The notes below the pieces were generated by a model that was given only the letters and a program-made list of their open reading frames with translations, made no database searches and was not told the origin of the DNA. A DNA stretch of 64,000 bases from a virus. Lineage: Duplodnaviria > Heunggongvirae > Uroviricota > Caudoviricetes. Position 1 is the stretch's first letter. Each line of letters opens with the position of its first letter. The DNA is taken from positions 22,261-86,260 of IMG/VR virus record IMGVR_UViG_3300035660_000003. The stretch is one strand, 5' to 3'. Positions 1 to 64,000 of the stretch are shown piece after piece. The translations under genes were made by a program, and so were the position numbers.

Positions 1-373
1 AAAAATTAGAGAAGAATTGGAAGCATTGGTTGATAAGATAGTTGAAGATGCAATTGCTCTATGTCCAAAAGATACTGGTGCATTAGCAAGTTCAATCCAA
101 AAGGGAGAAGGTGGAACGTTAACGGCTGGTGAACCAAATACAATTATAGATATTATTATTAGTGCTGGAGACCCTTCAATCGTAAATCCAAAAACTGGAA
201 TATCGACAGATGAATATGTTAATTATGTTCATGATGGACATGCGTTTAAAGGTGGAAAAGGAATGTATCTTGGCGTGCCATTTCTAGTTGAAGCCATAAT
301 GTTACATGAAGATGAGATAGAAGAACTTATTGATAGAGCACTTCAAGAATTAATGAGGAGAGGCGGAGATTAA
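1..373 (+). CDS. hypothetical protein, 5'-truncated by window edge
   Basis: ORF 17-373 stays open in frame back to nt 2; first gene of plus-strand block; SD-like GGAGAGGCGGAG before next gene. Confidence 0.6.
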   Translation, partial: KIREELEALVDKIVEDAIALCPKDTGALASSIQKGEGGTLTAGEPNTIIDIIISAGDPSIVNPKTGISTDEYVNYVHDGHAFKGGKGMYLGVPFLVEAIMLHEDEIEELIDRALQELMRRGGD

Positions 374-1285
374 ATGCCAGCGTTGGGTTTAAGAACTATT
401 TGGATTGCTTTGAGAGCAGTAAATTATACAGATTTTGCATTTCAAAAAACCATTATAAATTTGAATAATTTGATGAAGGCAGAAGAAGCCGCAACTAAAG
501 CAACTATTCAACATGCTAAATATGCGGCTATGGCTGGAATGATGTGGATGTCATTAGGTGTTATGTTAGGTCAAGCAGGTATGGAAATGGCTAGAACCAC
601 AACCACATTAAAACCTTTTGTTAATGTTGTAGATAGTTTATTTAAAACTATGGAAAAAAGTGAAGCACTTAGAACATTCGTTTCAATTCTTCTTCTAGCT
701 GTTAGTGCTCTTACAATTTTCGGCGGTGCGGCTATGATGGTTAAAGCTATTCAGGATATTGCTTGGTTGCCAAGTGTTCATAGAATGATAGTGGCACATC
801 AGGCTTTGGCAGGAGCATTAGGAGCATGTGCCGCTGGATTCATGATATTTTTTGTATTAAAAGATGTTCTAGGACCAATTCCAGCGGCTTTATTTGCTGT
901 AGCTGCGGCAATGGCTATCCTTGTCGTCCAAATGTGGATGGCGGCTGGTGCTATGTCAGTATTAACATGGGGTTTAGCGGCAGTAGCAGGCGGAGCGGCT
1001 TTAGCAGGAGCAATAGCTGTTGCGGCTGGTGCAGGTAAATATCAAATGGGAACTAGAAGTGCTGGAGCAACTGGTTTGGCATTCGTCCATAAACATGAAG
1101 TGATTTATAATCCAACAACCAATAGACCGACTCAAGTAGGAAATGACTTGAATAGAGGAGCGGGCGAAACTAATTTCTATGAAATGCCAGTCACAATTGA
1201 AACGGTTAATACTAAGGCAGATATTGAAGATTTGGATAAGAAAATGAGTGAAGCATGGCGTAGAAGAATGCGACGGAGACGGTGA
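374..1285 (+). CDS. Gly/Ala-rich multi-pass hydrophobic protein (virion-associated or membrane protein)
   Basis: 303 aa, long hydrophobic A/G/M-rich segments; ATG follows stop of upstream gene. Confidence 0.7.
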   Translation: MPALGLRTIWIALRAVNYTDFAFQKTIINLNNLMKAEEAATKATIQHAKYAAMAGMMWMSLGVMLGQAGMEMARTTTTLKPFVNVVDSLFKTMEKSEALRTFVSILLLAVSALTIFGGAAMMVKAIQDIAWLPSVHRMIVAHQALAGALGACAAGFMIFFVLKDVLGPIPAALFAVAAAMAILVVQMWMAAGAMSVLTWGLAAVAGGAALAGAIAVAAGAGKYQMGTRSAGATGLAFVHKHEVIYNPTTNRPTQVGNDLNRGAGETNFYEMPVTIETVNTKADIEDLDKKMSEAWRRRMRRRR

Positions 1286-1290
1286 TTTAA

Positions 1291-4200
1291 ATGACTGTCA
1301 ACAGAGTTTGGACTATTGAAATTGACGGAGATTCTAAAAAATACAAAACGATTAATTTTGACCGAGTGCTTGAAATAGATGCTCCGCCAACTTTTAATGC
1401 TAAGGTTGCATATGATGAAACAATAAACTTTTGGGACCCAGTTGAAATTAAACGTGATGGAACGATTGAATTTAAAGGATATGTGGAAGGTATCGAGATT
1501 GATTGGGGAAGTCAAGACCGATATTTAAATATTTCTGGTCGTGATGTTTCAGTTATTCTTTGGAAAAAATATGGAGAAGGATTCACCGAAATGGATGAAA
1601 CATTGGGTGGATTCTTTGGAAAAGTTAGTGCCGTTGAACTTTTACAATTCTTAATTAGATGTCCTCAGTCAGACCCAGTTTCAACCTATCCAAATAATAA
1701 GGCTGGATGGGGTATTGATATTTCAAGAATTACCAATGTATCAGCATATAGAACATCGATAGGAGCACCAGAATGGACAATTTTAAGAAAGAAAGGTTTG
1801 GGATGGAGAAATAGTGGAACTCCATTTGGTGAAGACATAAATTTAGTCAGTTCCAATGTAACAGAGGAATGGCAAGAGATTGGCGATACTGGAATAGATT
1901 GTTTAACTGGAATAAATGACGGCAAATACATTACGTCTGGAACTGCTGATGCAATTAGTGAATGGGAGATGGAAAATCTTCCCGCAGAGGCAACAAGCAT
2001 TTCTAATCCGAGATTACAACTTTATTGGGCAACTGATTGGACATATTGGTGGTGGATTCAAGCCGAGTTTGATTGTTATATTTGGATTCAATCACTTAAT
2101 ACTTGGCAATGGTTATTCCATCAAACTGGAAGAGACCTCGGATGGACATATCTGGAATACGATTTATCATCTGTCATTACCACAATAGCAGACCTTAATG
2201 CGGCTAAAATAAAATTTATAAATCGCTCTACAACTCTAAAATCAAAAATAGACTATTGTGCAATAGCTGTAACATATGTGACTTCTGGCACACAAAACAC
2301 CGATGATTATTTTGAAATTGATTTTACGGAACTTGAAAATATTTGTGGAATTTATTTTGAGAGTAGAAATGACGATGAGAGTTTTCCGATAAACTATAAA
2401 ATTGTAACAGTCGGTTCTGACCTAGAAGACTTCATCGAATACACGGAAGTTGACCCTAACACTCACATCAGTAAAACCGCCAATCATATAGATTTTGACG
2501 CTTATAATGATGAAGATGCATATTTATATTATGATTTTGGAGCAAATCATTTTGGAGATTTTAAACAAGAAATTACTTTTAAATGTGTAACCGACCCAGT
2601 TCCAGAGCCACACGTGGGTTATCCAGAAATGTTTGGAGTAATATTGGGATTTTGGGCATTAACTAATGATTTAGATGACCTACTTGCATTAGAATTTGGA
2701 ATTACTTCACCTGCTCCAGTAACTTTTCCACATCTTTCATTGAGTGTATGGAGAGACCCATCTGATATAATAAATGGTGGAGCACCAACCTTCAGATTAC
2801 ATGAAACATATGGTGATGCGAGTGCTCAATCAGATTATAGTCCTGAATTCGATGAAGGAAAAACTTACAAATTTGAAATAATTAGAGTGGGAACGTCTAT
2901 AACTGTTTCGATTAGTGAAGACGGCATTTATTTTGATACATTATCATTGACAATGGGTCAAGATAATGATTTTCGATATTTAATGGCATGTGTTACAGCT
3001 AATACGGGAGAAATAACACATTGCGATGTTGATATAGATAATTTAATTTTTACAACAGAAACCACAATTGTAAGTGAAGTAACTAATAACACTTTTAGAG
3101 ATATTATTCATAGTTGGCAACCACAAACATTGGATAATTTAAAGATTAAAATTACTTCGGCAGATGCCACTCATGGTTGGGCTATCTCGCAAATTTATGT
3201 TTATTATGCTCCAGTCTTGAAATATCGAGTTTATCTGGATGGATTGACTGCACCAGCATTGCCACCGCCATATTTAGGTGGTCCATATATAAAATCAATT
3301 TGGTCTGTAGCAACAACTAAAAGAGCAAGAGCAAGCAATGTAACTACTATTACTACGGCATCCGTTCATGGATTACTTGTTGGAGATGGTGTGAAAATAG
3401 TTGGTTTGGGCGGGACTGGTTATAATGGAACTTGGACTGTGGCATCAGTTCCGACTATTACGACATTCACTTATGCCAATACTGGCAGTGATGAAGCAGA
3501 AACATCCGATACTGGTGGAACGGTTACTGATTATTATGCAACGTCAATAGGACCATTAAACATTGCAATGGAAAGACTGATTGACAGCATTAACTCAATT
3601 GTATCTAAATGTCACAATACTCATAACCCATATAAATGGTGGATGGCATACGATACTGACAACACATTTCGCTTTAAAGCTCGTAGAGGAAGCGATAAGT
3701 CAGGAACTATTTCGTTTGTGAAGGGAACTAATCTTGGTGGAGTGACCAGAACCAAACATGTAGAATCAACGGTTCAGAGAATTAAAATTATAGGCAGAGG
3801 AGAAGGACAACGCCAAGAGAAAGTTTCATCGGATTGGCAAGAAGACGAAGATGCGATGGATGAAATTAGGGGATTTTATGAAGATGTAGAAACTCAGAAA
3901 GTTCAAGCGAATAAAGATTTGACGGATTTGATGGCGTTAATTAAACTGAAAGAAAGTGCTTCCATTGAAGACCAATCAACGATAAATGTGAATAAAGATA
4001 CATGTGACTCTATGGCTTATGATGTTGGTGATGATGTTACAATTACTGATTCGTTGACTGGATTAAGTGGTGCTAAAACAATATATAATATTACGAAAGA
4101 CATAGATGAAAACGGTGAACAAATAACATTAGTTGTTGGAAAGGCTTGGAAAACTCAAGAAGATGAATGGGCTGATATATATAGACGGTTGAAAGAATTA

Positions 4201-4989
4201 GGAATTGTCGGAACGGTTGCAAATGATTGGAGTGGTGAAGGAACTAACGAGAGTAAAGTTGATGCAACGAAGGTTAGCGATACTTGGGAACAATCAGCAA
4301 GTCATGAGGATGTTGAGATTGGCGGTGATAAAACTGACCCGCAATGGTATAAAAATCCAGACCCCGCCAATAATATTGAAATCACAGGTGATAAGATGGG
4401 TCTTTACGGTCCTGATTCGGGTAGCGGAGTTCAATCATATGAAATTGAAATGAGATGGGATAAGAAAGTTTCAACGGCATTTCCCGATGGACTTACTGTA
4501 GAATTTAATATATCATTGACTAGAGAACCAAAACTCATCTGCGAAGGATATTGTTATCAGGTAGAAAGTGGAGATACAAAATATTGGAAAGAAGGAGATT
4601 ATGTAGTTTTCGGTCTCTATAATCTTCAAACTGACATTGGATTCTTATTTAAAATAGTTAAGGGGGCGAGTGCCTTCACAGTTTATGCAAGATATAAGAG
4701 ACAAGGCATATGGATAGATAGTCCAATTAGAACTATAACTTCAAACAGAAAATACCGTTTCGAAATGTATTATAACAAAACGTCACAGGCATTCTACTGG
4801 AATGTTTATGATATAGAAAATGAACAAGAATCCGACCCAGTTAGTTATGTAATCATCAAGCCAGATAATGTCACAGTATTAAAACCACTATATGCAAAAA
4901 TAGTAGCAGACCACAATGATACCACAACATTATGGGCTAGGTTCTACATATTCAGACTTAAAACAGAATGGTCGAGGTATGAATATTAA
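1291..4989 (+). CDS. large 1232-aa structural/surface-like protein
   Basis: uninterrupted 3.7-kb ORF; GGTGAT SD 8 nt upstream of ATG; Thr/Ser/Gly/Asn-rich beta-like composition. Confidence 0.8.
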   Translation: MTVNRVWTIEIDGDSKKYKTINFDRVLEIDAPPTFNAKVAYDETINFWDPVEIKRDGTIEFKGYVEGIEIDWGSQDRYLNISGRDVSVILWKKYGEGFTEMDETLGGFFGKVSAVELLQFLIRCPQSDPVSTYPNNKAGWGIDISRITNVSAYRTSIGAPEWTILRKKGLGWRNSGTPFGEDINLVSSNVTEEWQEIGDTGIDCLTGINDGKYITSGTADAISEWEMENLPAEATSISNPRLQLYWATDWTYWWWIQAEFDCYIWIQSLNTWQWLFHQTGRDLGWTYLEYDLSSVITTIADLNAAKIKFINRSTTLKSKIDYCAIAVTYVTSGTQNTDDYFEIDFTELENICGIYFESRNDDESFPINYKIVTVGSDLEDFIEYTEVDPNTHISKTANHIDFDAYNDEDAYLYYDFGANHFGDFKQEITFKCVTDPVPEPHVGYPEMFGVILGFWALTNDLDDLLALEFGITSPAPVTFPHLSLSVWRDPSDIINGGAPTFRLHETYGDASAQSDYSPEFDEGKTYKFEIIRVGTSITVSISEDGIYFDTLSLTMGQDNDFRYLMACVTANTGEITHCDVDIDNLIFTTETTIVSEVTNNTFRDIIHSWQPQTLDNLKIKITSADATHGWAISQIYVYYAPVLKYRVYLDGLTAPALPPPYLGGPYIKSIWSVATTKRARASNVTTITTASVHGLLVGDGVKIVGLGGTGYNGTWTVASVPTITTFTYANTGSDEAETSDTGGTVTDYYATSIGPLNIAMERLIDSINSIVSKCHNTHNPYKWWMAYDTDNTFRFKARRGSDKSGTISFVKGTNLGGVTRTKHVESTVQRIKIIGRGEGQRQEKVSSDWQEDEDAMDEIRGFYEDVETQKVQANKDLTDLMALIKLKESASIEDQSTINVNKDTCDSMAYDVGDDVTITDSLTGLSGAKTIYNITKDIDENGEQITLVVGKAWKTQEDEWADIYRRLKELGIVGTVANDWSGEGTNESKVDATKVSDTWEQSASHEDVEIGGDKTDPQWYKNPDPANNIEITGDKMGLYGPDSGSGVQSYEIEMRWDKKVSTAFPDGLTVEFNISLTREPKLICEGYCYQVESGDTKYWKEGDYVVFGLYNLQTDIGFLFKIVKGASAFTVYARYKRQGIWIDSPIRTITSNRKYRFEMYYNKTSQAFYWNVYDIENEQESDPVSYVIIKPDNVTVLKPLYAKIVADHNDTTTLWARFYIFRLKTEWSRYEY

Positions 4990-6344
4990 TGACTGACTGG
5001 TTGACTGGTTTCCAGTATAGGAAATCACATTTAATTCTGGGAGCTTACAAAGGATTTGCAGATTTTCCGATATGTATTAAAATTTATTATGGAACTGGAA
5101 CTGATGGAACAGAGAAGGTTGACCATTTAACAGACTATTGGGGAGATTATGATACTTGGGCTGGTAAAGTCTATTGTTCTTCTCATTGTAAAACAGACTT
5201 TAGTGACCTTCGATTCACGGATAATGATGGCACTACCAAACTCAATTATTGGATACAAGAGAAAGTGGATGGAGACTATGCTATAGTATGGATTAAGGTA
5301 ACTGACGACCTTTCAACGGATACTACAATCTTTGTTTACTATGGAAATGAATCTGCTTCATCTGAAAGTGATGGCGATGGAGTCTTTCTTTTATTCGATG
5401 ACTTTGATGATGGAATATTTGATACAGATAAATGGATTGTTAGTGGAAGTTATACTGAATCTGGGGGACTTCTCACCCTCAACTCAGGTGCATATATCCA
5501 AAGTAAATCGACATGGTTCAAAGAAGTTATAGTCTTTATGAAAGCCAAATTCTCACAAGCAAATGGATTTATTGGTCTCTGTAAAACAACTGGTGGAACT
5601 GATGATGCGGCATTCTTTAGAGGGGAAAGTTCAACAATCAAGTCCAGAGTTCAACGAGATAGTGGTTATGAGACTGGAACTGTTGGAGCATATCAAGGTA
5701 ACTTCTGGAAGTTTGCACTCAAATGGTTAAGTGAATATCCAGAAACTCATAACTCGTATAATTCAGTTCAATTCTTTGTGGATAGTGTTGGAAAACGATG
5801 GCACATAAATAATAGTCCAAACGAACTTATTCCAGTAACTAATAATGCCATAGGACTGGATTCACTTATCTTTGATTGGATAGTAGTTAGGAAGGTAGCA
5901 CCTGCTGGAGAAGAACCAGTTCATTCTTCTTGGGGAGCAGAAGAAGAGAAGCATACAACGATAACGATTGGAACTTTAGAGTGTAATGTGATTTCATGGT
6001 CAGAAGGACAAAGTTGCGACCCTGCAATAAGACAAATTCCATTAAACTCTGACGGTGAATTTGTTGATACTGGAACGTTTGTAATAGACAACAGACAACT
6101 CACGATTACTATTCGTCTTACAGATGCTCAGAAAGATACTTTGAATAATATGTTTAATGCGAATGCTACTGTAACTATTATAGCAAAGACTGAATCTGAG
6201 CAAAATTATCCTCGTTGGAAATATACTGTTTGGCTTTCAAGAATTTTAAAGGAATATAGATATAGTAAAGAAGGTTCAGATGAAAGAGAATGGGAAGTTG
6301 AACTTGAATTTTACTGTTCAAGTTTTAGTTATGAGGTGGCGTAA
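4989..6344 (+). CDS. 451-aa structural-like protein
   Basis: ATGA stop/start overlap with upstream gene; same composition as neighbours. Confidence 0.75.
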   Translation: MTDWLTGFQYRKSHLILGAYKGFADFPICIKIYYGTGTDGTEKVDHLTDYWGDYDTWAGKVYCSSHCKTDFSDLRFTDNDGTTKLNYWIQEKVDGDYAIVWIKVTDDLSTDTTIFVYYGNESASSESDGDGVFLLFDDFDDGIFDTDKWIVSGSYTESGGLLTLNSGAYIQSKSTWFKEVIVFMKAKFSQANGFIGLCKTTGGTDDAAFFRGESSTIKSRVQRDSGYETGTVGAYQGNFWKFALKWLSEYPETHNSYNSVQFFVDSVGKRWHINNSPNELIPVTNNAIGLDSLIFDWIVVRKVAPAGEEPVHSSWGAEEEKHTTITIGTLECNVISWSEGQSCDPAIRQIPLNSDGEFVDTGTFVIDNRQLTITIRLTDAQKDTLNNMFNANATVTIIAKTESEQNYPRWKYTVWLSRILKEYRYSKEGSDEREWEVELEFYCSSFSYEVA

Positions 6345-6692
6345 ATGGCACAAATAACATTAAACTCGGTTGATTACGACTTCATACTTAGAACGGATAT
6401 TACTAAACGAAGTCAAGTCATGTTACCAAAATATATAAACCAACCCGCCGAGATTGATATTAATGTTTGGAGTAGAAGGGCTGGAATCGTCACTTATGAA
6501 ATGAGAGTTACCGATGCTCAGAAATGGACTTTAGACCAATTATTACTAGGACACATTGTTGTAAATCTGACAGATGCTACATATGAATGGAATGATAATG
6601 TATGGTTAAGTAGCATTGATGCAGAATATGCAAGAGACGAGAACGATATATATCGTTGGAGATTAATAATCGAATTAATTATTATTTTGTAA
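6345..6692 (+). CDS. 115-aa hypothetical protein
   Basis: GAGGTG SD upstream; immediately follows previous stop. Confidence 0.65.
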   Translation: MAQITLNSVDYDFILRTDITKRSQVMLPKYINQPAEIDINVWSRRAGIVTYEMRVTDAQKWTLDQLLLGHIVVNLTDATYEWNDNVWLSSIDAEYARDENDIYRWRLIIELIIIL

Positions 6693-6762
6693 TAATTTAA
6701 AGTAATTATCCATAAAAGGACAGCTATTTATCTAATTTAACAAAAATTGTTTTATAGTATAG

Positions 6763-6785
6763 AAAAGTTTAAATAGTTTAAATAC
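6763..6785 (+). promoter_or_regulatory. tandem TATA boxes (GTTTAAATAG / GTTTAAATAC), archaeal-type promoter
   Basis: 15-35 nt upstream of ATG 6799; matches window consensus. Confidence 0.5.
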
Positions 6786-6798
6786 ATTAATTATTCAT

Positions 6799-7230
6799 GT
6801 GATAATAATGAAGCACGATGAAATACTTGAAGAAGTATTAGCAGAATTCAAAAGTAGAGGATATAAAGTAATTCATCTTAATCGTAAACCCATTCCAGAT
6901 GCCATCGCCATTAAAAATAATAAAACCGCCATGATTGAAGTTACTGGTTCTGATTTAAAGACAAAAATTTATTCTAAAAAATTAAAATACAAACAATATG
7001 GATTTGAAACAGATGATTTGGTTTTGATTGGAAAGGGTGTGCCAAACCAATATAAAATTCCTGCCGAAGCATATTATTATGCCTTGGAACTTCGCAAAAA
7101 GGGATGGACGTATTCAACTATTTCCGAAGAACTTGAAAAGAGATTTAAATGTAAGATTTCTACTGCTTCCATATGTCTTTGGGTCAAAGGAACTAATAAA
7201 CCATTATCAATTCGTAATATTGAAGGGTAA
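6799..7230 (+). CDS. 143-aa protein, weak PD-(D/E)xK / Hjc-like nuclease signature
   Basis: motif PDAIAIK...IEVTG; tandem TATA-like boxes 15-35 nt upstream. Confidence 0.5.
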   Translation: MIIMKHDEILEEVLAEFKSRGYKVIHLNRKPIPDAIAIKNNKTAMIEVTGSDLKTKIYSKKLKYKQYGFETDDLVLIGKGVPNQYKIPAEAYYYALELRKKGWTYSTISEELEKRFKCKISTASICLWVKGTNKPLSIRNIEG

Positions 7231-7374
7231 TTATGTATAAACTGGTATAAATCATTAAAAAATTTAAAAATCTTGTATTAATCCCATTCTTTCCATATAA
7301 TAAAGGCATATCGCCGTTAGCGAACAGATATACAGGGCTTGTATATGATTGTCAATAAACTAGATTCGAAACAA

Positions 7375-7790
7375 TGATAAATGGTCAAGCGGGGCGAATT
7401 GCTTCGCCTGTGTGAAGTTTACCCATCTAGTTTCACCTAGCCCTCAAGTCCCATGCTAAGTTACTTACATGGGTCTTTCACTTAGCTCCCATCTTGAGGG
7501 TTTACCGCCTGATAGTGCCATTGACTGGCAGGGTGGACTTCCCTTTTACCTTCCCGTTTTAAGTCCAAGACGGCGACCAGTCGATGACTAATATTTTACC
7601 AACGTCCTTAACCGAGTCAATGCGTCCATTGCACGGGGAACGCTGGCGAATACGACAGCAAACAAGGATAACCTCTGCTATCTCAAGCATCCAACGGGTA
7701 ATGACTTCGCCGTTTCATATCTTCGCCCTAAACCAAACGGCTTAGGAGTTCACCTTCGAGATGTCCCGTTTGCAAACTAAATAAATAGGG
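7375..7790. ncRNA. GC-rich ORF-free island, candidate structured RNA (identity unknown)
   Basis: ~50% GC against ~33% background; nested helices e.g. CCCTCAAG..CCCATG..CATGGG..CTTGAGGG; sits between convergent gene blocks. Confidence 0.3.
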
Positions 7791-7819
7791 AAAGTTATAT
7801 TTAAGCGTTTCGGTTCAAT

Positions 7820-8269
7820 TTAACTTATTGTTTCTTTAGTCCACAAGTCAACTTGTTCTGATGCTTGGTCATTTCTTTTTTCATAGTCTTCTTTTGAAAT
7901 CCTTGTCCTAGAATCTTCGTCATCAAGCCATCTTCGTGACAATTCAACTGGCGGTTCATATTCTCGATTGCCTAAAATGACCTCTGCACGTCTATTTAAT
8001 TCATAAATGCCTTCTATACATTTTTTGCACAATCGAACAGATACCCAATATATAAACTTATCATACCATGTTCCATCAAGGAATATACCGACATCCCATT
8101 GTTTTTCTATCATTTCTTGACATTTGTTGCACGGGATAAACCATGTTTTTATTATTCTAAGATAGAATTGCCAAGTAAATTCTTGCTTGATTTTAAAGTA
8201 TTGTTGTTCCTCTAGTCCCTTCTTTTCATTATAGACCATAAAACATTCAAACTTAAATCTTTCTTTCAT
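7820..8269 (-). CDS. hypothetical Cys-containing protein
   Basis: 149 aa, CNKC...CKKC; promoter-like element 8316-8335 upstream. Confidence 0.6.
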   Translation of the reverse strand: MKERFKFECFMVYNEKKGLEEQQYFKIKQEFTWQFYLRIIKTWFIPCNKCQEMIEKQWDVGIFLDGTWYDKFIYWVSVRLCKKCIEGIYELNRRAEVILGNREYEPPVELSRRWLDDEDSRTRISKEDYEKRNDQASEQVDLWTKETIS

Positions 8270-8315
8270 TCAATCACCTCTTCATTCTTTCGTTCATACT
8301 GGATATGCTCAGAGG

Positions 8316-8335
8316 CATATATAAGGCTTACGGTC
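8316..8335 (-). promoter_or_regulatory. BRE/TATA promoter (catatataaggcttacggtc)
   Basis: near-identical to 60177 element; ~55 nt upstream of gene start 8269. Confidence 0.5.
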
Positions 8336-8392
8336 TCACAATCGAGTCATATCAGTTCACAAACGTGAACCATGCCCAAAAACACGAAAGAT

Positions 8393-8408
8393 TAATCAAT
8401 TGATTAAG
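8393..8408. repeat. 16-bp palindrome TTAATCAATTGATTAA
   Basis: exact match. Confidence 0.95.
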
Positions 8409-9327
8409 TTCTTCATACTTAGCACAGGACTTAGTATGGAGTCATACTCAAGCATATTGACCATGTTTCTAGGCATATCTGGTATGCTCGGATATGCTTG
8501 GATTATGTCTGGATATATCTAGTCATCGGCGAATTCGAAGAAGCCCCCGAAATGGCATACTCGATATGCCTGCGTGCATATGAAGTATGCTTCAATATAT
8601 CTGCAAGCATATCAATTCCGAACACGAATTAAACTGAGCAGATTTACCAATGAATGAAACTCCACGAAGGAACAAGTGAAACCTTTCACCAAAAACCGCA
8701 CCGAAATGTGCCCGCATTCAACCAACGAGTTCCAACCCAGACTAATTTTTCGAGCATATGCCCATTCAAATGACCAGTCAACGAGTCACCATCCCAGACA
8801 AGCCCGTGTCTAACCTGTCACTTTACAAACCATCGCAAATTCATTAACTAGACTAATTCATTAAGCTAGACTAGGATTCCCAAACCACAAATCATATGGT
8901 TAAAGGGGCAAATTAGGGCTATTTTTAGGCTTAGAATTGAGAATGGCGGGGGAGTTCGGGTTGGTTGGTTGAATTGTGCTTGTATTCAAGCTCAATACTA
9001 TTATAACCCCTACCCTTAACCTTAATCACGAATCCGCACCTATTCCGCACCTATTTATCATTAACATCCATATATAACAAGTTAAACAAGCTAACATGCC
9101 AGTTTTTAGGGTTAATTAGCTCTATAAGGTGTAGTTTGTGCCTTATTGGTTCGTGGTTAATGGTGTTGGTTGATTCGTTCGTTGCCTCAATTGAAAATAG
9201 GCAAATTATGAGGTTGTTTTCGGATTTCCGCACCGAAATAGGTTCGCTTTTCTAATCGCTTGATTTTGGTGGCTTAGAATTATAAGTTGAATTTTTGGTT
9301 GGTTTCAAGTCATGGTTCACGGTTTGA

Positions 9328-9343
9328 TTAATCAATTGATTAA
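9328..9343. repeat. 16-bp palindrome TTAATCAATTGATTAA
   Basis: exact match. Confidence 0.95.
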
Positions 9344-9399
9344 GTTTTTTGAGAAACCTAAAAATCGGCGGATTTAAGAAATGGTTCAAAAATTGGGAT

Positions 9400-9413
9400 A
9401 AGTTTTAAATATT
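9400..9413 (+). promoter_or_regulatory. TATA box aagttttaaatatt
   Basis: upstream of HNH gene 9444. Confidence 0.45.
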
Positions 9414-9443
9414 AGAACCGCATATTAGGTATTTGGTGTAATC

Positions 9444-9941
9444 ATGCCATTTAAAGATAAGAAATACGAAAAGAGCTATAAACACGGTTACTATTTGAAA
9501 AATAAGGCTAAAATCTTGCCTAACGTAAAAGATTATTACCGTAAAAATAAAACTCAAATTCTCATAAAAACAAAACAATATCGGTTAAAAAGTATGGATA
9601 AAATTAAGGCTTATTCTCAGAAAATCAAACTTAAAGCCTTACAAATTGTAAGCTATTCAGAAAAACCATTATGCGTTAATTGTGGTTGTGCAGATTTAAG
9701 AATCTTAGAAATTAATCACGTAAACCTTAACGGTTCTAAGGAATTAAAAACCTCTAAAAATGGCTTTAAATATAAAGGTAGGTCTTCCAGAAGCCTCTTT
9801 TTTGAAATAATCAATAAAAATCGCCCCGTTTCCGATTTAGAGGTCACTTGTAAGGTTTGCAACACAAAACATTATGTTGAAAAGAAATTTGGATTAAAAT
9901 TTAAGGTTGAATTTTTGCCAGAAAAAGAAAAAGGGGTTTAG
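9444..9941 (+). CDS. HNH (His-Me finger) endonuclease-like, K/Y-rich N-terminal repeats
   Basis: CVNCGC...EINHVN...CKVCNTKH; TATA-like box 9400-9413. Confidence 0.6.
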   Translation: MPFKDKKYEKSYKHGYYLKNKAKILPNVKDYYRKNKTQILIKTKQYRLKSMDKIKAYSQKIKLKALQIVSYSEKPLCVNCGCADLRILEINHVNLNGSKELKTSKNGFKYKGRSSRSLFFEIINKNRPVSDLEVTCKVCNTKHYVEKKFGLKFKVEFLPEKEKGV

Positions 9942-10234
9942 ATTAGGAACGATTCATTATTCACGGCAACCATTTGACTCGTTTGCTTCGTTGCGGTCTT
10001 AATTTGCTTTAGAATCGGGATTAAAAGCGGTTTCATGCGTTTAAGCGTCGAATTGACATAAATTAGGTATATATCGGTTTTTTCAACCCAAATCGTGTCG
10101 CTTTCTTTCCAATAACCCCGATTATGGTTTATTTCGGTAAGTCCGCCGCAGAGGTCAATTAAGGCTTTTTTTGCCGAATCGAGCATTTTTAAATCCTCTT
10201 TTTCCGAATGCGTCACGAATATTTCAATTCTCAT
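9938..10234 (-). CDS. hypothetical protein
   Basis: 98-aa ORF, terminal gene of MoxR/vWA operon direction. Confidence 0.5.
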   Translation of the reverse strand: MRIEIFVTHSEKEDLKMLDSAKKALIDLCGGLTEINHNRGYWKESDTIWVEKTDIYLIYVNSTLKRMKPLLIPILKQIKTATKQTSQMVAVNNESFLI

Positions 10235-10261
10235 TCAAATCACCTCTTTTCGAGTTTCTTT

Positions 10262-11932
10262 TTACTTTTGAAGGCTTAAATAAACCTCTAAGAATTTTTC
10301 GGGCAGCTCGTGGACCGATTTTATATTGGTTCGCTTAATTATCCCTTTTACATTAGCAGCGAAAGTTTTTACGTTTGCACAATTGCAAAAGCCTATAAAA
10401 ATCATGTCGATTTGTGCCTTACTGTATAATTTGATTAAATCCAATGCTTTATCCTCATCACCAAACTCAAAATCGCTTGCGATTATGAGGATTTTATGCC
10501 TATCGGGGTTCGCTTTATTGAACATTTTAAGAAACGATGCTAAATTAACACTTATTTCCGTTCCGCTTGCTGAAACTCCGATATTTCCGATTCTAGCCCT
10601 CGTATTAGCGAACGTTTCGAAAAAGCCCTTAATTTTCTGGCTATTTTCGCCAAATACCGCAATTGCAAACCCTAAATCATCTACGTAGTTACCGAACACC
10701 TCATTTAATATTGTTGTTATGTCTAACGCTTGCGTTCTATCTACTGAACCGCTAAAGTCAAATAGAAAACCTAAACAAACTTGCTCTTTTTCGAATCTTA
10801 CGGAGTTGTTCAAATAGACGTTTTTAACTTCACTTCTAAAGCTATTTGCGTATGCTCTAGCGGTTAAAGGTGACATGAATTTGCCCCGTTTTTGGAAAAT
10901 CTCCCTCTTAAAGCGTGGCTTTAGGTGAATCTTCAGTTTATTGAGCAATTTGGTTATTTCAGCCTTATTCTTATCCACTAATCGGGAATATTCCGCAAAA
11001 TCGGGTTCTGGTGTCGGAATCTCCTCGCCCGTGCCTTCGCCAGCCGAACCGCCTTTCAAAAGGTCTTCGATTAGCTCTTGTGCCTTATCCTTAGCCTCTT
11101 TTAACTCTTCCTCTTTGATTTGTGCCATTAAAGCGTTTTTAAGTGCGTCGGAAAGCTGTCCTTTGAAATCCCCCCCTCTGCGTGACGGAATCAGCATTTT
11201 AAGGCTAAATTCATTAGATTTATCGCAGAATGGTTCGATTAAATAATATATGTCTTCTACTGCTTTTAATATGTCTATTTTTAGACGCATATACTTCGTA
11301 TTTTCCAATATTTCTAAAGCCTTATTTGTAGCCTCTTTTGCCAAATCAGACATTTTTTGGGTTATCTCCGTGACATCCGCCTCATATAAGCCTTTATCGC
11401 ACAAAACACCCATGATTAGAGGTGCTTCGCCAAATTTAAGCTCAATGGGTTGTCGTTTGTTCTTTAAAGACGTTTCAATAGTGTCTTTTAGGATAAGATT
11501 CGCTAATTGTAGCCTTTTTCCTAAATCAAGCCTAAATCTAATTTCCCCAAAATAGTTTATTCGCTTATCTTCTACAAGATTTATAATGTGTTTAGCCAAT
11601 TCAACCGAACCCTTTTTATTTTGAATTCGTGTTGCAAAATTGTTTAAACTATGCCAAATTGGTTTTGTTAAAGTGTCGTGTAAAGATTCGTGCAATAAGT
11701 CACCATCTAGAACTTTTTTAGCTAATCGTTCGGTTTTTAGAACGAATTCTGGATAAGGGGCAAGAGATAAGGTTATATCGTCGGTTTCGGGGTTAAAAAA
11801 GCTCGTTTGGGCGTTTGCGTCATATTTCACACCTATTTTGTCATCTTTAGTTATGGTTAAAGCTAAATTCCGCAAATTGTCTAATTGTTCACTAAAGTTT
11901 GCATTTTTACCATTTTTTTGTTTATTTTTCAT
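10262..11932 (-). CDS. von Willebrand factor A (vWA) domain protein
   Basis: C-terminal MIDAS motif FDFSGSV (DxSxS); 556 aa; partner of MoxR ATPase upstream. Confidence 0.75.
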   Translation of the reverse strand: MKNKQKNGKNANFSEQLDNLRNLALTITKDDKIGVKYDANAQTSFFNPETDDITLSLAPYPEFVLKTERLAKKVLDGDLLHESLHDTLTKPIWHSLNNFATRIQNKKGSVELAKHIINLVEDKRINYFGEIRFRLDLGKRLQLANLILKDTIETSLKNKRQPIELKFGEAPLIMGVLCDKGLYEADVTEITQKMSDLAKEATNKALEILENTKYMRLKIDILKAVEDIYYLIEPFCDKSNEFSLKMLIPSRRGGDFKGQLSDALKNALMAQIKEEELKEAKDKAQELIEDLLKGGSAGEGTGEEIPTPEPDFAEYSRLVDKNKAEITKLLNKLKIHLKPRFKREIFQKRGKFMSPLTARAYANSFRSEVKNVYLNNSVRFEKEQVCLGFLFDFSGSVDRTQALDITTILNEVFGNYVDDLGFAIAVFGENSQKIKGFFETFANTRARIGNIGVSASGTEISVNLASFLKMFNKANPDRHKILIIASDFEFGDEDKALDLIKLYSKAQIDMIFIGFCNCANVKTFAANVKGIIKRTNIKSVHELPEKFLEVYLSLQK

Positions 11933-11980
11933 TTTTCAAACCTCTTTATTGTTTTTTTTACACAAGAAAATAGGGAAGAT

Positions 11981-12622
11981 TTAAGCCTCTTTTTCGGTTT
12001 CGGGCTTAATTGCGGTTTCTGCCAGTGAAATACGTTCGCCTAGAACCCCAACGGTATCCACAAGCTCATGATAGCGTTTATTTCCCTTTAGCTCCTCTTT
12101 TAAGCCATTGATTATCGAATAAGCCTCTTTGCAACGCCACATCGTTCCTCTGGGCATTTTTTTGCTCTTAATTGCCAAATCACAGTATTTTGTATGTTCC
12201 ATCGCAAAATTCAACAGAAATTCAGCCTTCTTTTCCTCGTAGCTCTCGAATCCTTCGGTTGTTGTCAAAATAGGGATTATTCTAAGCCTTTTATCTACGT
12301 CTTTAAAGCCTTTATTTCGCATAGATTCTTTTAATTCCGATAAGGCATTAACCGCAATTTCTAAGTTTGCTTTTTCAATTATCCATGAAGATTCTAAGTG
12401 TTTAGTGGCTTGCAATTTGAATTTTAAGATAAATTGTAGCTTGTTTCGGAACACTCTAGCCAAAGCGTTCATTTTTTGAGCTTGTTTTTTCTCTTCGGGT
12501 GTGGAATTGCGTCGGATTTTCAATTCGCTGTTTAAATCATACTCAATCGTGTAAATCTCTTCAGAATGCAGCCCCATCGCCTCAAGAGCCTTAATATCTA
12601 ACACAATTTCGTTTTTATCCAT
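11981..12622 (-). CDS. hypothetical protein (MoxR/vWA operon)
   Basis: 213-aa ORF between MoxR and vWA genes. Confidence 0.65.
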   Translation of the reverse strand: MDKNEIVLDIKALEAMGLHSEEIYTIEYDLNSELKIRRNSTPEEKKQAQKMNALARVFRNKLQFILKFKLQATKHLESSWIIEKANLEIAVNALSELKESMRNKGFKDVDKRLRIIPILTTTEGFESYEEKKAEFLLNFAMEHTKYCDLAIKSKKMPRGTMWRCKEAYSIINGLKEELKGNKRYHELVDTVGVLGERISLAETAIKPETEKEA

Positions 12623-12643
12623 ATTTTTCCACCTCTTTTTTAT

Positions 12644-12919
12644 TTAATTTCTAACTCCTATTTTATCCCTAAAAAATTGGGTTCTTATCACACTAACAGC
12701 AATAGCGTTTTTATTGTTTCGTGTTTGCGGAATTTTTGAATAGAGTTTTGCATGTTGAATCTTAAACGCTTTTTCTAAATTCTTATTGTTTATTTCTACG
12801 TTTAAGGGGAATAGCAATTTAGCGTTTTTGCATAAGGTTTCGAACGTGTTTGTTTTATAGTTTACAAATTCAACGTTTACGTAAACCACATTTAATCGTT
12901 TTTCGCTAAGATTCTGCAT
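12644..12919 (-). CDS. hypothetical small protein
   Basis: 91-aa ORF in operon. Confidence 0.5.
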   Translation of the reverse strand: MQNLSEKRLNVVYVNVEFVNYKTNTFETLCKNAKLLFPLNVEINNKNLEKAFKIQHAKLYSKIPQTRNNKNAIAVSVIRTQFFRDKIGVRN

Positions 12920-12940
12920 TTAAATTCCCCATTTTAGGCT

Positions 12941-13828
12941 TTAATTCGTATCTGCGTCTTTTTCTGCGTCTTTTTTGGCTTTTTCGACATCTATTTCGCC
13001 TTTTTCTTCGAACAGCCTCGTAAATAGCTCTCTTTCGTCTTCTGGGTAAAGCGATGAAGCTATTTCGATTAAATCGGCTTCGGAAAGGCTTCTTTTGTCA
13101 AATAATTTCGCATAATTCAATAGATTCCCCGTTGTTAAAGGTGTTCGCAATTTGCCCCGTTTGTATAAATCTCTTGTTTTCCGAGCTATTTCGACAAACT
13201 TAACCGCAAAATCGTAATCTCCACCGTTTGCGTCACGAATCAAGTCTATTTCGTCTTTTCTGTCGATATAATCGATTATTAAGCCTTCGAATCTTCGAAT
13301 TGTAGCTATATTTTCTAAAAATGTGCCACTATAACCGCTTTTTTCTGATGGATTATAACTTATTATTACGTAGTGGTTTTCTGAACGCTTAAACTCTAAC
13401 TCTAGCTCTGGTATCCATACAGATTCACGAAAATCTGTTAAAGATTCGCTTAGGCTTAAAATCGAAGGTTCTGCATAGTTAAAACCATCTAAATATAGTA
13501 TGCCTTTAACTGCACGTAGCCACTTTAAAATTATGCCTTCACGTGTTTTTGTCGAACCTTCGATTAAAACATCACTAGCGAGTAAATCCCACTTCGTTAT
13601 GTCACGTGTTAAGACAATTTCGAAAAGTGGCATATCGTAAATTTCGCTTAGTTTATGTACTAATGTCGTTTTTCCAGTACCCGTTTCGCCAACAAGCCTT
13701 AAATTGCCCACTATTTCCAAAATAGCCTTCGCTTTGGGGATATATTCGTGCGAATCGACAAAATTTATGCCTTTTATCGATTTTCCACCTATTTTTGAAA
13801 CGATTTTATTTTCCACCATATTTTCCAC
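12941..13828 (-). CDS. MoxR-type AAA+ ATPase
   Basis: Walker A GETGTGKTTL, Walker B ILYLDGFNYAEP, 295 aa. Confidence 0.8.
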   Translation of the reverse strand: MENMVENKIVSKIGGKSIKGINFVDSHEYIPKAKAILEIVGNLRLVGETGTGKTTLVHKLSEIYDMPLFEIVLTRDITKWDLLASDVLIEGSTKTREGIILKWLRAVKGILYLDGFNYAEPSILSLSESLTDFRESVWIPELELEFKRSENHYVIISYNPSEKSGYSGTFLENIATIRRFEGLIIDYIDRKDEIDLIRDANGGDYDFAVKFVEIARKTRDLYKRGKLRTPLTTGNLLNYAKLFDKRSLSEADLIEIASSLYPEDERELFTRLFEEKGEIDVEKAKKDAEKDADTN

Positions 13829-14041
13829 CTCTTTTTTATTTAATTTCTAACTCCTATTTTTTCCCTAAAAAATTGGGTTTCAAATTAAGGGTTTCAGCTA
13901 TTTCTATTTCCGTGAATCCGTCTTTTCGCATTAAAACCCTTATGTAGAATTGTGCCAAATTTTCTTTCGTTTTGTTCACTTTTCAACACATCTTTTTTAT
14001 TCGATTCAATTTCTATAAAAAACTATTGAAATTGATTAAGT

Positions 14042-14386
14042 TTATTTGGGTTTATATTCAGAATAGCAATTTGGATTATTTGCAAACAGCAATAATGATT
14101 TTTTTGGTTTTTGATTCGGAATTTTTTTGATTTGCCTTAGAACATAACCGATAAAGCTATTGCACTCTAAACAGTAAATTTCTGCACATTCTAAATTTTC
14201 GCTTATTGCCTTAAATGCGTCTTGTGTTTTACCTTTTAGGTGTTTACATTCTAATGGTGTATTTTTATAATCAATTTTCAAATATTGCGTGTGTTCATGG
14301 ATTAAGTCTTTTTTGCTGAAACCGTTCATGTAGTTATCGTTAAAAATCCTTTTTGCTATTTCTCTTATTTCTTTATTTGTTTTCAT
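14042..14386 (-). CDS. hypothetical protein
   Basis: 114-aa ORF, Cys pairs. Confidence 0.55.
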   Translation of the reverse strand: MKTNKEIREIAKRIFNDNYMNGFSKKDLIHEHTQYLKIDYKNTPLECKHLKGKTQDAFKAISENLECAEIYCLECNSFIGYVLRQIKKIPNQKPKKSLLLFANNPNCYSEYKPK

Positions 14387-14564
14387 TTTTCAAACACTCC
14401 TTTTTTTAAACCTCTTTTAACGAAATCGCCTCAAATCTGTTTGATTTAGAGGTTTCGATTCGTTTTTGAACTCTGTTTCCAAATCCCTCAATTTCTTAAC
14501 TTGTTTGTCAAAATAGGCACAAATTAAAACGAATTCCTTAAAATCACTAAGTTTTGTTTGCATT

Positions 14565-14801
14565 TTAAAAATCCTCTATGCCTTCATAAATTGACTTTTT
14601 ACTCTTTAAAAATTGGCTTATTTCAGAAATAGGCTTATTTTCAACCGTTTTAACTGAAATAACGTTAATTTCATCTAATTTGTTTTGGTAAAACTCAATT
14701 TCTCTTTTACTATCTACAATTACAATATGAGTTTTACCGTTTAGCAAAAATCTTATTTCTCTTTTCTGAAATGCCACAATTTTATTTTTTCTAGTTTGCA
14801 T
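14565..14801 (-). CDS. hypothetical small protein
   Basis: 78-aa ORF. Confidence 0.4.
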   Translation of the reverse strand: MQTRKNKIVAFQKREIRFLLNGKTHIVIVDSKREIEFYQNKLDEINVISVKTVENKPISEISQFLKSKKSIYEGIEDF

Positions 14802-15468
14802 TTTTCAAACCTCTTTAAGCGAATCCTCAATAGTACGGTTCTAAAAAACCATTCTAATCTATGTATAGATGTATGGAAAAACCAAAAATTGCGATTTTTC
14901 GCTAAGTTTTCCGAAATTTCCATTAAAATCTCCATAAAATCTTATTCGTTTTTATGTTCTACAAATCCACAATTTGTCTAAAAATCGAAGTGTATGCCAC
15001 GAAAAATCCGAAAATAAGCCTAAATTAAGCCTCTTCGACGTATTTCTCAATTTCTGGCACGGCATACAGGTCCAAATCTCCTCAAATCTTAAAGATTTAG
15101 CGATTTTCCCATTGTTCGACTTGCTTTATAAGGCTCGAATAGTCAAAAAGTCTTATGGAGTGATTTTTTTAATTTCATGGATTTTCACGTATTTATATAG
15201 TCATGGTTTCATGTATATATAAGCAATTCGTTCATTTTTACATGGTTTAAAAACCCCAAACTCATGGAAATTGCACTCCATAAGGTTTCATGGGAAAATA
15301 CAGATTATTTAAGCGTTTCGGTTTTTGCTTATAAATAGTGTAGGTTTTGGCTACACATTGAGGTTTACAAACGTAAAACCTTTCAGAGAACCCTCAAATT
15401 AGGCTTTAAATCTAAAAAGAACCACAATTTGATAATTCTAAAATCAAAACAAGCTCAAATTAAAAAGA

Positions 15469-15484
15469 TTAATCAATTGATTAA
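15469..15484. repeat. 16-bp palindrome TTAATCAATTGATTAA
   Basis: exact; AAAGA..TATG flanks. Confidence 0.95.
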
Positions 15485-15645
15485 TATGTCTTTAAATGAA
15501 CACATTAAAAAAGTTTAGAGTAAGAGTTTAAAATTTTGTAGTGATATGCACGGTTAAGCATAACGCATGATTATATAAAATATGTCTAAATTTGGATACG
15601 TTCAAAAATCGGATATTGACAACAACGGACATATAGGGAAAAAAC

Positions 15646-15661
15646 TTAATCAATTGATTAA
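15646..15661. repeat. 16-bp palindrome TTAATCAATTGATTAA
   Basis: exact match. Confidence 0.95.
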
Positions 15662-16042
15662 ACGACTTGTAGATATGTTGAACAAATAGCCACAAACCGA
15701 AAAGGCAGAATCAGGCTTGTTTCCGCATAAGGACAGTCGAAACGAATCGTTTTTGAAAATCAATCATTGTGATTGTCAGAGAATTTTCGAATCCATAATT
15801 GTCTAATTGATTCTGTGCCGAACGGTTAAATTTAAGTTGTTCTAGTCTTGAGGGGTTTCGTTTGGGGTTATTTTCTTTATGGTTAATGTTGAAAAGTCAC
15901 GGTGTCCTTACTAGATTTAGAAGGTTCGATAAGTCGTTTTTGAAAATCATTTCTCGTTTAAGTCGTTCGGATAAAAACGTTCACCTTTTAGCGTTGTTTG
16001 GCAAAATAAAGCCTAAAATGAAGAAATAAACTTAGTGGAAAA

Positions 16043-16058
16043 TTAATCAATTGATTAA
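16043..16058. repeat. 16-bp palindrome TTAATCAATTGATTAA
   Basis: exact match. Confidence 0.95.
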
Positions 16059-16217
16059 ATTTTTATTGGTGTTTGCAAACCGTCACAAACAATAGGGGGG
16101 GATTCACGAAACACCATAAAAACTATGTCAATTTTTCGAAACGTGAACGTGCAAAAATTTAGGCAATTTGCACGTATAAAGAACATTAACGTTATTAAAA
16201 TCACAAACAATATTCGT

Positions 16218-16233
16218 TTAATCAATTGATTAA
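16218..16233. repeat. 16-bp palindrome TTAATCAATTGATTAA
   Basis: exact match. Confidence 0.95.
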
Positions 16234-16359
16234 ACGGGGAAAAACCCCGATTTGAGGCGGAAAAAATGGCTAGAGCTTGATTTGGGTTCGTTTTTCGGTT
16301 TTATTGGATTTTTGGGTTTAAATACGGTTTCCAACACTTCAGCAAGTCGCTTTAAAAGA

Positions 16360-16375
16360 TTAATCAATTGATTAA
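16360..16375. repeat. 16-bp palindrome TTAATCAATTGATTAA
   Basis: exact match. Confidence 0.95.
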
Positions 16376-16695
16376 GGTTAATATTTATAAGTGTCGTTGT
16401 GTAGAACATATATAGCGTAGAACAAAAATACACAAGTCGTGAATAAAGCCATGAAAGAACCGCAAATTGAAAATCCACCTCAAAATAAGCCTCAAATCCT
16501 GAACACTCCTCGATTTGCGGTTCTCCACCTCTTTTTCTGAGTTGCATGGAAAGTTAAACTAAGGGTGAACATAAGCCGCACATAGAGCCTATTTTTTAGC
16601 TTTTATTTTTTGTCAATTCTTTTAGAGAAAACTTAGAGAGATTTTTGAACCGAAATGTCGAATGATTTACGAGCCTCTCCAGAAACTTTGAAAAA

Positions 16696-16711
16696 TTAAT
16701 CAATTGATTAA
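16696..16711. repeat. 16-bp palindrome TTAATCAATTGATTAA
   Basis: exact match. Confidence 0.95.
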
Positions 16712-16954
16712 TCCGAATCCAAAAAATTTTTAGGCTTTGAGAAAACTTAATAAATTTTAGGCACTATTAAAAAGGCGAAATTCTAAGAGGGGCGGGGGGT
16801 TAAATGGATTCCTTTTGTTTGCGTTTATCAAATTAGAATCACCTTTACTTTTTCTCCGATTCGTGACTAATATCGTGTAATTCCAACTGCATTAATCCTC
16901 TTTTCCATAAGACTTATAGGCACGCCTTCCTAATATATTTTGTGGTAAAATTGA

Positions 16955-17344
16955 ATGAGAAATTTAGCTAAGAAAAAATTGCGTGACAAAAAATGGCATC
17001 AAAAAAATAGAGAATATTTAAAACTTTATTTAAGAAAATATCGAAAAGAGCATCCTAATTTATATTGGAAATATATAGAATCAGAAAGAAAAACTTATGA
17101 ACGTGTGAGAAAAAAGATAAATGATTTACTCGGTTCAAAATGCAAAATTTGTGGTTCAACTTGTAATTTAGTTTGTCACGAAATACACGGTAAGCGTCAT
17201 TCCACTAATGCAAATTACATTTTAATCCACATTGAAGATTTCGTTCGATTATGTTCACAATGTCACAGAATGGTTCACTATTTAGCAAAAAACAAAAATG
17301 TTAATCTCGAAATTTTAATCCGTTTCAAATCAATAATACTTTAA
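16955..17344 (+). CDS. HNH endonuclease-like, K/Y-rich N-terminal repeats
   Basis: CKICGS...CHEIHGKRH...LCSQCHRMVH. Confidence 0.7.
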   Translation: MRNLAKKKLRDKKWHQKNREYLKLYLRKYRKEHPNLYWKYIESERKTYERVRKKINDLLGSKCKICGSTCNLVCHEIHGKRHSTNANYILIHIEDFVRLCSQCHRMVHYLAKNKNVNLEILIRFKSIIL

Positions 17345-17720
17345 CTTTTTTAGAGTTTCTTTTAAAGTTGAAAGGGTTCAATTCTAATGACATATCCGTT
17401 ATTTCAATGTAATTTATTTCCTGCTTATCAGTTAAAATCGTTGTGCAGCCACCATAACACGTTCCGTTCGCTACGATTTCGTTAAACCCTTCGAAAATTT
17501 CATAATCCCATTGATAAGAGCCATTTTCTGCGTCAATATCTTGATTTCCACCGCACGGAAAGACTATTTTCAATTTCTTGTTCCAAAAACCCTCTCTTCT
17601 CAAAATACATTCAATATTCTGGCTTATTACTATGTCAGCATCCTTAAAAACGCCATCCTTAAAATTTATTGAGTCGAATATATCTTCTAAGCAAAATTCT
17701 AGCGTTTTTGGATTTGCCAT
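17325..17720 (-). CDS. KVKV-tail family protein (C-term KVKVLLI)
   Basis: 131 aa; conserved C-terminal heptapeptide; palindrome 50 nt upstream. Confidence 0.65.
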   Translation of the reverse strand: MANPKTLEFCLEDIFDSINFKDGVFKDADIVISQNIECILRREGFWNKKLKIVFPCGGNQDIDAENGSYQWDYEIFEGFNEIVANGTCYGGCTTILTDKQEINYIEITDMSLELNPFNFKRNSKKVKVLLI

Positions 17721-17769
17721 GTTTAATCAAATATTTAATAGTTATTCACTCTAATAAGGATTTCGATGT

Positions 17770-17785
17770 TTAATCAGTTGATTAA
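17770..17785. repeat. palindrome variant TTAATCAGTTGATTAA
   Basis: central AGTT; then TCTTTT. Confidence 0.9.
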
Positions 17786-17846
17786 TCTTTTCGTTTTTCG
17801 GCACGACCATTCCCATCTGCTATTCATCTGGCTATCCTCAGAAAAC

Positions 17847-18050
17847 TTAAACTAAAACAACTTTTACTTTATCAAGTCTAACAATTTTATAAGAATAACC
17901 GCATTTTCTATTATTTGGAATTTGTTTTCTAAATTCCGCAAAACAATTTTTACACAAAAAACGATTCGAATTTTTAAGTTTGTGAAATTCATAAATTCTA
18001 ATACTAGCTTCGACTTTTTCGCCTATTCTATCACATCTTTCACAATTCAA
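17847..18050 (-). CDS. KVKV-tail family small Zn-ribbon protein (KVKVVLV)
   Basis: 2x CxxC; terminal gene of array. Confidence 0.65.
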   Translation of the reverse strand: MNCERCDRIGEKVEASIRIYEFHKLKNSNRFLCKNCFAEFRKQIPNNRKCGYSYKIVRLDKVKVVLV

Positions 18051-18262
18051 ACAAGCATCACCTTAATCTTAGTTTTATGTGATATTAATTTATTGAAACA
18101 CGATTCGCACAACCAATAATAATTATCGTTAAATTTATATCGCAATTCTGGCTTTAAATGATAAATTTTTTTAGAACATCCTATATGGGGTGCGAAATTT
18201 GAACAGAGAAAACGACCATAAAGAACTGTGTAGTCTTGTGGTTTCGGAATTTTTTCGCTCAT
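18047..18262 (-). CDS. KVKV-tail family small Zn-ribbon protein (KIKVMLV)
   Basis: CxxC pairs; stop overlaps next start. Confidence 0.65.
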   Translation of the reverse strand: MSEKIPKPQDYTVLYGRFLCSNFAPHIGCSKKIYHLKPELRYKFNDNYYWLCESCFNKLISHKTKIKVMLV

Positions 18263-18495
18263 ATTAGAACCACTTTTACTTTTTGCGTTTGCCTAAATTG
18301 AGGACATAATCGCAAATCCGATTTTCCTTTATTTCTCGGTTTCATGCCATACATCGCAACTTTATCCTTTTTAATGCACTCCGCACAATAACAACATTCA
18401 TGGATACGACCAAAATCTCCATGACACTCATTATGGCAATTAAACGGTTTATTACATGTTGAATTCGCACAGATTTTATGGTATTCATGTCTCAA
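18259..18495 (-). CDS. KVKV-tail family small Cys/His-rich protein (KVKVVLI)
   Basis: ATGA overlap both ends. Confidence 0.65.
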   Translation of the reverse strand: MRHEYHKICANSTCNKPFNCHNECHGDFGRIHECCYCAECIKKDKVAMYGMKPRNKGKSDLRLCPQFRQTQKVKVVLI

Positions 18496-18680
18496 ACTAA
18501 TAACACCTCAACTTTTTTTGGTTTAAATTGCCAACATTTTATTCCTAAGTCATACTTTAATATATCCTTTTCGTTTTTGATTAAACCATTAAAAAGAGAA
18601 CCCCAATTCTTTTTGGGGATTTTGCAATTGAATTTCATGCGATTTGCACAATAATAACAACCTCTTTTCGGTTCTGGCAT
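18492..18680 (-). CDS. KVKV-tail family small protein (KVEVLLV)
   Basis: first gene of array; TATA-like box upstream. Confidence 0.6.
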   Translation of the reverse strand: MPEPKRGCYYCANRMKFNCKIPKKNWGSLFNGLIKNEKDILKYDLGIKCWQFKPKKVEVLLV

Positions 18681-18774
18681 TTTTGTTCAATAATTAATAT
18701 AGAGATTCAAATTAATAAGGGTTGTGATGGGCGTATCAGAGGAACTCAGAGGAACTGTCAGAACTGCGAAATGA

Positions 18775-18790
18775 TTAATCAATTGATTAA
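18775..18790. repeat. 16-bp palindrome TTAATCAATTGATTAA
   Basis: exact; between two small-gene arrays. Confidence 0.95.
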
Positions 18791-19007
18791 GTTTCTCGGA
18801 AAAAATGGGCAATCCCAACCACTTGTACCAAAATTCACTAAACTAAATAATCAAGTTTCGGTTTTGGTTTTAAACCTAACTCTTTTATGGCTTGTGTTAG
18901 GTCCAACCACATTTCCACTTGTATTTGTCTCGCAACATTTCGTTCGGGATAAATAATCGGAATTGCTTTTATGAAAATTATTTTTTCTCTAAGTTTCTGT
19001 TTTTCGC

Positions 19008-19214
19008 TCAAATTAATTCCACTCTTACTTTTGATTTATCTTTTACTTTTGAAAGTTTCGTATTTTTTAAAATTTCCGCTAATTCGTCATAATGCGTCAT
19101 GCACAAGTCGAATTCTACACTAGATTCGTAATCGCCATAAAAAATCTTAATTGTAATATCAGTAATTTCTACACATCTTTTTCCGTTTTCGGTTACACAA
19201 CACCTTTCCCTCAT
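19008..19214 (-). CDS. KVKV-tail family small protein (KVRVELI)
   Basis: CxxC; array member. Confidence 0.6.
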   Translation of the reverse strand: MRERCCVTENGKRCVEITDITIKIFYGDYESSVEFDLCMTHYDELAEILKNTKLSKVKDKSKVRVELI

Positions 19215-19477
19215 ATTAACATCACTTTTACCTTTGCATTCATAAAATTTAAAAATGCTGAAAGTATTCGCTCACAATATGGTTTAGTTTTTGGAACACT
19301 TTTTCTCTTACTAACTTGTTCTTTCCAAATTTCGCCCCATTTATCATAACAAGATAGGCACAATTCTATTTTTTCTCTAGTTTCTGGTTTTTTCCATGTT
19401 CCAAAATAAACCGTTTTCACGGATTTATGGTTTCTGCATCTATCACACACCTTTAAATTTATTTTGTTAGGGTTCAT
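19211..19477 (-). CDS. KVKV-tail family Zn-ribbon protein (KVKVMLI)
   Basis: 2x CxxC; ATGA overlaps. Confidence 0.65.
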   Translation of the reverse strand: MNPNKINLKVCDRCRNHKSVKTVYFGTWKKPETREKIELCLSCYDKWGEIWKEQVSKRKSVPKTKPYCERILSAFLNFMNAKVKVMLI

Positions 19478-19737
19478 ATTAATTTCACCTTTATTGTTTG
19501 AGAATCAAGTTTAAATTCCTCACAAATATAACCTTTTTGCACAGCATAACCTTCACAAGTAGAACGGTAAATGCAATTTTCGCACGTATAAATTTCGCTT
19601 AAATATGCCAATTCTCTAATTCTATTTTCCTTACATCCTTCGCAAATTCTATCATTTCTATACTCAGTTTCAAATTCTTTTCCGCATATTATACATTTAA
19701 AGCAATGTTTCGGGAAAAATCCTCTATTCAAACTCAT
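19474..19737 (-). CDS. KVKV-tail family Cys-rich protein (IKVKLI)
   Basis: multiple CxxC; overlaps. Confidence 0.65.
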   Translation of the reverse strand: MSLNRGFFPKHCFKCIICGKEFETEYRNDRICEGCKENRIRELAYLSEIYTCENCIYRSTCEGYAVQKGYICEEFKLDSQTIKVKLI

Positions 19738-19964
19738 ATCAAAATCACCCTTATCTTTTCCGTTTTTCCAAAAACAATTTCGCCTAACTTAATCCATTCT
19801 TTAGCATAAATCGTATGCAATGGATTTTCAACGATATGCACTTCGGCTTTACCTAAAGCAATTAATTCTTTCACAATTTTTCTTATACGTTTTTTATTCA
19901 TTTTAAAAAGCAAATCTATGAATTTACCACGATAATTGTTATCGGTAATCACAATTGCTTTCAA
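19734..19964 (-). CDS. KVKV-tail family protein without Cys (KIRVILI)
   Basis: 76 aa; shares only the tail. Confidence 0.6.
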   Translation of the reverse strand: MKAIVITDNNYRGKFIDLLFKMNKKRIRKIVKELIALGKAEVHIVENPLHTIYAKEWIKLGEIVFGKTEKIRVILI

Positions 19965-20131
19965 ATTAACAACACCTTAATCTTTTCTGTCTGCTTTAAC
20001 GGTAAATAAACTAATCCACAACGACAACAAACCCATACATTAGATTCGTTGTCGTAATTAAATCCGTGAACTCTTACTTTTCTATAAACAAAATCTTCAT
20101 AACCGCACTGACCACACGCTTTAGGTTTTGG
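19961..20131 (-). CDS. KVKV-tail family Zn-ribbon protein (KIKVLLI), start moved to MYNPK
   Basis: longer ORF to 20287 reads through promoter and palindrome; TATA 20167-20188. Confidence 0.55.
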   Translation of the reverse strand, partial: PKPKACGQCGYEDFVYRKVRVHGFNYDNESNVWVCCRCGLVYLPLKQTEKIKVLLI

Positions 20132-20237
20132 ATTATACATATTTCTCAAAATAATATATGTCCTTCCTATCTTATAAACCTTATCGCCATGTGTAATGGG
20201 GACTGAAGGGACCAAGGGAGAATTCCCCCTCAAAAAC

Positions 20238-20253
20238 TTAATCAATTGATTAA
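20238..20253. repeat. 16-bp palindrome TTAATCAATTGATTAA
   Basis: exact match. Confidence 0.95.
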
Positions 20254-20312
20254 TTGCGGAAACCCTAAAATGAGTTCGGTTTGCCAAAAGAACCTCAAAT
20301 CAAAGAGCCAAC

Positions 20313-20328
20313 TTAATCAATTGATTAA
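20313..20328. repeat. 16-bp palindrome TTAATCAATTGATTAA
   Basis: exact; then TCTTTT. Confidence 0.95.
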
Positions 20329-20404
20329 TCTTTTCAGCCCCCACTTCTTCCGACCAATCTGGTTGCCACGCCCGTGTCCAGACCAGCGAGCCACTCCAAA
20401 ATAA

Positions 20405-20420
20405 TTAATCAACTGATTAA
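20405..20420. repeat. palindrome variant TTAATCAACTGATTAA
   Basis: central AACT. Confidence 0.9.
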
Positions 20421-20425
20421 GCCAT

Positions 20426-20438
20426 AAGTTTTAAATAG
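20426..20438 (+). promoter_or_regulatory. TATA box aagttttaaatag, leaderless start
   Basis: ~25 nt before ATG 20459. Confidence 0.5.
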
Positions 20439-20458
20439 TTAAGTCACGTAAGCCATTT

Positions 20459-20944
20459 GTGAACCCAAAAATGCCACGACCGTATATTGGTTTAAGATAT
20501 TTAAAAAGAAAAGCATTCCAAAACAATTTAAGATATTGTGTAAGATGTAACAAGCCCTTTCTAAGAGAAACGGGAGAGTTCACTTGTTCTAAAAAATGTT
20601 CAATAGAATTACATAAACAAATTTGCCATAAAAGAAACGTTTTAGGGAAATATCATTACGATATATTTAGAAAACAATTCCATAATGAAAAAGTGAAAAT
20701 GAGAAAAGAAATAGGCGATAAATGTATTATTTGCGGTTCTAAAATGAATTTAGTTTTTCACGAAATTCACGGTAAAAAACACAGTTGTAATTTCACCTAT
20801 TCTAACAAAATTGAGAACAAAAAGGATTTGAATTTTGTTTGTTTATGCAATAATCATCATACTGCTTTACATTTTCTTAGTAAAACCGAAAAAACAAATT
20901 GGAAAAAATTTTTGGAATTGTTGGATTTACTGAAATTAAAATAG
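20459..20944 (+). CDS. HNH endonuclease-like with K-rich N-terminus
   Basis: CIICGS...FHEIHGKKH...LCNNHHTALH; leaderless after TATA 20426-20438. Confidence 0.7.
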   Translation: MNPKMPRPYIGLRYLKRKAFQNNLRYCVRCNKPFLRETGEFTCSKKCSIELHKQICHKRNVLGKYHYDIFRKQFHNEKVKMRKEIGDKCIICGSKMNLVFHEIHGKKHSCNFTYSNKIENKKDLNFVCLCNNHHTALHFLSKTEKTNWKKFLELLDLLKLK

Positions 20945-21802
20945 TTTTATTGCGTGACCTTTATTACCTTTAACTCCATCAATATAGGGATATGGTTTGC
21001 CATTTTGCTGAAAGAGCGGAAAAGTAATTACCCAAAAACTCTTTTCGTTCTTATCGAAAAACACGAATTCACCTCTATGCAAACCTACTACTGCATTAGC
21101 GAGATTTTTTCCACCCATTCTTTTTAGCTTATTTAAATCGTTGTCACCCGAAGTTGCACCTAACAAAAAGTAGCGTGACCTTTCAATTGCTTTAGGTGAT
21201 ATATCACTAAGTCTTTGACCAATAAAAAGAAATACCATTTTAAAATTCATTGCCTCAGAAATCACCTTTAACCAAAAACGCCCTTCATTTCCCGTAAGAG
21301 CATAACTTCCTAAAACATTCTGAGCCTCTTCTATCACGTAAACATCATAATATGGCACTTTTCCGTTAAACTTTTCCTTCATTTCCCTTTTCCGAATAAA
21401 ATCATTAAGAACAATTTGACCAATGGCATTTCTAGTGTCTAGAGAATCTGTGAAAGGAACATCCACTATCAAATCTAAAACCGTAGGCAAAATGCGATAA
21501 TCCTCTAAATTGAGGTATTGAATCGCATCATAATTGTAATGCCATTGTAAAACCGTGTCGAAAATTTCAGTTTTCATGGCTAAGTTTTTATGTTGATTCG
21601 TGTTCATTAACTCCCTCATTATACACATTGCAGTATTAGTTTTTCCCGTTTGTTTAACTCCGACTATTATTAATTGACCACTTTCTAAAAGTTTTCGCAC
21701 AATATCAATTAGTAAATCTTCATATTTCACGTTTTGAGTGGCTAACTCTAACACGTTAGGCATTTTCTGTTCTGGTTCTTTATTTGGTTCGCTCATAAAC
21801 AA
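20936..21802 (-). CDS. P-loop NTPase (FtsK/HerA-like?)
   Basis: Walker A GVKQTGKTNT, Walker B DVYVIEEAQN. Confidence 0.6.
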   Translation of the reverse strand: MFMSEPNKEPEQKMPNVLELATQNVKYEDLLIDIVRKLLESGQLIIVGVKQTGKTNTAMCIMRELMNTNQHKNLAMKTEIFDTVLQWHYNYDAIQYLNLEDYRILPTVLDLIVDVPFTDSLDTRNAIGQIVLNDFIRKREMKEKFNGKVPYYDVYVIEEAQNVLGSYALTGNEGRFWLKVISEAMNFKMVFLFIGQRLSDISPKAIERSRYFLLGATSGDNDLNKLKRMGGKNLANAVVGLHRGEFVFFDKNEKSFWVITFPLFQQNGKPYPYIDGVKGNKGHAIKLF

Positions 21803-22038
21803 GTCACTCCGATTAAGACAAATAAGGCAAACTCGATTATGCCTAAGCCAATTAGAAAGTTTCTCAAATCATTTCCACTCATAAATTGAACCACTCTACG
21901 ACCAAAATTATCACGTTTCCACAATTCGTGTTTACGTTCTGGTTTGCGTTCTCGACACGTTTTACACAGCAAACCTTCACCTATGAACATTGAACCACAA
22001 CTAAAGCATGGGTGTGGAATATCGGTTTTCTCGCTCAA
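21793..22038 (-). CDS. small CxxC + C-terminal TM protein
   Basis: 81 aa, overlaps ATPase start. Confidence 0.5.
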   Translation of the reverse strand: MSEKTDIPHPCFSCGSMFIGEGLLCKTCRERKPERKHELWKRDNFGRRVVQFMSGNDLRNFLIGLGIIEFALFVLIGVTCL

Positions 22039-22177
22039 TCTAGTTTCACTCTTTGTTAATACTGATATGCACTCCGTTCCTTATAAAGTTTTGCCAAACC
22101 GAAGCATAATTTTCCATAAAAAAATTGCAATTGCTTTGACCAGAACTACTGCACGGAGAGCCAAATTTTTGAAATAA

Positions 22178-22193
22178 TTAATCAATTGATTAA
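22178..22193. repeat. 16-bp palindrome TTAATCAATTGATTAA
   Basis: exact match. Confidence 0.95.
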
Positions 22194-22359
22194 TCTTTCC
22201 GATTTTTTGCCCAAGCTCAAAATTCAGGAGTTTATTACGAACCGTTTGCCAAAAGAACCTTAAATTAAGTTAATTCAAAATCTTGGAAGCGTCGCCGAGT
22301 CATCCAACCGTTACTCGGACACCAAGTTTCTCTCCGTTTTGAGAACCCTTTTTTAAAAC

Positions 22360-22375
22360 TTAATCAACTGATTAA
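22360..22375. repeat. palindrome variant TTAATCAACTGATTAA
   Basis: central AACT. Confidence 0.9.
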
Positions 22376-22444
22376 ACATTTCCCAACCCCCGTCTTCGCT
22401 TTGACACAACGCCCGTCTTCGTTTTGAAACTCCCCACTTAAAAC

Positions 22445-22460
22445 TTAATCAGTTGATTAA
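22445..22460. repeat. palindrome variant TTAATCAGTTGATTAA
   Basis: central AGTT. Confidence 0.9.
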
Positions 22461-22536
22461 ACGAACCATTATAAAAATTTCGCATTACCTTAGAAAACTT
22501 TAACAAAAACGCTAAGATTCTAAGAAAAAAATAAAA

Positions 22537-22905
22537 TCATAGTTTAATTAATGCGTTTATTTGAGAATCAGATAAAGTTAATAATCCGTGTTTTGTTCTA
22601 TGACATATTCTACATAAACAAACAAAATCTTCAACGTGTTTAAGAATATAACTAGAATTCGTTGGATGTTTTGTGAGTTTAATATTGTGATATTGAACGT
22701 CTTTTTTAGAACCGCACACCTTACAAGAATCCCCTAACAATTCAATGACTTTTTGTTTTGTTTTATAGCGTTTGTTTGCCTCTCTGATAAGATTTTTCGT
22801 TCTATATTTCCAATAACTTTTATGAGCCATTAATCTACATTTTTTTCTGTTTCTGGCATAATATTTTTGCTGAGACTTTCGCCTTTTATCTGAGGTTTTA
22901 AACAT
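22537..22905 (-). CDS. HNH endonuclease-like, K/Y-rich N-terminus
   Basis: CKVCGS...YHNIKLTKH...LCRICHRTKH. Confidence 0.7.
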   Translation of the reverse strand: MFKTSDKRRKSQQKYYARNRKKCRLMAHKSYWKYRTKNLIREANKRYKTKQKVIELLGDSCKVCGSKKDVQYHNIKLTKHPTNSSYILKHVEDFVCLCRICHRTKHGLLTLSDSQINALIKL

Positions 22906-23285
22906 TTTTACCCGTAAAAGAAAAAAGACTTTAAGTATATAAGTTTTATGGTTAATGATATTTGAGTAGGTTTATAACAGCATCAATTACCATTATCCAC
23001 AGCAAAATCATAACAATAGTCACGAGCATTGAAACAGCATTCACGCAAACTTGCGAATATAAATCCTCGAACATGCTTTTACCTTACGTAATCCTTAGTT
23101 TTTTTAGTGCGGTCAATTTTATAGGTTTCAATGGCTTTTAGCATTTCCTCACGACTTATCGGTTTTCCATGTTTTTGGGTTTCGCAACCCTCACAATCTT
23201 CCTCACATTCTGCCATTTTAATTCCTTAATTAACAATAGGTTAATCTCTCTTATAAACCTTCTCTATATAATCTATCTATCTAAA

Positions 23286-23301
23286 TTAATCAATTGATTA
23301 A
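23286..23301. repeat. 16-bp palindrome TTAATCAATTGATTAA
   Basis: exact match. Confidence 0.95.
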
Positions 23302-23538
23302 TCTTTTAGTTTCGGACAACCAGCCTACTTCATAGTTCAAATCGCCTCGAAAAACACCGAAAACCCGAAAACAAGCCCAAATCTCTGTCACCTAAGCCCA
23401 CCGCCCAACCTGTGCCTTAAAAATGCCCGAATTTCCCCGAATAGGCTTAATTTAGCCTCTTTTTTCAAAATAAGGAAAAATGAGTCAATTCTTTTTGTCG
23501 CACGAAGGGTGTCAGCCTAGCCGCTCCCATGAAAATGA

Positions 23539-23554
23539 TTAATCAATTGATTAA
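23539..23554. repeat. 16-bp palindrome TTAATCAATTGATTAA
   Basis: exact match. Confidence 0.95.
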
Positions 23555-23584
23555 ACGCCAGACTGCGGGAAATCAAGATTTTAC

Positions 23585-23600
23585 TTAATCAATTGATTAA
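23585..23600. repeat. 16-bp palindrome TTAATCAATTGATTAA
   Basis: exact match. Confidence 0.95.
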
Positions 23601-23760
23601 ACTGCCGAAACCATTAGTGCAACCAAAAATGTAATAATAGATGGCACTATGCCACATAGCCGCACATAGAGCCAAAAAATTCAGAAAGAATAATTTAGAA
23701 AATAAAAAAGGAGTTTATTTGTCGGCTTTTATTTAGAATTATTTGCTTTCTTTCAAATGT

Positions 23761-23815
23761 TGTATTTAAAAAGGCTAAAGTAAACCTGCTAAGATTGAAA
23801 GGCTAAAGTAAACCT
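23761..23815. repeat. tandem direct repeat, 2 x ~27 bp (aaggctaaagtaaacctgctaagattg)
   Basis: two adjacent exact copies. Confidence 0.8.
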
Positions 23816-23848
23816 GCTAAGATTGATTAGACCAATTGAAATTATAGC

Positions 23849-23902
23849 CTATTTAAAAAGTCGGAATTTCAAAGGGGTGGGGGGTATTTAAAAACTGGAG
23901 GA
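23849..23902 (-). promoter_or_regulatory. two tandem consensus promoters flanking a G-run
   Basis: ctatttaaaaagtcgg and gtatttaaaaactggagg. Confidence 0.4.
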
Positions 23903-24169
23903 GTCTTTGAATTCGTATTTGTATTGTGGTTCGTTGATTCGTTTACAAATCGCTATATGGTCTAAATAATATTTCGGCAAAATGTGGCATCCACAATACG
24001 GACATTCGATTCGACTTTCCTTCTGAAATGCTAAGAATTCGTCTGCCATCTCTTGCGGTTTTAGATAAGGTTTTTTGTTGTCTAAACGCCATTGACGAAA
24101 TTCGTTTTCATCAACAGTAACGCCTTTTTCCCGAAGAATTTTCAAAGCCCGTCTTTCATCTTGGTTCAA
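23888..24169 (-). CDS. small Zn-finger protein
   Basis: CPYCGC...HIAIC. Confidence 0.55.
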   Translation of the reverse strand: MNQDERRALKILREKGVTVDENEFRQWRLDNKKPYLKPQEMADEFLAFQKESRIECPYCGCHILPKYYLDHIAICKRINEPQYKYEFKDSSSF

Positions 24170-24182
24170 TATTCATCTTCCT

Positions 24183-24746
24183 CTAACTCTTATGACATTC
24201 AATGATTAATTTTTGTAGTTTCTCATATTTTAAAACTCGGTGTAATGTTCTATGGCAAAGGGAACACAATGGAATAAAATCTTCAACATGATTAAGAATA
24301 TACCAATATGATGTTGTATGTATCTTACCATGAATTTCGTGATATTCTACATTATCCATTCTTCCGCAAGTTTTACATCTATCTCCAATTAATTGAATAA
24401 TTTTAGCCTTTTTAATAGAACTCAATTCTTTATGTCGTAAAAGTCTTTCTTTTCTGTGTTGTTGATAATATTTCTTTCTTCTCCCCCTAATTTGTTCTTT
24501 ATGAATTTGGTAATATCTTTTATCGTATTTTTTTATTTGTTCTGGATGTTCTTGGCAGTATTTTCTACCATATTCTTTTCTCTGTTTTTTATGTAATTGA
24601 TAATATTCTTTTCCGTGTTTTTGAATCTGCTCTTTATGTAAAGAACGGTATTTTCTACTATATCCTCTACATTGTTCTTTATGCATTTCACGGTATTTCT
24701 TATTAAATTCTTTCATATATTTTTTTCTATCAGTCGTCATTTTCAC
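24183..24746 (-). CDS. HNH endonuclease-like with six ~11-aa KxYxxxHKEQ repeats
   Basis: CKTCGR...YHEIHGKIH...LCSLCHRTLH. Confidence 0.7.
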   Translation of the reverse strand: MKMTTDRKKYMKEFNKKYREMHKEQCRGYSRKYRSLHKEQIQKHGKEYYQLHKKQRKEYGRKYCQEHPEQIKKYDKRYYQIHKEQIRGRRKKYYQQHRKERLLRHKELSSIKKAKIIQLIGDRCKTCGRMDNVEYHEIHGKIHTTSYWYILNHVEDFIPLCSLCHRTLHRVLKYEKLQKLIIECHKS

Positions 24747-24896
24747 CTTTTCCTTTGTTAAATCTTAAACATTCTTCTTTATTGCAAATGTTACCTGTTT
24801 CTGAACAATAGCAAACTTTATCTTCGCCTTTAACGTGAAACTTACACGTTCGTTCATATTGTGTGAAACTAATTGGTTTCGGTTTCTTTTCTGGCA

Positions 24897-25094
24897 TTAT
24901 TTCACCTCTACCGTATTAAAGGGAGTTGTTAAAAGAGCCATTGGTTTTCCGATTTCGCCCTTCCATCCACAATTTTTGCATTCCGCACCGAAATCGGTTC
25001 GTATTTCGCCTTTTTTGACATCTCTAACCTTAATTTTTTTGGCGAGTTTCACAGTATAAGCAAGATTTGGATTCCCACATTTAGGACACTTCAT
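24897..25094 (-). CDS. small Zn-ribbon protein
   Basis: CPKCGN...CKNCGW. Confidence 0.55.
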   Translation of the reverse strand: MKCPKCGNPNLAYTVKLAKKIKVRDVKKGEIRTDFGAECKNCGWKGEIGKPMALLTTPFNTVEVK

Positions 25095-25309
25095 GCTTCA
25101 TCTTCCTCGAATCGCTTTAGAATGTTGCCCTTTTCGTCAATTAATCCCATTTTAATGAGGTTTGAGGCTGTTCGCCCGTAAACGCCCTGTAAATGCCAAC
25201 ACAAGCCATCTTTAATTAATTCGGCGAAAAAGTCAAGCACCTCATTTCCATCCATCTCGCCCGATTCAAACCTTATGAATTTATCGACTCTATCGGTTCT
25301 TTCTGACAC
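25091..25309 (-). CDS. hypothetical small protein
   Basis: 72 aa, ATGA overlap. Confidence 0.5.
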   Translation of the reverse strand: MSERTDRVDKFIRFESGEMDGNEVLDFFAELIKDGLCWHLQGVYGRTASNLIKMGLIDEKGNILKRFEEDEA

Positions 25310-25320
25310 CGTTCATTTCC

Positions 25321-25632
25321 TCAATCATTTGAATTTAACGTTCCGTGAGGGCATTCGTAAGTTTTGTATTTCTCTCTAGTTTCTACAACGTCTTCTTTGA
25401 TTCTAAACCATATATATTGTAACCATTCTGTGAACCATGCCCTAATTCTCCAATAGATTTCTCTAAGTTTCGAAATTCGTGTGTTTAGATAGTTTTCGTA
25501 ACTCTTACAATCACAAGCATATGCACATCTCTTGCAAAAGTCAGTCTTAACAGTTTCTCCAATCGGACATTCAATTCGTTCTCTGAGTCTGATAAATTTC
25601 GACATTTTTCTTACCTTACTAGATAACAACAA
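25321..25632 (-). CDS. hypothetical Cys-rich protein
   Basis: 103 aa; promoter 25636-25652. Confidence 0.55.
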   Translation of the reverse strand: MLLSSKVRKMSKFIRLRERIECPIGETVKTDFCKRCAYACDCKSYENYLNTRISKLREIYWRIRAWFTEWLQYIWFRIKEDVVETREKYKTYECPHGTLNSND

Positions 25633-25635
25633 CTT

Positions 25636-25652
25636 CGCCTCTTATAAGGGTT
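25636..25652 (-). promoter_or_regulatory. BRE/TATA promoter (cgcctcttataagggtt)
   Basis: same 17-mer as 32461; upstream of 25632 start. Confidence 0.5.
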
Positions 25653-26637
25653 TCTGATTTTTAGGTTCACTTGTTTCTTTCGGTATTAGTTTCACAAAAC
25701 CATCTTTGGTTATTTCGTATCCGAGATAATGTGCATTGAATCTACAAAGTCTGCACTTTAGGATTCGGAAGAAATTCAGTATTGCACCTTGTTTTGCAGA
25801 AGGAACGTCCATCTTGATTGTGCCATCCCATGAAGAGATTTTCTTGTAATCCAGAACGAAAACCGCATCGACAATATGCGAAATCGAAATTCCGCCAGCC
25901 ATTGCAAGAGTATCGCTTTCCTCTATGGCTCTTTGGTTTACTAGAATTGAAGTTATTCCGTGAATCTGGTTGTATCGCATTAATTCAAGAACACGATATT
26001 TGATTTGACCTCGCACATCTTCTAAGAGCGTCATTGAATCAACAAGTAACAAGTCTATTCCTTCGCCTTCAGCTAGACTTCTGTATGTTGAAACGAAGGC
26101 ATTCCACTCTCTCAATTCTGCAAACATCACGGTATCGATTACTGAGAGATTTTTGCTGATGTTTTCCCAATTTAGACCTAGAATCTTTGCTCTTTCTCGG
26201 AATCTTGATTCTAAATCGAATCGTGGCGTTTCTGTTTTCCACGCCTCTTCACTTGTCACAAAGCAAACTTTCTTCCCACTATCAGCTACTCGGAGAGCAA
26301 TTTCTTCTATCAAGAGGCTTTTTCCCGAATTTGGCAAACCTGTTAAAATGCTATTTGAGCCGAAAGGAATTCCTTCTATTGGCTTATCGTTCGAATCGAG
26401 AAACATCATATCGAGAAAACTGAAAGTTTTGAACGGTGATAATTCTTTCTTGTTTTCTTCGCCCACAGTTGGCTTAACAACTTTCTGGCTTTTTGCTTGC
26501 TCCATTTTTTGAGCGAACGGAGCATTAACACTAGCCCATTCATTTTGTGTAGCATTAGCCAAAACAAGTTTAACTGCCTCAGCTATTGCTTTAGCGGTTT
26601 CTTGAACGCTTTTTTCCTTATCTTTTTCTTCGGACAT
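25642..26637 (-). CDS. RecA-superfamily ATPase (KaiC/RadA-like)
   Basis: Walker A GLPNSGKSLL, Walker B IDLLLVDSMT. Confidence 0.7.
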   Translation of the reverse strand: MSEEKDKEKSVQETAKAIAEAVKLVLANATQNEWASVNAPFAQKMEQAKSQKVVKPTVGEENKKELSPFKTFSFLDMMFLDSNDKPIEGIPFGSNSILTGLPNSGKSLLIEEIALRVADSGKKVCFVTSEEAWKTETPRFDLESRFRERAKILGLNWENISKNLSVIDTVMFAELREWNAFVSTYRSLAEGEGIDLLLVDSMTLLEDVRGQIKYRVLELMRYNQIHGITSILVNQRAIEESDTLAMAGGISISHIVDAVFVLDYKKISSWDGTIKMDVPSAKQGAILNFFRILKCRLCRFNAHYLGYEITKDGFVKLIPKETSEPKNQKPL

Positions 26638-26817
26638 TTAATCACCTAATTTCGTGTTGGCAAAGAATATGAATGCTCCATAGAGAATTGCGGGTGTATT
26701 CTGTGCAAACAAACCTGCCAAAGCGGTTACTAATCCGAATATCTTTCCGAGCATTTTGAGTGTTTTAACCGTTTTATTTTCGGACATTTTTTATCCCTTT
26801 ACAATTACTAATAACTT

Positions 26818-26837
26818 CGTCTTATATAAACCTTTGC
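26818..26837 (-). promoter_or_regulatory. BRE/TATA promoter
   Basis: cgtcttatataaacctttgc. Confidence 0.45.
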
Positions 26838-26838
26838 A

Positions 26839-27126
26839 CTATATGAGCATCACCTTAATATTGTAATGGGGAATTTTTTCCTTCATAAACACATCAAAGA
26901 ATAAATCAAACCACGCTTTTTCCCATTCTTTTTTTCCGTAACTCTCAAATTTTTTACCCTCTAAATTACTCCATGCTTGATAACATTTACAACAAAGAAA
27001 AATATCAATTTCTACTCGTTTATCATCAAATTGATTTTTCCGTGCGAAAAATGACATTTGTTCATCATTAGTTTTTCCACATCTATAACAAATTTCATTT
27101 TTATATAAAGGTTTTATAAGTTTCAT
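26839..27126 (-). CDS. KVKV-tail family Zn-ribbon protein (NIKVMLI)
   Basis: CxxC pairs. Confidence 0.6.
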   Translation of the reverse strand: MKLIKPLYKNEICYRCGKTNDEQMSFFARKNQFDDKRVEIDIFLCCKCYQAWSNLEGKKFESYGKKEWEKAWFDLFFDVFMKEKIPHYNIKVMLI

Positions 27127-27428
27127 ATGAGTATCACTTTCACTTTTGGGGGTTTTACACCCATAAATTCAGCAAAAACTTCGTGCCAAATTTCATCCTC
27201 AAGCGAGAAATATGGTTTTTTATGTGATTGTCCTTGTCTGGATTGACATCTAACTACCACTTTAGAATACCATTTATCCCATTCAGAATGACATTCTTCA
27301 CAAAGCAAATATTTACTCATATCATAATTATGAGTTCCCTCTCCAATTCCACATCTGTCACATTTCTTTAATTTTTGCTTTTTCATTCTTTCGCAATCTC
27401 CATCACGAAAGAAGTGTGTTCTCGGCAT
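27123..27428 (-). CDS. KVKV-tail family Zn-ribbon protein (KVKVILI)
   Basis: CxxC pairs; ATGA overlap. Confidence 0.65.
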   Translation of the reverse strand: MPRTHFFRDGDCERMKKQKLKKCDRCGIGEGTHNYDMSKYLLCEECHSEWDKWYSKVVVRCQSRQGQSHKKPYFSLEDEIWHEVFAEFMGVKPPKVKVILI

Positions 27429-28048
27429 TTTACTTTAAGCCAGCAAATACTTCTAGTATCTGGCTCATAAACGCTGTTGATTTGTTTGAGAACTACGCCC
27501 TCAAATCCGTTTTCTTTCGCCCATTCATACATTTTTCGGTTTTCAGTTGTTTGAGGGATTATCCTAATATTTGTAAAACCGTAAAGTTGGTTCTGTAAAT
27601 TGACAAAGTTTTCCAGAATTTTGCGTCTTTTCCAATACGGCACTTTCGTTAAATCCACGCCATCTAACATCATTATATCCCAAACGTAAAGACCTACGGG
27701 ATAAATATCTTTGTATTTATCAATTTTTTCTTTGGCGGAAATTTGGCATCTAAACTGTGAACCAGCAAAAACCATGTGACCGTTTTTGTCAATGTAAACG
27801 ACTTCGCCATCCAAACGATAATCATGTTTCATTGTTCTAAGCGGTTCTACGATTTCTGGCAAAGTTTCGTTATAGGCAAGCCCTCTACGACTATAAATCC
27901 GAAAATCCTCGCCCATCTTTTCGATTATTACTCTTGTGCCATCAACTTTTAATTCAGCCACATAATCTTTTCTGTCTAAGTCGTTCTGTGAACCCGTTTC
28001 GCACAATTCTGGCTCAAACCACTCTTCTAGTTTAATTTTCAATCCCAT
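27383..28048 (-). CDS. minimal ATP-dependent DNA ligase-like nucleotidyltransferase (NTase domain only)
   Basis: motif I KVDGTR, III LDGEVV, IV DIMMLDG, V EGVVLK, WLKVK; 221 aa, no OB domain. Confidence 0.65.
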   Translation of the reverse strand: MGLKIKLEEWFEPELCETGSQNDLDRKDYVAELKVDGTRVIIEKMGEDFRIYSRRGLAYNETLPEIVEPLRTMKHDYRLDGEVVYIDKNGHMVFAGSQFRCQISAKEKIDKYKDIYPVGLYVWDIMMLDGVDLTKVPYWKRRKILENFVNLQNQLYGFTNIRIIPQTTENRKMYEWAKENGFEGVVLKQINSVYEPDTRSICWLKVKCREHTSFVMEIAKE

Positions 28049-28093
28049 CTTCTTACCTAAGATATGTAAGGGTTATCCTTCTTAAAAACGTTT

Positions 28094-28471
28094 CTATTGT
28101 TTTAAAATATTTTGTTTTAAAGGTTGAACCAAATCATTCCATTTCGATTCGTTTATTTTTATTAAGAACAAATAATGATGAATGGTTCTATGACATTTAT
28201 GGCATAATGGAACGAAATCTTGATAATGTTTTAGAATATAATAGGGATGCGTGTCATGGGGTTTGCCGTGAATTTCGTGGTAAATTATTTTCTGTGGATT
28301 AGAATTACACAAAATGCATATTTTACCAATCAGAGCAAAAAGTTCCTTCCTAATTCGTTCATCACGCTTTTTTTGATATTCTATCATGGATACTGAACGG
28401 GATTTCCATTTATCGGGGTTTCGTTTATAATAATCTTTCATGTATTTTCGTTGATATTCTTTTCTGTCCAT
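28094..28471 (-). CDS. HNH endonuclease-like, K/Y-rich N-terminus
   Basis: CILCNS...YHEIHGKPH...LCHKCHRTIH. Confidence 0.7.
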   Translation of the reverse strand: MDRKEYQRKYMKDYYKRNPDKWKSRSVSMIEYQKKRDERIRKELFALIGKICILCNSNPQKIIYHEIHGKPHDTHPYYILKHYQDFVPLCHKCHRTIHHYLFLIKINESKWNDLVQPLKQNILKQ

Positions 28472-28503
28472 TTTTAAGTCTCTTTAACAAAATAAAGCCC
28501 AAT

Positions 28504-28523
28504 CCGCTATTTAAATTTTATGC
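28504..28523 (-). promoter_or_regulatory. BRE/TATA promoter for HNH gene
   Basis: ccgctatttaaattttatgc ~40 nt upstream of 28471. Confidence 0.5.
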
Positions 28524-28587
28524 TTATTGGTTGGATAATCCAACCAGTCAAGTCCATCGGCGAATCCATCGTCCAGAAGTGAAAAGA

Positions 28588-28603
28588 TTAATCAATTGAT
28601 TAA
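28588..28603. repeat. 16-bp palindrome TTAATCAATTGATTAA
   Basis: exact; 115 nt upstream of HNH gene. Confidence 0.95.
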
Positions 28604-28736
28604 TTCGTCCCCATTTTGGAACAATTGAATTTTTGAAAAATTCTGCGGGACCGATTATAACCTCTCTAAAAAGTTGGGATTGTAAAAGGGCGGGGGGCGT
28701 TCGCTAGAGTTTATAAATGTTCGCTCTTAACGAAAC

Positions 28737-29006
28737 TTAGATAAGAATAACTTTAACTATTTCCTTTTCTTCTTTCCATTTTAGATAAGTCTCAAACAAC
28801 TTATATGGATTGATTGACCTACACCATTTAGAATGATATTCAAACCACTTTTTGCAACAAATAGAACAAAGAAGATTTTCAATGTGTCTTTTATCAAATT
28901 TAGGATTAGTGCGAAATTCCTTTCCACATTTCAAGCATTTTACTTTCTTCTTTAAATGCGTCAAACCAGAATCACCTTGATTTTCTGTTTGAAACGGATT
29001 TTGCAT
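28737..29006 (-). CDS. KVKV-tail family Zn-ribbon protein (IVKVILI)
   Basis: CxxC pairs. Confidence 0.6.
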   Translation of the reverse strand: MQNPFQTENQGDSGLTHLKKKVKCLKCGKEFRTNPKFDKRHIENLLCSICCKKWFEYHSKWCRSINPYKLFETYLKWKEEKEIVKVILI

Positions 29007-29085
29007 CCATCTTTATGAGGGCAATGTTCACAATATTGAAACTCATTGCAATCTTTGACCTCATGTGTTATAATATTTACAAGTC

Positions 29086-29307
29086 TCAAATTAATATCAC
29101 TTTTATTTTCTCTTTCTGTTTTTTATGAACCTCAATCTCAGAACGGTTTTTAGTTTTAGCCTTTCGAAGTAATCTGTTTGCTTCCACTCTCCACCTTTCG
29201 TATAATAGATTAAAGGATATTTCTTGTTCTTTAATGAACTTTTCTGCCTCATTGGTTGCACTTTCGACAAATAACTTATCAATTAGCCATCTTATAGGAT
29301 TTTTCAT
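29086..29307 (-). CDS. KVKV-tail family protein (KIKVILI)
   Basis: 73 aa. Confidence 0.6.
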   Translation of the reverse strand: MKNPIRWLIDKLFVESATNEAEKFIKEQEISFNLLYERWRVEANRLLRKAKTKNRSEIEVHKKQKEKIKVILI

Positions 29308-29516
29308 ATTAATATCACTTTAATTTTGGATGGTTTCGTTCTGACAAATTTCAAAAATAGTTTAGTCCATTCCGCTCCGTTTGAACCTTTCGGATAAGTG
29401 GCGTGATAAATTTTCACCCATAATCTTACACATTTTATGCAAAGTTTAACATAGTTTGTTCCATCCATTAAATCAAAACCCGTAAATTCTTCCTTTGAAT
29501 CGCATCTGTCACACAT
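29304..29516 (-). CDS. KVKV-tail family Zn-ribbon protein (KIKVILI)
   Basis: first gene; TATA 29543-29556 then palindrome. Confidence 0.65.
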   Translation of the reverse strand: MCDRCDSKEEFTGFDLMDGTNYVKLCIKCVRLWVKIYHATYPKGSNGAEWTKLFLKFVRTKPSKIKVILI

Positions 29517-29542
29517 TTTAATTCATTATTATAGATAGTTTT

Positions 29543-29556
29543 GGCTCTTATAAACG
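29543..29556 (-). promoter_or_regulatory. TATA box of array C
   Basis: ggctcttataaacg; palindrome 8 bp upstream. Confidence 0.5.
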
Positions 29557-29562
29557 TATCGT

Positions 29563-29578
29563 TTAATCAATTGATTAA
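29563..29578. repeat. 16-bp palindrome TTAATCAATTGATTAA
   Basis: exact; 8 bp from TATA box of array C. Confidence 0.95.
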
Positions 29579-29818
29579 GTTTTCCAATTTAATTTTCCAT
29601 AATCGAGAATAAAACTTTTCGCCTTTCTTTCGGCAAAATCACGGAACTTTTAATGAAAACTTACCGAGTTCGAACAACTTTATTTGGCATTATGAAAAAA
29701 CTTAATGAGTATGGGAAAAGCACGGATAATTCATTAATATTTTTCCCTTAATGCCAAATAATTTCGTTCGCTAATCTTCGAATGACACACCAATGATGCC
29801 CAAATTCATAAGATAAGA

Positions 29819-29834
29819 TTAATCAGTTGATTAA
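29819..29834. repeat. palindrome variant TTAATCAGTTGATTAA
   Basis: central AGTT. Confidence 0.9.
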
Positions 29835-29880
29835 TCTTTCCAGACAACGTAACGCTTGGCAGATTCGATTGGTCGCAAAA

Positions 29881-30138
29881 TTAATATAATGGAACTTTAA
29901 CTTTTAAATCGACTGGGATAATCCAAAATAATTCATAGGGAATCGTAAGAAATTTAAGTTTTGCGATTAAAATCCCCCCATGGGTCCTACATAGGAAACT
30001 TTCGTGCCCTTTAAAAACTATTTTAAATTTTACTTTTTCTGGAAAAAGAAATTTGTGCTTTAAACATTCCTCACATTTTGGAAATTTCAAATTAGTTTCA
30101 CCTTTATTTTGGGTTTTCTTCCAGAAAGTTTTTTCCAT
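29881..30138 (-). CDS. KVKV-tail family protein (KVKVPLY)
   Basis: CxxC; array D. Confidence 0.55.
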   Translation of the reverse strand: MEKTFWKKTQNKGETNLKFPKCEECLKHKFLFPEKVKFKIVFKGHESFLCRTHGGILIAKLKFLTIPYELFWIIPVDLKVKVPLY

Positions 30139-30452
30139 AGGTCTAAATATGGAGTATCATAAATTAGGTTGTCGATTTGCTCGGCGATTTCTGGATGGTA
30201 GGGGACTTCCTCTATCCATCCTCTATGTAACGACACTTCTTTCGTGAGGTTATTATAGAAAGATGATTTGCCATGAAATAAAATTTTACAAACCTTAATT
30301 ATATATCCGAAAACGCCACCTGTTGGATAATAATCTTTGACTGTTCCAACAACTACGAAATCAATTTTTGTGCCACCAATTTTTTCCGTAGTCACTCCTA
30401 TGACTGTTTCGCCACGTTTATATTTCGGTTTGTCTGGTTCAAGAAAAGCCAT
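30087..30452 (-). CDS. KVKV-tail family protein without Zn ribbon (KIKVKLI)
   Basis: 121 aa. Confidence 0.55.
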   Translation of the reverse strand: MAFLEPDKPKYKRGETVIGVTTEKIGGTKIDFVVVGTVKDYYPTGGVFGYIIKVCKILFHGKSSFYNNLTKEVSLHRGWIEEVPYHPEIAEQIDNLIYDTPYLDLWKKLSGRKPKIKVKLI

Positions 30453-30730
30453 TAGACCAACATCACCTTCACTTTCTCATCATGTTTAAAGAAAATATCG
30501 AAGAAAACATGAACCCAAAATTCACCATAAGTCTGAAAGGTTGGATATTTATAATTTTTGAGTTGTTTATTTTTCAATTCTTCAAAAATCGTATAGCAAT
30601 TTTGACAGCACCAAAAATCTCTTTTATATCGATTAATTGAATTATCTTTACCAAGCATTAATTGAGAATAACTTCCTAGCGAACCACCACATTTACAGCA
30701 TTTATCGGAGTTCATATGAGAAAATTTCAA
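30452..30730 (-). CDS. KVKV-tail family Zn-ribbon protein (KVKVMLV)
   Basis: CxxC pairs. Confidence 0.65.
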   Translation of the reverse strand: MKFSHMNSDKCCKCGGSLGSYSQLMLGKDNSINRYKRDFWCCQNCYTIFEELKNKQLKNYKYPTFQTYGEFWVHVFFDIFFKHDEKVKVMLV

Positions 30731-30987
30731 ACTAACATCACCTTAACTTTTGGTTTTCGTGAATGCCAAAGTTCACGGATTTCAAGCCATAACTTATTAG
30801 CAAATTTCTCAAGACAAATATCGTGGTAACTGGGATAACCACGTCTTCTCAATTCATCATCCAAAAATTTGCTCCATTTCATTGCACAATCGCTACAAAT
30901 TAATAAAATGTGTTTATCTCCCAAAGTTTTTCCCTGTTCAAGAAGTCCAATCGATTCTTTTCCACAATGTTCACATTCATATTTCAT
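30727..30987 (-). CDS. KVKV-tail family Zn-ribbon protein (KVKVMLV)
   Basis: CxxC pairs; overlaps. Confidence 0.65.
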   Translation of the reverse strand: MKYECEHCGKESIGLLEQGKTLGDKHILLICSDCAMKWSKFLDDELRRRGYPSYHDICLEKFANKLWLEIRELWHSRKPKVKVMLV

Positions 30988-31316
30988 ATTAGAATCACCT
31001 TTACCTTTACCGAATTCAAAAAGGTTAGAAATTCATCTTCGAACTTTTCTTCATAACCCCTATAATATTTCCCCCTATGATTTTGATTATCTACTCTTTC
31101 ACGCCAAATTTTAGCCCATTTCTTGTGACAATCTTCACAAAGCTGATAACTTCGGTGTTCAAGAGTCGCAGTTATAGATGTTGAGGCTTTATTTTTTTGA
31201 CACCGTTCACATTTGCCCCATCCAACTTTTATTTTAACTAAGTTTGTTTGTTGAGTCAATATAAAGCCACTCTCACTTTTTCTTTTTGCGGTGTCACGTC
31301 GAAATGACTTACCCAA
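30984..31316 (-). CDS. KVKV-tail family Zn-ribbon protein (KVKVILI)
   Basis: CxxC pairs. Confidence 0.65.
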   Translation of the reverse strand: MGKSFRRDTAKRKSESGFILTQQTNLVKIKVGWGKCERCQKNKASTSITATLEHRSYQLCEDCHKKWAKIWRERVDNQNHRGKYYRGYEEKFEDEFLTFLNSVKVKVILI

Positions 31317-31465
31317 AAATTGTATATGAGATACCTAACCATGACATCTCCACTTTCATATTTTATTACGATTATCTCGAATGTTGAATTTTTGGGAATC
31401 CACGACGGAATTACTTTAGGTTTTAATTTGACGAGCATTCCCAATTTTAGATTTTCTATCTCCAT
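31256..31465 (-). CDS. KVKV-tail family protein (KVRVALY)
   Basis: 69 aa. Confidence 0.5.
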   Translation of the reverse strand: MEIENLKLGMLVKLKPKVIPSWIPKNSTFEIIVIKYESGDVMVRYLIYNFWVSHFDVTPQKEKVRVALY

Positions 31466-31553
31466 TAGTTATCAAATAGAATATAACAACCGTATCTTAT
31501 AAACTTTTCCAAAATAAAAAAGGGGGTTGATGGCGTGATGGTTGGTTGGTAGT

Positions 31554-32441
31554 TTATGGCGTTATGATTTCAAAGAACGGTATTGGCACATCGCTACCGT
31601 AGAAGTATGGCAATGCTCCATCCCATTTTAACAGATAGAGATAATAGAGATAGTTCGGGTTCACGCTTAGATATTCATTTATCATGCGGATTGCTTCTGC
31701 GTCTGCTTGAGCCCTCGTTAAGGTTGAGTTTGCATATGCTTCGGCTTGTATCTTCATGATTGTTGCTTCGGCTTGCTTAATCATTATTTGTTGTTCTTGC
31801 TGATAGCGGATTACTTCTAGTTTATTCTTTTCAGCTAGAGCATTCTGTTCATTTGTTACTTTATTTTCAATTGCTTGATTAAATGCTGGCGAGAATTCAA
31901 AGTTTTCTAGCTGAACATCAAGAACTGTTATATGATATGGAGTAAGTTTTTCTCTCAAAGTTTCCAGAAACAGAAGTTTAACAGCCTCACGCCTCTGAAG
32001 TAATTCCTCAGCTTTGAAGCTAGAAGTTGCACCCTTTAAACTCTGTTGCATGTTGTTTATGATAACTCGACTTTCCCAATCGGTTCTCAATGTTCGGTAA
32101 ATTTCTTCCACGTAGCCCGAATCTATATAATAGTTTATTGAGATTGTCGTCAGCACCTCTTGCATATCATTTGTTCCACACGACAGATTTCCTAAAGTGA
32201 CTTTGTGAATCTGCACATCCATGAGAACTATGTCCTGACCAAGCCACATATTTACCCAATGAAGTCCTTCGGTTGCAGTTCCCGTGATTTGACCGAATTG
32301 TGTCGTGACACCAATATAACCACTCGGCACAGTTCGTAATCCTAAAAGCATCGTCGCAACTAAGACCACTATAACTGCCATGATTGCAACTAATTTCCAA
32401 ATGCTCCAATTGCCGTCTTTATTCTTTAATGGATTTCTCAT
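31554..32441 (-). CDS. SPFH/band-7 (prohibitin/stomatin-like) protein
   Basis: N-terminal TM, band-7 core, AEA-rich coiled coil; promoter plus palindrome directly upstream. Confidence 0.75.
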   Translation of the reverse strand: MRNPLKNKDGNWSIWKLVAIMAVIVVLVATMLLGLRTVPSGYIGVTTQFGQITGTATEGLHWVNMWLGQDIVLMDVQIHKVTLGNLSCGTNDMQEVLTTISINYYIDSGYVEEIYRTLRTDWESRVIINNMQQSLKGATSSFKAEELLQRREAVKLLFLETLREKLTPYHITVLDVQLENFEFSPAFNQAIENKVTNEQNALAEKNKLEVIRYQQEQQIMIKQAEATIMKIQAEAYANSTLTRAQADAEAIRMINEYLSVNPNYLYYLYLLKWDGALPYFYGSDVPIPFFEIITP

Positions 32442-32460
32442 TTTTTACGACCTTAAAGAG

Positions 32461-32480
32461 TAATACACATCGCCTCTTAT
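32461..32480 (-). promoter_or_regulatory. BRE/TATA promoter of SPFH gene
   Basis: cgcctcttataagggttgac; palindrome 8 bp upstream. Confidence 0.5.
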
Positions 32481-32481
32481 A

Positions 32482-32497
32482 AGGGTTGACATTAATC
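32482..32497. repeat. 16-bp palindrome TTAATCAATTGATTAA
   Basis: exact; 8 bp from SPFH TATA box. Confidence 0.95.
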
Positions 32498-32586
32498 AAT
32501 TGATTAATTATTTTAGTTTTGGAGCGGGTCATCGGAAGAAGTGGGGAAGAAGCGATGGTTCAGAGTGCACTACAAATTTAGAAAGA

Positions 32587-32602
32587 TTAATCAACTGATT
32601 AA
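32587..32602. repeat. palindrome variant TTAATCAACTGATTAA
   Basis: central AACT. Confidence 0.9.
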
Positions 32603-32652
32603 TTTTCTCGAATCAGAAGGAGAACATTGGGCAGGCGAGACGTTGCCTTCGG

Positions 32653-32865
32653 TCAATATAAAATGACCTTGACTTTTTCTTTCCGTTTTTTCTCTTTCGC
32701 CAATAAATGAATAATGACAGTTTTTTGATAAGGATTAAGTTTCATACCATTTGCGTGTTCTAGTAAGTGTTCATAAAATTCCATTTGGATGACAATTTCA
32801 TTCGTATGATGAAGAGTTGCACCTTTAAATTCGACCATGCAAAAAGGTTTTGGTTTTTCCGTCAA
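32653..32865 (-). CDS. KVKV-tail family protein (KVKVILY), array-terminal
   Basis: tail kept although no downstream gene and SD degenerated to AAGGTCAT. Confidence 0.6.
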   Translation of the reverse strand: MTEKPKPFCMVEFKGATLHHTNEIVIQMEFYEHLLEHANGMKLNPYQKTVIIHLLAKEKKRKEKVKVILY

Positions 32866-33080
32866 TATAATAGCACCTTTACTTTGATTTTTGATTTCTT
32901 CTTTGAGAATGATTGAGGAAAGAAACTTTGATAAATTTTATCTGGAATGAGGTAACATCCCTTAAATTTTGCATCCTTCATACCCTTTACAACATCCTCT
33001 AAAGTGATTTTGGATTTACTCATATCAGTATCACTTTCACTTTCTCGCCCTTTAGCCATAGATTGAAAATCTTTAACCAA
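32862..33080 (-). CDS. KVKV-tail family protein (KIKVKVLLY)
   Basis: 72 aa. Confidence 0.55.
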   Translation of the reverse strand: MVKDFQSMAKGRESESDTDMSKSKITLEDVVKGMKDAKFKGCYLIPDKIYQSFFPQSFSKKKSKIKVKVLLY

Positions 33081-33268
33081 ACTTTTCCTTGCTCATCATA
33101 AGAAGGAATACTATTACTCTTCGGTTTTAAATGTTTATGCAAAAACGCAACCCAATCTGCTCTACATTTTGGACAGACTCTCAAAAGTGGTTCGTTATCC
33201 GACGAGAATGCTCCACCTAAACCGATTAGGGAAGTTACCCAATTTCCACATCTTTGGCATTTTCTCAT
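33020..33268 (-). CDS. KVKV-tail family Zn-ribbon protein (KVKVILI)
   Basis: CxxC pairs. Confidence 0.6.
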   Translation of the reverse strand: MRKCQRCGNWVTSLIGLGGAFSSDNEPLLRVCPKCRADWVAFLHKHLKPKSNSIPSYDEQGKVWLKIFNLWLKGEKVKVILI

Positions 33269-33504
33269 ATAAGCATCACCTTAACCTTTCTCTCCCGTAA
33301 AATCGTCCCAACTCCGCATACATAAGTTAGATTAGGTCTATGTTTGTCACAATAGCAAGACTTTCTACCCTGCCTCTGGCAACTGCCTCGATGCGAACAC
33401 ATGAATATCAAACCACATTTTTGACAAACTGAAGGTTCATCTGGATAGATATTCTTCGTCGGAATATGAACATTCAATGAAGAGTCTTTATATATTGGTG
33501 TCAT
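33265..33504 (-). CDS. KVKV-tail family Cys-rich protein (KVKVMLI)
   Basis: Cys-rich. Confidence 0.6.
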   Translation of the reverse strand: MTPIYKDSSLNVHIPTKNIYPDEPSVCQKCGLIFMCSHRGSCQRQGRKSCYCDKHRPNLTYVCGVGTILRERKVKVMLI

Positions 33505-33800
33505 ACAAGTAACACCTTCACTTTCGGTTTAGGAAATAACTTTGACCTAAATGCACCGAATTGTTGACTCGAAATATTAACTTTTATATCCACTATTAGC
33601 CTACAATTGCGACATTGAACCACTTTGTTATGGGGATTCCATATAATTGCTCCGACATAGTGGCAATTTGGACAAATTAATTCCTCAAATTTGAGTTCCA
33701 TGCAATACGGACAATGAAATGTCTTATAATAACGTCCATCTTCAGCCATATCTATCGTTTCATGCATGTTCGGGCGACCACAACATTGACATTTTTTCAT
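33501..33800 (-). CDS. KVKV-tail family Zn-ribbon protein (KVKVLLV)
   Basis: multiple CxxC. Confidence 0.65.
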   Translation of the reverse strand: MKKCQCCGRPNMHETIDMAEDGRYYKTFHCPYCMELKFEELICPNCHYVGAIIWNPHNKVVQCRNCRLIVDIKVNISSQQFGAFRSKLFPKPKVKVLLV

Positions 33801-34021
33801 AGTAGCATCACTCTCACCTTCGCTTCACGATATTCACATCCATAGTTTTGACCGCTAGGAGCAAAGTTTTTCGTGCATTCTCTACAATAACAATAACGTT
33901 CATGTGAATAATTCTCTCTATGCAAGCGGCAGGGAGAATGAGAATTATTCTTACATTCAAACATCTTTCCGCATTGTGAACATTTTACTTTTACCCATTC
34001 AATCTGCTTTGCATTCTTCAT
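33797..34021 (-). CDS. KVKV-tail family Cys-rich protein (KVRVMLL), start moved to MKNAKQ
   Basis: TATA 34061-34077 overlaps longer ORF start. Confidence 0.55.
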   Translation of the reverse strand: MKNAKQIEWVKVKCSQCGKMFECKNNSHSPCRLHRENYSHERYCYCRECTKNFAPSGQNYGCEYREAKVRVMLL

Positions 34022-34060
34022 AGTTTTTCTTATCCCTTTAAAGTAATTAAAGTTATTACC

Positions 34061-34077
34061 CACTTATAAACTTTGTG
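34061..34077 (-). promoter_or_regulatory. TATA box of array E
   Basis: cacttataaactttgtg. Confidence 0.45.
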
Positions 34078-34096
34078 AATTATTTTTGGCTCGTGT

Positions 34097-34112
34097 TTAA
34101 TCAACTGATTAA
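34097..34112. repeat. palindrome variant TTAATCAACTGATTAA
   Basis: upstream of array E promoter. Confidence 0.9.
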
Positions 34113-34116
34113 TCTT

Positions 34117-34539
34117 TTACTTCGAGAATCGCTGGTCCGCAATTTTCCAGTCCAATGTCCATCGATTATTCACAAGAATGGGCATATGAACCTTATCCAA
34201 TTTTCGATACGCCTTCAAGCCAATCTGACTACGCAAAGCCTGATGCAACACTTCGTGTTCCAAAATCAAACAAGTTAATTCCTCAATGTAATCATCATCA
34301 GAAAAATATTCTTTAAATAAAAAAAGTTTAATCAATACTCTATAACAGAATCCGCCAGCCGATGCTCCCGAACAATGCATATCTCGTTCAGTTTTCGTTA
34401 TTATCTTTACATATCGCCCGATAGAATTCTCTCTTTTAATCCAAGTCAAAATTCTTAACCACATATCATTTAAACTGACATAATAAAATGAACCTACCCA
34501 CTTTGAATATTTCCAAATAGTTTGAAATATCTTTCGCAC
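34117..34539 (-). CDS. small HExxH zinc-metallopeptidase-like protein
   Basis: LILEHEVLHQAL. Confidence 0.45.
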   Translation of the reverse strand: MRKIFQTIWKYSKWVGSFYYVSLNDMWLRILTWIKRENSIGRYVKIITKTERDMHCSGASAGGFCYRVLIKLFLFKEYFSDDDYIEELTCLILEHEVLHQALRSQIGLKAYRKLDKVHMPILVNNRWTLDWKIADQRFSK

Positions 34540-34602
34540 TTTGAATCACTATTAAAATTAGAAGTGGGTTAGACTATTTAAAACTTATGGAAGAATTGAG
34601 GA

Positions 34603-34672
34603 ATAAAAGAGCGAAGGGGCGGGGAGTTACACCCCGCCGTTATACAGGGCGACGACGGACTTGGCTTGCCGA
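34603..34672 (-). ncRNA. promoter-proximal 7-bp GC hairpin plus U-tract (leader, terminator or small RNA)
   Basis: GGCGGGG-agttaca-CCCCGCC at 34618-34638, then CUCUUUUAUU, downstream of promoter 34697-34715. Confidence 0.3.
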
Positions 34673-34696
34673 GAGATATTAACTAGCACATAGAGG

Positions 34697-34715
34697 TATT
34701 TAAGGTTTGCGGTTG
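34697..34715 (-). promoter_or_regulatory. consensus BRE/TATA promoter
   Basis: tatttaaggtttgcggttg. Confidence 0.55.
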
Positions 34716-35261
34716 TTATCCCATTTCAACCTTGTTATCTTCAGAGCAGACGGTAGAACAGAATCGTCCTCTGCCAATGAATGGTTTGCCACAATGTTGA
34801 CATATCTTTTTATGATGGCTTAGAAGTTTTTGGTCTCTTAGCATTTTCAATGTGTTGATGAACATGCTGGACATTTTTGTTGTATAACCACCACGTAAAT
34901 GAATTGTGAATACGTCTTGATTTTCATCGTATTCTACAGCATCCTTTTTTCCTTCTGGGGCTTGACATACAAGAAGCACATACTTTAAACTTTCATTGAT
35001 TTCCATTGGACTATTCGTGTTATCTGGCGAATCAAGACTTTCCCAATAATCCCATTTCTTGAAGACGGCTATGACTTGTTCTTTGTTATTTATTGTTGCT
35101 TTTACTATTAATAGTGCATCAGTTCCAGCAAAACCAAATCCATGCGATGTTTCCATTGCCTTTATTGGCATTGGCTGTTCACCTTTATTGATTATAATCA
35201 GACTTTCATACCCTCTAAAGAAACGTTCTTTCCCATCAACTACTACAACAGCATTTTTCAT
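34716..35261 (-). CDS. hypothetical protein with C-terminal CxxC pair
   Basis: start moved to MKNAVV with GGTGGTGAT SD; promoter 35321-35337. Confidence 0.6.
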   Translation of the reverse strand: MKNAVVVVDGKERFFRGYESLIIINKGEQPMPIKAMETSHGFGFAGTDALLIVKATINNKEQVIAVFKKWDYWESLDSPDNTNSPMEINESLKYVLLVCQAPEGKKDAVEYDENQDVFTIHLRGGYTTKMSSMFINTLKMLRDQKLLSHHKKICQHCGKPFIGRGRFCSTVCSEDNKVEMG

Positions 35262-35320
35262 ATTTCTATCACCACCTTTACTTTTCAACTACTACGACAT
35301 GAGTATAGAAATAGAACAAC

Positions 35321-35337
35321 TATTTAAATGTTGCGGT
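35321..35337 (-). promoter_or_regulatory. consensus BRE/TATA promoter
   Basis: tatttaaatgttgcggt. Confidence 0.55.
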
Positions 35338-35691
35338 AAAATCGTGCGATGGGCGATGTATCGTCGCCCAAACGCAGTTGCAACGCCAGATGCCAACTCA
35401 CACCATATGGTCTTACTCTGGTTGGCGAAACGTCTTTCGCCTACTTGTGAGCAGTAAATAATAATAACAAACAATTATTTAAACTTTGTGGTTCTTAAAT
35501 TGTGTGTTTACCTAACACTCACTCAGTATAACTCCTAATAGTAATGATATGTGCAATACGATTTCTTGCAAAACGCCAATCAAACCAGATTAAATTATCA
35601 ATGAACCAAAGAGAATAACGAAGCCAAAGTGGAAGAAATTTGCTTTGAAAAAACTTTGCAAGAATCTTATCCGCAACGAAGCACATTCTCA

Positions 35692-36168
35692 TTATTCTCT
35701 CGCTCTTGTGCCTTTATATTTGCCTCTACCAATATATTTTCCTTTATAGTGTCTGCCAGTTTTCTTTTCCCGAATTGTTTCCTCTTCCAAATCCTCTAAT
35801 AATTTTTCCTCTCCCGAATCCTCAACTTCAATTTCATCTTTGTTTTTCGATGTTCTTGAGACATAGTTAGATTGGCATTCTACTCGATATGGACAATCCT
35901 CAAAAAAGTATGATGCATAATCACTTGAACTCTTCCTGTGCAAATGTTTAGATTTGCAACATAATAATCCGAAACATCTCGGTTTAAAGTTTTTGGGATT
36001 CATGGGGCATTTTTCGTGTCCACACCAATTTATTTTATCCATGCCATGATTTTGATAGCAATGTGGATTGCATATTGGACAGGCTAATTCGCTACCAAAA
36101 TATGCTAAATGGCAATGCAGACTCATACAAGAACCACCTTCACTTTTTTCTTTTTTAATTTTTCCCAT
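35692..36168 (-). CDS. Cys/His-rich protein
   Basis: 158 aa, many Cys. Confidence 0.55.
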   Translation of the reverse strand: MGKIKKEKSEGGSCMSLHCHLAYFGSELACPICNPHCYQNHGMDKINWCGHEKCPMNPKNFKPRCFGLLCCKSKHLHRKSSSDYASYFFEDCPYRVECQSNYVSRTSKNKDEIEVEDSGEEKLLEDLEEETIREKKTGRHYKGKYIGRGKYKGTRARE

Positions 36169-36262
36169 TGTCTCTTGAGTAACAACAAGTCATTCATAGT
36201 AACTGAATTATTTTTCTTCACAACTTCTATCATTAACCATTGCCAGAAATTATTCCAATTTT

Positions 36263-36670
36263 TCAAATCAGAATCACCTTTACCTTTTCTTTTCCCTGAC
36301 TTTTAATCTGTTCTTTTATTTCTTCAAGAAATCCATCTGTCCAATCAAAAACTGAAATTGGTTCATCCTTTGGCTCTGGAAGAGTTTCCATCCATGCATG
36401 AACACCTTTCAGCGTTAAAGGAACTCCCAACTCTCCCAAAATTTCTTTTTGTGTCTTAAAAAATACTTTCCAGAATTCCTTACCGACTAACGACGGGTCT
36501 TGTGCATAACCATTTGAAGCGAAGGCAAATCCACATTTGGGACAGGCATCATAATGTAAATATCCACTACTGCCGTATCTTAACATCATACGATGATAGT
36601 TACATACGGGACAGATTCCGCCATAGGTTTCAGTTATCATCAAATTCCTCATCGAAATGTTCATCCGCAT
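36263..36670 (-). CDS. KVKV-tail family Zn-ribbon protein (KVKVILI)
   Basis: 135 aa, CxxC pairs. Confidence 0.6.
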   Translation of the reverse strand: MRMNISMRNLMITETYGGICPVCNYHRMMLRYGSSGYLHYDACPKCGFAFASNGYAQDPSLVGKEFWKVFFKTQKEILGELGVPLTLKGVHAWMETLPEPKDEPISVFDWTDGFLEEIKEQIKSQGKEKVKVILI

Positions 36671-37002
36671 TATAAATTAAATGATTAGCAAATCTCCATA
36701 TTGTTAAAATTCCTAATGGGGTATGAAACATAATATGCCAAAATATTCCCTTAATAATTCCCTCATCATAAATTGAACTAACTAAACAATCTTTACAGAA
36801 GAATCCACATGGACAAAGACTGAATCTCATAATAATTCCGCTTCTTTACATCTCTTCCACATTTCTTCGCCATACCTAGCGATAAAATCACGGTCTTTTT
36901 GAGACAATGATTGAAGCCATCTCCGTTTCTCCTTCAGACGTTCCTCTTCTTGTCTTTCCTCTTCGAGTAATTCTAAATCTTCTTGAGTTAAATCTGGTTC
37001 GT

Positions 37003-37260
37003 TCATTTAAACCAAAACTCCTCTTCCTCGCTCCAAGCATCCTCTTCGCCTTCCTCGCCACCATAACCATAATCTTTCTCATCATCTTGATAGTTAGGGT
37101 CTTCATCACTTCCAAATTCTTGTTCATCTGGAATTTCGTGAATCCGTTCTTCGTCCCATTTAAAATTACAATCGAGACAACGAAACAGAAGTTTGCCGTC
37201 TGGAATCTGGATTACGTTTTTAGAACCACAAGACGGGCAAATTATGGGGTCTTCACTCAT
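37003..37260 (-). CDS. Zn-ribbon protein with acidic tail
   Basis: CPSCGS...CLDCNF. Confidence 0.55.
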   Translation of the reverse strand: MSEDPIICPSCGSKNVIQIPDGKLLFRCLDCNFKWDEERIHEIPDEQEFGSDEDPNYQDDEKDYGYGGEEGEEDAWSEEEEFWFK

Positions 37261-37261
37261 T

Positions 37262-37630
37262 CTACTTTACCTCTTTAATAACCTTGCTGGCTAAGAACTT
37301 TTCATAGGCTTTAGTGTAGTATTTATATCCACAGTTTAAGCAGGTATAACTTTCAAACTCTGGTCTGGAAAAATTTTTAGATTCCATATCCCATTTAGCC
37401 AACCCCTCATCAATACTACCTGTATAAACAGTAAGACATGTTCTGTCATGGGCTGGACAACCACATCTAGGACACGGTTCAGGTTCATTCTTATCTGCCT
37501 TTGCTATACAGTTCTCGCATCTATAAAATTTCATGCCGTTCTCCATTAATCTTTCTTCTAAAGTATCTTCACCGCAATTATAGCAATGTAATCCAGTTCT
37601 AGTTGTCATACTTCTAGGTTCAAATTCCAT
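37262..37630 (-). CDS. multi-Zn-ribbon protein
   Basis: four CxxC pairs. Confidence 0.6.
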   Translation of the reverse strand: MEFEPRSMTTRTGLHCYNCGEDTLEERLMENGMKFYRCENCIAKADKNEPEPCPRCGCPAHDRTCLTVYTGSIDEGLAKWDMESKNFSRPEFESYTCLNCGYKYYTKAYEKFLASKVIKEVK

Positions 37631-37632
37631 TT

Positions 37633-37971
37633 TTAATTCCCATTTCCATTAATTTCATTCATCATCCAATGAACCCAACATTTCGAACAGTCTTTGGATA
37701 TATCGGCTAGACATTTATTACAGAATTTCCGTGCAAGTTCCTTGATTTTTTCTTTTCGTTCTCGATGCGTCAAAGGATAATAAGTGGTAATGTGATAAAC
37801 AACCAACCGTTCCCAAATTACAACTGGTTTCTTTTCAGCTAATCGTTTCTGATAATCTGTGCCATATAATTCGTCAATCCAACCAATAAAATTCCAACAC
37901 CATTCGCAACATGCAGCCCACTCTGGTTTAGAATTTAATTGGCAAATTGGACAGATTTTATCATCGGTCAC
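37633..37971 (-). CDS. Cys-rich hypothetical protein
   Basis: 112 aa. Confidence 0.55.
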   Translation of the reverse strand: MTDDKICPICQLNSKPEWAACCEWCWNFIGWIDELYGTDYQKRLAEKKPVVIWERLVVYHITTYYPLTHRERKEKIKELARKFCNKCLADISKDCSKCWVHWMMNEINGNGN

Positions 37972-37993
37972 TTTGTTTCACTAATTAGAATCT

Positions 37994-38524
37994 TTAAGAC
38001 ATCGCTCTATTTAAACTTTTCTCTAATTCTCGAATGCGATTCTGCAATTCATGAATATAATTATGACTTAATTCACTATGTTCATTATTTGGGAAAGCCA
38101 TTAAATTTTCTGGTCTATTATCATCTGTAATTCCATTCAGATGATGAATAACACATCCTTTTGGAAGTATTTTTTTATGATGTTCTTCCCAAATTAAAAT
38201 GTGCTCATAAACATAAGGATGCCCTTTACTGGTTCTTGAATGATTTGGATTATAAATCATGATATAACCATGATGTTTAATTCTTCCACCTTTCCAACTT
38301 GAATGTTTTTCTCCACAGTAATAAATACGTTTTGATAAATGTGCGGCTTCACTTCTAGTTCTACATTTAATTTCCAATTTTTGAAAAAGATATTTAGTTC
38401 CCGTATGGGATAAATTCAATAACAAGGCAATGTCTCGCAATGATTTACTTTTATATAATAGTTCTAACTTACTTTTATCATATTCTTTTGGGTTAATTGG
38501 TTTACCTCTTGGCATCTTAATCAC
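37994..38524 (-). CDS. HTH + HNH endonuclease (second HNH type)
   Basis: IHHLNGITDDNRPENL...N..H; N-terminal HTH. Confidence 0.65.
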   Translation of the reverse strand: MIKMPRGKPINPKEYDKSKLELLYKSKSLRDIALLLNLSHTGTKYLFQKLEIKCRTRSEAAHLSKRIYYCGEKHSSWKGGRIKHHGYIMIYNPNHSRTSKGHPYVYEHILIWEEHHKKILPKGCVIHHLNGITDDNRPENLMAFPNNEHSELSHNYIHELQNRIRELEKSLNRAMS

Positions 38525-38580
38525 CAGTTGATAATGGCATTCTTAATATTTAAACTTTTCGGTAAAATTCATCACTTTCT

Positions 38581-38620
38581 GTATATAAATACGGCGAGCT
38601 ATTTAAGGTTTTCGTTTGCT
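38581..38620 (-). promoter_or_regulatory. two tandem TATA elements
   Basis: gtatataaatacggcg and ctatttaaggttttcgtttgc upstream of HTH-HNH gene. Confidence 0.45.
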
Positions 38621-39234
38621 CGTTCATATTTGAATAGCCATGCTTCATAATCTCGCATTGTTTTTCGCATCGCCTTAGTTTCAGATGTAGTCTGGCTTGC
38701 AAGTACAACTTCAATAAGTGGTAAATCTCCCATAAAAATTGCCCCGTCATTATTTTCCACGTATCTATGATTTCTTGTAAAGCGAATTCCATTAATCTTT
38801 TTCATAAATCGTGGAATTGGAAAAGGTATGCCAAAGTCGGGTTTCTCTTTAAAAATTTTCTCAGCAGTCATTCTAATTCTATATCCGATTTGATTTTCGT
38901 CTATCTTTGGATTCCATTTTGCAATGGTTTCATCTGAATCAATAAAAAGAAAGTAATCGCCATCTGGCACGGCACTAATGAGTTGGTTTCGGGCATCTAC
39001 TTGATGAACTTGTTCTGTGGCGAGCATTAATTTGATTTTGGACTTCGCATTAATGCTCCACGAAATTATTTTCTCAATAGTATCATCAATGGAATGAAGA
39101 CTATAGCCATTTACGCCAATCCATCTCCCATCCAAAATTACGATTTCATCAACCTTTCCATCTAAACTTTTCAGACAATCAATTATGGATTCTACTGCAT
39201 TAAAAGTAAGAATTAAGGCGTGGATTCGTGGCAA
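38599..39234 (-). CDS. family 2 glycosyltransferase (GT-A fold)
   Basis: ILTFN...DEIVILDG, DxD-like FIDSDE. Confidence 0.7.
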   Translation of the reverse strand: MPRIHALILTFNAVESIIDCLKSLDGKVDEIVILDGRWIGVNGYSLHSIDDTIEKIISWSINAKSKIKLMLATEQVHQVDARNQLISAVPDGDYFLFIDSDETIAKWNPKIDENQIGYRIRMTAEKIFKEKPDFGIPFPIPRFMKKINGIRFTRNHRYVENNDGAIFMGDLPLIEVVLASQTTSETKAMRKTMRDYEAWLFKYERANENLK

Positions 39235-39246
39235 TTAATTTTCGCC

Positions 39247-39456
39247 TTATTTCTTCAGATAGAAAGTCCAAGCCATTGTTGTCAACGGGAATGTGAATTT
39301 AAGACTATCTATGCCATTGTTCATCATTTGAGTGTTGCCTGTATATGCACCCACAGCCGATAGAACAACTGTCAAGATTGTTATCCCTGAAGATATTAAA
39401 GCCAAGATGAACGGCTTGTCTTTTTCTGAAACTACTTTTTCTGTCATTATTTTCAC
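39247..39456 (-). CDS. small TM protein
   Basis: 69 aa hydrophobic; promoter 39480-39498. Confidence 0.5.
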   Translation of the reverse strand: MKIMTEKVVSEKDKPFILALISSGITILTVVLSAVGAYTGNTQMMNNGIDSLKFTFPLTTMAWTFYLKK

Positions 39457-39479
39457 CTATGAAAAGGTGGGAGAAGAAG

Positions 39480-39498
39480 TATTTAAACCTTGCGGTTC
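39480..39498 (-). promoter_or_regulatory. consensus BRE/TATA promoter
   Basis: tatttaaaccttgcggttc. Confidence 0.55.
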
Positions 39499-40247
39499 AG
39501 ATAAAAAAATCTGCCCTTTCTGTGCAAAAGCCACGCAAAAAAGTTTCCTATCTTAACTAAACCATTTCCTATTTTACATGGGGATGGAGACGGATTAGGT
39601 TGGGGCGGAATTTCTCCGTTTGGAATTATTTGATACATGCTGAAATCTATTTCACTATCACCATATTTAATCCAAGCATAACCAGATTCCCCCCAATCAA
39701 TTCCCCAACTATTAGCTATAAGCCATGCTCCAAGTTCATCATCATAGTCAATAATGGATATACAATGTCCGCCTAAAATTGGGTCGGCGAGTCCTAGACT
39801 ATGATAAACGCCAGACTTATAATTTACGAATGATTGATGAACCATCATTGTACCCACCAAAGGCATAATTTTAAGTATAGATTTCATTTCGTCAACATTA
39901 GTTATTTCTTTCCAAGATTTAAGTTTCTTACCGTTTACCCACCAATTTTCACATCGCCCTTCACCACAACTATGGTCTATTCCATCATACGGACAACATT
40001 CTTCAATGCAAGTTCCAGTATCTCTAGCAAAATTCAAAACAGTATTCATATCATTGCCAGATGAACATGTTCCACCAGCACAAAAGAAGAAATCACGTTC
40101 GCTTAAATCAATTAAACTATCTGGATTATTTTCAATAATCCGTATGCAACCTTCCCAAGTTTTAATAGTTCCAAAGCCCGTGCAAGAACCACAACTACCT
40201 TGGTCACGAATAAGACCCATCCATTTTTTGCGGTCATGACTCGCCAT
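39483..40247 (-). CDS. papain-like cysteine protease (C1 family)
   Basis: QGSCGSC catalytic Cys; GGHCISIIDY...NSWG..WGE.GY His/Asn region. Confidence 0.7.
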   Translation of the reverse strand: MASHDRKKWMGLIRDQGSCGSCTGFGTIKTWEGCIRIIENNPDSLIDLSERDFFFCAGGTCSSGNDMNTVLNFARDTGTCIEECCPYDGIDHSCGEGRCENWWVNGKKLKSWKEITNVDEMKSILKIMPLVGTMMVHQSFVNYKSGVYHSLGLADPILGGHCISIIDYDDELGAWLIANSWGIDWGESGYAWIKYGDSEIDFSMYQIIPNGEIPPQPNPSPSPCKIGNGLVKIGNFFAWLLHRKGRFFYLNRKV

Positions 40248-40566
40248 TTTTCTTTACGCCGCTAGCTATTCTTTTTTGTTCTTTTGGTTTTAAATGACTT
40301 GGTGCAGTATCTCCCAATTCATAATCATCAGATGAGAGTTCAACAACATCTACTGGAACACCCTCAATCATATCTGGTAATCGTTCTTCTTTTTTTAATT
40401 CGCCAAGTTTCTTCTTTTTAGATACGTAAGCAACTATAGCACGTCTTCCAGTCTTGATACCGTTTGTTATTTCATCACCAATATTTGCATTTAGAGCAAC
40501 CTTTCTGATGCGTTCAAAGTGCTTATCTAATATTTTATGCAGATGTTCGTCCATATCATTCACCAT
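40234..40566 (-). CDS. hypothetical protein
   Basis: 110-aa ORF, overlaps neighbours. Confidence 0.5.
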   Translation of the reverse strand: MVNDMDEHLHKILDKHFERIRKVALNANIGDEITNGIKTGRRAIVAYVSKKKKLGELKKEERLPDMIEGVPVDVVELSSDDYELGDTAPSHLKPKEQKRIASGVKKNGES

Positions 40567-40976
40567 TGTCCACGATTTTCTCTTATGAATTTTTTCAATG
40601 TTTGAACTTTCTTTCTGAGATTATAAACTCCGAGCACCGTAGGAAACCAACTTAAAATGTTCATCATCATTAATGCGTCATACCAGAATCCAACCGTAAA
40701 CTTGTCTGGTGGAAATATTTCAGCATTAATTGTAAACCAGTTACTAGATGCCCATGAATTAAACCCACAATTGATTAAACATTGATAAAATTCTATATTG
40801 TTTTGTGCTGAACCCCACATTTTATTAATAAACATAATATCAAGTTGCCATACTGAAAAAGCCATCATCATCAATCCTATGCCTATCAAAACTAACGGCA
40901 TCTCTTCTTTAATTATATTTTTTAATCTGTTCCATAAGTTCTCAAGCATAATCTCACGAGAGTTAATAGAAAACAA
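40560..40976 (-). CDS. membrane protein
   Basis: 138 aa, TM segments; promoter 40981-40999. Confidence 0.55.
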   Translation of the reverse strand: MFSINSREIMLENLWNRLKNIIKEEMPLVLIGIGLMMMAFSVWQLDIMFINKMWGSAQNNIEFYQCLINCGFNSWASSNWFTINAEIFPPDKFTVGFWYDALMMMNILSWFPTVLGVYNLRKKVQTLKKFIRENRGQW

Positions 40977-40980
40977 ACAA

Positions 40981-40999
40981 CTATTTAAACTTTATGATT
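40981..40999 (-). promoter_or_regulatory. TATA element
   Basis: ctatttaaactttatgatt. Confidence 0.4.
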
Positions 41000-41441
41000 T
41001 ATCGTAACACCATTCATAATGTTCTATTATTTGAGGGCGTTTCTTCTTAATGTCTGCATAAACCACATCAATATAAGATTTATTTTTGTTACTTAACCAT
41101 AATGCTACAACACATGGCGAACGGTCTATTCCACCTGTGCAATGAACTAATATTCGTTTATATTTTTTGGTCAACAATTTCAACATGTAAGTGGCTGTTT
41201 TTACTTGAATTTTTACATTACTTTGGTCTCCCGTTTCAGACCAATATAAATCGTTGATTGGTGCTCTGAAGAAATAAATGCCAAGATTTTTACAAACCCG
41301 TTCTTCAAATGAACTATCATCTTCTAATTCTCCCCCTCTGAGAGATAAAATACAATCTATCTTTTCTCGTTTTAAAAGTCTATTATTAATAGCGTCAGAA
41401 TATTCACCTATTGCCACATTACCAGTTATCCAAGTAATCAT
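40992..41441 (-). CDS. dual-specificity/tyrosine protein phosphatase (CX5R)
   Basis: VHCTGGIDRS. Confidence 0.75.
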   Translation of the reverse strand: MITWITGNVAIGEYSDAINNRLLKREKIDCILSLRGGELEDDSSFEERVCKNLGIYFFRAPINDLYWSETGDQSNVKIQVKTATYMLKLLTKKYKRILVHCTGGIDRSPCVVALWLSNKNKSYIDVVYADIKKKRPQIIEHYEWCYDKS

Positions 41442-41453
41442 CTTTTTCGTCTC

Positions 41454-41723
41454 CTAATTTCCTAGTCGAACCTTCAGTTTTATGGTTTTCAGAAAGTTTA
41501 TAATTTCGGTTTGACAGGATTCGCTGAAAATTCTTTTCTCGGAGAAGAAACAATATTGTCGCCATTGTGGAAACCATTTTATTTGACCGAGAACTGTTCC
41601 ACGACGTTTGTTTCGTATCGTCCATACCAGAGTTTTTGGTTTTATTTCTGTAACTTCGGCTTCCACATATTTCCCTAAATCAGTCTTGTAACCTTTTATA
41701 CTCATACTGTATATTCTCTCCAT
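41454..41723 (-). CDS. hypothetical protein
   Basis: 89-aa ORF. Confidence 0.45.
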   Translation of the reverse strand: MERIYSMSIKGYKTDLGKYVEAEVTEIKPKTLVWTIRNKRRGTVLGQIKWFPQWRQYCFFSEKRIFSESCQTEIINFLKTIKLKVRLGN

Positions 41724-41838
41724 CCCTTACTTATTGGCACACTCAGAATCTTTTCGAGTGCCTCTGCCATATTAGCTTTGTCTTCCCGCAATAGTAATAT
41801 TAGGTATTCATTGACTATATACCAATTGTATTTCTCGT

Positions 41839-42150
41839 TCATACCAATTTCACCTTAACGTTTGGAAGTCGTAATTTTTCTGATTTATGAATGTAAATAA
41901 TGTCTCCGATTTTGACCGCTCCACCCCAATCACCCCAAAGTTCACCCCTCTCAACATCTAATCCAACACCAATTAAATCCAGAAGGATTTCATCTATTAG
42001 GATTTCTATATCCTCTTTATCATAATGAAGAATCACTCTTAATCCCAACCTTGAATCATTTGGTTTAATGGCGATTCCTTTTGGCTTCGGAAGTTTCTTG
42101 AGATAATCATACCATGAACCCATCTTTACCACAACAAAGTTAATATGCAA
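41839..42150 (-). CDS. KVKV-tail-like protein (NVKVKLV)
   Basis: 103 aa; promoter 42153-42169. Confidence 0.55.
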   Translation of the reverse strand: MHINFVVVKMGSWYDYLKKLPKPKGIAIKPNDSRLGLRVILHYDKEDIEILIDEILLDLIGVGLDVERGELWGDWGGAVKIGDIIYIHKSEKLRLPNVKVKLV

Positions 42151-42152
42151 AG

Positions 42153-42169
42153 TATCTTATAAACCTTTC
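42153..42169 (-). promoter_or_regulatory. TATA element
   Basis: tatcttataaacctttc. Confidence 0.45.
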
Positions 42170-42259
42170 TTCTTTAGATATTCTAACATTTCCTTCCTTT
42201 CCTCTGCATTCCATTTATCAGCAATGTGCAACCAATATATTTTATGTGGTTTACACTTC

Positions 42260-42484
42260 TTACACATCTTTATCCCTTCTTTCGTTGATATGCCACGTTG
42301 AACAGTCAAGTAATTTTTTGCCATCAGGACTATAAACTTCAATGTCAGCCGCAAAGTGACTGTGCCAGTTTCCTTCTTCATCTTGATGCCAACCACGACC
42401 ACAAACCGAGCAAGTGTGAGTCCAATCAAAACGTGGTTCTTTTAAGGGAATTAATTCCCCTCTTCTACAATGTGGACACTTCAT
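42260..42484 (-). CDS. Zn-ribbon protein
   Basis: CPHC...CSVC. Confidence 0.55.
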   Translation of the reverse strand: MKCPHCRRGELIPLKEPRFDWTHTCSVCGRGWHQDEEGNWHSHFAADIEVYSPDGKKLLDCSTWHINERRDKDV

Positions 42485-42653
42485 TTCTTTTTCCTCTTAG
42501 ATTTCTTTATTGCAATCATTCCTAGAATAATCTTTAGCCAAACGCCTAGAAAGACGGTTAATATGACTCCCCAAATGCCAAATCGCCAAACTAAAAATGC
42601 GACTAAAATAATTGCTAAGAACAAACCCAAAATTTGATTGGTTCGTTCCCCCA

Positions 42654-42881
42654 TTAATCTTCATCCTCGTCTTTAAAATTTTTCGGCATTTTCTTAGTTG
42701 ACTTCCATGCACGCTTTTCATAAGCAGGACGGGGTTTAAAATCTCTGGATTTAGGTATCGGATAATGTCTTTGTTTGAGTTCCCGATATGGGTCTATATC
42801 GGTTGACCTCACTGGTTTGCGAGATTCTTCTTTCTGACCTCTAATCTTTCTTATCAGTTGTCTTATCAGTTTCAATATCAT
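42654..42881 (-). CDS. basic hypothetical protein
   Basis: ATGA overlap with a 57-aa TM ORF at 42481-42654 that is absent from the ORF track. Confidence 0.5.
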   Translation of the reverse strand: MILKLIRQLIRKIRGQKEESRKPVRSTDIDPYRELKQRHYPIPKSRDFKPRPAYEKRAWKSTKKMPKNFKDEDED

Positions 42882-43416
42882 TTTTCTTTTCCTTCTTTAA
42901 TAGTTCTTCAGTCGTTTGTTTGAATAATCTCGCCTTAACTTCGGCTTCACGTTCTTCCTTCATTCTTTTTTCTTCTTTGGCTCGATATTCCTCTTGAACT
43001 TTTCTCTGGATTTCATATTTTATGATGTCTCTTTCGGGATATTTATCTGCTGGAATTTCAGCAACGTGACCGCCTCGTTGCTTATTTTTTTGCATGTTCT
43101 CCATGATACTAGCCATGTTCTGGCATCGCTGACAGAACCGCTTCTCTGGCACATCAACTTTATCTATATCTGCATTTTCTTCTTTCCATTTGTTAATTGT
43201 TTCGAATTTACTCGATGAACCCCTAATTTGAGTAATTACTTTTGGGTCGCCTTTATTCCAAGTTGTTTTGCATTTCGGGCAGAAGTAACCATTTCCAACT
43301 GGTTTCAACGTGCCTTTGCAGTCACCACATTGGTGCTCTTTCAAAACATAGACACGTTTAAGAGATGTCCAATATTCCTGTCGGCAGTTATCGCATTTAC
43401 GTTTAATTTTTGCCAT
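42841..43416 (-). CDS. Zn-ribbon protein with K/E-rich C-terminal region
   Basis: 191 aa, CxxC pairs. Confidence 0.6.
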   Translation of the reverse strand: MAKIKRKCDNCRQEYWTSLKRVYVLKEHQCGDCKGTLKPVGNGYFCPKCKTTWNKGDPKVITQIRGSSSKFETINKWKEENADIDKVDVPEKRFCQRCQNMASIMENMQKNKQRGGHVAEIPADKYPERDIIKYEIQRKVQEEYRAKEEKRMKEEREAEVKARLFKQTTEELLKKEKKNDIETDKTTDKKD

Positions 43417-43418
43417 CT

Positions 43419-43697
43419 TTACACCACAATAATTATTTTCTTTTTATATTTGTGTTTCCAATACAATTGGCATGTATAGAAAAATAGACTTGTTATACAC
43501 AACCATGGAGCGATAAGTGCCCCGACAGAATAGTTTCCGATTGCAAAGAAGATTGTGCCTATGAAAAGTCCAAAGAGGTAATTACTTGACAAACCAACTA
43601 GATTCTTGCGGTTTCGAAACGCTGTTATTACTTGCGGAAAATTGGCTACGAAAAAGATTACGTTTCCGATGTCTATCAAGATTGTAAATGGTATCAT
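43419..43697 (-). CDS. membrane protein
   Basis: 92 aa hydrophobic; promoter 43730-43753. Confidence 0.55.
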   Translation of the reverse strand: MIPFTILIDIGNVIFFVANFPQVITAFRNRKNLVGLSSNYLFGLFIGTIFFAIGNYSVGALIAPWLCITSLFFYTCQLYWKHKYKKKIIIVV

Positions 43698-43729
43698 ATT
43701 TGTATCACTACATTTATAGTTTCTAAAGG

Positions 43730-43753
43730 CTCTTAATAAACTTTGCGGTTTAT
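43730..43753 (-). promoter_or_regulatory. BRE/TATA promoter
   Basis: cttaataaactttgcggtttatac. Confidence 0.5.
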
Positions 43754-44421
43754 ACTATTTTATTGCCGTCCCATTCGTCACGCCATTCACGGAGAAAGTG
43801 TTGCATATTTGGTTTTATGAACATGAGAACCCCATGAACATACGATATGGTTTTGGCTTCCCGTTTTAATGTAGTCATTAAGTTGATTTTATCTTGAGGA
43901 TTCCAGAATGGTTTTTCAGATTGTCCTAAAGTTCGAAGTAAAAGATTCTCCGCCAGCAATCTAGGCATACAAATTTCGCCGTTTTGAATAAATGTGTCCA
44001 TCATAGCGGTAATCATTTCTTCTTTTTCTTGTATTGAAAGAAGACTGCCCATTATTCCTTTGCCTTTCATCGAAAGAACGTCAGACTTGGGAGTTTCCAA
44101 TATTAATTTGACACGTTCTTTATATTTCTTCCACCACATCCTAACAAAAGTAACTATTGCTGTAACCATATCATCAATCGAACCTTCAACTATAATCTCC
44201 TTGATACTATCCTTCAATACTCCAGAAACTATATCATTTTCGTCAGGTTTATCAGAAGCAATTTGTAAAGTATTACATGTGAGCCATCTATAATATTCTA
44301 TGTAATCCTTATAACACAATTGGAGAAGCATTTCATCAGAACCGCCGAGATTCAGACTTGGTTCTATTTTTGTTAATTCGTCGGCGATTATCATCGTTGC
44401 AAAATCTCTGGCATTAGACAT
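43750..44421 (-). CDS. hypothetical protein
   Basis: 223-aa ORF. Confidence 0.6.
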   Translation of the reverse strand: MSNARDFATMIIADELTKIEPSLNLGGSDEMLLQLCYKDYIEYYRWLTCNTLQIASDKPDENDIVSGVLKDSIKEIIVEGSIDDMVTAIVTFVRMWWKKYKERVKLILETPKSDVLSMKGKGIMGSLLSIQEKEEMITAMMDTFIQNGEICMPRLLAENLLLRTLGQSEKPFWNPQDKINLMTTLKREAKTISYVHGVLMFIKPNMQHFLREWRDEWDGNKIV

Positions 44422-44817
44422 TTACACTTTCCACCCTCGACATGGTTGCATTTCGTGAACATCCGCATAAGCCTTTCTTATTCGTTCCTGTCGTTCATGT
44501 TCCATTTGATTTGCGTGAGCCAATTCTGTTTTTCCTTTATCGGTTAGTCTCCAATGCTCAGTTGGAAATTCAAGATTAGGATTCGGCTTTTCGATTAAAC
44601 CTAAATCATAGAGTTTCCAGCAAGTTCGAGCATTTAGAGATTTTGTTTCTCCGCCACATCCAAGTTCTCCTTTTTGCATCCACCATTGACGTTCGCCACT
44701 AAAAGAACTGCTTGTCCGTCCTAATTCCCATCCTTCATTCATTAATCTTAAAACTTCCAATTGAGTTTTACTGAGTTTCATATTTATCCGCCGCCTCAAT
44801 TCTTGTGATATGACCAA
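44422..44817 (-). CDS. hypothetical protein
   Basis: 131-aa ORF. Confidence 0.55.
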   Translation of the reverse strand: MVISQELRRRINMKLSKTQLEVLRLMNEGWELGRTSSSFSGERQWWMQKGELGCGGETKSLNARTCWKLYDLGLIEKPNPNLEFPTEHWRLTDKGKTELAHANQMEHERQERIRKAYADVHEMQPCRGWKV

Positions 44818-45010
44818 ATTTTAGTTTGGCTTTCGTCCATATCTCCGCTAGGTCAAACCCTTCCTCAATATAGGAGTGATGTTCGCCCGTAACGTCTGAG
44901 CAAAAAAGGAAATATCCAAGTTTATCCGACAATGGACATCTTCCAGCCTGCTTATCCATTGGATTATGATGTGGATTCCGAGCAAGTTTAACGGTTACTA
45001 TGGCTTTCAT
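44768..45010 (-). CDS. hypothetical protein
   Basis: 80-aa ORF; promoter 45035-45057. Confidence 0.45.
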   Translation of the reverse strand: MKAIVTVKLARNPHHNPMDKQAGRCPLSDKLGYFLFCSDVTGEHHSYIEEGFDLAEIWTKAKLKFGHITRIEAADKYETQ

Positions 45011-45034
45011 TTCATCTCACTAAAAATAGTAGTA

Positions 45035-45057
45035 TCGCCGTCTTATATAAAGTTTTG
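45035..45057 (-). promoter_or_regulatory. BRE/TATA promoter
   Basis: cgccgtcttatataaagttttgc. Confidence 0.45.
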
Positions 45058-45064
45058 CTTTTGT

Positions 45065-45080
45065 TTAATCAACTGATTAA
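45065..45080. repeat. palindrome variant TTAATCAACTGATTAA
   Basis: downstream of LAGLIDADG gene. Confidence 0.9.
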
Positions 45081-45183
45081 TCTTTCGATTTTTAATGAAT
45101 TTGTCCCCCCAAGCACCCCCCTACCTATTTGGTGGTGTGAAATGCGTCCTATATAAAGTTTGGGGTTTTCGAACTGGTCGCCG

Positions 45184-45639
45184 TTAATTCTCATGAAGTT
45201 TATGATGAACTGAACCAATGCTGATATTTAGCAGTATTGCTATTTCTCTTATTGAAAAATGTTTATGATAATTCTTTACTATTTTCGCTGGAATCTGCTT
45301 CAAATCGGCATTTTTATATTGAAACTCTTCAATAATCTTTAATCCCTTCTCGCATTCTGCCTTTTTGATAATTAAATATGGGATGATTCTTTTTAGAAAA
45401 TCTTTAGCTTCTTGTCTATGACCAATTCTAAAACAATAACATCTTGACCAATTAATTCTATTTTTCGGAAGACTTCGTTCTTTTACTTTTCCGTAACCCA
45501 AAGTTCTTTGAATAATCTCTAATACTTCTTTGTTAGTATTGGTAATCGTGATACAGATTTTAGGATATTTCTTCAATACAATATATGGATTTCCCTCACC
45601 GTCAAATAGTCCTGCAATATATTCGATAGATACGTTCAT
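45184..45639 (-). CDS. LAGLIDADG homing endonuclease (single-motif, homodimer type)
   Basis: IAGLFDGEGN; C-terminal HTH; bracketed by palindromes 45065 and 45746. Confidence 0.75.
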   Translation of the reverse strand: MNVSIEYIAGLFDGEGNPYIVLKKYPKICITITNTNKEVLEIIQRTLGYGKVKERSLPKNRINWSRCYCFRIGHRQEAKDFLKRIIPYLIIKKAECEKGLKIIEEFQYKNADLKQIPAKIVKNYHKHFSIREIAILLNISIGSVHHKLHEN

Positions 45640-45745
45640 TAAATTATCCCTATATTAATATATAATGAACAACGAGTATATAAACTTTATGGGAGAAGTA
45701 AATTTCCTAAACATTCAGTCGTTCAGTTTTCCGAACGGAAGTGAT

Positions 45746-45761
45746 TAATCAATTGATTAAT
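45746..45761. repeat. 16-bp palindrome TTAATCAATTGATTAA
   Basis: exact; upstream of LAGLIDADG gene. Confidence 0.95.
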
Positions 45762-46033
45762 CTTTTTGATTTTGCTAGACTGACCATCATAGTCTGGGCA
45801 CATAAAAAAACCACTAACCATAAATACTCCATCTTCCCGCATCGTATCGCAGGGGCAGGGATTAACTCGGACTACCTGTTTCTTCTCGGTTAAACTTTAA
45901 CTCATTAACTCATATTTATAATATCACTCAAGTCCATACCGAGTAGTTTGGACGTTTATATACTCATATATTATATACTACACATTACCGACGACTTAGA
46001 CTTGCCGTCGGCATCATAGAATGAGTTAAACAA

Positions 46034-46050
46034 GTATTTAAAGTTTTTGG
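46034..46050 (-). promoter_or_regulatory. consensus TATA element upstream of ~240-nt ORF-poor stretch ending at a palindrome
   Basis: gtatttaaagtttttgg. Confidence 0.4.
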
Positions 46051-46108
46051 TTTCGGTTGAACGCAGTTTTTTGAACATCGTTTATTCTAATGCTTAAACA
46101 CAAAAAAA

Positions 46109-46124
46109 TTCATCAGTTGATTAA
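46109..46124. repeat. degenerate copy TTCATCAGTTGATTAA
   Basis: one mismatch in left arm. Confidence 0.7.
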
Positions 46125-46336
46125 TCTCTTTTATTTTTCTCTTTATCTTCAATCTCTTTTATTTGTCGTTCTAAGTCTTCTTCCATACGTTGTTGAACTT
46201 TAGATTTCTTACGTTTTATTGGATATGGATATTCAGGAAAATGTTCTTCTCTCCATATTTTGCCACGTTGTCCTTTCGGTTTTTTAGAGTGAACCCTAAC
46301 AACTATCCTTACTATTTTATGCTTTGTAGATGGCAA
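46121..46336 (-). CDS. basic K/E-rich small protein
   Basis: 71-aa ORF. Confidence 0.45.
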   Translation of the reverse strand: MPSTKHKIVRIVVRVHSKKPKGQRGKIWREEHFPEYPYPIKRKKSKVQQRMEEDLERQIKEIEDKEKNKRD

Positions 46337-46348
46337 ACTTTATCACAT

Positions 46349-46680
46349 TTAAAGAGACTTCTTGTGGACTTGTATGATAAATTTTATATTTAGTTCTGAT
46401 TCTGGTTCGCCGATATAGTAGCCTTGGTCTGCTGTGGCTATTCCAGAAGCGTCAGTTACTTGTCTCGTTCCAAGCGTTGAAACTTGAAGCGAATCTTCAA
46501 CTAAGAAATCAACTGATGCACCAACAAGTGGAGTTCCCGCTTCTTTCTCTACTGTAACTTTTGTATTACCTCGTCCCCAACCTCAACGGATGCTGGAATA
46601 TCAGAAACCGTTATTATCGGGTCAAAAAGTTTGCCTACCGTTCTAGTTTCGATTTCAGTTTTTCTTTTTGTTGCTGGCAT
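46349..46680 (-). pseudogene. two-frame ORF (43 aa + ~70 aa), possible frameshifted gene
   Basis: ATG at 46680 after promoter 46714-46731; frame changes by -1 near GGGGACGAGG; second part has no start codon. Confidence 0.3.
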
Positions 46681-46713
46681 ATATTATTCCTCTATAACAA
46701 TCTACTAGAAACA

Positions 46714-46731
46714 AATATTTAAATGTTATGG
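46714..46731 (-). promoter_or_regulatory. TATA element
   Basis: aatatttaaatgttatgg, 35 nt before ATG 46680. Confidence 0.45.
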
Positions 46732-46794
46732 TAGATATGTTCTACACAAATACACTTGCGTTTAATCCCAACATTAAACATTCATAAAAAAAGA

Positions 46795-46810
46795 TTCATC
46801 AGTTGATTAA
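46795..46810. repeat. degenerate copy TTCATCAGTTGATTAA
   Basis: one mismatch in left arm. Confidence 0.7.
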
Positions 46811-47358
46811 ACGTTTTTTTCCCAAAATAAATCTTGAATGCCATCTTTTTTCCATTTTAAATATGCTCTAAAAATTTCATTGATTGTTATTGGAAATCCA
46901 CGCCAAACGTCAACTCCAACATTACAAATATCCCATGCAAGTTTTTCAAAATGCATAGTTCGAAATTTCCAATGTTGATGAATATGCCCCACTAAACAGA
47001 GATAGTAACCATAACAACTTTCTTCTGGTTTATGAATCAAGAGAAGTTCTTTTCCACCTAAGTGAATTCTTATATCCCCAATGCAGGTCTTTATGCCATT
47101 ATTAGAGTCGTGATTTCCCCTCAGGAAAATAATATTTCCATTCAATTGTTGTCTATAATATTCCGCATCTTTCTGTTTCACTTGTTTAAAACAAAAGTCT
47201 CCTAAGTGAAAAACAATATCCTCTGGTTTAATTCTTGAATTCCAATTCTGTATCAAGAAATAGTCGTGTTCGCCAATACTCTTGAATGGTCGATTACAAT
47301 ATTTTATAATATTCTCATGCGAAAAGTGTGTGTCAGCCGTAAACCAATATTGAGTCAT
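46807..47358 (-). CDS. calcineurin-like metallophosphoesterase
   Basis: ADTHF, HLGDF, GNHDS, GHIH. Confidence 0.75.
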   Translation of the reverse strand: MTQYWFTADTHFSHENIIKYCNRPFKSIGEHDYFLIQNWNSRIKPEDIVFHLGDFCFKQVKQKDAEYYRQQLNGNIIFLRGNHDSNNGIKTCIGDIRIHLGGKELLLIHKPEESCYGYYLCLVGHIHQHWKFRTMHFEKLAWDICNVGVDVWRGFPITINEIFRAYLKWKKDGIQDLFWEKNV

Positions 47359-48154
47359 TAGTTTTCCCTCTAAATTTTATTGCGAAAATATGCTTCGGCT
47401 CTTTCTTGACCCAACGACGGTCCCACCATCTTTTTCCACGTCTCGTAGTCCCGAAGCCTTTTGTCATTCCTATATATTTCCAATTGTCAGCATAATAAAT
47501 ACTACCCATGCGGGGGGGTTCAACAAAAGTGATTAATCCCCGAAGTTTGCCACCATATTTCTCTTCATAGTCTCTTTGGATTGCGATTCGAAATGATTTC
47601 AATGTCATAGTCGCTAAATTCTTGTCTGGCACAACAATTCGAAAGACCTCATTATTCATGATTTCAAGAAGTTTATCCGACCTATTTTCCTTGTTTATAT
47701 TAAAGTAATTATCAATTGGTTTTACGGAATATGGTGCAGAGTTTCCGCCGATGATTCCTACGATTTTGCCCTTCCAGATGACTATATAATTGATTGACCG
47801 TCCGACTATGCCTTTGCTGTTTGGATAATGAGTGAGATAAAGCGTGGCGAAGATTTTGTTGCCTTTTGGCACTTGAAGGAGACAGGGATATTTATAGGAT
47901 TGCGGAATCATATAGGTTTGAGCTAGGGCTGATTTTAACTCGTCCTCGGTTTTGAATGCAACCATGCCTGAGTTTCCTATTCCACTTTGCTCGGCGATTT
48001 CATCTGGATTCTTGCCTAACCGTTTAATGAAGCATTCCTTGCAGTAGTATTTTCCCCAGACACCATACTTGCCTTTCGCACCGCATTCACAAGTTTTAGT
48101 TCGTCTGGCAATAGAGCCGAAATGTTTTCCCTTCTGAGCATATTCATCAGTCAT
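47333..48154 (-). CDS. hypothetical protein with N-terminal CxxC
   Basis: 273-aa ORF. Confidence 0.6.
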   Translation of the reverse strand: MTDEYAQKGKHFGSIARRTKTCECGAKGKYGVWGKYYCKECFIKRLGKNPDEIAEQSGIGNSGMVAFKTEDELKSALAQTYMIPQSYKYPCLLQVPKGNKIFATLYLTHYPNSKGIVGRSINYIVIWKGKIVGIIGGNSAPYSVKPIDNYFNINKENRSDKLLEIMNNEVFRIVVPDKNLATMTLKSFRIAIQRDYEEKYGGKLRGLITFVEPPRMGSIYYADNWKYIGMTKGFGTTRRGKRWWDRRWVKKEPKHIFAIKFRGKTNDSILVYG

Positions 48155-48417
48155 ATGAGTATCACCTTTACTTTCTTTTGTTTCAAAAACTTTTCAAACA
48201 CGGGAGTTTCGCTATAAATTCCCTTCAGACTTCCCCTTGGAAATCGTTTCGCCTTCAATTCAATCCATTCATCAAAACATTTTTTGCATAAAGCAATTGC
48301 AGTAAGTTTATTTCGCATTATTAGAACTCTATATTTTCCATGATTTTCGTTACATCTCTCACATAAACTTTTAGGCACTTTATATGTATAAACTGCTGAC
48401 TTTAACATCGGTTTCAT
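48151..48417 (-). CDS. KVKV-tail family Zn-ribbon protein (KVKVILI)
   Basis: junction AAGAAAGTAAAGGTGATACTCATATGA. Confidence 0.65.
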   Translation of the reverse strand: MKPMLKSAVYTYKVPKSLCERCNENHGKYRVLIMRNKLTAIALCKKCFDEWIELKAKRFPRGSLKGIYSETPVFEKFLKQKKVKVILI

Positions 48418-56461: not shown

Positions 56462-56488
56462 GTATTACAATTCACAATGAAACCTCGT

Positions 56489-56504
56489 TTAATCAGTTGA
56501 TTAA
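56489..56504. repeat. palindrome variant TTAATCAGTTGATTAA
   Basis: central AGTT; paired with 56446. Confidence 0.9.
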
Positions 56505-56543
56505 TCTTTTTGGTTTAGGACTCTGGAGATTTCTTACAGACAT

Positions 56544-56891
56544 TCAATTTCTACACAGCACCCAATCTAGCCAATCATTTATGTTTTCCTTTAAATTCTT
56601 AATAAATGTCCTTTTCCCTTCTACACTCCTCATATTATCATAACGAATTGAATGCCACACCCCATCATGAATACTATTTAATATATCACAGAATAATCTT
56701 ATTCCCGCCCTAGTATAGAAAATATCCATATCTAAGATATAATGGACAACCTCATGGAATAAAGTTTTAAATCCCAATCTCTTTAACCAGATAACTTTAT
56801 TATAATATAATCCCTGAAGTGTATTACTATAAACATAATCTGAACCAGATAACTTCTGGTATTCTTCATAGTTGGTTGTTACTTTTACCAC
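56544..56891 (-). CDS. small HExxH metallopeptidase-like protein
   Basis: LFHEVVHYIL. Confidence 0.45.
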   Translation of the reverse strand: MVKVTTNYEEYQKLSGSDYVYSNTLQGLYYNKVIWLKRLGFKTLFHEVVHYILDMDIFYTRAGIRLFCDILNSIHDGVWHSIRYDNMRSVEGKRTFIKNLKENINDWLDWVLCRN

Positions 56892-57202
56892 GACGGTTCA
56901 CTTTTCGTCTTTTGTGGAATTAAGCATCTATTGTTATCAAGTCCGAACGAACTAATAAAATGAGCAATTCTGGCGGATTTGTAGTTTTTAAAAGTGATTT
57001 GCCTTCTCCAATTAACACCCCAACGATTCAAAATTCTTATGATTGTCAATTCAGTTAGTTCGTGCATCCAAAATCCACAGTTTTCCATATAATAATTCGC
57101 AACAAAAACTTTATTTTGTAAAAATGAAATTCCAGAGTCTAATGGCTTTTTTGTCCTTTCATATTTGAAAAATCTGGCATCATAATTATGTCTTATTCGC
57201 AT
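56885..57202 (-). CDS. hypothetical protein
   Basis: 105-aa ORF. Confidence 0.5.
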   Translation of the reverse strand: MRIRHNYDARFFKYERTKKPLDSGISFLQNKVFVANYYMENCGFWMHELTELTIIRILNRWGVNWRRQITFKNYKSARIAHFISSFGLDNNRCLIPQKTKSEPSW

Positions 57203-58079
57203 GTTTTTTCACCATCCTCTCTAAGTAATCCTGATAGTATTGATATAATTTTTTCTTGGGATTGGCAAATAGATGTTGTTTACATGCTTCACTAACATAT
57301 TGAGCGATTTTTGGCATGTCATCTTTTGACTGACCAGTTAATCCCGAATCGGCTTCAACCTTCGATATTGCCCCATAAACTTCATTGTCTGGCATAGGTG
57401 GATAAATTGCTTCGCCTCTAGCAATTTTTCTTTTCTCTGGTTCTGGAACGTCGAGTTTAACTTTTGCTTGAATGAGACCGCCATTAAACTCATCCCATTC
57501 AGCAAATCTTTCTGGCACTTTATAAGCCTTAATCACCATTCCCTCAATTTTCACAGCATCACAGTGTTCTAAGACGTGATTCTTGAATTTGAGCAGGTCT
57601 TTCATGCTTCGATGACGAGTTTCAGCGAACAGTTTCACGCAGGGGATGTTGTGGTGGTATGCGTGCTGGTGGACGTTCACATAGGGCAAAAATTTCGCCG
57701 AATTTTTATCATAGATGTCGAACACATACAGAATATTTCGCTCATAATTTTCAATTCCCGTCACAGACCTTCCTTTTCGACAGGCTTCAACATAAATTAT
57801 AAATTGCGGATTTTCCTTTAATAATTCAATAATTTTAGGATAATCTTCGCATTTTTTAACTAGAGTTTGTAAATCAATTGAAGCGGTTTCAAGATTTCTA
57901 CTGGATATTCTGATTTTTGATTTTTTATCAAGCCAGAGGGCTATACAAGAACCGTCACGTTTATATGTCCAAAAAAGTTTTTGTCCAAGTAGAATTCTGG
58001 GTGAGGGCTTCATCGAAATTAAAAGTGGTATGTGTGGGTATCGTTTAAAACCAATTTTTGCTTCAGATTTTCTTACCAT
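57186..58079 (-). CDS. ATP-dependent RNA ligase-like nucleotidyltransferase (Rnl-type)
   Basis: motif I YKRDGSCIALW, III FIIYVEAC, IV YVFDIYD, V IEGMVIKAYK. Confidence 0.55.
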   Translation of the reverse strand: MVRKSEAKIGFKRYPHIPLLISMKPSPRILLGQKLFWTYKRDGSCIALWLDKKSKIRISSRNLETASIDLQTLVKKCEDYPKIIELLKENPQFIIYVEACRKGRSVTGIENYERNILYVFDIYDKNSAKFLPYVNVHQHAYHHNIPCVKLFAETRHRSMKDLLKFKNHVLEHCDAVKIEGMVIKAYKVPERFAEWDEFNGGLIQAKVKLDVPEPEKRKIARGEAIYPPMPDNEVYGAISKVEADSGLTGQSKDDMPKIAQYVSEACKQHLFANPKKKLYQYYQDYLERMVKKHANKT

Positions 58080-58695
58080 CTCTGTCCCTCTTCAATAACC
58101 AAAACGCAAAATCAACGACTGAATATACATTTATATCTGTTGGTAAACTTCTATATTCCCAGCCCCATGGTTTAATTTCATATTCTCCTACAATGCGTTT
58201 AGCTAAAACTATAATTCGATTGAACTTTGCATCCATTGCCATAATTATTTTAATGAGTGGCAATTGAACACGTAAGCCATCAATGGTATGTCTCGAAAAA
58301 TGAACGTGTAATCCAGCAGTTCCATAATCGCCGTCAAGTCCAGTTGCATGAGACTTTGCAACGCCAGCATAAATATTCGCAGTTAAATCTGGGAGATTAC
58401 TATATTGATATTTTTGTCTAAGATACTCGACCCATTCTTGGTCAAGTTTCGCCCTATGTAAACATTCCAACTCTAATTTGTATTCATCGGCTTTTGCTTG
58501 ATTAATTCTATATAATTCCGCCAAATCTTGCATTAATGATTCTAATGTGGTCTGCGGAGTAGTTCTTAATTCAACCAAAAAACCAAATTCGTCATATGGA
58601 AACCCATAAAGCATTGGTTCTACAAATCTTCCAGTTACTTTATCTCTTAGAAAATATTCACGTTCAATACCTATTTTATCGATTACTTTATTCAT
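58063..58695 (-). CDS. hypothetical protein (RNA-ligase neighbour)
   Basis: 210-aa ORF, overlaps ligase start. Confidence 0.55.
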   Translation of the reverse strand: MNKVIDKIGIEREYFLRDKVTGRFVEPMLYGFPYDEFGFLVELRTTPQTTLESLMQDLAELYRINQAKADEYKLELECLHRAKLDQEWVEYLRQKYQYSNLPDLTANIYAGVAKSHATGLDGDYGTAGLHVHFSRHTIDGLRVQLPLIKIIMAMDAKFNRIIVLAKRIVGEYEIKPWGWEYRSLPTDINVYSVVDFAFWLLKRDRDGKKI

Positions 58696-59047
58696 AGTAT
58701 TCCTTGAACTCCTTCAACATTTCTTGTTGCCAATGATTTTTGAGTCTTTCAACGCCCAATTTTATGACTTCGTTCACGTCAACATCATAAAATATACATA
58801 GGAGAAACATTTGACAGAACGCATCTGAAATGTGAATCTTGGCTTCGGCGAAATAACCCAACTTATCCGTTTGGTCTGAAGTTCGCACATATTTAATCAT
58901 TGCATTGATAAAATCTCTATTACCGAATTGAGCATAAGCAATCAGACTTTGCCACACCTTCTCGAAAAACTTGGCTCTTTTATCTGGCGGCGGCATTAAT
59001 GCTCTAGCTACTTTCTGTATTTCTTCTTCAGGAATCTCAATGTTCAT
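58688..59047 (-). CDS. hypothetical protein
   Basis: 119 aa; promoter 59083-59106. Confidence 0.55.
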   Translation of the reverse strand: MNIEIPEEEIQKVARALMPPPDKRAKFFEKVWQSLIAYAQFGNRDFINAMIKYVRTSDQTDKLGYFAEAKIHISDAFCQMFLLCIFYDVDVNEVIKLGVERLKNHWQQEMLKEFKEYYE

Positions 59048-59082
59048 TAATTTAACACCTAAGAAAAATATATCGGTAAGAC

Positions 59083-59106
59083 TATTTAAAGATTGCGGTT
59101 TACCGA
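59083..59106 (-). promoter_or_regulatory. consensus BRE/TATA promoter
   Basis: ctatttaaagattgcggtttaccg. Confidence 0.55.
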
Positions 59107-59268
59107 ATGGTGACTATGAGTGGTAAAAATTGAACTGTGATTCTTCCAGTTCCTTTACAAAGAATACATAATTTAAGATTTTCATCTATACATTCACCTT
59201 TGCATAGAGGACATATTTGATATTCGAAATTGAAATCCATCATATTCTCCGTGGAAAGAAAGGGGGAT

Positions 59269-60141
59269 TTACTTGTTTTCTTCTCCTCGCTTTACCAATT
59301 TTCCGCCTTTTGGAATTTCTACTGGCATGATGAGTTTCTTCTCTTCCTCTAACATCTTTGCTTTTCTCATTTCTGCACATTTTGTGCTTGTGTATGCAGA
59401 GTCGTATATGAATTGTAGAAATTCGTCATCTAGGAATACATAGATATTTGTTATTGGTATCATGAATCCCATCCAAGTTATTATGTCCACGCCGAAACCC
59501 AGTTGTATTGCAGTTATTCTTGCTGTAATACCTATGTATTCATAAGTATCTGCCAAGAAGACTGCTCCGCCTGAGTTTCCGAATATTGAATTTGCCGTGC
59601 TCATCCAGTATTCTTTGTTCTCAATCATATCATGTTTTGCAACTAAATTTCCAAGAGTGAATATTGGTTCATGCCCAAGTGAGCATCCACATGTGACTAA
59701 TGGTCTGCCCAGTTTTATTTCATCTTCCTCAGCTTTCGGATAAAGTTTTGCAACATGTTTGAATTCATCTTCACATCTGACCTTTAGAACGGCAACATCA
59801 AAATTCTTATCCCATGCCACAATTTCAGCCTGTAAAGTAGTGCTTCCAACGCAACGACTGAGTTTCTCATACTTGAAGATTTCAACCTGAACCAGTTGCC
59901 TATCTTCAACGGTTAAGTTTCTCTGAGCTATACTCGACCATTGTGTGACAAATTGTATGGCATCCTCAACAACGTGCCAACATGTTATAACATAGCTTTC
60001 AAAAATTTCTGGATTTTCTGGAGTTGGTTTAGAATAGACAATGAGACCACTGCCGCCAGCTTTCTCGGTCCTTACCCTGACGACGGGATACATGACCTTG
60101 CGATGGATTTCCTCAATTTTTGTTTGAGTCAAGTCAACCAT
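59269..60141 (-). CDS. S1/HtrA-like trypsin-fold serine protease
   Basis: His box ITCWHVV, Ser box GNSGGAVF; promoter 60177-60197. Confidence 0.65.
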   Translation of the reverse strand: MVDLTQTKIEEIHRKVMYPVVRVRTEKAGGSGLIVYSKPTPENPEIFESYVITCWHVVEDAIQFVTQWSSIAQRNLTVEDRQLVQVEIFKYEKLSRCVGSTTLQAEIVAWDKNFDVAVLKVRCEDEFKHVAKLYPKAEEDEIKLGRPLVTCGCSLGHEPIFTLGNLVAKHDMIENKEYWMSTANSIFGNSGGAVFLADTYEYIGITARITAIQLGFGVDIITWMGFMIPITNIYVFLDDEFLQFIYDSAYTSTKCAEMRKAKMLEEEKKLIMPVEIPKGGKLVKRGEENK

Positions 60142-60176
60142 TCAATTCACCTTTAATTAGAATTAAGCCCTTCAAG

Positions 60177-60197
60177 TATTTAAGGTTTACGGTCACT
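60177..60197 (-). promoter_or_regulatory. consensus BRE/TATA promoter of protease gene
   Basis: gtatttaaggtttacggtcac. Confidence 0.55.
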
Positions 60198-60678
60198 TAT
60201 GAAAGCCGTAAATGAAGGCTATAATTTTACCGACCTTACTATTGTTATTTACATAGGAATCACAAGTGAAAAGTGGTAATTCATCTTTGCTACCCATGTC
60301 AATCAATTTGATTTCACACCTTTCGCATTCTCCATCTTGCTTACCTTCATTCCATATACAAGTTTTATTTTCGCATAGAACATTCGTTTCGAAATCCGAA
60401 TCATCATTGTCATCATCATCATCGGGGTTTTCGGGTTTATCTGGTTCTTCATCATCATCGTCTTTCTTATATTCATCTGGCACTTCATCTGGATATTTGT
60501 CATCATAAGTATCAATCATTATTGCAAAATGATAAACACAAAGATTTCTCTTGACCAACTCATAGCCGTAAGCCGTTTCCTTTCTTTCGAGAATTGTAAT
60601 AATTATTGGACGGTTCTTACCACACTCATCACAGATGGGTGTTCCTACAACATATGGTTTTGGTTTATCATCTGGCAC
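60193..60678 (-). CDS. acidic (poly-D/E) Cys-containing protein
   Basis: 161 aa with DDDDEEPDKPENPDDDDDNDD. Confidence 0.55.
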   Translation of the reverse strand: MPDDKPKPYVVGTPICDECGKNRPIIITILERKETAYGYELVKRNLCVYHFAIMIDTYDDKYPDEVPDEYKKDDDDEEPDKPENPDDDDDNDDSDFETNVLCENKTCIWNEGKQDGECERCEIKLIDMGSKDELPLFTCDSYVNNNSKVGKIIAFIYGFHK

Positions 60679-60705
60679 AATTATCCCTAATTGTATTAGG
60701 CGATT

Positions 60706-60725
60706 GTTTTATTTAAGTCTTTCGG
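60706..60725 (-). promoter_or_regulatory. TATA element
   Basis: gttttatttaagtctttcgg. Confidence 0.4.
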
Positions 60726-61180
60726 CTTTTTAAAGGTTTGGCAGGATTTCCGACCCAAGTTTCATTCGCAGGCACATTTTTGGTAACTACTGCACCACAA
60801 CCAATCATGGCATTTTCGCCTATTGTTACACCACATCTTATCGTAGCATTAGCTCCTATGCTTGCCCCTCTTTTAACCATAGTTGGAACAACATTCCATT
60901 TGTCAATGGCGATTGGATATTTGTCATTAGTAAAAACTACGTGAGGTCCAACGAAAACCTCATCTTCGATTGTAATTCCACTAGGTATGAACACGCCACA
61001 CTCAATTTTACACCTTGAACCTATTTTAACTCCTTTACCAATTTCGGTAAACGAACCTATTATGCAATTCTCACCGATTTCACATTCATAAAGATTACAA
61101 TAATGCCAAACCTTAGTATTCTTGCCAACCTTGACGTTTTTAGCGATGATTCCTTCGCCTTTCATCCATATGAGTCTCAT
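60713..61180 (-). CDS. hexapeptide-repeat (LbH) acetyltransferase
   Basis: [LIV]G..xxI hexapeptide repeats. Confidence 0.8.
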   Translation of the reverse strand: MRLIWMKGEGIIAKNVKVGKNTKVWHYCNLYECEIGENCIIGSFTEIGKGVKIGSRCKIECGVFIPSGITIEDEVFVGPHVVFTNDKYPIAIDKWNVVPTMVKRGASIGANATIRCGVTIGENAMIGCGAVVTKNVPANETWVGNPAKPLKSRKT

Positions 61181-62058
61181 TGGAATGCCTTCTTATATGA
61201 TTTCTTCAATGCTTCTTTCAAACTTGTTTTGGGTTGCCAATCAAGTATTTGTTTCGCCTTTTCAATTGATATATCTTCTTTCATTACATCGCCCTCTCTT
61301 GCTGGAATATATTTTACTCGCATGTTCTTAGCAGTTCCATTAACAATCTCGGCACACATCTCCGCCATTTCATAGATTGTATAAGATTTTCTTCCTACAA
61401 GATTGAAAATTTGGTTTTCGGCTTTAAGGGCTTTATAACAACCTTCTACTAAGTCTTCAACATAAATCCAGTTCCGACATTGACTGCCGTTTCCAGTTAT
61501 AGTGAATGGCTCATTATTGTGAGCCTGATTAAGAAATACCCACGTTGCAAGAGCAGAACGCATCTCTGGACCTACTGTCGTTCCAAATCTTAGAATCACC
61601 CATCGTGAAAGCAATTTTATAATTTCTTCGCCAGCAAGTTTTGTAACGCCATATAAATCCATTGGATGCGTCGGTCCATCTTCAGTTGATGGATGTTGAG
61701 GAGTATCGCCATATACACAGGCTGTTGATGCAAATATCATTTTAATGTTATATCGCCTACACGCTTCAGCAACATTAAACGTGCCATAAAGATTCACGGA
61801 GAATGCCTTATCTTTATATGCTCTGCAATCATCCACGTTAGCCATAGCCGCAAGATGATAACAAACATCCATTCCTTCCCAAAATTTTGCTTCTTTAAGT
61901 TTTGGATTAGTAATATCTGCTTCAATATAATCAATATCGATTTTTGGCGGACAGGTATCTAAACTTGTTACCTTATGACCAGCCGATAATAGTCGTCTAG
62001 CCAATGATGTTCCGATGAATCCTGAACCACCCGTAATCAGAATATTTAGTTTCAACAA
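61177..62058 (-). CDS. NAD-dependent sugar epimerase/dehydratase (SDR)
   Basis: ILITGGSGFIG Rossmann motif, 293 aa. Confidence 0.85.
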   Translation of the reverse strand: MLKLNILITGGSGFIGTSLARRLLSAGHKVTSLDTCPPKIDIDYIEADITNPKLKEAKFWEGMDVCYHLAAMANVDDCRAYKDKAFSVNLYGTFNVAEACRRYNIKMIFASTACVYGDTPQHPSTEDGPTHPMDLYGVTKLAGEEIIKLLSRWVILRFGTTVGPEMRSALATWVFLNQAHNNEPFTITGNGSQCRNWIYVEDLVEGCYKALKAENQIFNLVGRKSYTIYEMAEMCAEIVNGTAKNMRVKYIPAREGDVMKEDISIEKAKQILDWQPKTSLKEALKKSYKKAFQ

Positions 62059-62065
62059 TTTTTAT

Positions 62066-62914
62066 TCACCAAGAGACATACATCCCATCCTTGTTGTAAT
62101 ATTTGAATCTCATTCCATATCTTCTCAATTCGTTTTTGAATTTTTCAGTTAATTCGTTTACTCCCCCATCAATTCGTTTATCACCCAAATCGAACAATGT
62201 GCCGTCCACAAATACTTTATCTTTTACTTGAATTATCTTTTTTCGCTTCTCTTCTCTATCTAAAATGTCATTTTTGAAATGGTTAATAAACTGTTGAATT
62301 AATTCTTGGAATTCCAAATCAGAATACTTCCTTGGATAAACATTTTCTTTAATTACTTTTGCTGGCATTCCAACAGCTAAACATCCAGACGGCAAACTTT
62401 TGGTTACTACTGCTCCAGCACCAACAACAACATTGTCCTCTATTACAACATTTGGCATTATAATAGCTTTTGGACACCAAACATTATTTCCAATAGTTAC
62501 TGAACCAAACTCTATTGGAAATCCATCAAACCAATTCAAATAAGCACCGTGAGTATAAATCTTGGTTTCTTGTCCAAGACCAACTTCATTGCCAATTTTG
62601 ACTGAACGTGCTGTATTTATGAAACCGAAATCGCCAAGATGAACGAAATCTCCAATTTCCAGACTACTCAATTTTTCAAAACTTGACCCGCCACCAATCA
62701 TACAGTAACGTCCACTCCAAAACTCTTTTCCAATCTTTATACATCTTCCTTCCATAATAAAGTTGTCTCCTATAATACTTCTATCTCCTATTTCCAGAGA
62801 TTCTGAAACGTTGAAAACCACGTTTTCACCAATCATCACGTTGTCTCCCAATGTTATCTTGCCGTTATCTAGTATTTTCAGATTTCCTATTTTACATTCT
62901 TTTCCAATAATCAT
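62066..62914 (-). CDS. hexapeptide-repeat acetyltransferase
   Basis: LbH repeats, 282 aa. Confidence 0.75.
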   Translation of the reverse strand: MIIGKECKIGNLKILDNGKITLGDNVMIGENVVFNVSESLEIGDRSIIGDNFIMEGRCIKIGKEFWSGRYCMIGGGSSFEKLSSLEIGDFVHLGDFGFINTARSVKIGNEVGLGQETKIYTHGAYLNWFDGFPIEFGSVTIGNNVWCPKAIIMPNVVIEDNVVVGAGAVVTKSLPSGCLAVGMPAKVIKENVYPRKYSDLEFQELIQQFINHFKNDILDREEKRKKIIQVKDKVFVDGTLFDLGDKRIDGGVNELTEKFKNELRRYGMRFKYYNKDGMYVSW

Positions 62915-62915
62915 T

Positions 62916-63533
62916 TTACAATCGTCCCCACATTAACTCAAATGCCTCAGCCCACATTGTTTTTGCTTGCGTTCCCCGCATAACCATTTGTGCCTTTAAC
63001 CTTTCTACGGAAAAGAAATATGGTCTCCCAATCTTTTGTGACTTGTAAAGGTCTATAACTTTCAACTTTGTTGTCATATCCTCTTTTTGTAGAATTACAA
63101 AAAAGTTCGGATGAAACTCTGATGAAACGCTTCTGATAACTTCGCAACCTAAGATTGTGGACGTGTCCCTAAAAATTGTCATAACACATTCGGCAACGAT
63201 TTTATGGTCTTGATGAAAATCGTGAATTGACGGACATAGAACTAGATTTGGATTTAATCTTTCTCTAATCTGATAGAGAATGTCTCTTATTTGTTGTTTA
63301 TGATTCTCCAGATAATCATCACTAGGCATTAATCCCTCAAAACACAGCGTTATTCCAAGATGTTCACATACTACATGGTGGTCTTCAAGATGTCCAACGT
63401 TTTTTGGGTCTGAAGTGCATGGACAAAAATACATTGAGTAAACTTCATGACCTTCACGTTTCAGTCTTGCAATTGTTCCGCCACATGAAACCTCACAGTC
63501 GTCCGTATGGGCATCAACAATTAGAACACGCAT
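62916..63533 (-). CDS. PIG-L/LmbE-family N-acetylglucosaminyl deacetylase-like
   Basis: LIVDAHTDDCEVSCGGT. Confidence 0.7.
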   Translation of the reverse strand: MRVLIVDAHTDDCEVSCGGTIARLKREGHEVYSMYFCPCTSDPKNVGHLEDHHVVCEHLGITLCFEGLMPSDDYLENHKQQIRDILYQIRERLNPNLVLCPSIHDFHQDHKIVAECVMTIFRDTSTILGCEVIRSVSSEFHPNFFVILQKEDMTTKLKVIDLYKSQKIGRPYFFSVERLKAQMVMRGTQAKTMWAEAFELMWGRL

Positions 63534-63652
63534 TTATCATCATTCCTCTTCATAATCAAACCGCCATTTATTCCTATTACTTGACCAGTTATATATCCAG
63601 CTAGGTAATAAAGTTTTCGGTTTTGGTTTTTTATATAAGTAATAACTTGCTC

Positions 63653-64000
63653 TCATTTTTGCTTTACCTTCTTTATGATTTTAGCTGGAATTCCAACAGC
63701 TATACTATATGGCGGAATACTTTTTTGAACTAAACTGAATGCTCCTATTATGGAATGATGACCTATTTTGATTGATTTATTATTGTTTGGAATTATTTTT
63801 GCAGATGAACCGATGAAAACGTGGTCGCCAATCGTAATGGGAGCAACGATTTTGTCTCCAATTTCCACACATCTAAGATGGGTGCTATGGTCTAAAATCA
63901 TAACCATATCAGAAATATCGCACCATTTTCCAATTTTTATTGGAGCATTCTGTCCTTGAATTTCAACCCAACTTCCTACCCATGTTTCTTCACCTATAGT
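63653..64000 (-). CDS. hexapeptide-repeat acetyltransferase, N-terminus beyond window
   Basis: frame stays open past ORF 63653-63907 to the window end. Confidence 0.7.
   Translation of the reverse strand, partial: TIGEETWVGSWVEIQGQNAPIKIGKWCDISDMVMILDHSTHLRCVEIGDKIVAPITIGDHVFIGSSAKIIPNNNKSIKIGHHSIIGAFSLVQKSIPPYSIAVGIPAKIIKKVKQK

What the first reader, a model, noticed from the sequence alone, without database searches (positions are those of the whole stretch)
1..64000. Expression architecture points to an archaeal host; extreme one-strand coding
The consensus tATTTAAActTTGCGGtt (minus-sense AACCGCAAAGTTTAAATA, i.e. BRE followed by a TTTAAATA TATA box) recurs more than 25 times, 20-45 nt upstream of first-gene ATGs. 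First genes are often leaderless, internal genes use GGTGAT/GAGGTG SD with ATGA overlaps, and these fit the 16S 3' end ..GAUCACCUCC. About 110 of the ~120 genes after 7.8 kb are on the minus strand, and the first 7.2 kb are all plus. Large archaeal viruses, Borg-like elements and megaplasmids show this replichore-like polarity.
Basis: partly seen in the sequence, partly recalled or inferred. Interest (0 to 1): 0.5.

Follow-up and report, generated by a model that had tools for sequence, protein, structure and literature searches.

The report
Archaeal tailed virus with canonical promoters
The window is 64 kb of a roughly 112-kb genome of an uncultivated head-tailed virus of an archaeon. Its genes are driven by about 40 textbook archaeal BRE/TATA promoters and nearly all point the same way, so the architecture is real but of a known kind, in a virus lineage absent from the reference collections searched.

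Summary
A BRE+TATA motif (AACCGnAArnTTTAAATA) occurs 32 times at >=12 bits against 2.75 expected; 28 of these are on the minus strand. Start codons lie 30-38 nt downstream. The motif recurs on the coding strand of related contigs. It matches, base for base, the extended BRE (A-C-C-G, A at -34) described for Methanocaldococcus. Sigma-70-like sites are not enriched. Of 116 genes after 7.8 kb, 113 are on the minus strand, and the first six genes are plus. GGTGA-type Shine-Dalgarno sites and 24 four-base overlaps couple the internal genes.

Two parts of the reading fail. The first genes are short-leadered (about 7-15 nt, inferred), not leaderless. The polarity is not replichore-like: the plus block is a 12-kb packaging/tail module with minus-strand genes on both sides.

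The element is a tailed virus, not a Borg or plasmid. A large terminase subunit lies 2.3-4 kb upstream of the window on the same contig. A neck/tail-completion gene runs into the window start, and a relative has a major capsid protein. Archaeal-type genes support an archaeal host, but its lineage is unresolved.

By-products: a 16-bp palindrome present 31 times, 34 small genes sharing a KVKVILI C-terminus that carries the next gene's ribosome-binding site, orphan promoters with candidate ncRNAs, and a viral uL16.

The parts
17..7230 (+). Plus-strand virion module, six genes: the 3' part of a neck/tail-completion gene, a 303-aa Gly/Ala-rich protein, a 1232-aa tail/virion protein, a 451-aa DUF2341 protein and two small ORFs.
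   Evidence: ORFs. phrog_5 'tail completion or Neck1' at 4.7e-12 for L005:8631-9083, which ends at window 373. phrog_5838 at 4.4e-7 and phrog_538 at 1.4e-4 for the 1232-aa protein. DUF2341 at 1.2e-22. On the same contig the block starts about 4.5 kb upstream of the window, and the large terminase lies 2.3-4 kb upstream.
7820..64000 (-). Co-directional block of 113 minus-strand genes, interrupted by only 3 plus-strand ORFs. It continues at least 7.8 kb past the window end.
   Evidence: Gene model. The extension is L006, with 0 mismatches over an 11,085-nt overlap. GC skew is negative throughout.
60710..60727 (-). Class I BRE/TATA promoter (19.7 bits); start codon 31 nt downstream.
60177..60194 (-). 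Class I promoter (22.5 bits); ATG at 35 nt, with SD.
59083..59100 (-). Class I promoter (22.2 bits); ATG at 35 nt, with SD; heads a 5-gene unit.
54988..55005 (-). Class I promoter (18.6 bits); ATG at 33 nt.
54449..54466 (-). Class I promoter (22.3 bits); ATG at 38 nt, with SD; unit includes the Topo VI-A-like gene.
51428..51445 (-). Class I promoter (21.4 bits) followed by a structured leader of at least 93 nt, then an 11-gene unit.
46716..46733 (-). Class I promoter (18.7 bits); ATG at 35 nt, with SD.
46035..46052 (-). Class I promoter (22.6 bits) with no ORF downstream (orphan).
45677..45694 (-). Class I promoter (16.6 bits, TTTATATA); ATG at 37 nt (LAGLIDADG gene).
45150..45167 (-). Class I promoter (19.6 bits), orphan.
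43733..43750 (-). Class I promoter (15.0 bits); ATG at 35 nt, with SD.
40982..40999 (-). Class I promoter (19.5 bits); ATG at 32 nt, with SD.
39480..39497 (-). Class I promoter (24.6 bits); ATG at 32 nt, with SD.
38600..38617 (-). Class I promoter (20.3 bits), in tandem 53 nt upstream of the next promoter.
38547..38564 (-). Class I promoter (22.8 bits); ATG at 31 nt, with SD (HNH gene).
38008..38025 (-). Class I promoter (16.3 bits), inside the 3' end of the preceding gene; GTG at 36 nt; heads an 8-gene unit.
35476..35493 (-). Class I promoter (23.8 bits), orphan.
35321..35338 (-). Class I promoter (21.4 bits); start codon at 32 or 59 nt.
34697..34714 (-). Class I promoter (25.4 bits, the best hit), orphan.
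29951..29968 (-). Class I-like site (16.5 bits), inside a gene; function doubtful.
28508..28525 (-). Class I promoter (18.0 bits); ATG at 36 nt; heads a 6-gene unit that includes the DNA ligase.
24062..24079 (-). Class I-like site (14.3 bits), inside a gene; doubtful.
22936..22953 (-). Class I promoter (19.7 bits); ATG at 30 nt.
15306..15323 (-). Class I promoter (24.1 bits), orphan, inside a 1.4-kb non-coding, 30% GC region.
14443..14460 (-). Weak class I site (13.4 bits); ATG at 56 nt; heads the MoxR/vWA unit.
8318..8335 (-). Class I promoter (19.8 bits); ATG at 48 nt, with SD.
7798..7815 (-). Class I promoter (24.1 bits), orphan; last promoter of the minus block.
6758..6775 (+). Class I promoter on the plus strand (16.3 bits); ATG at 32 nt, with SD.
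20420..20437 (+). Class I promoter on the plus strand (15.2 bits), for the plus-strand HNH-like ORF 20459-20944.
20171..56431 (-). Eleven class II promoters with TATA variant [TC]TTATAAG. 8-mers at 56424-56431, 52579-52586, 42156-42163, 34063-34070, 32476-32483, 31496-31503, 29547-29554, 25641-25648, 23250-23257, 22080-22087 and 20171-20178.
   Evidence: Each has an ORF start 30-41 nt downstream. The 8-mer occurs 12 times on the minus strand and 7 on the plus strand; 10 of the minus sites and 2 of the plus sites are intergenic. Seven of the eleven have the 16-bp palindrome 8-90 nt upstream.
17327..50507 (-). Thirty-four gene junctions of one type. The upstream ORF ends K-[VI]-[KR]-V-x-L-[IVY], encoded as AAR RTN AAG GTG ATN YTN RTW TGA. 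This stretch carries the SD (AAGGTGAT) and the ATGA/TTGA overlap for the next gene.
   Evidence: 34 minus-strand ORFs have this ending and 0 plus-strand ORFs do. Third codon positions are free at three codons, but GTG is fixed in 30 of 34. The stop is TGA in 31 of 34, and the junction types are listed. Nine of the proteins form a zinc-ribbon paralogue family.
8392..56504 (.). Thirty-one copies (20 exact) of the palindrome TTAATCAATTGATTAA, essentially all intergenic and mostly between 8 and 34 kb.
   Evidence: 31 found against 0.39 expected. The palindrome is also present in L005 (7 copies), L009 (7) and L008 (4).
7360..7775 (-). Candidate structured non-coding RNA of about 400 nt, downstream of orphan promoter 7798-7815.
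   Evidence: There is no ORF. MFE is -143.6 kcal/mol, z = -3.7, and 0 of 100 shuffles fold as well. There is no Rfam match. Only the promoter, the 5' end and a 3' segment are conserved in L009.
35338..35452 (-). Candidate small RNA downstream of orphan promoter 35476-35493; ends in a T-run.
   Evidence: z = -2.3, with 4 of 200 shuffles folding as well.

Best explanation
WHAT IT IS. The window is 64 kb of a roughly 112-kb double-stranded DNA genome of an uncultivated head-tailed (Caudoviricetes-type) virus that infects an archaeon.

TRANSCRIPTION. The virus relies on the host transcription machinery. About 40 promoters consist of an extended TFB-recognition element (A-C-C-G-n-A-A-r-n) directly followed by a TATA box (TTTAAATA, or TTTATAAG in a second subset). 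TBP and TFB bind there and recruit the host RNA polymerase, which by inference starts about 23 nt downstream.

TRANSLATION. The first start codon lies 30-38 nt after the TATA box. The leader is therefore only about 7-15 nt and holds a GGTGA-type ribosome-binding site. Each promoter heads a unit of 1-11 genes (mean 3.4). Downstream genes are translated by coupling: a GGTGA/GAGGT site inside the end of the preceding gene, together with 4-nt stop/start overlaps (ATGA or TTGA).

GENE ORIENTATION. At least 64 kb of non-structural genes (replication/repair, many small zinc-ribbon proteins, a glycan-synthesis cluster) are co-directional. A 12-kb packaging/tail module has the opposite orientation and converges on this block at 7.2-7.8 kb.

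SHOWN: motif enrichment, orientation, spacing to start codons, conservation in relatives, SD and overlap statistics, strand bias, and viral hallmark genes on the same contig or in relatives.

INFERRED: transcription start sites, use of host TBP/TFB/RNA polymerase, unit boundaries, and the identity of the host.
For: - Motif enrichment and strand specificity.
- Start codons 30-38 nt downstream in 17 of 20 promoter-gene pairs.
- The same motif on the coding strand of related contigs: L001 11 against 1, L003 14 against 0, L006 6 against 1.
- Position-by-position agreement with the M. jannaschii extended BRE (A, C, C, G at -40..-37 and a conserved A at -34), plus the 23+-2 nt spacing from TATA to TSS: PMC2699501.
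- No excess of sigma-70-like promoters or of hairpin terminators.
- SD-like motif at 47 of 122 starts against 6.1 expected, and 24 four-base overlaps.
- 39 minus-strand promoters, 32 of which head at least one gene.
- Viral identity:
  - TerL at phrog_2 2.9e-19, a Cas4-like nuclease and a Neck1/tail-completion protein on the same contig.
  - The 1232-aa tail protein is 100% identical to a protein on a 112,412-bp contig.
  - Relatives of 96-113 kb carry a major-head-protein homologue (phrog_544 1.5e-8) and PolB.
- Archaeal affinity:
  - uL16/L10e passes the NCBIfam cutoff, and the listed PDB matches (best 60 of 78) all carry archaeal or eukaryotic-type names.
  - A Topo VI-A-like protein.
  - Alba and DUF1512 in relatives.
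Against: - No transcription start site has been mapped, so leader lengths and promoter use are inferred.
- The capsid and portal genes of this particular genome were not seen. About 32 kb of the 112-kb contig was not retrievable, and the capsid hit is in a relative and sits just under Pfam's cutoff (25.4 against 27 bits).
- The host is not identified. There are no tRNA genes, no integration site and no CRISPR evidence, and two scans of GTDB genomes found nothing.
- Only about 70 of the 122 predicted proteins were screened against Pfam. A small virus-encoded transcription factor that uses the motif cannot be excluded.
- Four of the 32 motif hits lie deep inside genes or have no gene downstream on their strand, and are probably chance.
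Confidence: 0.85

Rival explanations
1. The element is a Borg-like extrachromosomal element or an archaeal megaplasmid, and its gene polarity reflects two replichores running from an origin.
For: GC content is low (about 35%). Coding is extremely one-stranded, and the sign of the GC skew switches at about 7.5 kb. Related contigs come from sediment or peat-type metagenomes, although that habitat is from my memory of the JGI sample names.
Against: - Terminase, neck and tail genes are on the same contig, and relatives carry a capsid homologue.
- The contig is 112 kb, not 0.6-1 Mb.
- Tandem direct repeats are few and small, 8 weak arrays in all.
- In the 80.5-kb composite there are two strand switches, with minus-strand genes on both sides of the 12-kb plus block. 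The switch at 7.2-7.8 kb is convergent, not divergent.
Confidence: 0.04
2. The element is a bacteriophage. The TTTAAATA-containing motif would then be an AT-rich repeat or a phage-specific promoter unrelated to TBP/TFB.
For: GGTGA/GAGGT ribosome-binding sites and ATGA overlaps also occur in bacteria. Several cargo genes (hexapeptide transferases, an epimerase, PIG-L, DruA-like proteins) are common in bacteria.
Against: - Every conserved motif position matches the archaeal extended BRE/TATA, and the spacing to the start codon fits.
- Sigma-70-like sites are at the chance level.
- The uL16 is of the archaeal/eukaryal L10e type. There are also Topo VI-A, Alba, DUF1512, a KaiC/RadA-like ATPase and an ATP-dependent ligase.
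- tblastn of the terminase and the Topo-like protein found nothing in 50,697 GenBank phage records.
Confidence: 0.03
3. The motif is a promoter, but its unusually uniform extended sequence is read by a virus-encoded or virus-modified factor (a TFB or TBP paralogue, or an activator). On this reading it marks one temporal gene class, while TTTATAAG promoters with the palindrome mark another.
For: - The two promoter subsets occupy different regions. Class I lies mainly at 34-61 kb. TTTATAAG promoters and 25 of the 31 palindromes lie at 8-34 kb.
- The palindrome sits 8-28 nt upstream of five class II TATA boxes, which is where an archaeal regulator would act.
Against: No TBP, TFB or RNA polymerase homologue appeared among the roughly 70 window proteins screened. 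The motif equals the generic high-affinity host site, so no special factor is needed. There are no expression data.
Confidence: 0.15

Closest known systems
Archaeal BRE/TATA core promoters, as mapped in Methanocaldococcus jannaschii (Zhang, Li & Olsen 2009, PMC2699501) and Thermococcus onnurineus (PMC5316973)
   Same: An 8-bp A/T-rich TATA box lies directly downstream of a purine-rich BRE. The extended BRE prefers A, C, C, G at -40..-37 and has a conserved A at -34. A GGTGA-type SD lies in a short leader; the median 5' UTR in T. onnurineus is 12 nt. The promoters have the same orientation as the genes.
   Different: The TATA box is mostly TTTAAATA (22 of 32 hits) or TTTATAAG, not the methanogen-type TWTATATA. 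The viral set is far more uniform, and closer to the in-vitro-selected optimum, than cellular protein-gene promoters. Inferred leaders are so short that the SD sits at about +1 to +5. No TSS has been mapped here.
[quoted passage not shown]
   Same: Large terminase, neck and tail proteins, and an HK97-type capsid homologue in a relative. Family-B polymerase in a relative. A structural module separate from a large 'enzymatic' arm. Genome size of 70-140 kb.
   Different: There is no tblastn match of the terminase or the Topo-like protein to any GenBank phage or archaeal-virus record, and a relative's PolB is <26% identical to its listed matches (all 223 matches <60%). Only one distant relative (40% identity) was found in IMG/VR. 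The cargo includes uL16, a Topo VI-A-like protein, a glycan cluster of more than 10 genes and a 34-member small-gene set with a common C-terminus.
Borgs of Methanoperedens (PMC9605863)
   Same: Low GC content, long runs of genes on one strand, and a wetland or sediment setting.
   Different: Borgs are 0.6-1 Mb linear elements with long terminal inverted repeats, pervasive perfect tandem repeats and no virion genes (from my knowledge of that paper). Here the contig is 112 kb, tandem repeats are sparse, and terminase, neck and tail genes are present.
Mobile regulatory cassettes between small early genes of T4-type phages (promoter-early stem-loops; recalled from memory, not checked here)
   Same: A short, near-identical regulatory sequence recurs at many junctions between small, fast-evolving genes, and could mediate shuffling.
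   Different: Here the repeated unit lies inside the coding sequence (the last 7 codons). It is constrained at both the peptide level and the SD level, and it is a translational signal, not a transcriptional one.

Membership tests
Archaeal BRE/TATA promoter | 8-bp A/T-rich TATA box with a purine-rich BRE immediately upstream, including a conserved A at -34 and the extended A-C-C-G | tested here: met
   PWM columns compared with PMC2699501. With the TATA box at -31..-24, the viral A, C, C, G fall at -40..-37 and the near-invariant A falls at -34.
Archaeal BRE/TATA promoter | Enriched over chance, oriented with the genes, and placed upstream of start codons | tested here: met
   32 hits against 2.75 expected, with 28 on the coding strand. 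17 of 20 start codons lie 30-38 nt downstream.
Archaeal BRE/TATA promoter | Transcription starts 23+-2 nt downstream of the TATA box; TBP and TFB bind | not testable with these tools
   This needs 5'-end mapping or EMSA.
Archaeal BRE/TATA promoter | Conserved at orthologous or similar positions in related genomes | tested here: met
   Coding strand against opposite strand: L001 11 to 1, L003 14 to 0, L006 6 to 1, L007 4 to 0.
Leaderless first genes | Start codon at the TSS, that is about 21-25 nt after the TATA edge | tested here: not met
   The mode is 30-38 nt. The only codons at 21-23 nt are the GTG inside GGTGA sites, 9-12 nt upstream of an ATG.
Caudoviricetes (tailed dsDNA virus) | Large terminase subunit | tested here: met
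   L005:4676-6373, on the same contig 2.3-4 kb upstream of the window: phrog_2 at 2.9e-19, and four further TerL PHROGs. The overlap with the window has 0 mismatches.
Caudoviricetes (tailed dsDNA virus) | HK97-fold major capsid protein | tested here: inconclusive
   It was not found in the 80.5 kb seen of this genome. In the related 112.8-kb contig, L010:16175-17077 hits phrog_544 'major head protein' at 1.5e-8 and Pfam Phage_capsid_4 at 2e-5 (25.4 bits, cutoff 27).
Caudoviricetes (tailed dsDNA virus) | Portal protein | not tested
   No candidate was identified, and about 32 kb of the contig was not retrievable.
Caudoviricetes (tailed dsDNA virus) | Neck and tail proteins | tested here: met
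   phrog_5 tail completion/Neck1 at 4.7e-12. There are weak minor-tail and virion-protein hits for the 1232-aa protein.
Borg-like element | Size of 0.6-1 Mb, pervasive perfect tandem repeats, no virion genes | tested here: not met
   The contig is 112,412 bp. There are 8 small, imperfect tandem arrays. Terminase, neck and tail genes are present.
Borg-like element | Long inverted terminal repeats; two replichores | tested here: inconclusive
   The termini were not available. The 80.5-kb composite has two strand switches around a 12-kb module, not one.
Replichore-type polarity | Genes diverge from an origin, with a single skew switch there | tested here: not met
   The switch at 7.2-7.8 kb is convergent. 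A second, divergent switch lies 4.6 kb upstream of the window. GC skew follows the coding strand at both switches.

The most novel reading that the evidence does not exclude
The window may represent an undescribed family of roughly 95-113-kb head-tailed viruses of an as yet unidentified, non-extremophilic archaeal lineage. At least 47 relatives carrying the Topo VI-A-like gene exist in metagenomes, and none is in the GenBank phage set. On this reading the expression programme has three unusual layers:
- Near-optimal BRE/TATA promoters, several of which drive non-coding RNAs.
- A conserved 16-bp palindrome regulon.
- An expanded set of 34 small (often zinc-ribbon) proteins that share a C-terminal KVKVILI peptide. 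That peptide doubles as the ribosome-binding site for the next gene and might act as a common targeting or degradation tag.
The genome also carries its own divergent ribosomal protein uL16.
Probability: 0.45. Interest if true: 0.6.

Novelty: new member of a known kind. Interest (0 to 1): 0.38.

Why it matters
Host domain can be read directly from raw sequence here. A near-optimal BRE/TATA motif, short SD-containing leaders and coupled overlaps are enough to call an archaeal virus, even though the hallmark genes tested (terminase and the Topo VI-A-like protein) had no tblastn match in the GenBank phage/archaeal-virus set. Large viruses of non-extremophilic archaea from sediments and peat are poorly sampled. 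This lineage has 96-113-kb contigs and carries a ribosomal protein, a Topo VI-A-like enzyme and a glycan-synthesis cluster, so it would add to that picture. The uniform promoter set, the orphan promoters and the palindrome give concrete, testable handles on how an archaeal virus times its gene expression. The promoter architecture itself is textbook.

Tried and rejected
- MEGABLAST AND TBLASTN AGAINST GENBANK PHAGES. Megablast of window 1-25,000 found nothing. tblastn of the terminase and the Topo-like protein found nothing. PolB of a relative was <26% identical to its listed matches (all 223 matches <60%).\n- IMG/VR. Single-protein scans found no relatives. A scan with an alignment found one 40%-identical relative.\n- GTDB GENOMES. 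Scans with the Topo-like alignment and with a relative's DUF1512 protein found nothing. There is therefore no provirus or binned contig to name a host.\n- tRNA AND Rfam. No hits.\n- SAMPLE ACCESSIONS IN THE LITERATURE. No hits.\n- CLUSTER LOOK-UP. It returned no organism names.\n- FpoO HINT. A weak Pfam hit (22.4 bits) on ORF 16955-17344 suggested Methanosarcinales. I rejected it because the ORF is one of five HNH-like Cys-rich paralogues.\n- CAPSID CANDIDATE. The 334-aa gene upstream of the terminase is a metallophosphoesterase with Mre11-like motifs, not a capsid protein.\n- uL16 AND ALBA AS HOST MARKERS. Both are too divergent from cellular sequences. The best PDB match for uL16 is 64 bits, and Alba lacks the usual motif.\n- PALINDROME AS A HAIRPIN TERMINATOR. 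This is possible, since it is often flanked by an A-run on one side and a T-run on the other. However, exact sequence conservation across 20 copies and across relatives favours a protein-binding site. T-runs are only about 2-fold enriched in intergenic DNA.\n- BORG-TYPE TANDEM REPEATS. Not present.

Full report
1. THE OBSERVATION

Motif. The 18-mer AACCGCAAAGTTTAAATA with up to 3 mismatches occurs 14 times, always on the minus strand, against 0.15 expected. I built a position weight matrix from these hits and iterated it. It finds 28 minus-strand and 4 plus-strand sites at >=12 bits, against 2.75 expected for both strands together in first-order Markov shuffles. The consensus is A-A-C-C-G-n-A-A-r-n-[T/C]-T-T-A-A-A-T-A.

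Second TATA subset. A subset of sites uses the TATA variant [TC]TTATAAG. It occurs 12 times on the minus strand (10 intergenic) and 7 times on the plus strand (2 intergenic). Eleven of the minus-strand sites have an ORF start 30-41 nt downstream. In total there are 39 candidate minus-strand promoters. Thirty-two of them head at least one gene, with a mean of 3.4 genes per unit and a range of 1-11.

Gene model. A simple codon-usage gene model gives 122 genes and 83% coding density. The six genes up to 7230 are all on the plus strand. After 7.8 kb there are 113 minus-strand and 3 plus-strand genes. Two of the three plus-strand exceptions are HNH-like paralogues.

Translation signals. SD-like pentamers (AGGTG, GAGGT, GTGAT and similar) lie at -20..-4 of 47 of the 122 starts, against 6.1+-2.2 at random positions. 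Twenty-four neighbouring gene pairs overlap by 4 nt.

Bacterial signals. Sigma-70-like promoter matches (67 against 70.6+-7.1) and hairpin-plus-T terminators (9 against 11.5+-4.0) are at the chance level.

2. WHAT THE MOTIF IS

The mapped promoters of Methanocaldococcus jannaschii provide the reference (PMC2699501). [quoted passage not shown] Positions -40..-37 prefer A, C, C and G, most clearly in promoters selected in vitro for factor binding. [quoted passage not shown]

If the viral TATA box is placed at -31..-24, the viral A-C-C-G falls exactly on -40..-37 and the near-invariant A falls on -34. The motif is therefore the canonical, near-optimal TFB/TBP binding site.

The motif is also conserved in the family. 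On related contigs fetched through the Topo VI-A-like gene, the same matrix hits the coding strand 11 times against 1 (L001) and 14 times against 0 (L003). On the extension of this genome (L006) the count is 6 against 1.

The TATA box itself is mostly TTTAAATA (22 of 32 hits), not the methanogen-type TWTATATA. It therefore does not identify a host lineage.

3. LEADERS

Of the 20 promoter-gene pairs, 17 have the start codon 30-38 nt after the TATA edge, and 12 have a GGTG/GAGG site in between. With a TSS at about 23 nt, the leaders would be about 7-15 nt, and the SD would begin at about -2 to +5 relative to that inferred start. The only start codons at 21-23 nt are the GTG inside GGTGA itself.

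The pattern resembles SD-using archaea with short leaders: the median 5' UTR in T. onnurineus is 12 nt, and leaderless mRNAs make up about 11-15% in Thermococcus and Methanolobus. It does not resemble leaderless-dominated Sulfolobus or Haloferax, where the share is about 70% (PMC5316973). This is an inference; no TSS has been mapped.

4. WHAT THE ELEMENT IS

Source contig. The 1232-aa protein encoded at 1291-4989 is 100% identical to a protein recorded on a 112,412-bp contig. Two Logan contigs from SRR11721899 extend the window without a single mismatch, by 8.7 kb on the left (L005) and 7.8 kb on the right (L006). Together they give an 80.5-kb composite.

Virion and packaging genes. Upstream of, and running into, the window start lie:
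- a large terminase subunit (phrog_2, 2.9e-19);
- a Cas4-like nuclease;
- a Neck1/tail-completion protein whose 3' end is the window's first ORF.

The plus-strand genes in the window are tail or virion proteins. They give weak PHROG hits and one DUF2341 match.

Relatives. Related contigs of 96-113 kb share this module. One of them also carries a family-B DNA polymerase, a RadA/KaiC-like ATPase, the archaeal family DUF1512 and a 300-aa protein that matches 'major head protein'. That last match is phrog_544 at 1.5e-8 and Pfam Phage_capsid_4 at 25.4 bits against a cutoff of 27.

Conclusion on identity. The element is a head-tailed virus. Borg features are absent: tandem repeats are few and the size is about 112 kb.

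Relation to catalogued viruses:
- The terminase and the Topo-like protein have no tblastn match in 50,697 GenBank phage and archaeal-virus records.
- PolB of a relative is <26% identical to its listed matches there (all 223 matches <60%).
- IMG/VR yielded one 40%-identical relative.
- Two scans of GTDB genomes found nothing.

5. POLARITY

In the composite, genes are minus-strand from -8.7 to -4.7 kb, plus-strand from -4.5 to +7.2 kb, and minus-strand from 7.8 to at least 71.8 kb. The sign of the GC skew follows the coding strand at each switch. The switch inside the window is convergent. The plus block is therefore a 12-kb inverted packaging/tail module inside a minus-strand genome, a module-level arrangement that is common in large phages. 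It is not a pair of replichores. The right-hand extension is a same-strand cluster of glycosyltransferases, an aminotransferase, epimerases and acetyltransferases.

6. HOST

An archaeal host is supported by:
- the promoters;
- uL16 of the L10e type, which scores 126 bits against NCBIfam NF003239 (cutoff 91), and whose listed PDB matches (best 60 of 78) all carry archaeal or eukaryotic-type names;
- a Topo VI-A/Spo11-like protein;
- an ATP-dependent ligase and a KaiC/RadA-like ATPase;
- Alba and DUF1512 in relatives.

The lineage remains open. There are no tRNA genes, no integrase was seen, and uL16 and Alba are too divergent to place. A weak FpoO hit proved to be an HNH-type Cys motif.

7. FURTHER LAYERS OF THE EXPRESSION ARCHITECTURE

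(a) Shared gene junction. Thirty-four minus-strand ORFs, and no plus-strand ORFs, end in K-[VI]-[KR]-V-x-L-[IVY].
- The coding sequence AAR RTN AAG GTG ATN YTN RTW TGA contains the SD for the next gene.
- The stop is TGA in 31 of 34, and it mostly overlaps an ATG or TTG start of the next gene.
- Third codon positions are free at three codons, and Leu uses both CTN and TTR. This indicates selection at the peptide level.
- GTG is fixed in 30 of 34, which indicates selection on the SD.
- Nine of the proteins form a zinc-ribbon paralogue family.
- In an AlphaFold model of moderate confidence (pLDDT 67, from a shallow alignment) the tail is disordered, with pLDDT below 50.
- The tail is present in the closest relative (L009) but was not seen in the sampled parts of more distant relatives.

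(b) Palindrome. TTAATCAATTGATTAA occurs 31 times (20 exact) against 0.39 expected. Essentially all copies are intergenic, and most lie between 8 and 34 kb. Several lie 8-28 nt upstream of class II TATA boxes. The palindrome also occurs in L005, L008 and L009. A binding site for a dimeric regulator is the most likely reading. A hairpin-plus-T terminator is the alternative.

(c) Orphan promoters. Eight of the best-scoring promoters have no ORF downstream. The sequence after promoter 7815 is a 416-nt ORF-free stretch that folds with z = -3.7 and has no Rfam match. Only its ends are conserved in L009. The sequence after promoter 35493 folds with z = -2.3. The other orphan regions do not fold significantly better than shuffled controls.

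8. VERDICT

'Leaderless', 'replichore-like' and 'Borg-like' are not supported. The promoter architecture is textbook. The virus lineage and the by-products listed above are the more interesting part.

Noticed in passing
window 8392-56504 (31 sites, e.g. 15469, 15646, 16043, 16218, 16360, 16696, 20238, 20313, 23286, 23539, 23585, 29563, 32492, 45745, 56446): The perfect 16-bp palindrome TTAATCAATTGATTAA occurs 31 times (20 exact) against 0.39 expected. Essentially all copies are intergenic, often several per gap. It is often flanked by an A-run on one side and a T-run on the other, and several copies lie 8-28 nt upstream of TTTATAAG TATA boxes. It is also present in relatives L005, L008 and L009. 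It is probably an operator for a dimeric regulator. A terminator is the alternative.
   Followed up: partly
window 17327-50507, minus strand (34 ORF ends, e.g. stops at 50507, 50283, 50059, 49074, 48796, 48416, 48153, 33799, 30986, 30729, 29306, 27125, 19736, 19213): Thirty-four small, often zinc-ribbon, proteins share the C-terminus K-V-K-V-I-L-I. Its coding sequence carries the AAGGTGAT ribosome-binding site and the ATGA/TTGA overlap for the next gene. It is constrained both as a peptide and as an SD. In an AlphaFold model the tail is disordered. Its function is unknown; a common tag or degron, a coupling cassette, or a recombination junction are all possible.
   Followed up: partly
window 7360-7775 (-): A top-scoring orphan promoter (7798-7815) is followed by about 416 nt without an ORF and with higher GC than the surroundings. 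The stretch folds at -143.6 kcal/mol (z = -3.7) and has no Rfam match. Only the promoter, the 5' end and a 3' block are conserved in relative L009. It is a candidate large non-coding RNA.
   Followed up: partly
window 34598-34675, 35338-35452, 45060-45126, 45800-46011, 15240-15282 (all -): Further strong promoters (34714, 35493, 45167, 46052, 15323) have no ORF downstream. They are followed by short GC-rich hairpin-containing sequences that end in T-runs. Only the 35.4-kb candidate folds clearly better than shuffles (z = -2.3).
   Followed up: partly
window 51444-52073 (-): The virus encodes a ribosomal protein uL16 (L10e type). It scores 8.6e-20 against Pfam Ribosomal_L16 and 126 bits against NCBIfam NF003239 (cutoff 91), but it is very divergent from every solved ribosome (best 64 bits). 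It is present in a near-identical strain (L004) but was not flagged in relatives L001 or L003.
   Followed up: partly
window 52592-54208 (-): A 538-aa protein has a Topo VI-A/Spo11 Toprim domain, and no B subunit was seen nearby. It has 47 metagenomic homologues, several on 96-113-kb contigs. It may correspond to the 'mini-A' type IIB topoisomerase-like proteins of mobile elements (that name is from memory).
   Followed up: partly
window 47333-48154 and 49392-50060 (-): Two paralogous proteins match the Druantia defence protein DruA (4e-15 and 3.5e-22), which is unexpected in a viral genome.
   Followed up: no
window 60713-64000 (-) and L006:1-8155: A same-strand cluster of more than 10 sugar-modification genes: two NAD-dependent epimerases/dehydratases, a DegT-type aminotransferase, a PIG-L deacetylase, several hexapeptide acyltransferases and large glycosyltransferases. 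This suggests virus-directed glycan synthesis.
   Followed up: no
window 14802-16229: A 1.4-kb non-coding stretch with the lowest GC in the window (about 30%). It contains four copies of the palindrome and one orphan promoter. It could be a replication origin or a control region.
   Followed up: no
window 12625-12683 and 13821-13879: A 59-nt direct repeat (98% identical) lies at the start of two neighbouring genes (11981-12622 and 12941-13828), spanning their 5' flank and SD. Two Logan contigs (SRR11721899_89888 and _3753) end or meet in this region (about 12,650-13,830).
   Followed up: no
window 16955-17344 (+), 20459-20944 (+), 22537-22905, 24183-24746, 28094-28471 (-); 37994-38524 (-); 45184-45639 (-): Five HNH-like Cys-rich paralogues, two of which are the rare plus-strand genes, together with a further HNH_3 gene and a LAGLIDADG gene. 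These are probably homing endonucleases.
   Followed up: no
window 10262-13828 (-): A MoxR-type AAA+ ATPase (AAA_5) and a 556-aa vWA-domain protein lie in the same promoter unit, two genes apart. The arrangement is conserved in relative L009.
   Followed up: no

What the first reader, a model, noticed from the sequence alone, without database searches (positions are those of the whole stretch)
7375..7790. GC-rich, ORF-free island exactly at the gene-polarity switch: candidate structured RNA
This 420 nt stretch is about 50% GC in a ~33% GC background and has no ORF on either strand. It has nested complementary segments (CCCTCAAG/CTTGAGGG enclosing CCCATG/CATGGG). There are short P4-like fragments (UAAGUCC ... 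AACGGCUUAGG), but I cannot assign it to RNase P, SRP or intron families. It separates the plus-strand structural block from the minus-strand remainder. It might be a large ncRNA, a replication terminus or origin-associated structure, or an intron remnant.
Basis: seen in the sequence. Interest (0 to 1): 0.55.

Follow-up and report, generated by a model that had tools for sequence, protein, structure and literature searches.

The report
Structured RNA gene of archaeal virus
The GC-rich gap is a real, conserved gene for a folded non-coding RNA of about 400 bases, read from the minus strand of what looks like an uncultivated archaeal virus. In related viruses it heads a cluster of tRNA genes, it matches no described RNA family, and its function is unknown.

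Summary
Window 7374-7773 is the GC maximum of the whole 64 kb (48.8% against a mean of 35.2%, z 3.8). It has no ORF and sits where the + and - gene blocks converge.

It is an RNA gene on the minus strand. A BRE/TATA-like promoter (7798-7813) matches the consensus found about 40 nt upstream of at least 12 ORFs in this genome, but no ORF follows it.

The transcript, about 7773 to 7376, has three parts:
- domain A (7590-7773);
- a long stem-loop, LH1 (7517-7588);
- module 3 (7382-7511), a four-way junction closed by a 7-bp stem followed by ACCA, like a tRNA acceptor end.

About ten related metagenomic contigs carry diverged copies with compensatory and G-U changes that fit only the minus strand. 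In relatives the element is followed by more RNA modules and 15-16 tRNA genes. In this window that array is deleted exactly at 7376. Some relatives keep domain A alone, so it is an autonomous unit.

Rfam, ARAGORN and GenBank phages give no match.

The closest analogues by context are GOLLD and ROOL, but it is not a member of either. Function is unknown. Maturation by tRNA-processing enzymes is inferred.

The parts
7798..7813 (-). Promoter: BRE-like CCGAAACG (7806-7813) followed by TATA-like CTTAAATA (7798-7805)
   Evidence: The same consensus, CC[GA]NAA-nn-YTTAWATA, lies about 38-46 nt upstream of at least 12 minus-strand ORF starts in the window; here no ORF follows. It is conserved in every relative. 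The distance from the first TATA base to the first base of helix P1 is 31-34 nt in W, N, V17 and V18.
7590..7773 (-). Domain A, the autonomous core of the RNA. Helix P1 pairs 7765-7773 with 7658-7667. Hairpin A spans 7716-7763 and contains the conserved CGAAGG. The conserved CGUUGR motif is at 7691-7698. Hairpin P-term pairs 7638-7646 with 7599-7607; it carries an inserted hairpin at 7612-7636 and the conserved GUUAA.
   Evidence: P1 covaries across 7 sequences with pair types AU/CG/UA, AU/GC/UA and AU/UA. P-term is 9/9 paired, and G-U in W becomes A-U in N. The insert hairpin shows an A-U to G-C swap between W and F. Domain A stands alone, with its own promoter, in L007, L009, L010, L012 and L018. 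Coordinates.
7517..7588 (-). Leader hairpin LH1. Outer stem GUCAU/AUGGC, inner stem GACUGG/CCAGUC, variable tip GGACUU/AAGUCC.
   Evidence: Six hairpins of this type in W, L001, L005, L013 and L003 keep the flanks (U)AGUCAU ... AAUGRCA(CUAU). Their inner stems differ completely in sequence yet stay paired.
7512..7516 (-). Spacer ACUAU between LH1 and module 3
   Evidence: CUAU is also the recurrent spacer immediately upstream of many tRNAs in the arrays of L001 and L016.
7382..7511 (-). Module 3, a four-way junction. Closing stem CAGGCGG/CCGCUUG followed by ACCA. Arm H1 (7493-7500 with 7441-7448) plus H2 (7480-7486 with 7455-7461), whose loop contains CCCAU. Arm H3 (7432-7436 with 7412-7416), whose loop contains AGAUGGG. 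A 6-bp hairpin with a GCAA tetraloop (7393-7408).
   Evidence: RNAalifold on W, L013 and L005 predicts this junction. H3 covaries: GUGAA/UUCAC, UGAAG/CUUCA, GAAGAGA/UCUCUUC. H1 changes only through G-U pairs. It is 93% identical between W and L005 where the neighbouring gene is 72.5%. Neither ARAGORN nor the Rfam tRNA model recognises it as a tRNA.
7376..7381 (-). UUUAUC, the last bases shared with relatives; 7376 is the deletion junction
   Evidence: Similarity of L001 and L002 to the window stops exactly at 7376. The relatives continue with a second hairpin, a tRNA-Leu-like gene and a tRNA array.
7278..7375 (-). Deletion scar: 66 nt of filler unique to the window (7310-7375), then the last ~10 codons (..AFIIWKEWD*) of a small membrane-protein gene that is intact in relatives
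   Evidence: Homology to L015, L012, L009 and L016 resumes at 7309. Sequence comparison.
7820..8269 (-). Upstream neighbour: a 149-aa CxxC...CxxC protein of unknown function. Its stop codon lies a few bases before the RNA promoter in W, F and N relatives.
   Evidence: No Pfam family. AlphaFold2 model at pLDDT 77.7 with no PDB fold match. It is a linkage marker only.

Best explanation
What it is. The island is a gene for a structured non-coding RNA, transcribed from the minus strand by the host's archaeal-type RNA polymerase. The promoter is a BRE/TATA pair at 7798-7813. The inferred start is at about 7773, the first base of helix P1.

The RNA is modular. Domain A (about 185 nt) is a P1-closed multi-branch fold plus a 9-bp terminal hairpin. 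It is followed by a long leader hairpin, LH1. Then, after an ACUAU spacer, comes module 3, a four-way junction closed by a 7-bp stem plus ACCA, which copies the acceptor end of a tRNA.

In related viruses the same transcription unit continues into further hairpin-plus-tRNA-like units and an array of 15-16 tRNA genes. In this genome a deletion of about 2.4 kb has removed everything beyond module 3.

Inferred mechanism. The tRNA-like junction and the CUAU spacers act as punctuation. Host RNase P would cut at 7511/7512. This would release domain A with LH1, whose 3' end would then lie in a base-paired stem, plus a stable tRNA-shaped RNA.

Inferred role. The released RNAs would act in trans during infection, most likely in the tRNA/translation sphere, as the tRNA array and the viral RNA ligase do. 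Possible roles are a decoy or a scaffold.

Shown: promoter, strand, conservation, helices, modularity, deletion. Inferred: transcript ends, processing, any function.
For: - Promoter: same consensus as at least 12 gene promoters in the window, no ORF downstream, constant 31-34 nt spacing to P1 in four lineages.
- Strand: G-U pairs and G-U/A-U exchanges fit only the minus strand. Minus strand folds at z -3.93 against -2.70 for plus.
- Homologues: L001, L002, L013, L005/L011, L008, L007, L009, L010, L012, L017 and L018.
- Covariation: P1 (covariation score 0.351 against 0.172 +/- 0.04 in shuffles, 0/500 reaching it; slid controls <=0.199). Also H3, the P-term insert, and the LH inner stems and tips.
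- Selection: module 3 is 93% identical where the adjacent gene is 72.5%. Domain A plus LH1 is 100% identical between W and L013 where the promoter is 85%.
- Autonomy of domain A: it stands alone with its promoter in N-type loci, followed there by a T-run, and in L018.
- tRNA-island context: 16 tRNAs downstream in L001 and 15 in L016. Recurrent CUAU spacers.
- Viral RNA ligase gene at 57186-58079.
- GC maximum of the window coincides with the predicted transcript.
Against: - No expression data, so the transcript ends and the RNase P cut are inferred.
- Only about six independent sequence lineages exist. The alignments used for covariation were trimmed by hand with the structure in mind, so the statistics lean towards the model.
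- The interior of domain A differs a lot between lineages, and I could not derive one consensus fold for it. CGUUGR can pair with two different partners.
- Module 3 has a GNRA tetraloop where a tRNA has its T-loop. It scores below E=10 against the tRNA model, so its recognition by RNase P is uncertain.
- In this window the downstream array is gone, so this copy could be a decaying remnant. It is nevertheless identical to the L001 and L002 copies.
- The archaeal host is inferred from promoters and gene content, not from a host match.
Confidence: 0.6

Rival explanations
1. A self-assembling 'ornate' RNA of the GOLLD/ROOL type. The RNA multimerises through loop-loop contacts into an RNA-only particle, and that particle is its function. 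Candidate contacts are one CCCAU loop against three AUGGG sites, and a GNRA tetraloop.
For: Same niche: a virus genome next to a tRNA island, with tRNA-like units embedded, as reported for GOLLD and ROOL (PMC12286853). Within module 3, one CCCAU loop faces three AUGGG sites, and a conserved GCAA tetraloop has no obvious internal receptor.
Against: No sequence or covariance-model similarity to GOLLD or ROOL at E<=10. At about 400 nt, or 185 nt for the autonomous core, it is smaller. Its modules occur in different combinations, which fits poorly with a fixed cage protomer. Nothing here tests oligomerisation.
Confidence: 0.12
2. No function of its own. It is just a structured 5' leader plus decayed tRNA-gene debris of the tRNA operon, conserved only because the relatives are close.
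For: Module 3 and the Leu-like unit share CAGGCG...GC..G-ACCA ends, and the island clearly evolves by recombination between tRNA-like units (L003 chimeras; the deletion in the window). Few lineages are known.
Against: Domain A is kept with its own promoter where no tRNA follows on that strand (N type, L018). P1 keeps pairing through three different Watson-Crick pair types. Module 3 is far better conserved than the neighbouring protein gene. H3 covaries around an invariant loop.
Confidence: 0.18
3. A DNA-level element: a replication origin or terminus, or another protein-binding DNA structure at the strand switch.
For: It lies exactly at the convergence of the two gene blocks and at the cumulative GC-skew maximum.
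Against: The skew change is what the flip in coding strand alone would give. There are no iterons, ORB-like repeats or AT-rich stretch in 7376-7790; those features are instead in 8295-8620. G-U-mediated conservation and hairpins of variable length but preserved pairing are RNA signatures. A canonical promoter points into it.
Confidence: 0.03
4. A missed protein-coding gene, or a member of a known RNA family too diverged to detect (RNase P, SRP, tmRNA, intron).
For: The + frame 0 has only TAA stops. Superficial GGAAGUCC-like strings are present.
Against: No ORF under codes that read through TGA or TAG. Indels between relatives are not multiples of three. No Rfam match at E<=10 and no ARAGORN hit. 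The P4-like strings sit in non-conserved hairpin tips.
Confidence: 0.03

Closest known systems
GOLLD RNA (Rfam RF01998) and ROOL RNA (RF03087), large phage RNAs
   Same: Virus-encoded, highly structured, GC-rich relative to the genome, with no associated protein known. They sit next to tRNA islands, and tRNA units are sometimes embedded in them (PMC12286853). Here, relatives have 15-16 tRNAs directly downstream and tRNA-like units inside.
   Different: No covariance-model match at E<=10. The host looks archaeal, not bacterial. The RNA is smaller and modular, and the modules shuffle between relatives. Oligomerisation is untested.
tRNA-like processing signals: mascRNA at the 3' end of MALAT1, and tRNA-linked small RNAs of murine gammaherpesvirus 68 (from my own knowledge)
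   Same: A tRNA-shaped module directly downstream of a non-coding RNA could recruit RNase P to create the upstream RNA's 3' end. Here that is a 7-bp acceptor-like stem, a coaxial 6-bp hairpin and ACCA, preceded by the array's CUAU spacer.
   Different: Those are eukaryotic or eukaryotic-virus systems, and their tRNA-like parts keep T- and D-loop features. Module 3 has a GNRA loop and oversized arms, and its cleavage is not shown.
Canonical tRNA genes of viral tRNA arrays
   Same: Module 3 has a 7-bp closing stem, a four-way junction and a 3' ACCA. It has the same flanking spacer as array tRNAs and sequence echoes of the neighbouring tRNA-Leu-like gene.
   Different: It has no D-loop, anticodon loop or T-loop and is 130 nt long. 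ARAGORN and the Rfam tRNA model reject it, whereas the 141-nt Leu-like unit of relatives passes (44 bits).
Archaeal RNase P RNA
   Same: Similar size and GC-rich structure, a link to tRNA, and strings resembling GGAAGUCC and GGCUUAGG.
   Different: No Rfam match. The strings are on opposite strands and lie in variable tips. There is no conserved P4 pair of strands in any relative.

Membership tests
RNase P RNA (bacterial A/B, archaeal, nuclear) | Covariance-model match, including the conserved P4 strands (CR-I GGAAAGUCC / CR-V ..GGCUUA) in the correct order on one strand | tested here: not met
   No match at gathering score or at E<=10 on either strand. The look-alike strings are complements of two variable hairpin tips (7561-7566, 7739-7746) that are not conserved in L005, L007 or L009.
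GOLLD RNA | Match to the conserved 3' domain (Rfam RF01998) | tested here: not met
   No hit at E<=10 in 7100-8000, nor in L001, L013, L005 or L003 at E<=1.
GOLLD / ROOL RNA | Encoded by a virus or provirus next to a tRNA island | tested here: met
   L001 has 16 tRNAs within 600 nt downstream; L016, L003 and L018 also carry tRNAs. The window's own array is deleted.
GOLLD / ROOL RNA | Homo-oligomeric RNA-only nanocage | not testable with these tools
   Needs native gel or cryo-EM. Only candidate loop-loop complementarity (CCCAU/AUGGG) was seen.
ROOL RNA | Match to Rfam RF03087 | tested here: not met
   no hit.
tRNA (module 3) | Cloverleaf with D-loop, 7-nt anticodon loop and T-loop; detection by ARAGORN or Rfam RF00005 | tested here: not met
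   ARAGORN finds 0 genes in the window and there is no RF00005 hit at E<=10. The 'T' position holds a GCAA tetraloop and the 'anticodon' loop is 12-15 nt.
tRNA (module 3) | 7-bp acceptor stem closing a four-way junction, followed by NCCA | tested here: met
   CAGGCGG/CCGCUUG plus ACCA, invariant in W, L013 and L005.
tmRNA | tRNA-like domain plus tag reading frame; ARAGORN or Rfam detection | tested here: not met
SRP RNA / group I and II introns / other Rfam families | Covariance-model match | tested here: not met
   0 matches among 4227 families at E<=10.
Archaeal RNA polymerase promoter | BRE plus TATA box about 25-30 nt upstream of the transcript start, recurring before genes of the same genome | tested here: met
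   CCGAAACG-CTTAAATA at 7798-7813. The same motif lies 38-46 nt upstream of at least 12 ORF starts. It lies 31-34 nt upstream of P1 in four lineages. The start site itself is not mapped.
Replication origin | Clustered repeats or iterons and an AT-rich unwinding region | tested here: not met
   No repeat family falls in 7376-7790, and the island is the GC maximum. Repeats cluster instead at 8295-8620.

The most novel reading that the evidence does not exclude
Uncultivated archaeal tailed viruses carry a modular 'RNA island'. It holds several structured RNAs with no match to any described family: domain A, the leader hairpins, module 3, the T module, RNA-2 and RNA-3. These are interleaved with tRNA-like units and tRNAs, and would be matured by tRNA punctuation. 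Domain A and module 3 would then be an archaeal-virus counterpart of GOLLD/ROOL: trans-acting RNAs that assemble into higher-order particles, or mimic tRNA, to protect or redirect the translation/tRNA machinery during infection.
Probability: 0.2. Interest if true: 0.8.

Novelty: new variant of a known kind. Interest (0 to 1): 0.6.

Why it matters
Large structured RNAs next to viral tRNA islands (GOLLD, ROOL) are among the most striking RNAs of unknown function. So far they are described from bacteria and their phages.

This family is unrelated in sequence but occupies the same niche in what appear to be archaeal viruses. That would suggest the link between tRNA islands and ornate RNAs is a general, convergently evolved feature of virus biology.

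It also gives small, separable modules for experiments: a 185-nt autonomous core and a 130-nt tRNA-shaped junction. These can be used for structure work and for testing whether tRNA-processing enzymes mature viral non-coding RNAs.

On the practical side, it flags a set of RNA genes that gene callers and Rfam miss in these genomes.

Tried and rejected
- Rfam at gathering score on the whole window, and at E<=10 on 7100-8000 and 8200-9500: nothing relevant.
- ARAGORN on the window: no tRNA or tmRNA.
- GenBank phages, blastn with the island and tblastn with TopoVI-A-like and PolB proteins: no relatives, or only remote PolB hits.
- IMG/VR with three flanking proteins and two 19-20-mers of the RNA: nothing.
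- GTDB genomes with a motif pattern: one chance hit inside a Lachnospiraceae coding region, discarded.
- DGR, retron or intron ideas: no repeat of the island elsewhere in the window and no reverse transcriptase nearby.
- The 149-aa neighbour: no Pfam family; AlphaFold2 model with no PDB fold match.
- MAFFT alignment of whole domain A across lineages was unusable. I could not settle the fold of the interior of domain A.
- I first took the L003 element for a diverged domain A. L017 shows domain A and this 'T module' in tandem, so they are different modules.
- I considered that an encoded CCA distinguishes the tRNA-like modules. This is rejected, because several ordinary array tRNAs also end in CCA.
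- The GUUAA loop contains UUAAG, which is complementary to the anticodon loop of the neighbouring tRNA-Leu(UAA)-like unit. I noted a possible T-box-like codon display, but a 5-nt match cannot be told from chance.
- I first read the split tRNA-Arg of L003 as an archaeal intron. Its flanks do not rebuild an anticodon stem, so I make no intron claim.

Full report
**1. The observation**

The stretch is real and unusual.
- The 400-nt window with the highest GC in all 64 kb is 7374-7773 (48.75% against a mean of 35.2%, sd 3.5, z 3.8).
- Between 7231 and 7819 no ORF exceeds 53 aa on either strand.
- Reading through TGA or TAG does not open a long frame. Only + frame 0 opens, and only if TAA were read through.
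- ORFs on the + strand end at 7230, and from 7820 onward almost everything is on the - strand. The island therefore sits at a convergence of two gene blocks, where cumulative GC skew peaks.

**2. Strand and promoter**

The minus strand of 7376-7773 folds at -139.3 kcal/mol (z -3.93, 0 of 100 shuffles as good). The plus strand gives -117.7 (z -2.70).

Just downstream of the stop codon of the 149-aa gene (7820-8269) lies CCGAAACG-CTTAAATA (7813-7798, minus strand). A scan of the window for YTTAWATA shows the same composite motif, CC[GA]NAA-nn-YTTAWATA, about 38-46 nt upstream of at least 12 minus-strand ORF starts.

This is the form of an archaeal BRE/TATA promoter; that reading rests on my own knowledge of archaeal promoters. 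It agrees with the gene content: a TopoVI-A/Spo11-like protein, a KaiC/RadA-like ATPase and a family-B polymerase in a relative. At 7798-7813 the motif is followed by no ORF.

In four lineages the first base of helix P1 lies 31-34 nt after the first TATA base. That is where an archaeal transcript would start. The start site itself is inferred, not mapped.

**3. Relatives**

The lineage is rare.
- Nothing was found in GenBank phages or in IMG/VR.
- The upstream 149-aa protein has only 6 clusters of homologues among 5.8 billion proteins, or 19 with a profile search.
- Looking up the contigs that encode these proteins, plus one motif scan of JGI metagenomes, gave these loci: L001, L002 and L013 (W type); L005/L011 and L008 (F type); L007, L009, L010 and L012 (N type); L018 (V18); L017 (V17); and L003/L004 (T).

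Similarity of L001 and L002 to the window is 98.6-99.6% and stops exactly at 7376.

Beyond that point L001 continues with:
- a second hairpin;
- a 141-nt tRNA-Leu(UAA)-like gene, which scores 44 bits against the Rfam tRNA model;
- further ORF-free units;
- 16 tRNA genes on the same strand.

L016 shows the same array with 15 tRNAs. The window has no tRNA and none of the other modules.

Homology to the relatives resumes at 7309, within the last codons of a 56-72-aa membrane-protein gene. Positions 7310-7375 are unique filler. The left edge of the island is therefore a deletion scar. About 2.4 kb of RNA genes have been lost here.

**4. Anatomy** (minus strand; coordinates)

- Domain A, 7773-7590:
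  - P1 pairs GCAAACGGG (7773-7765) with CCUUGUUUGC (7667-7658).
  - Hairpin A begins after the conserved CGGGAC..UYCGAAGG.
  - A conserved CGUUGR motif follows.
  - A 9-bp terminal hairpin, CCAGCGUUC/GGACGUUGG, has the conserved GUUAA. In W and F it also carries an inserted hairpin.
- LH1, 7588-7517: outer stem GUCAU/AUGGC, inner stem GACUGG/CCAGUC, variable tip.
- Spacer ACUAU, 7516-7512.
- Module 3, 7511-7382. RNAalifold on three variants gives a four-way junction made of:
  - a 7-bp closing stem, CAGGCGG/CCGCUUG, followed by ACCA;
  - a long arm, H1 plus H2;
  - arm H3 with an invariant UAGAUGGGUA loop;
  - a 6-bp hairpin capped by GCAA.

One CCCAU in the H2 loop faces three AUGGG sites, so a pseudoknot or loop-loop contact is possible but untested.

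**5. Evidence that the structure is selected**

- P1. On a hand-trimmed, gap-free alignment of seven sequences, three adjacent pairs show AU/CG/UA, AU/GC/UA and AU/UA. Overall, 76.6% of cells are paired against 62.9 +/- 3.1 in shuffles. The covariation score is 0.351 against 0.172 +/- 0.04 (0 of 500 shuffles reach it), and slid controls reach at most 0.199. I trimmed this alignment knowing the helix, so these numbers lean towards the model.
- H3. GUGAA/UUCAC, UGAAG/CUUCA and GAAGAGA/UCUCUUC surround an invariant loop.
- P-term. G-U in W becomes A-U in N. The inserted hairpin swaps A-U for G-C.
- LH-type hairpins. Six instances keep the flanks AGUCAU ... AAUGRCA-CUAU, while their inner stems differ entirely in sequence and stay fully paired.
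- Strand. G-U pairs in P1, P-term, LH1, H1 and the closing stem would be C-A on the other strand.
- Conservation. Module 3 is 93% identical between W and L005, where the adjacent protein gene is 72.5%. Domain A plus LH1 is 100% identical between W and L013, where the promoter is 85% and module 3 is 89%.

**6. Modularity**

N-type loci and L018 have the promoter and domain A only. In N-type loci a T-run and the next TATA box follow. In L018 convergent tRNA genes follow. Domain A is therefore an autonomous RNA gene, not merely a leader.

L017 has domain A, an LH2-type hairpin and a different 'T module' in tandem. L003 starts directly with that T module.

Relatives also carry two further conserved ORF-free units, each with its own TATA box (RNA-2 and RNA-3).

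The region is an island of interchangeable structured RNAs, tRNA-like units and tRNAs. It evolves by recombination and deletion.

**7. Comparison with known families**

- Rfam 15 gives no match at gathering score. At E<=10 the island (7100-8000) gives no match at all, and the neighbouring 8200-9500 gives only three chance-level hits far below gathering score. In the relatives only tRNAs match. ARAGORN finds nothing.
- RNase P is excluded. Both are replaced by other sequences in relatives.
- Module 3 shares with tRNA only the acceptor-like stem, the junction and ACCA.
- By context, the nearest known things are GOLLD and ROOL. These are phage and prophage RNAs 'often near tRNA islands', with tRNAs sometimes in the GOLLD linker (PMC12286853). 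There is no sequence or model similarity to them.
- A survey of archaeal tailed viruses reports tRNA sets and RNA ligases but does not use the word 'noncoding' at all (PMC8651126).

**8. How it most likely works**

Shown: a promoter-equipped, conserved, structured minus-strand RNA locus that heads a viral tRNA island.

Inferred:
- Transcription starts at about 7773.
- Transcription probably runs to the T-runs near 7250-7270, or ends after module 3.
- The tRNA-shaped module and the CUAU spacer recruit RNase P. This frees domain A with LH1, whose 3' end would lie in a stem, plus a compact tRNA mimic.
- The products act in trans in the tRNA/translation sphere. This fits the tRNA array and a viral RNA ligase gene (57186-58079).

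I put about 0.85 on 'a real, selected RNA gene on the minus strand'. I put about 0.3 on the processing and function part, and 0.6 on the whole statement.

**9. Rivals**

- Leader or tRNA debris with no function of its own (0.18). Weakened by the autonomy of domain A and by covariation.
- GOLLD/ROOL-like self-assembly (0.12). Not testable here.
- A DNA-level origin or terminus (0.03). There are no repeats or AT-rich stretch in the island, and the selection pattern is RNA-type. The repeat-rich stretch at 8295-8620 is a better origin candidate.
- A missed gene or a known RNA family (0.03).

**10. Limits**

- There are no expression data.
- There are few independent lineages.
- The helix alignments are hand-made.
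- The interior fold of domain A is unresolved.
- The host is inferred.
- Only 64 kb of the genome was seen, so a tRNA array elsewhere in this genome cannot be excluded.

Noticed in passing
window 8270-9443: A second ORF-free stretch (1174 nt, GC 0.39) upstream of the 149-aa gene. Positions 8295-8620 are packed with direct and inverted GCATAT/ATATGC-type repeats. It also holds two copies of the palindrome TTAATCAATTGATTAA (8392, 9328) and a tandem TCCGCACCTAT x2 (9033). It is 97-99% conserved in L001 and L002. It is a better candidate for a replication origin or regulatory hub than the GC island.
   Followed up: partly
window, e.g. 8392, 9328, 15469, 16043, 16360, 18775, 22178, 23286, 28588, 29563, 32587, 45745, 56446: The 16-bp palindrome TTAATCAATTGATTAA (and near variants) occurs more than 25 times, apparently mostly between genes. 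It is presumably the binding site of a viral or host regulator.
   Followed up: no
window, minus strand, e.g. 60717, 60184, 59090, 54995, 45684, 35328, 34582, 28515, 22943, 8325: The BRE/TATA-like consensus CC[GA]NAA-nn-YTTAWATA lies about 38-46 nt upstream of ORF starts that carry GGTGAT-type ribosome-binding sites. This points to an archaeal host.
   Followed up: yes
L005 11130-11290; L006 1225-1359; L013 (reverse complement) 1975-2115; L018 1964-2101: 'RNA-2': another conserved ORF-free unit of about 140 nt, with pairing ends GCAGAACCGAU...AUCGGUCUGC and its own TATA box. It has no Rfam match. It is absent from the window.
   Followed up: partly
L001 5355-5640; L005 11690-11900; L013 (reverse complement) 2130-2264; L018 7095-7352 (minus strand): 'RNA-3': a third conserved ORF-free unit with its own TATA box inside the tRNA island. 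It is absent from the window.
   Followed up: no
L003 8056-8236; L017 6545-6790: 'T module': a different structured unit with three CUGGAAGGCU(C/U)AAA-like repeats. It stands where domain A stands in L003, and in tandem with domain A in L017.
   Followed up: partly
L001 5213-5353 (= L005 10960-11098, L013 521-661 minus strand): A 141-nt tRNA-Leu(UAA)-like gene with an insert of about 57 nt after the anticodon loop. It scores 44 bits against the Rfam tRNA model but ARAGORN misses it. L001 5890-6003 looks like another uncalled tRNA with a UCA anticodon loop and a long extra arm.
   Followed up: partly
L003 8441-8995: Two halves of a tRNA-Arg(TCG) gene are separated by about 490 nt carrying a 146-aa CxxC...H ORF (8529-8969). 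Its N-terminus resembles window ORF 9444-9941. The flanks do not rebuild an anticodon stem, so this is more likely a gene insertion or chimera than a spliceable intron.
   Followed up: partly
window 6799-7230 (+): A 143-aa ORF with two TATA-like boxes upstream (6768, 6777). It is absent from the syntenic position in L015, L012 and L009, and there is no exact copy on record. It is an insertion specific to this genome, next to the deletion scar.
   Followed up: partly
window 57186-58079, 52592-54208, 47333-48154, 25642-26637: Genes for an RNA ligase (PF09414), a TopoVI-A/Spo11 Toprim-domain protein, a DruA-like protein and a KaiC/RadA-like ATPase. The RNA ligase fits a virus that invests in tRNA upkeep.
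   Followed up: no

What the first reader, a model, noticed from the sequence alone, without database searches (positions are those of the whole stretch)
14400..16950. 2.5-kb gene-poor stretch with six palindrome copies and short direct repeats
Only marginal ORFs are present. Palindromes lie at 15469, 15646, 16043, 16218, 16360 and 16696. Direct repeats of cgtttttgaaaatca (15755, 15935) and several hairpin-capable segments are present. The spacing (100-400 nt between palindromes) would fit a set of short transcription units (small RNAs or micro-ORFs) each bounded by the palindrome.
Basis: inference. Interest (0 to 1): 0.5.

Follow-up and report, generated by a model that had tools for sequence, protein, structure and literature searches.

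The report
Palindrome-bounded noncoding RNA cassettes, archaeal virus
The six palindromes are copies of a promoter-linked protein-binding motif used about 30 times across this uncultivated archaeal virus genome, and here they divide a 2.15-kb stretch with no genes into swappable cassettes, at least two of which look like small structured RNAs absent from Rfam.

Summary
All six TTAATCAATTGATTAA copies are at the stated coordinates. The gene-free stretch is 14802-16954, because 14417-14801 holds two real small genes. The direct repeat starts at 15748, not 15755.

The palindrome is not special to this region. The window has 29 copies of TTAATCA-NN-TGATTAA, 30 of 31 near-copies are intergenic, and the local density equals the intergenic average. 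It follows an orientation rule, 5'-AAAAGA-palindrome-(6-70 nt)-archaeal TATA box. Virus lineages change both half-sites in concert, and the core hairpin is weak. This fits a dimeric DNA-binding protein site beside promoters.

The palindromes split the region into seven modules (M1-M7). M1, M3 and M6 are conserved in related metagenomic viral contigs as nucleotide sequence, not as reading frames. M3 has a long-range helix with compensatory changes in six haplotypes and G-U pairs that fit the + strand only. M6a has palindrome, TATA, a 15-bp stem and a U-run. Differences between relatives break at the palindromes, as with T4 PeSL cassettes and the HGTV-1 motif.

M1 may instead be a control region or origin. 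No transcription data exist.

The parts
14417..14563 (-). 48-aa gene.
   Evidence: SD-supported start. tblastn matches in L011, L010, L044 and L018. Codon score 0.156.
14565..14801 (-). 78-aa gene. A short homolog of the gene family that flanks M1 in relatives. That family is ImmA/IrrE-like (Peptidase_M78, HExxH); the HExxH motif is absent in this copy.
   Evidence: 52% identity to the M1-adjacent ORF of L046 and 34% to the N-terminus of the L010 HExxH protein. Peptidase_M78 hits in 5 of 6 relatives, with L009 above the cut-off. Codon score 0.283.
14802..15468 (.). Module M1: a conserved ~650-nt noncoding control element. The left part (to about 15100) has minus-type composition. GC skew flips at about 15100.
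   Evidence: Nucleotide-level homologs in L010, L084, L003 (two copies), L011, L083, L085, L046, L044 and L009, always beside the leftward gene. All reading frames match alike. Skew. No covariation support for an RNA fold.
15124..15132 (+). TATA-like box CTTTATAAG in M1. Its orientation is ambiguous.
   Evidence: Present as TTTATAAG, TTTAAATA or TTTATATA in all 10 M1 homologs.
15152..15284 (+). Inverted repeat CTTATGGAGTG (15152-15162) and CACTCCATAAG (15274-15284), enclosing most of the CATGG array.
   Evidence: Coordinates. The pairs are mostly invariant, with G-U variants in L010 that fit the + strand.
15176..15293 (+). Five CATGG(A/T/G)(A/T)(A/T) repeats in one orientation, iteron- or operator-like.
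   Evidence: Starts at 15176, 15202, 15241, 15263 and 15289. The expectation is 0.49 per strand for the whole 661-nt module, which I scaled to about 0.08 for this span. This is the densest cluster in the window. CATGG motifs recur in the M1 homologs.
15338..15377 (+). Two small conserved hairpins: GTGTAG..CTACAC (15338-15356) and TTTAC-AAAC-GTAAA (15364-15377).
15469..15484 (.). Palindrome 1, with an AAAAAGA flank on the left and the TATA-like TTTAAATG 6 nt to the right.
15485..15645 (+). Module M2. Present in L011 and absent from L010. It holds the start of a marginal 35-aa ORF, 15582-15689(+), which reads through palindrome 2.
   Evidence: ORF codon score 0.196; the first 12 residues are kept in L011, with no SD site.
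15646..15661 (.). Palindrome 2.
15662..16042 (+). Module M3: candidate structured RNA, with its core at about 15690-15985. The long-range helix P1 pairs 15727-15739 with 15900-15911.
   Evidence: Homologs in L010, L011, L041, L038, L046, L085 and L035. P1 has 12 pairs, 92.5% of cells paired, 6 pairs with changes on both sides, 0 of 500 shuffles as good, and slid controls at 25-60%. The G-U pairs fit the + strand only. L035 adds a further haplotype. Indels break all reading frames. No Rfam family.
16043..16058 (.). Palindrome 3.
16059..16217 (.). Module M4: unique to this genome among the sequences fetched. By eye it contains two hairpin-capable segments.
   Evidence: No nhmmer match in 85 loci. 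Sequence.
16218..16233 (.). Palindrome 4.
16234..16359 (.). Module M5: unique to this genome. It has a GC hairpin, CGGGGAAAAACCCCG (16235-16249), and + strand T5 runs at 16291 and 16309.
16360..16375 (.). Palindrome 5, with a TAAAAGA flank on the left.
16384..16391 (+). TATA box TTTATAAG, 8 nt after palindrome 5.
   Evidence: Kept as TTTATAAG or TTTAAATA in L003, L084 and L011.
16412..16537 (+). M6a: candidate small RNA of about 125 nt. It has a 4-bp 5' hairpin with G-U pairs, a 15-bp stem (16456-16470 with 16510-16524) around a conserved 39-nt loop containing CCACCUC and CACUCCU, then a U5 run at 16532.
   Evidence: Fold -27.5 kcal/mol, z = -3.6, 0 of 200 shuffles as stable. The L011 stem keeps pairing through changes on both sides. 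There is no U5 run between 16309 and 16532. 1- and 2-nt indels break the ORF.
16538..16695 (+). M6b: conserved tail with T-rich runs (T6 at 16592 and 16606).
16696..16711 (.). Palindrome 6.
16712..16954 (-). Module M7: the likely 3'-end or remnant zone of a minus-strand unit. A canonical SD plus TTG opens a 24-codon ORF (16831-16757), followed by a C-rich motif and a T-run like the one after the gene ending near 23893.
   Evidence: SD context identical to real gene starts. The ORF is cut to 15 codons in L084. Codon score -0.249. Similar motif at 23860-23900.
16955..17344 (+). HNH-type endonuclease-like gene bounding the island. Relatives carry the same gene type beside or inside M1.
   Evidence: PHROG HNH hits. 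Homologous ORFs in L011 (inside M1), L044, L046 and L085.

Best explanation
The window comes from an uncultivated tailed archaeal virus or virus-like element. TTAATCA-NN-TGATTAA is a genome-wide, promoter-proximal recognition site for a dimeric DNA-binding protein that has not been identified. It lies just upstream of the BRE/TATA region in a fixed orientation, 5'-AAAAGA-palindrome-TATA.

Because the same 16-22 bp sequence recurs at many promoters, it also acts as a recombination junction. Cassettes between copies are gained, lost and swapped among related viruses. This is how PeSL promoter/stem-loop cassettes behave in T4-type phages, and what was proposed for the TATA-plus-inverted-repeat motif of halovirus HGTV-1.

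The 14802-16954 stretch is one such hyperplastic island, but its cassettes carry no protein genes. It is a + strand island inside a minus-strand gene array. M3 (about 15690-15985) and M6a (about 16412-16537) are small structured RNAs expressed as short units that end at oligo-U runs. M1 is a conserved control region, upstream of and pointing away from an ImmA/IrrE-like gene family. M4 and M5 are lineage-specific fillers, and M7 is a remnant 3' zone.

Shown: motif statistics, intergenic placement, orientation rule, concerted half-site change, nucleotide-not-protein conservation, P1 covariation, and breakpoints at palindromes.
Inferred: protein binding, promoter activity, transcription of M3 and M6a, and what the RNAs do.
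For: Palindrome
- 33 matches against 2.9 expected.
- 30 of 31 copies lie in the 18% of the window that is intergenic, p about 1e-21.
- 17 of 31 have a TATA-like box within 90 nt, on the side opposite the AAAAGA flank.
- The central 2 nt vary freely while the half-sites are fixed within a genome. A clade of relatives uses TTAAGYA-NN-TRCTTAA instead, and the two types almost never share a locus; the one exception is L018, with five T-type and one G-type.
- The core hairpin is only -2.1 to -2.8 kcal/mol.

Archaeal and viral context
- Recurrent AAAGTTTAAATA and AAGGTTTATAAG promoter boxes and GGTGAT Shine-Dalgarno sites.
- Tail-like, Top6A-like and archaeal DUF proteins.
- Relatives are listed in IMG/VR, and one is binned as an uncultured archaeon.

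Noncoding status
- Codon scores.
- All six frames match relatives equally.
- Indels of 1-2 nt.

RNA evidence
- M3 helix P1.
- M6a promoter, stem and U-run, z = -3.6.
- GC skew turns positive from about 15100 to 16400, as on the coding strand of genes.

Cassette shuffling
- L010 lacks exactly M2 and keeps only a degenerate second palindrome.
- L003 and L084 replace M2-M5 with unrelated palindrome-bounded modules.
- L011 keeps M2, a short M3 and M6, but not M4 or M5.

Precedent
- PeSL cassettes (PMC2839356, PMC4122927).
- The HGTV-1 motif (PMC3950731).
Against: - There are no transcription data.
- No DNA-binding protein was found: no HTH or RHH family was reported among the window ORFs scanned against Pfam at the cut-offs used.
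- Only 2-3 of the six local palindromes have a recognisable TATA nearby. M3 has no clear TATA between palindrome 2 and its conserved 5' end.
- M3 as a single sequence folds no better than shuffles, z = +0.5, and only one helix is supported.
- M6a rests on three lineages, and no further copies were found.
- T5 runs lie inside M3 (15750) and 12 nt after the putative M1 start (15164).
- M1 shows no covariation.
- Whether the palindrome activates, represses or does neither is unknown.
Confidence: 0.55

Rival explanations
1. The core of the region (M1, perhaps with its neighbours) is a replication origin or a lysis/lysogeny-type switch. The five same-strand CATGG repeats and inverted repeats would be initiator or repressor binding sites between divergent promoters. 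The palindromes would be operators of a repressor controlled by the neighbouring ImmA/IrrE-like protease, as with ImmR/ImmA or with DdrO/IrrE and its RDRM palindrome. Those comparisons come from my own knowledge, not from a tool result.
For: - CATGG array, with about 0.08 expected in that span.
- Longest and AT-rich noncoding stretch, with a cumulative GC-skew minimum at about 15100-15300.
- M1 is always beside a Peptidase_M78-like gene in relatives.
- The contigs of L005 and L006 end 1.7-2.7 kb upstream of the ATPase gene, at the equivalent place.
- No covariation supports an M1 RNA.
- The 16-bp palindrome at about 30 promoters has the architecture of a repressor regulon.
Against: - No initiator (Orc1/Cdc6 or Rep) and no XRE-type repressor was found (and the other Pfam scans).
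- The window's own copy of the protease-like gene lacks HExxH.
- The skew flip is equally explained by divergent transcription.
- M1 is duplicated in L003 and tolerates a 390-nt HNH gene insertion in L011.
- This reading explains neither the M3 helix covariation, with its strand-specific G-U pairs, nor the M6a unit.
Confidence: 0.2
2. The stretch is evolutionary debris: decayed genes and spacer DNA piled up between repeated promoter motifs, with no function of its own.
For: - M4 and M5 have no homolog in any fetched relative.
- M7 carries a canonical SD plus TTG start opening only 24 codons, cut to 15 in L084.
- HNH homing-type genes insert in and around the region.
- Module content turns over between close relatives.
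Against: - M1, M3 and M6 stay recognisable at the nucleotide level in relatives whose ATPase is only 57-70% identical.
- No frame-specific protein similarity.
- Compensatory changes keep M3 P1 and the M6a stem paired.
Confidence: 0.1
3. The palindromes act as RNA or single-stranded DNA hairpins, either as terminators, insulators or processing sites. A long + strand precursor would be cut at each hairpin into small RNAs, or the hairpins would terminate antisense transcription.
For: - With both flanks (AAAAGA...TCTTTT) the hairpin reaches -10.3 kcal/mol.
- On the strand opposite the promoter, the motif reads as a hairpin followed by TCTTTT.
- The central nucleotides are free, like a loop.
Against: - None of the six local copies has both flanks, and the core hairpin is weak, -2.1 to -2.8 kcal/mol.
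- Stem sequence is identical in all copies of a genome and changes in concert between lineages, rather than by copy-by-copy compensation. That points to sequence-specific recognition.
- No U-tract follows the hairpin in the mRNA sense.
Confidence: 0.1
4. The modules encode micro-proteins.
For: The 35-aa ORF 15582-15689(+) has gene-like codon usage, 0.196 bits per codon, and its first 12 residues are kept in L011.
Against: - All other ORFs score at or below 0.03 bits per codon, mostly inside the antisense-null range.
- No SD site precedes the 35-aa ORF, and its continuation differs completely in L011.
- Frames are broken by indels in M3 and M6.
Confidence: 0.05

Closest known systems
PeSL (promoter-early stem-loop) regulatory cassettes of T4-type phages (Arbiol et al. 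2010, PMC2839356; Comeau et al. 2014, PMC4122927)
   Same: - A short conserved motif with an inverted repeat next to a promoter.
- Repeated in intergenic DNA of hyperplastic regions.
- Insertions, deletions and replacements between related genomes have their junctions at motif copies.
   Different: - Archaeal TATA-type promoters here, not sigma-70 promoters.
- The inverted repeat is a weak AT-rich 16-mer with no U-tract on the sense side, so terminator function is unlikely.
- Sequence-specific half-sites evolve in concert, which suggests a protein operator.
- In this region the cassettes carry conserved noncoding or RNA modules instead of small ORFs.
Conserved TATA-box-plus-inverted-repeat motif preceding ORFs in halovirus HGTV-1 (Sencilo et al. 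2013, as described in PMC3950731)
   Same: An archaeal tailed virus in which a repeated motif combines a TATA-like box and an inverted repeat upstream of many genes. The authors likened it to PeSLs and proposed roles in transcription control and genome shuffling.
   Different: - Different host group, sequence and virus lineage; no sequence comparison was made here.
- In HGTV-1 the motif is described before ORFs, not as bounding a multi-cassette noncoding island with structured RNAs.
Repressor regulons with a palindromic operator and an M78 protease: ImmR/ImmA of ICEBs1 and phages, and DdrO/IrrE with the RDRM motif in Deinococcus (from my own knowledge)
   Same: A 16-17 bp AT-rich palindrome at the promoters of some tens of genes. 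A Peptidase_M78-like gene lies beside the conserved control module M1 in relatives.
   Different: - No XRE-type repressor gene was found.
- The window's M78-like homolog is truncated and lacks HExxH.
- This is an archaeal promoter context.
- The link between protease and palindrome is pure inference.
Archaeal small noncoding RNAs and phage-encoded structured RNAs (general class)
   Same: M6a has an own TATA box, a stable stem-loop and an oligo-U end. M3 has a covariation-supported long-range helix.
   Different: No match to any of the 4227 Rfam 15 families. Function and expression are unknown.

Membership tests
PeSL-like promoter/inverted-repeat cassette | A short conserved motif containing an inverted repeat, repeated in intergenic regions. 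| tested here: met
   29 copies of TTAATCA-NN-TGATTAA. 30 of 31 near-copies are intergenic.
PeSL-like promoter/inverted-repeat cassette | A promoter element directly adjacent to the inverted repeat. | tested here: inconclusive
   17 of 31 copies have a TATA-like box within 90 nt in a consistent orientation. Within the region this holds clearly for 15469 and 16360 only. Promoter activity was not measured.
PeSL-like promoter/inverted-repeat cassette | The stem-loop is an effective transcription terminator. | tested here: not met
   By sequence criteria only: the core hairpin is -2.1 to -2.8 kcal/mol, and no U-tract follows it in the mRNA sense. Function was not assayed.
PeSL-like promoter/inverted-repeat cassette | Indel and replacement junctions between related genomes coincide with motif copies. 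| tested here: met
   Breakpoints against L010, L003/L084 and L011 fall at or within about 11 nt of palindromes 1, 2, 3 and 5.
PeSL-like promoter/inverted-repeat cassette | The cassettes flank small nonessential ORFs. | tested here: not met
   Within 14802-16954 the modules are noncoding. Elsewhere in the window the motif does precede small ORFs.
Structured noncoding RNA gene (M3) | Base pairs kept through compensatory changes across homologs. | tested here: met
   P1 has 12 pairs, 6 of them with changes on both sides, 92.5% of cells paired and 0 of 500 shuffles as good. L035 adds a further haplotype. Only this one helix is supported.
Structured noncoding RNA gene (M3) | Own promoter, own terminator and evidence of transcription. 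| not testable with these tools
   There is no clear TATA between palindrome 2 and the conserved 5' end. T-runs at the two direct repeats are not conserved as T5 or longer. No expression data.
Structured noncoding RNA gene (M6a) | A promoter, a stable conserved structure and an oligo-U end. | tested here: met
   TATA conserved 8 nt after the palindrome. z = -3.6. The stem stays paired through changes on both sides in L011, and G-U pairs fit the + strand. U5 run at 16532, with none in the preceding 223 nt. Only three lineages are available.
Any Rfam 15 family | A score at or above the family's gathering threshold. | tested here: not met
   No hit in the window. Only sub-threshold chance hits were seen: SNORA12 at 24.6 bits against 45, and MIR6274 at 28 against 80. 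No tRNA or tmRNA.
CRISPR array | Repeats of 24-48 nt at regular spacing, with spacers of about 30-40 nt. | tested here: not met
   The repeat is 16 nt and the spacing is 142-397 nt. Copies are dispersed over 48 kb at promoters.
Replication origin with iterons or ORB elements | Clustered initiator-binding repeats next to an AT-rich unwinding element and an initiator gene. | tested here: inconclusive
   The CATGG x5 cluster and AT-rich flanks are present. No Orc1/Cdc6 or Rep-type gene was detected in the ORFs scanned. The skew signal is confounded by transcription direction.
ImmR/ImmA- or DdrO/IrrE-type regulon | An M78 (HExxH) protease gene together with an XRE-type repressor gene, and palindromic operators at target promoters. 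| tested here: not met
   The palindromic sites are present. M78-like genes occur only in relatives, and the window's homolog lacks HExxH. No XRE or HTH family was found among the window ORFs scanned against Pfam.

The most novel reading that the evidence does not exclude
The island is a virus-encoded small-RNA locus with a modular build. A sequence-specific palindrome marks each unit as both promoter site and recombination junction, so the virus population can shuffle whole noncoding-RNA genes like cassettes. M3 would be a structured RNA conserved across viruses whose ATPase is only 57-70% identical. M6a has a conserved loop carrying anti-Shine-Dalgarno-like CCACCUC and CACUCCU. Both would be new RNA families that act on host or viral gene expression, for example by masking ribosome-binding sites. 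The palindrome regulon as a whole would be switched by one virus-encoded factor linked to the ImmA/IrrE-like gene beside M1.
Probability: 0.15. Interest if true: 0.75.

Novelty: new variant of a known kind. Interest (0 to 1): 0.52.

Why it matters
Gene regulation in archaeal viruses is known mainly from a few viruses of Sulfolobales and haloarchaea.

- **A transcription-control handle.** This gives a sharply defined operator-like motif with a clear orientation rule relative to TATA boxes, and lineage-specific half-sites. The viruses come from anoxic sediments and peat and have never been cultivated. The motif can be tested directly by DNA-affinity capture and reporter assays.
- **Promoter motifs as recombination junctions.** The PeSL idea would extend to another archaeal virus lineage, and to cassettes that carry RNAs rather than ORFs.
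- **New RNA candidates.** M3 and M6a are two concrete structured-RNA candidates absent from Rfam. Few noncoding RNAs of archaeal viruses appear to have been described (from my own knowledge, not checked systematically).

If the rival reading holds and M1 is an origin or switch, the same coordinates still mark the control centre of the genome.

Tried and rejected
- **Public phage genomes.** DNA search of 14000-18000 found no match.
- **Source contig.** Exact-protein look-up of the ATPase is not on record.
- **Genome collection.** The single-protein scan found nothing. The profile scan found one uncultured-archaeon contig.
- **IMG/VR scans.** The palindrome plus flank gave two unrelated single hits. 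The M6a loop pattern gave two chance hits.
- **Rfam and tRNA.** Nothing.
- **Degraded genes.** Six-frame tblastn against 85 related loci matched all frames alike. The 105-aa ORF 16230-16547(-) spans the palindrome, TATA and M6a stem, has no SD site and scores 0.005 bits per codon.
- **Internal paralogs of the modules.** Only palindromes and SD motifs repeat.
- **M1 as a structured RNA.** RNAalifold gave a positive (penalising) covariation term.
- **M3 thermodynamic signal.** None on either strand. Its internal structure could not be resolved.
- **More M6a copies.** The covariance model found none.
- **M6a tail targeting the ATPase ribosome-binding site.** I counted a 13-nt complementary run in the window, but it does not covary in L003, L084, L011 or L010.
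- **TGTTSAACA as a second operator.** Only one copy in the window.
- **Loose iteron consensus searches.** At chance level.
- **A palindrome-binding transcription factor.** No HTH or RHH family was reported among the window ORFs scanned against Pfam at the cut-offs used.
- **An XRE-like ORF in the right half of M1 in distant relatives.** None; only HNH-type ORFs.
- **Literature search for the motif sequence.** No paper contains it.


Full report
**What is in the sequence.**
The palindrome is the perfect 16-mer TTAATCAATTGATTAA.

The left end of the interval is not gene-poor. 14417-14563 (48 aa) and 14565-14801 (78 aa) are minus-strand genes. Both have Shine-Dalgarno sites, protein-level matches in distant relatives and gene-like codon usage. 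The right end is bounded by an HNH-type gene at 16955-17344(+).

The truly gene-free stretch is 14802-16954, 2153 nt. ORFs inside it score at most 0.03 bits per codon. Real small genes of this genome score 0.245 +/- 0.098, and antisense ORFs score -0.16 +/- 0.15. The one exception is a 35-aa ORF at 15582-15689(+), at 0.196.

**Context.**
The window looks like a large tailed archaeal virus or virus-like element.
- Genes are small and tightly packed, mostly on the minus strand.
- Starts have the form AAAGGTGAT-N6-ATG/TTG.
- Promoter boxes AAAGTTTAAATA and AAGGTTTATAAG recur.
- There are tail-like proteins, a Top6A-type Toprim protein, a MoxR ATPase with a VWA partner, a DNA ligase and several archaeal DUFs.
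- The MoxR ATPase has over a hundred relatives on metagenomic contigs of up to 150 kb. Two are in IMG/VR, and only one is in a binned genome, an uncultured archaeon.

I fetched 85 related loci.

**The palindrome is a genome-wide, promoter-linked recognition site.**
- With up to 3 mismatches the window has 33 matches against 2.9 expected.
- In the general form TTAATCA-NN-TGATTAA there are 29 copies.
- 30 of 31 near-copies lie in the 18% of the window that is intergenic, p about 1e-21.
- The density inside 14802-16954 is what the other intergenic DNA predicts: 6 seen, 5.5 expected. The region is unusual for its length, not for its palindromes.
- 17 of 31 copies have a TATA-like box within 90 nt, with two preferred distances of about 6-28 nt and about 57-72 nt. 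The A-rich flank AAAAGA lies on the side away from the TATA box. The rule is 5'-AAAAGA-palindrome-TATA, on whichever strand the downstream unit lies.
- The two central bases vary freely, while the 7-nt half-sites are the same in all copies of a genome.
- A clade of relatives uses TTAAGYA-NN-TRCTTAA instead. Among the fetched loci only L018 carries both types, five T-type and one G-type.
- The core hairpin is weak, -2.1 to -2.8 kcal/mol. Only copies with both flanks reach -10.3, and none of the six local copies has both.

Fixed sequence within a genome, with concerted change between lineages, points to recognition by a dimeric protein on double-stranded DNA rather than to a structural hairpin. 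I could not identify the protein. No HTH or RHH family was reported among the window ORFs scanned against Pfam at the cut-offs used. I cannot tell whether it activates or represses.

**Modules.**
The six palindromes cut the island into seven modules:

| Module | Coordinates |
|---|---|
| M1 | 14802-15468 |
| M2 | 15485-15645 |
| M3 | 15662-16042 |
| M4 | 16059-16217 |
| M5 | 16234-16359 |
| M6 | 16376-16695 |
| M7 | 16712-16954 |

nhmmer against the related loci gave these results:
- M1 in ten places.
- M3 in seven other loci.
- M6 in three.
- M7 in one.
- M2 weakly.
- M4 and M5 nowhere.

The conservation is in nucleotides, not protein. All six frames match relatives equally, and the alignments carry 1- and 2-nt indels.

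**M3.**
RNAalifold on seven homologs predicts a long-range helix (P1). It pairs 15727-15739 with 15900-15911 and encloses about 160 nt.
- The central six pairs read AAGGAC/GTCCTT here. In relatives they read AAAAAC/GTTTTT, ACAAAC/GTTTGT, GGAAC/GTTCC and GCAGAC/GTCTGC. An eighth homolog, L035, has GAAACGAC/GTCGTTTC.
- Counting gives 92.5% of cells paired, 6 of 12 pairs with changes on both sides and 0 of 500 shuffles as good. Slid controls reach 25-60%.
- Three pairs use G-U on the + strand. On the minus strand these would be A-C mismatches. That favours a + strand RNA, opposite to the flanking genes.
- In distant relatives M3 lies just upstream of the ATPase gene on the opposite strand.

There are limits. 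Only this helix is supported. The single sequence folds no better than shuffles. There is no clear TATA between palindrome 2 and the conserved 5' end.

**M6a.**
- Palindrome 5 is followed after 8 nt by TTTATAAG. L003 and L084 keep TTTATAAG and L011 has TTTAAATA.
- About 25 nt further on begins a conserved segment ending in a 15-bp stem (16456-16470 with 16510-16524), a 39-nt highly conserved loop and a U5 run at 16532.
- The fold is -27.5 kcal/mol, z = -3.6.
- In L011 the stem reads AACCACAAAT/ATTTGTGGTT, against AACCGCAAAT/ATTTGCGGTT here. That is one clear compensatory pair, with a second at the stem end.
- A small 5' hairpin needs G-U pairs on the + strand.
- The stretch 16309-16532 is free of + strand T5 runs, which are otherwise frequent here.
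- The overlapping ORFs are broken by indels.

The evidence is coherent, but it rests on three lineages. A covariance model found no more copies.

**M1.**
This 650-nt block is the most widely conserved module and always lies directly upstream of a leftward gene. In L010, L011, L003 (second copy), L009 and L044 that gene encodes an HExxH protein with consistent Peptidase_M78 (ImmA/IrrE-like) hits, one above the Pfam cut-off. The window and L046 have a short homolog without HExxH.

M1 contains:
- A TATA-like box at 15124-15132, present in all ten homologs.
- Five CATGG repeats in one orientation within 118 nt. The expectation for the whole 661-nt module is 0.49 per strand, so about 0.08 for this span.
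- An 11-nt inverted repeat around that array, and two small hairpins.

GC skew flips from minus-type to plus-type at about 15100. There is no covariation support for an RNA fold, and a T7 run follows the putative + strand start.

I read M1 as a divergent control region. An origin of replication or an immunity-type switch cannot be excluded. L003 has two copies of M1, and L011 carries an HNH gene inserted inside it.

**Cassette behaviour.**
- L010 (ATPase 95% identical) goes from M1 through one palindrome straight into M3. It lacks M2 and keeps only a degenerate second palindrome.
- L003 and L084 (about 90%) share M1 and M6. Between them they carry three unrelated palindrome-bounded modules of 49, 227 and 64 nt in place of M2-M5. 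One of these holds its own 12-bp stem.
- L011 has M1, M2, a 49-nt module, a short M3 ending at the second direct repeat, a 73-nt module and M6.
- Breakpoints fall at or within about 11 nt of palindromes.

This is the pattern described for PeSL cassettes in T4-type phages, where promoter-plus-stem-loop motifs mediate modular shuffling (PMC2839356, PMC4122927). A TATA-plus-inverted-repeat motif before many ORFs of halovirus HGTV-1 has been likened to PeSLs (PMC3950731). The differences here are a weak hairpin with no sense-strand U-tract, so terminator function is unlikely, an operator-like sequence specificity, and cassettes without ORFs.

**Short transcripts.**
U5 runs are avoided in the mRNA sense of this genome's genes (1.0 per kb). 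In the island they occur at 7.9 per kb on the + strand and 9.8 per kb on the - strand.

**Verdict.**
The units bounded by palindromes are real as evolutionary cassettes. Two of them have RNA-gene features. Micro-ORFs are not supported, apart from one marginal case. The palindrome itself is a genome-wide promoter-associated operator, not a local boundary signal.
It stays plausible for M7, and perhaps for M4 and M5.
- Nothing here proves transcription or protein binding.

Noticed in passing
window 51444-52064 (-): A 206-aa ORF matches Ribosomal_L16 (L16p/L10e) at E = 8e-20, 71.5 bits against a cut-off of 27.9. That would be a ribosomal-protein homolog inside a virus-like gene array.
   Followed up: partly
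window 16955-17344 (+); L011 7823-8161; L044 2585-2989; L046 8291-8692; L085 15246-15590 and 14501-14737: HNH-type endonuclease-like genes (motifs CxxC ... HEIHG ... CxxCH) recur beside, or in L011 inside, the conserved M1 module. Positions and orientations differ, which suggests homing into this noncoding region. The window also has an HNH_3 gene at 37994-38515(-) and a LAGLIDADG-like gene at 45184-45639(-).
   Followed up: partly
window 8270-9443, 22039-22536, 23075-23887, 29308-29880: These are further gene-poor gaps of 0.5-1.1 kb, each holding 2-3 palindromes. 23640-23900 shares short motifs with M6b and M7 (CCGCACATAGAGCC and a G-rich GGGGTGGGGGG box). They may hold more noncoding cassettes.
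   Followed up: no
window 8360-8392 and 9300-9328: The palindromes at 8392 and 9328 are preceded by GTGAACCATG and CATGGTTCAC. These are reverse complements of each other, about 940 nt apart, and resemble the CATGG repeats of M1.
   Followed up: no
L003 7858-8100 and L084 1950-2190 (module X): In place of M2-M5, these close relatives carry a palindrome-bounded module with its own 12-bp stem, CAACACACCACA...TGTGGTGTGTTG. This is possibly another small-RNA cassette. The sub-threshold Rfam miRNA hit there is spurious.
   Followed up: no
window 47333-48154 (-) and 49392-50060 (-): Two ORFs match the Druantia DruA family, at E = 4e-15 and 3.5e-22. A defence-system-associated domain is carried by the virus-like element.
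   Followed up: no
L005 and L006 (contigs of 66,037 and 58,864 nt): Both contigs end 1.7-2.7 kb upstream of the MoxR ATPase gene, at the place that corresponds to this noncoding island. These could be genome termini or assembly breaks at repeats.
   Followed up: no
L003 12749-12898; L006 7660-7827: Relatives encode a 49-55-aa protein that matches the TFIIB-type zinc ribbon (PF08271) a few genes downstream of the VWA gene. No equivalent was seen in the window.
   Followed up: no
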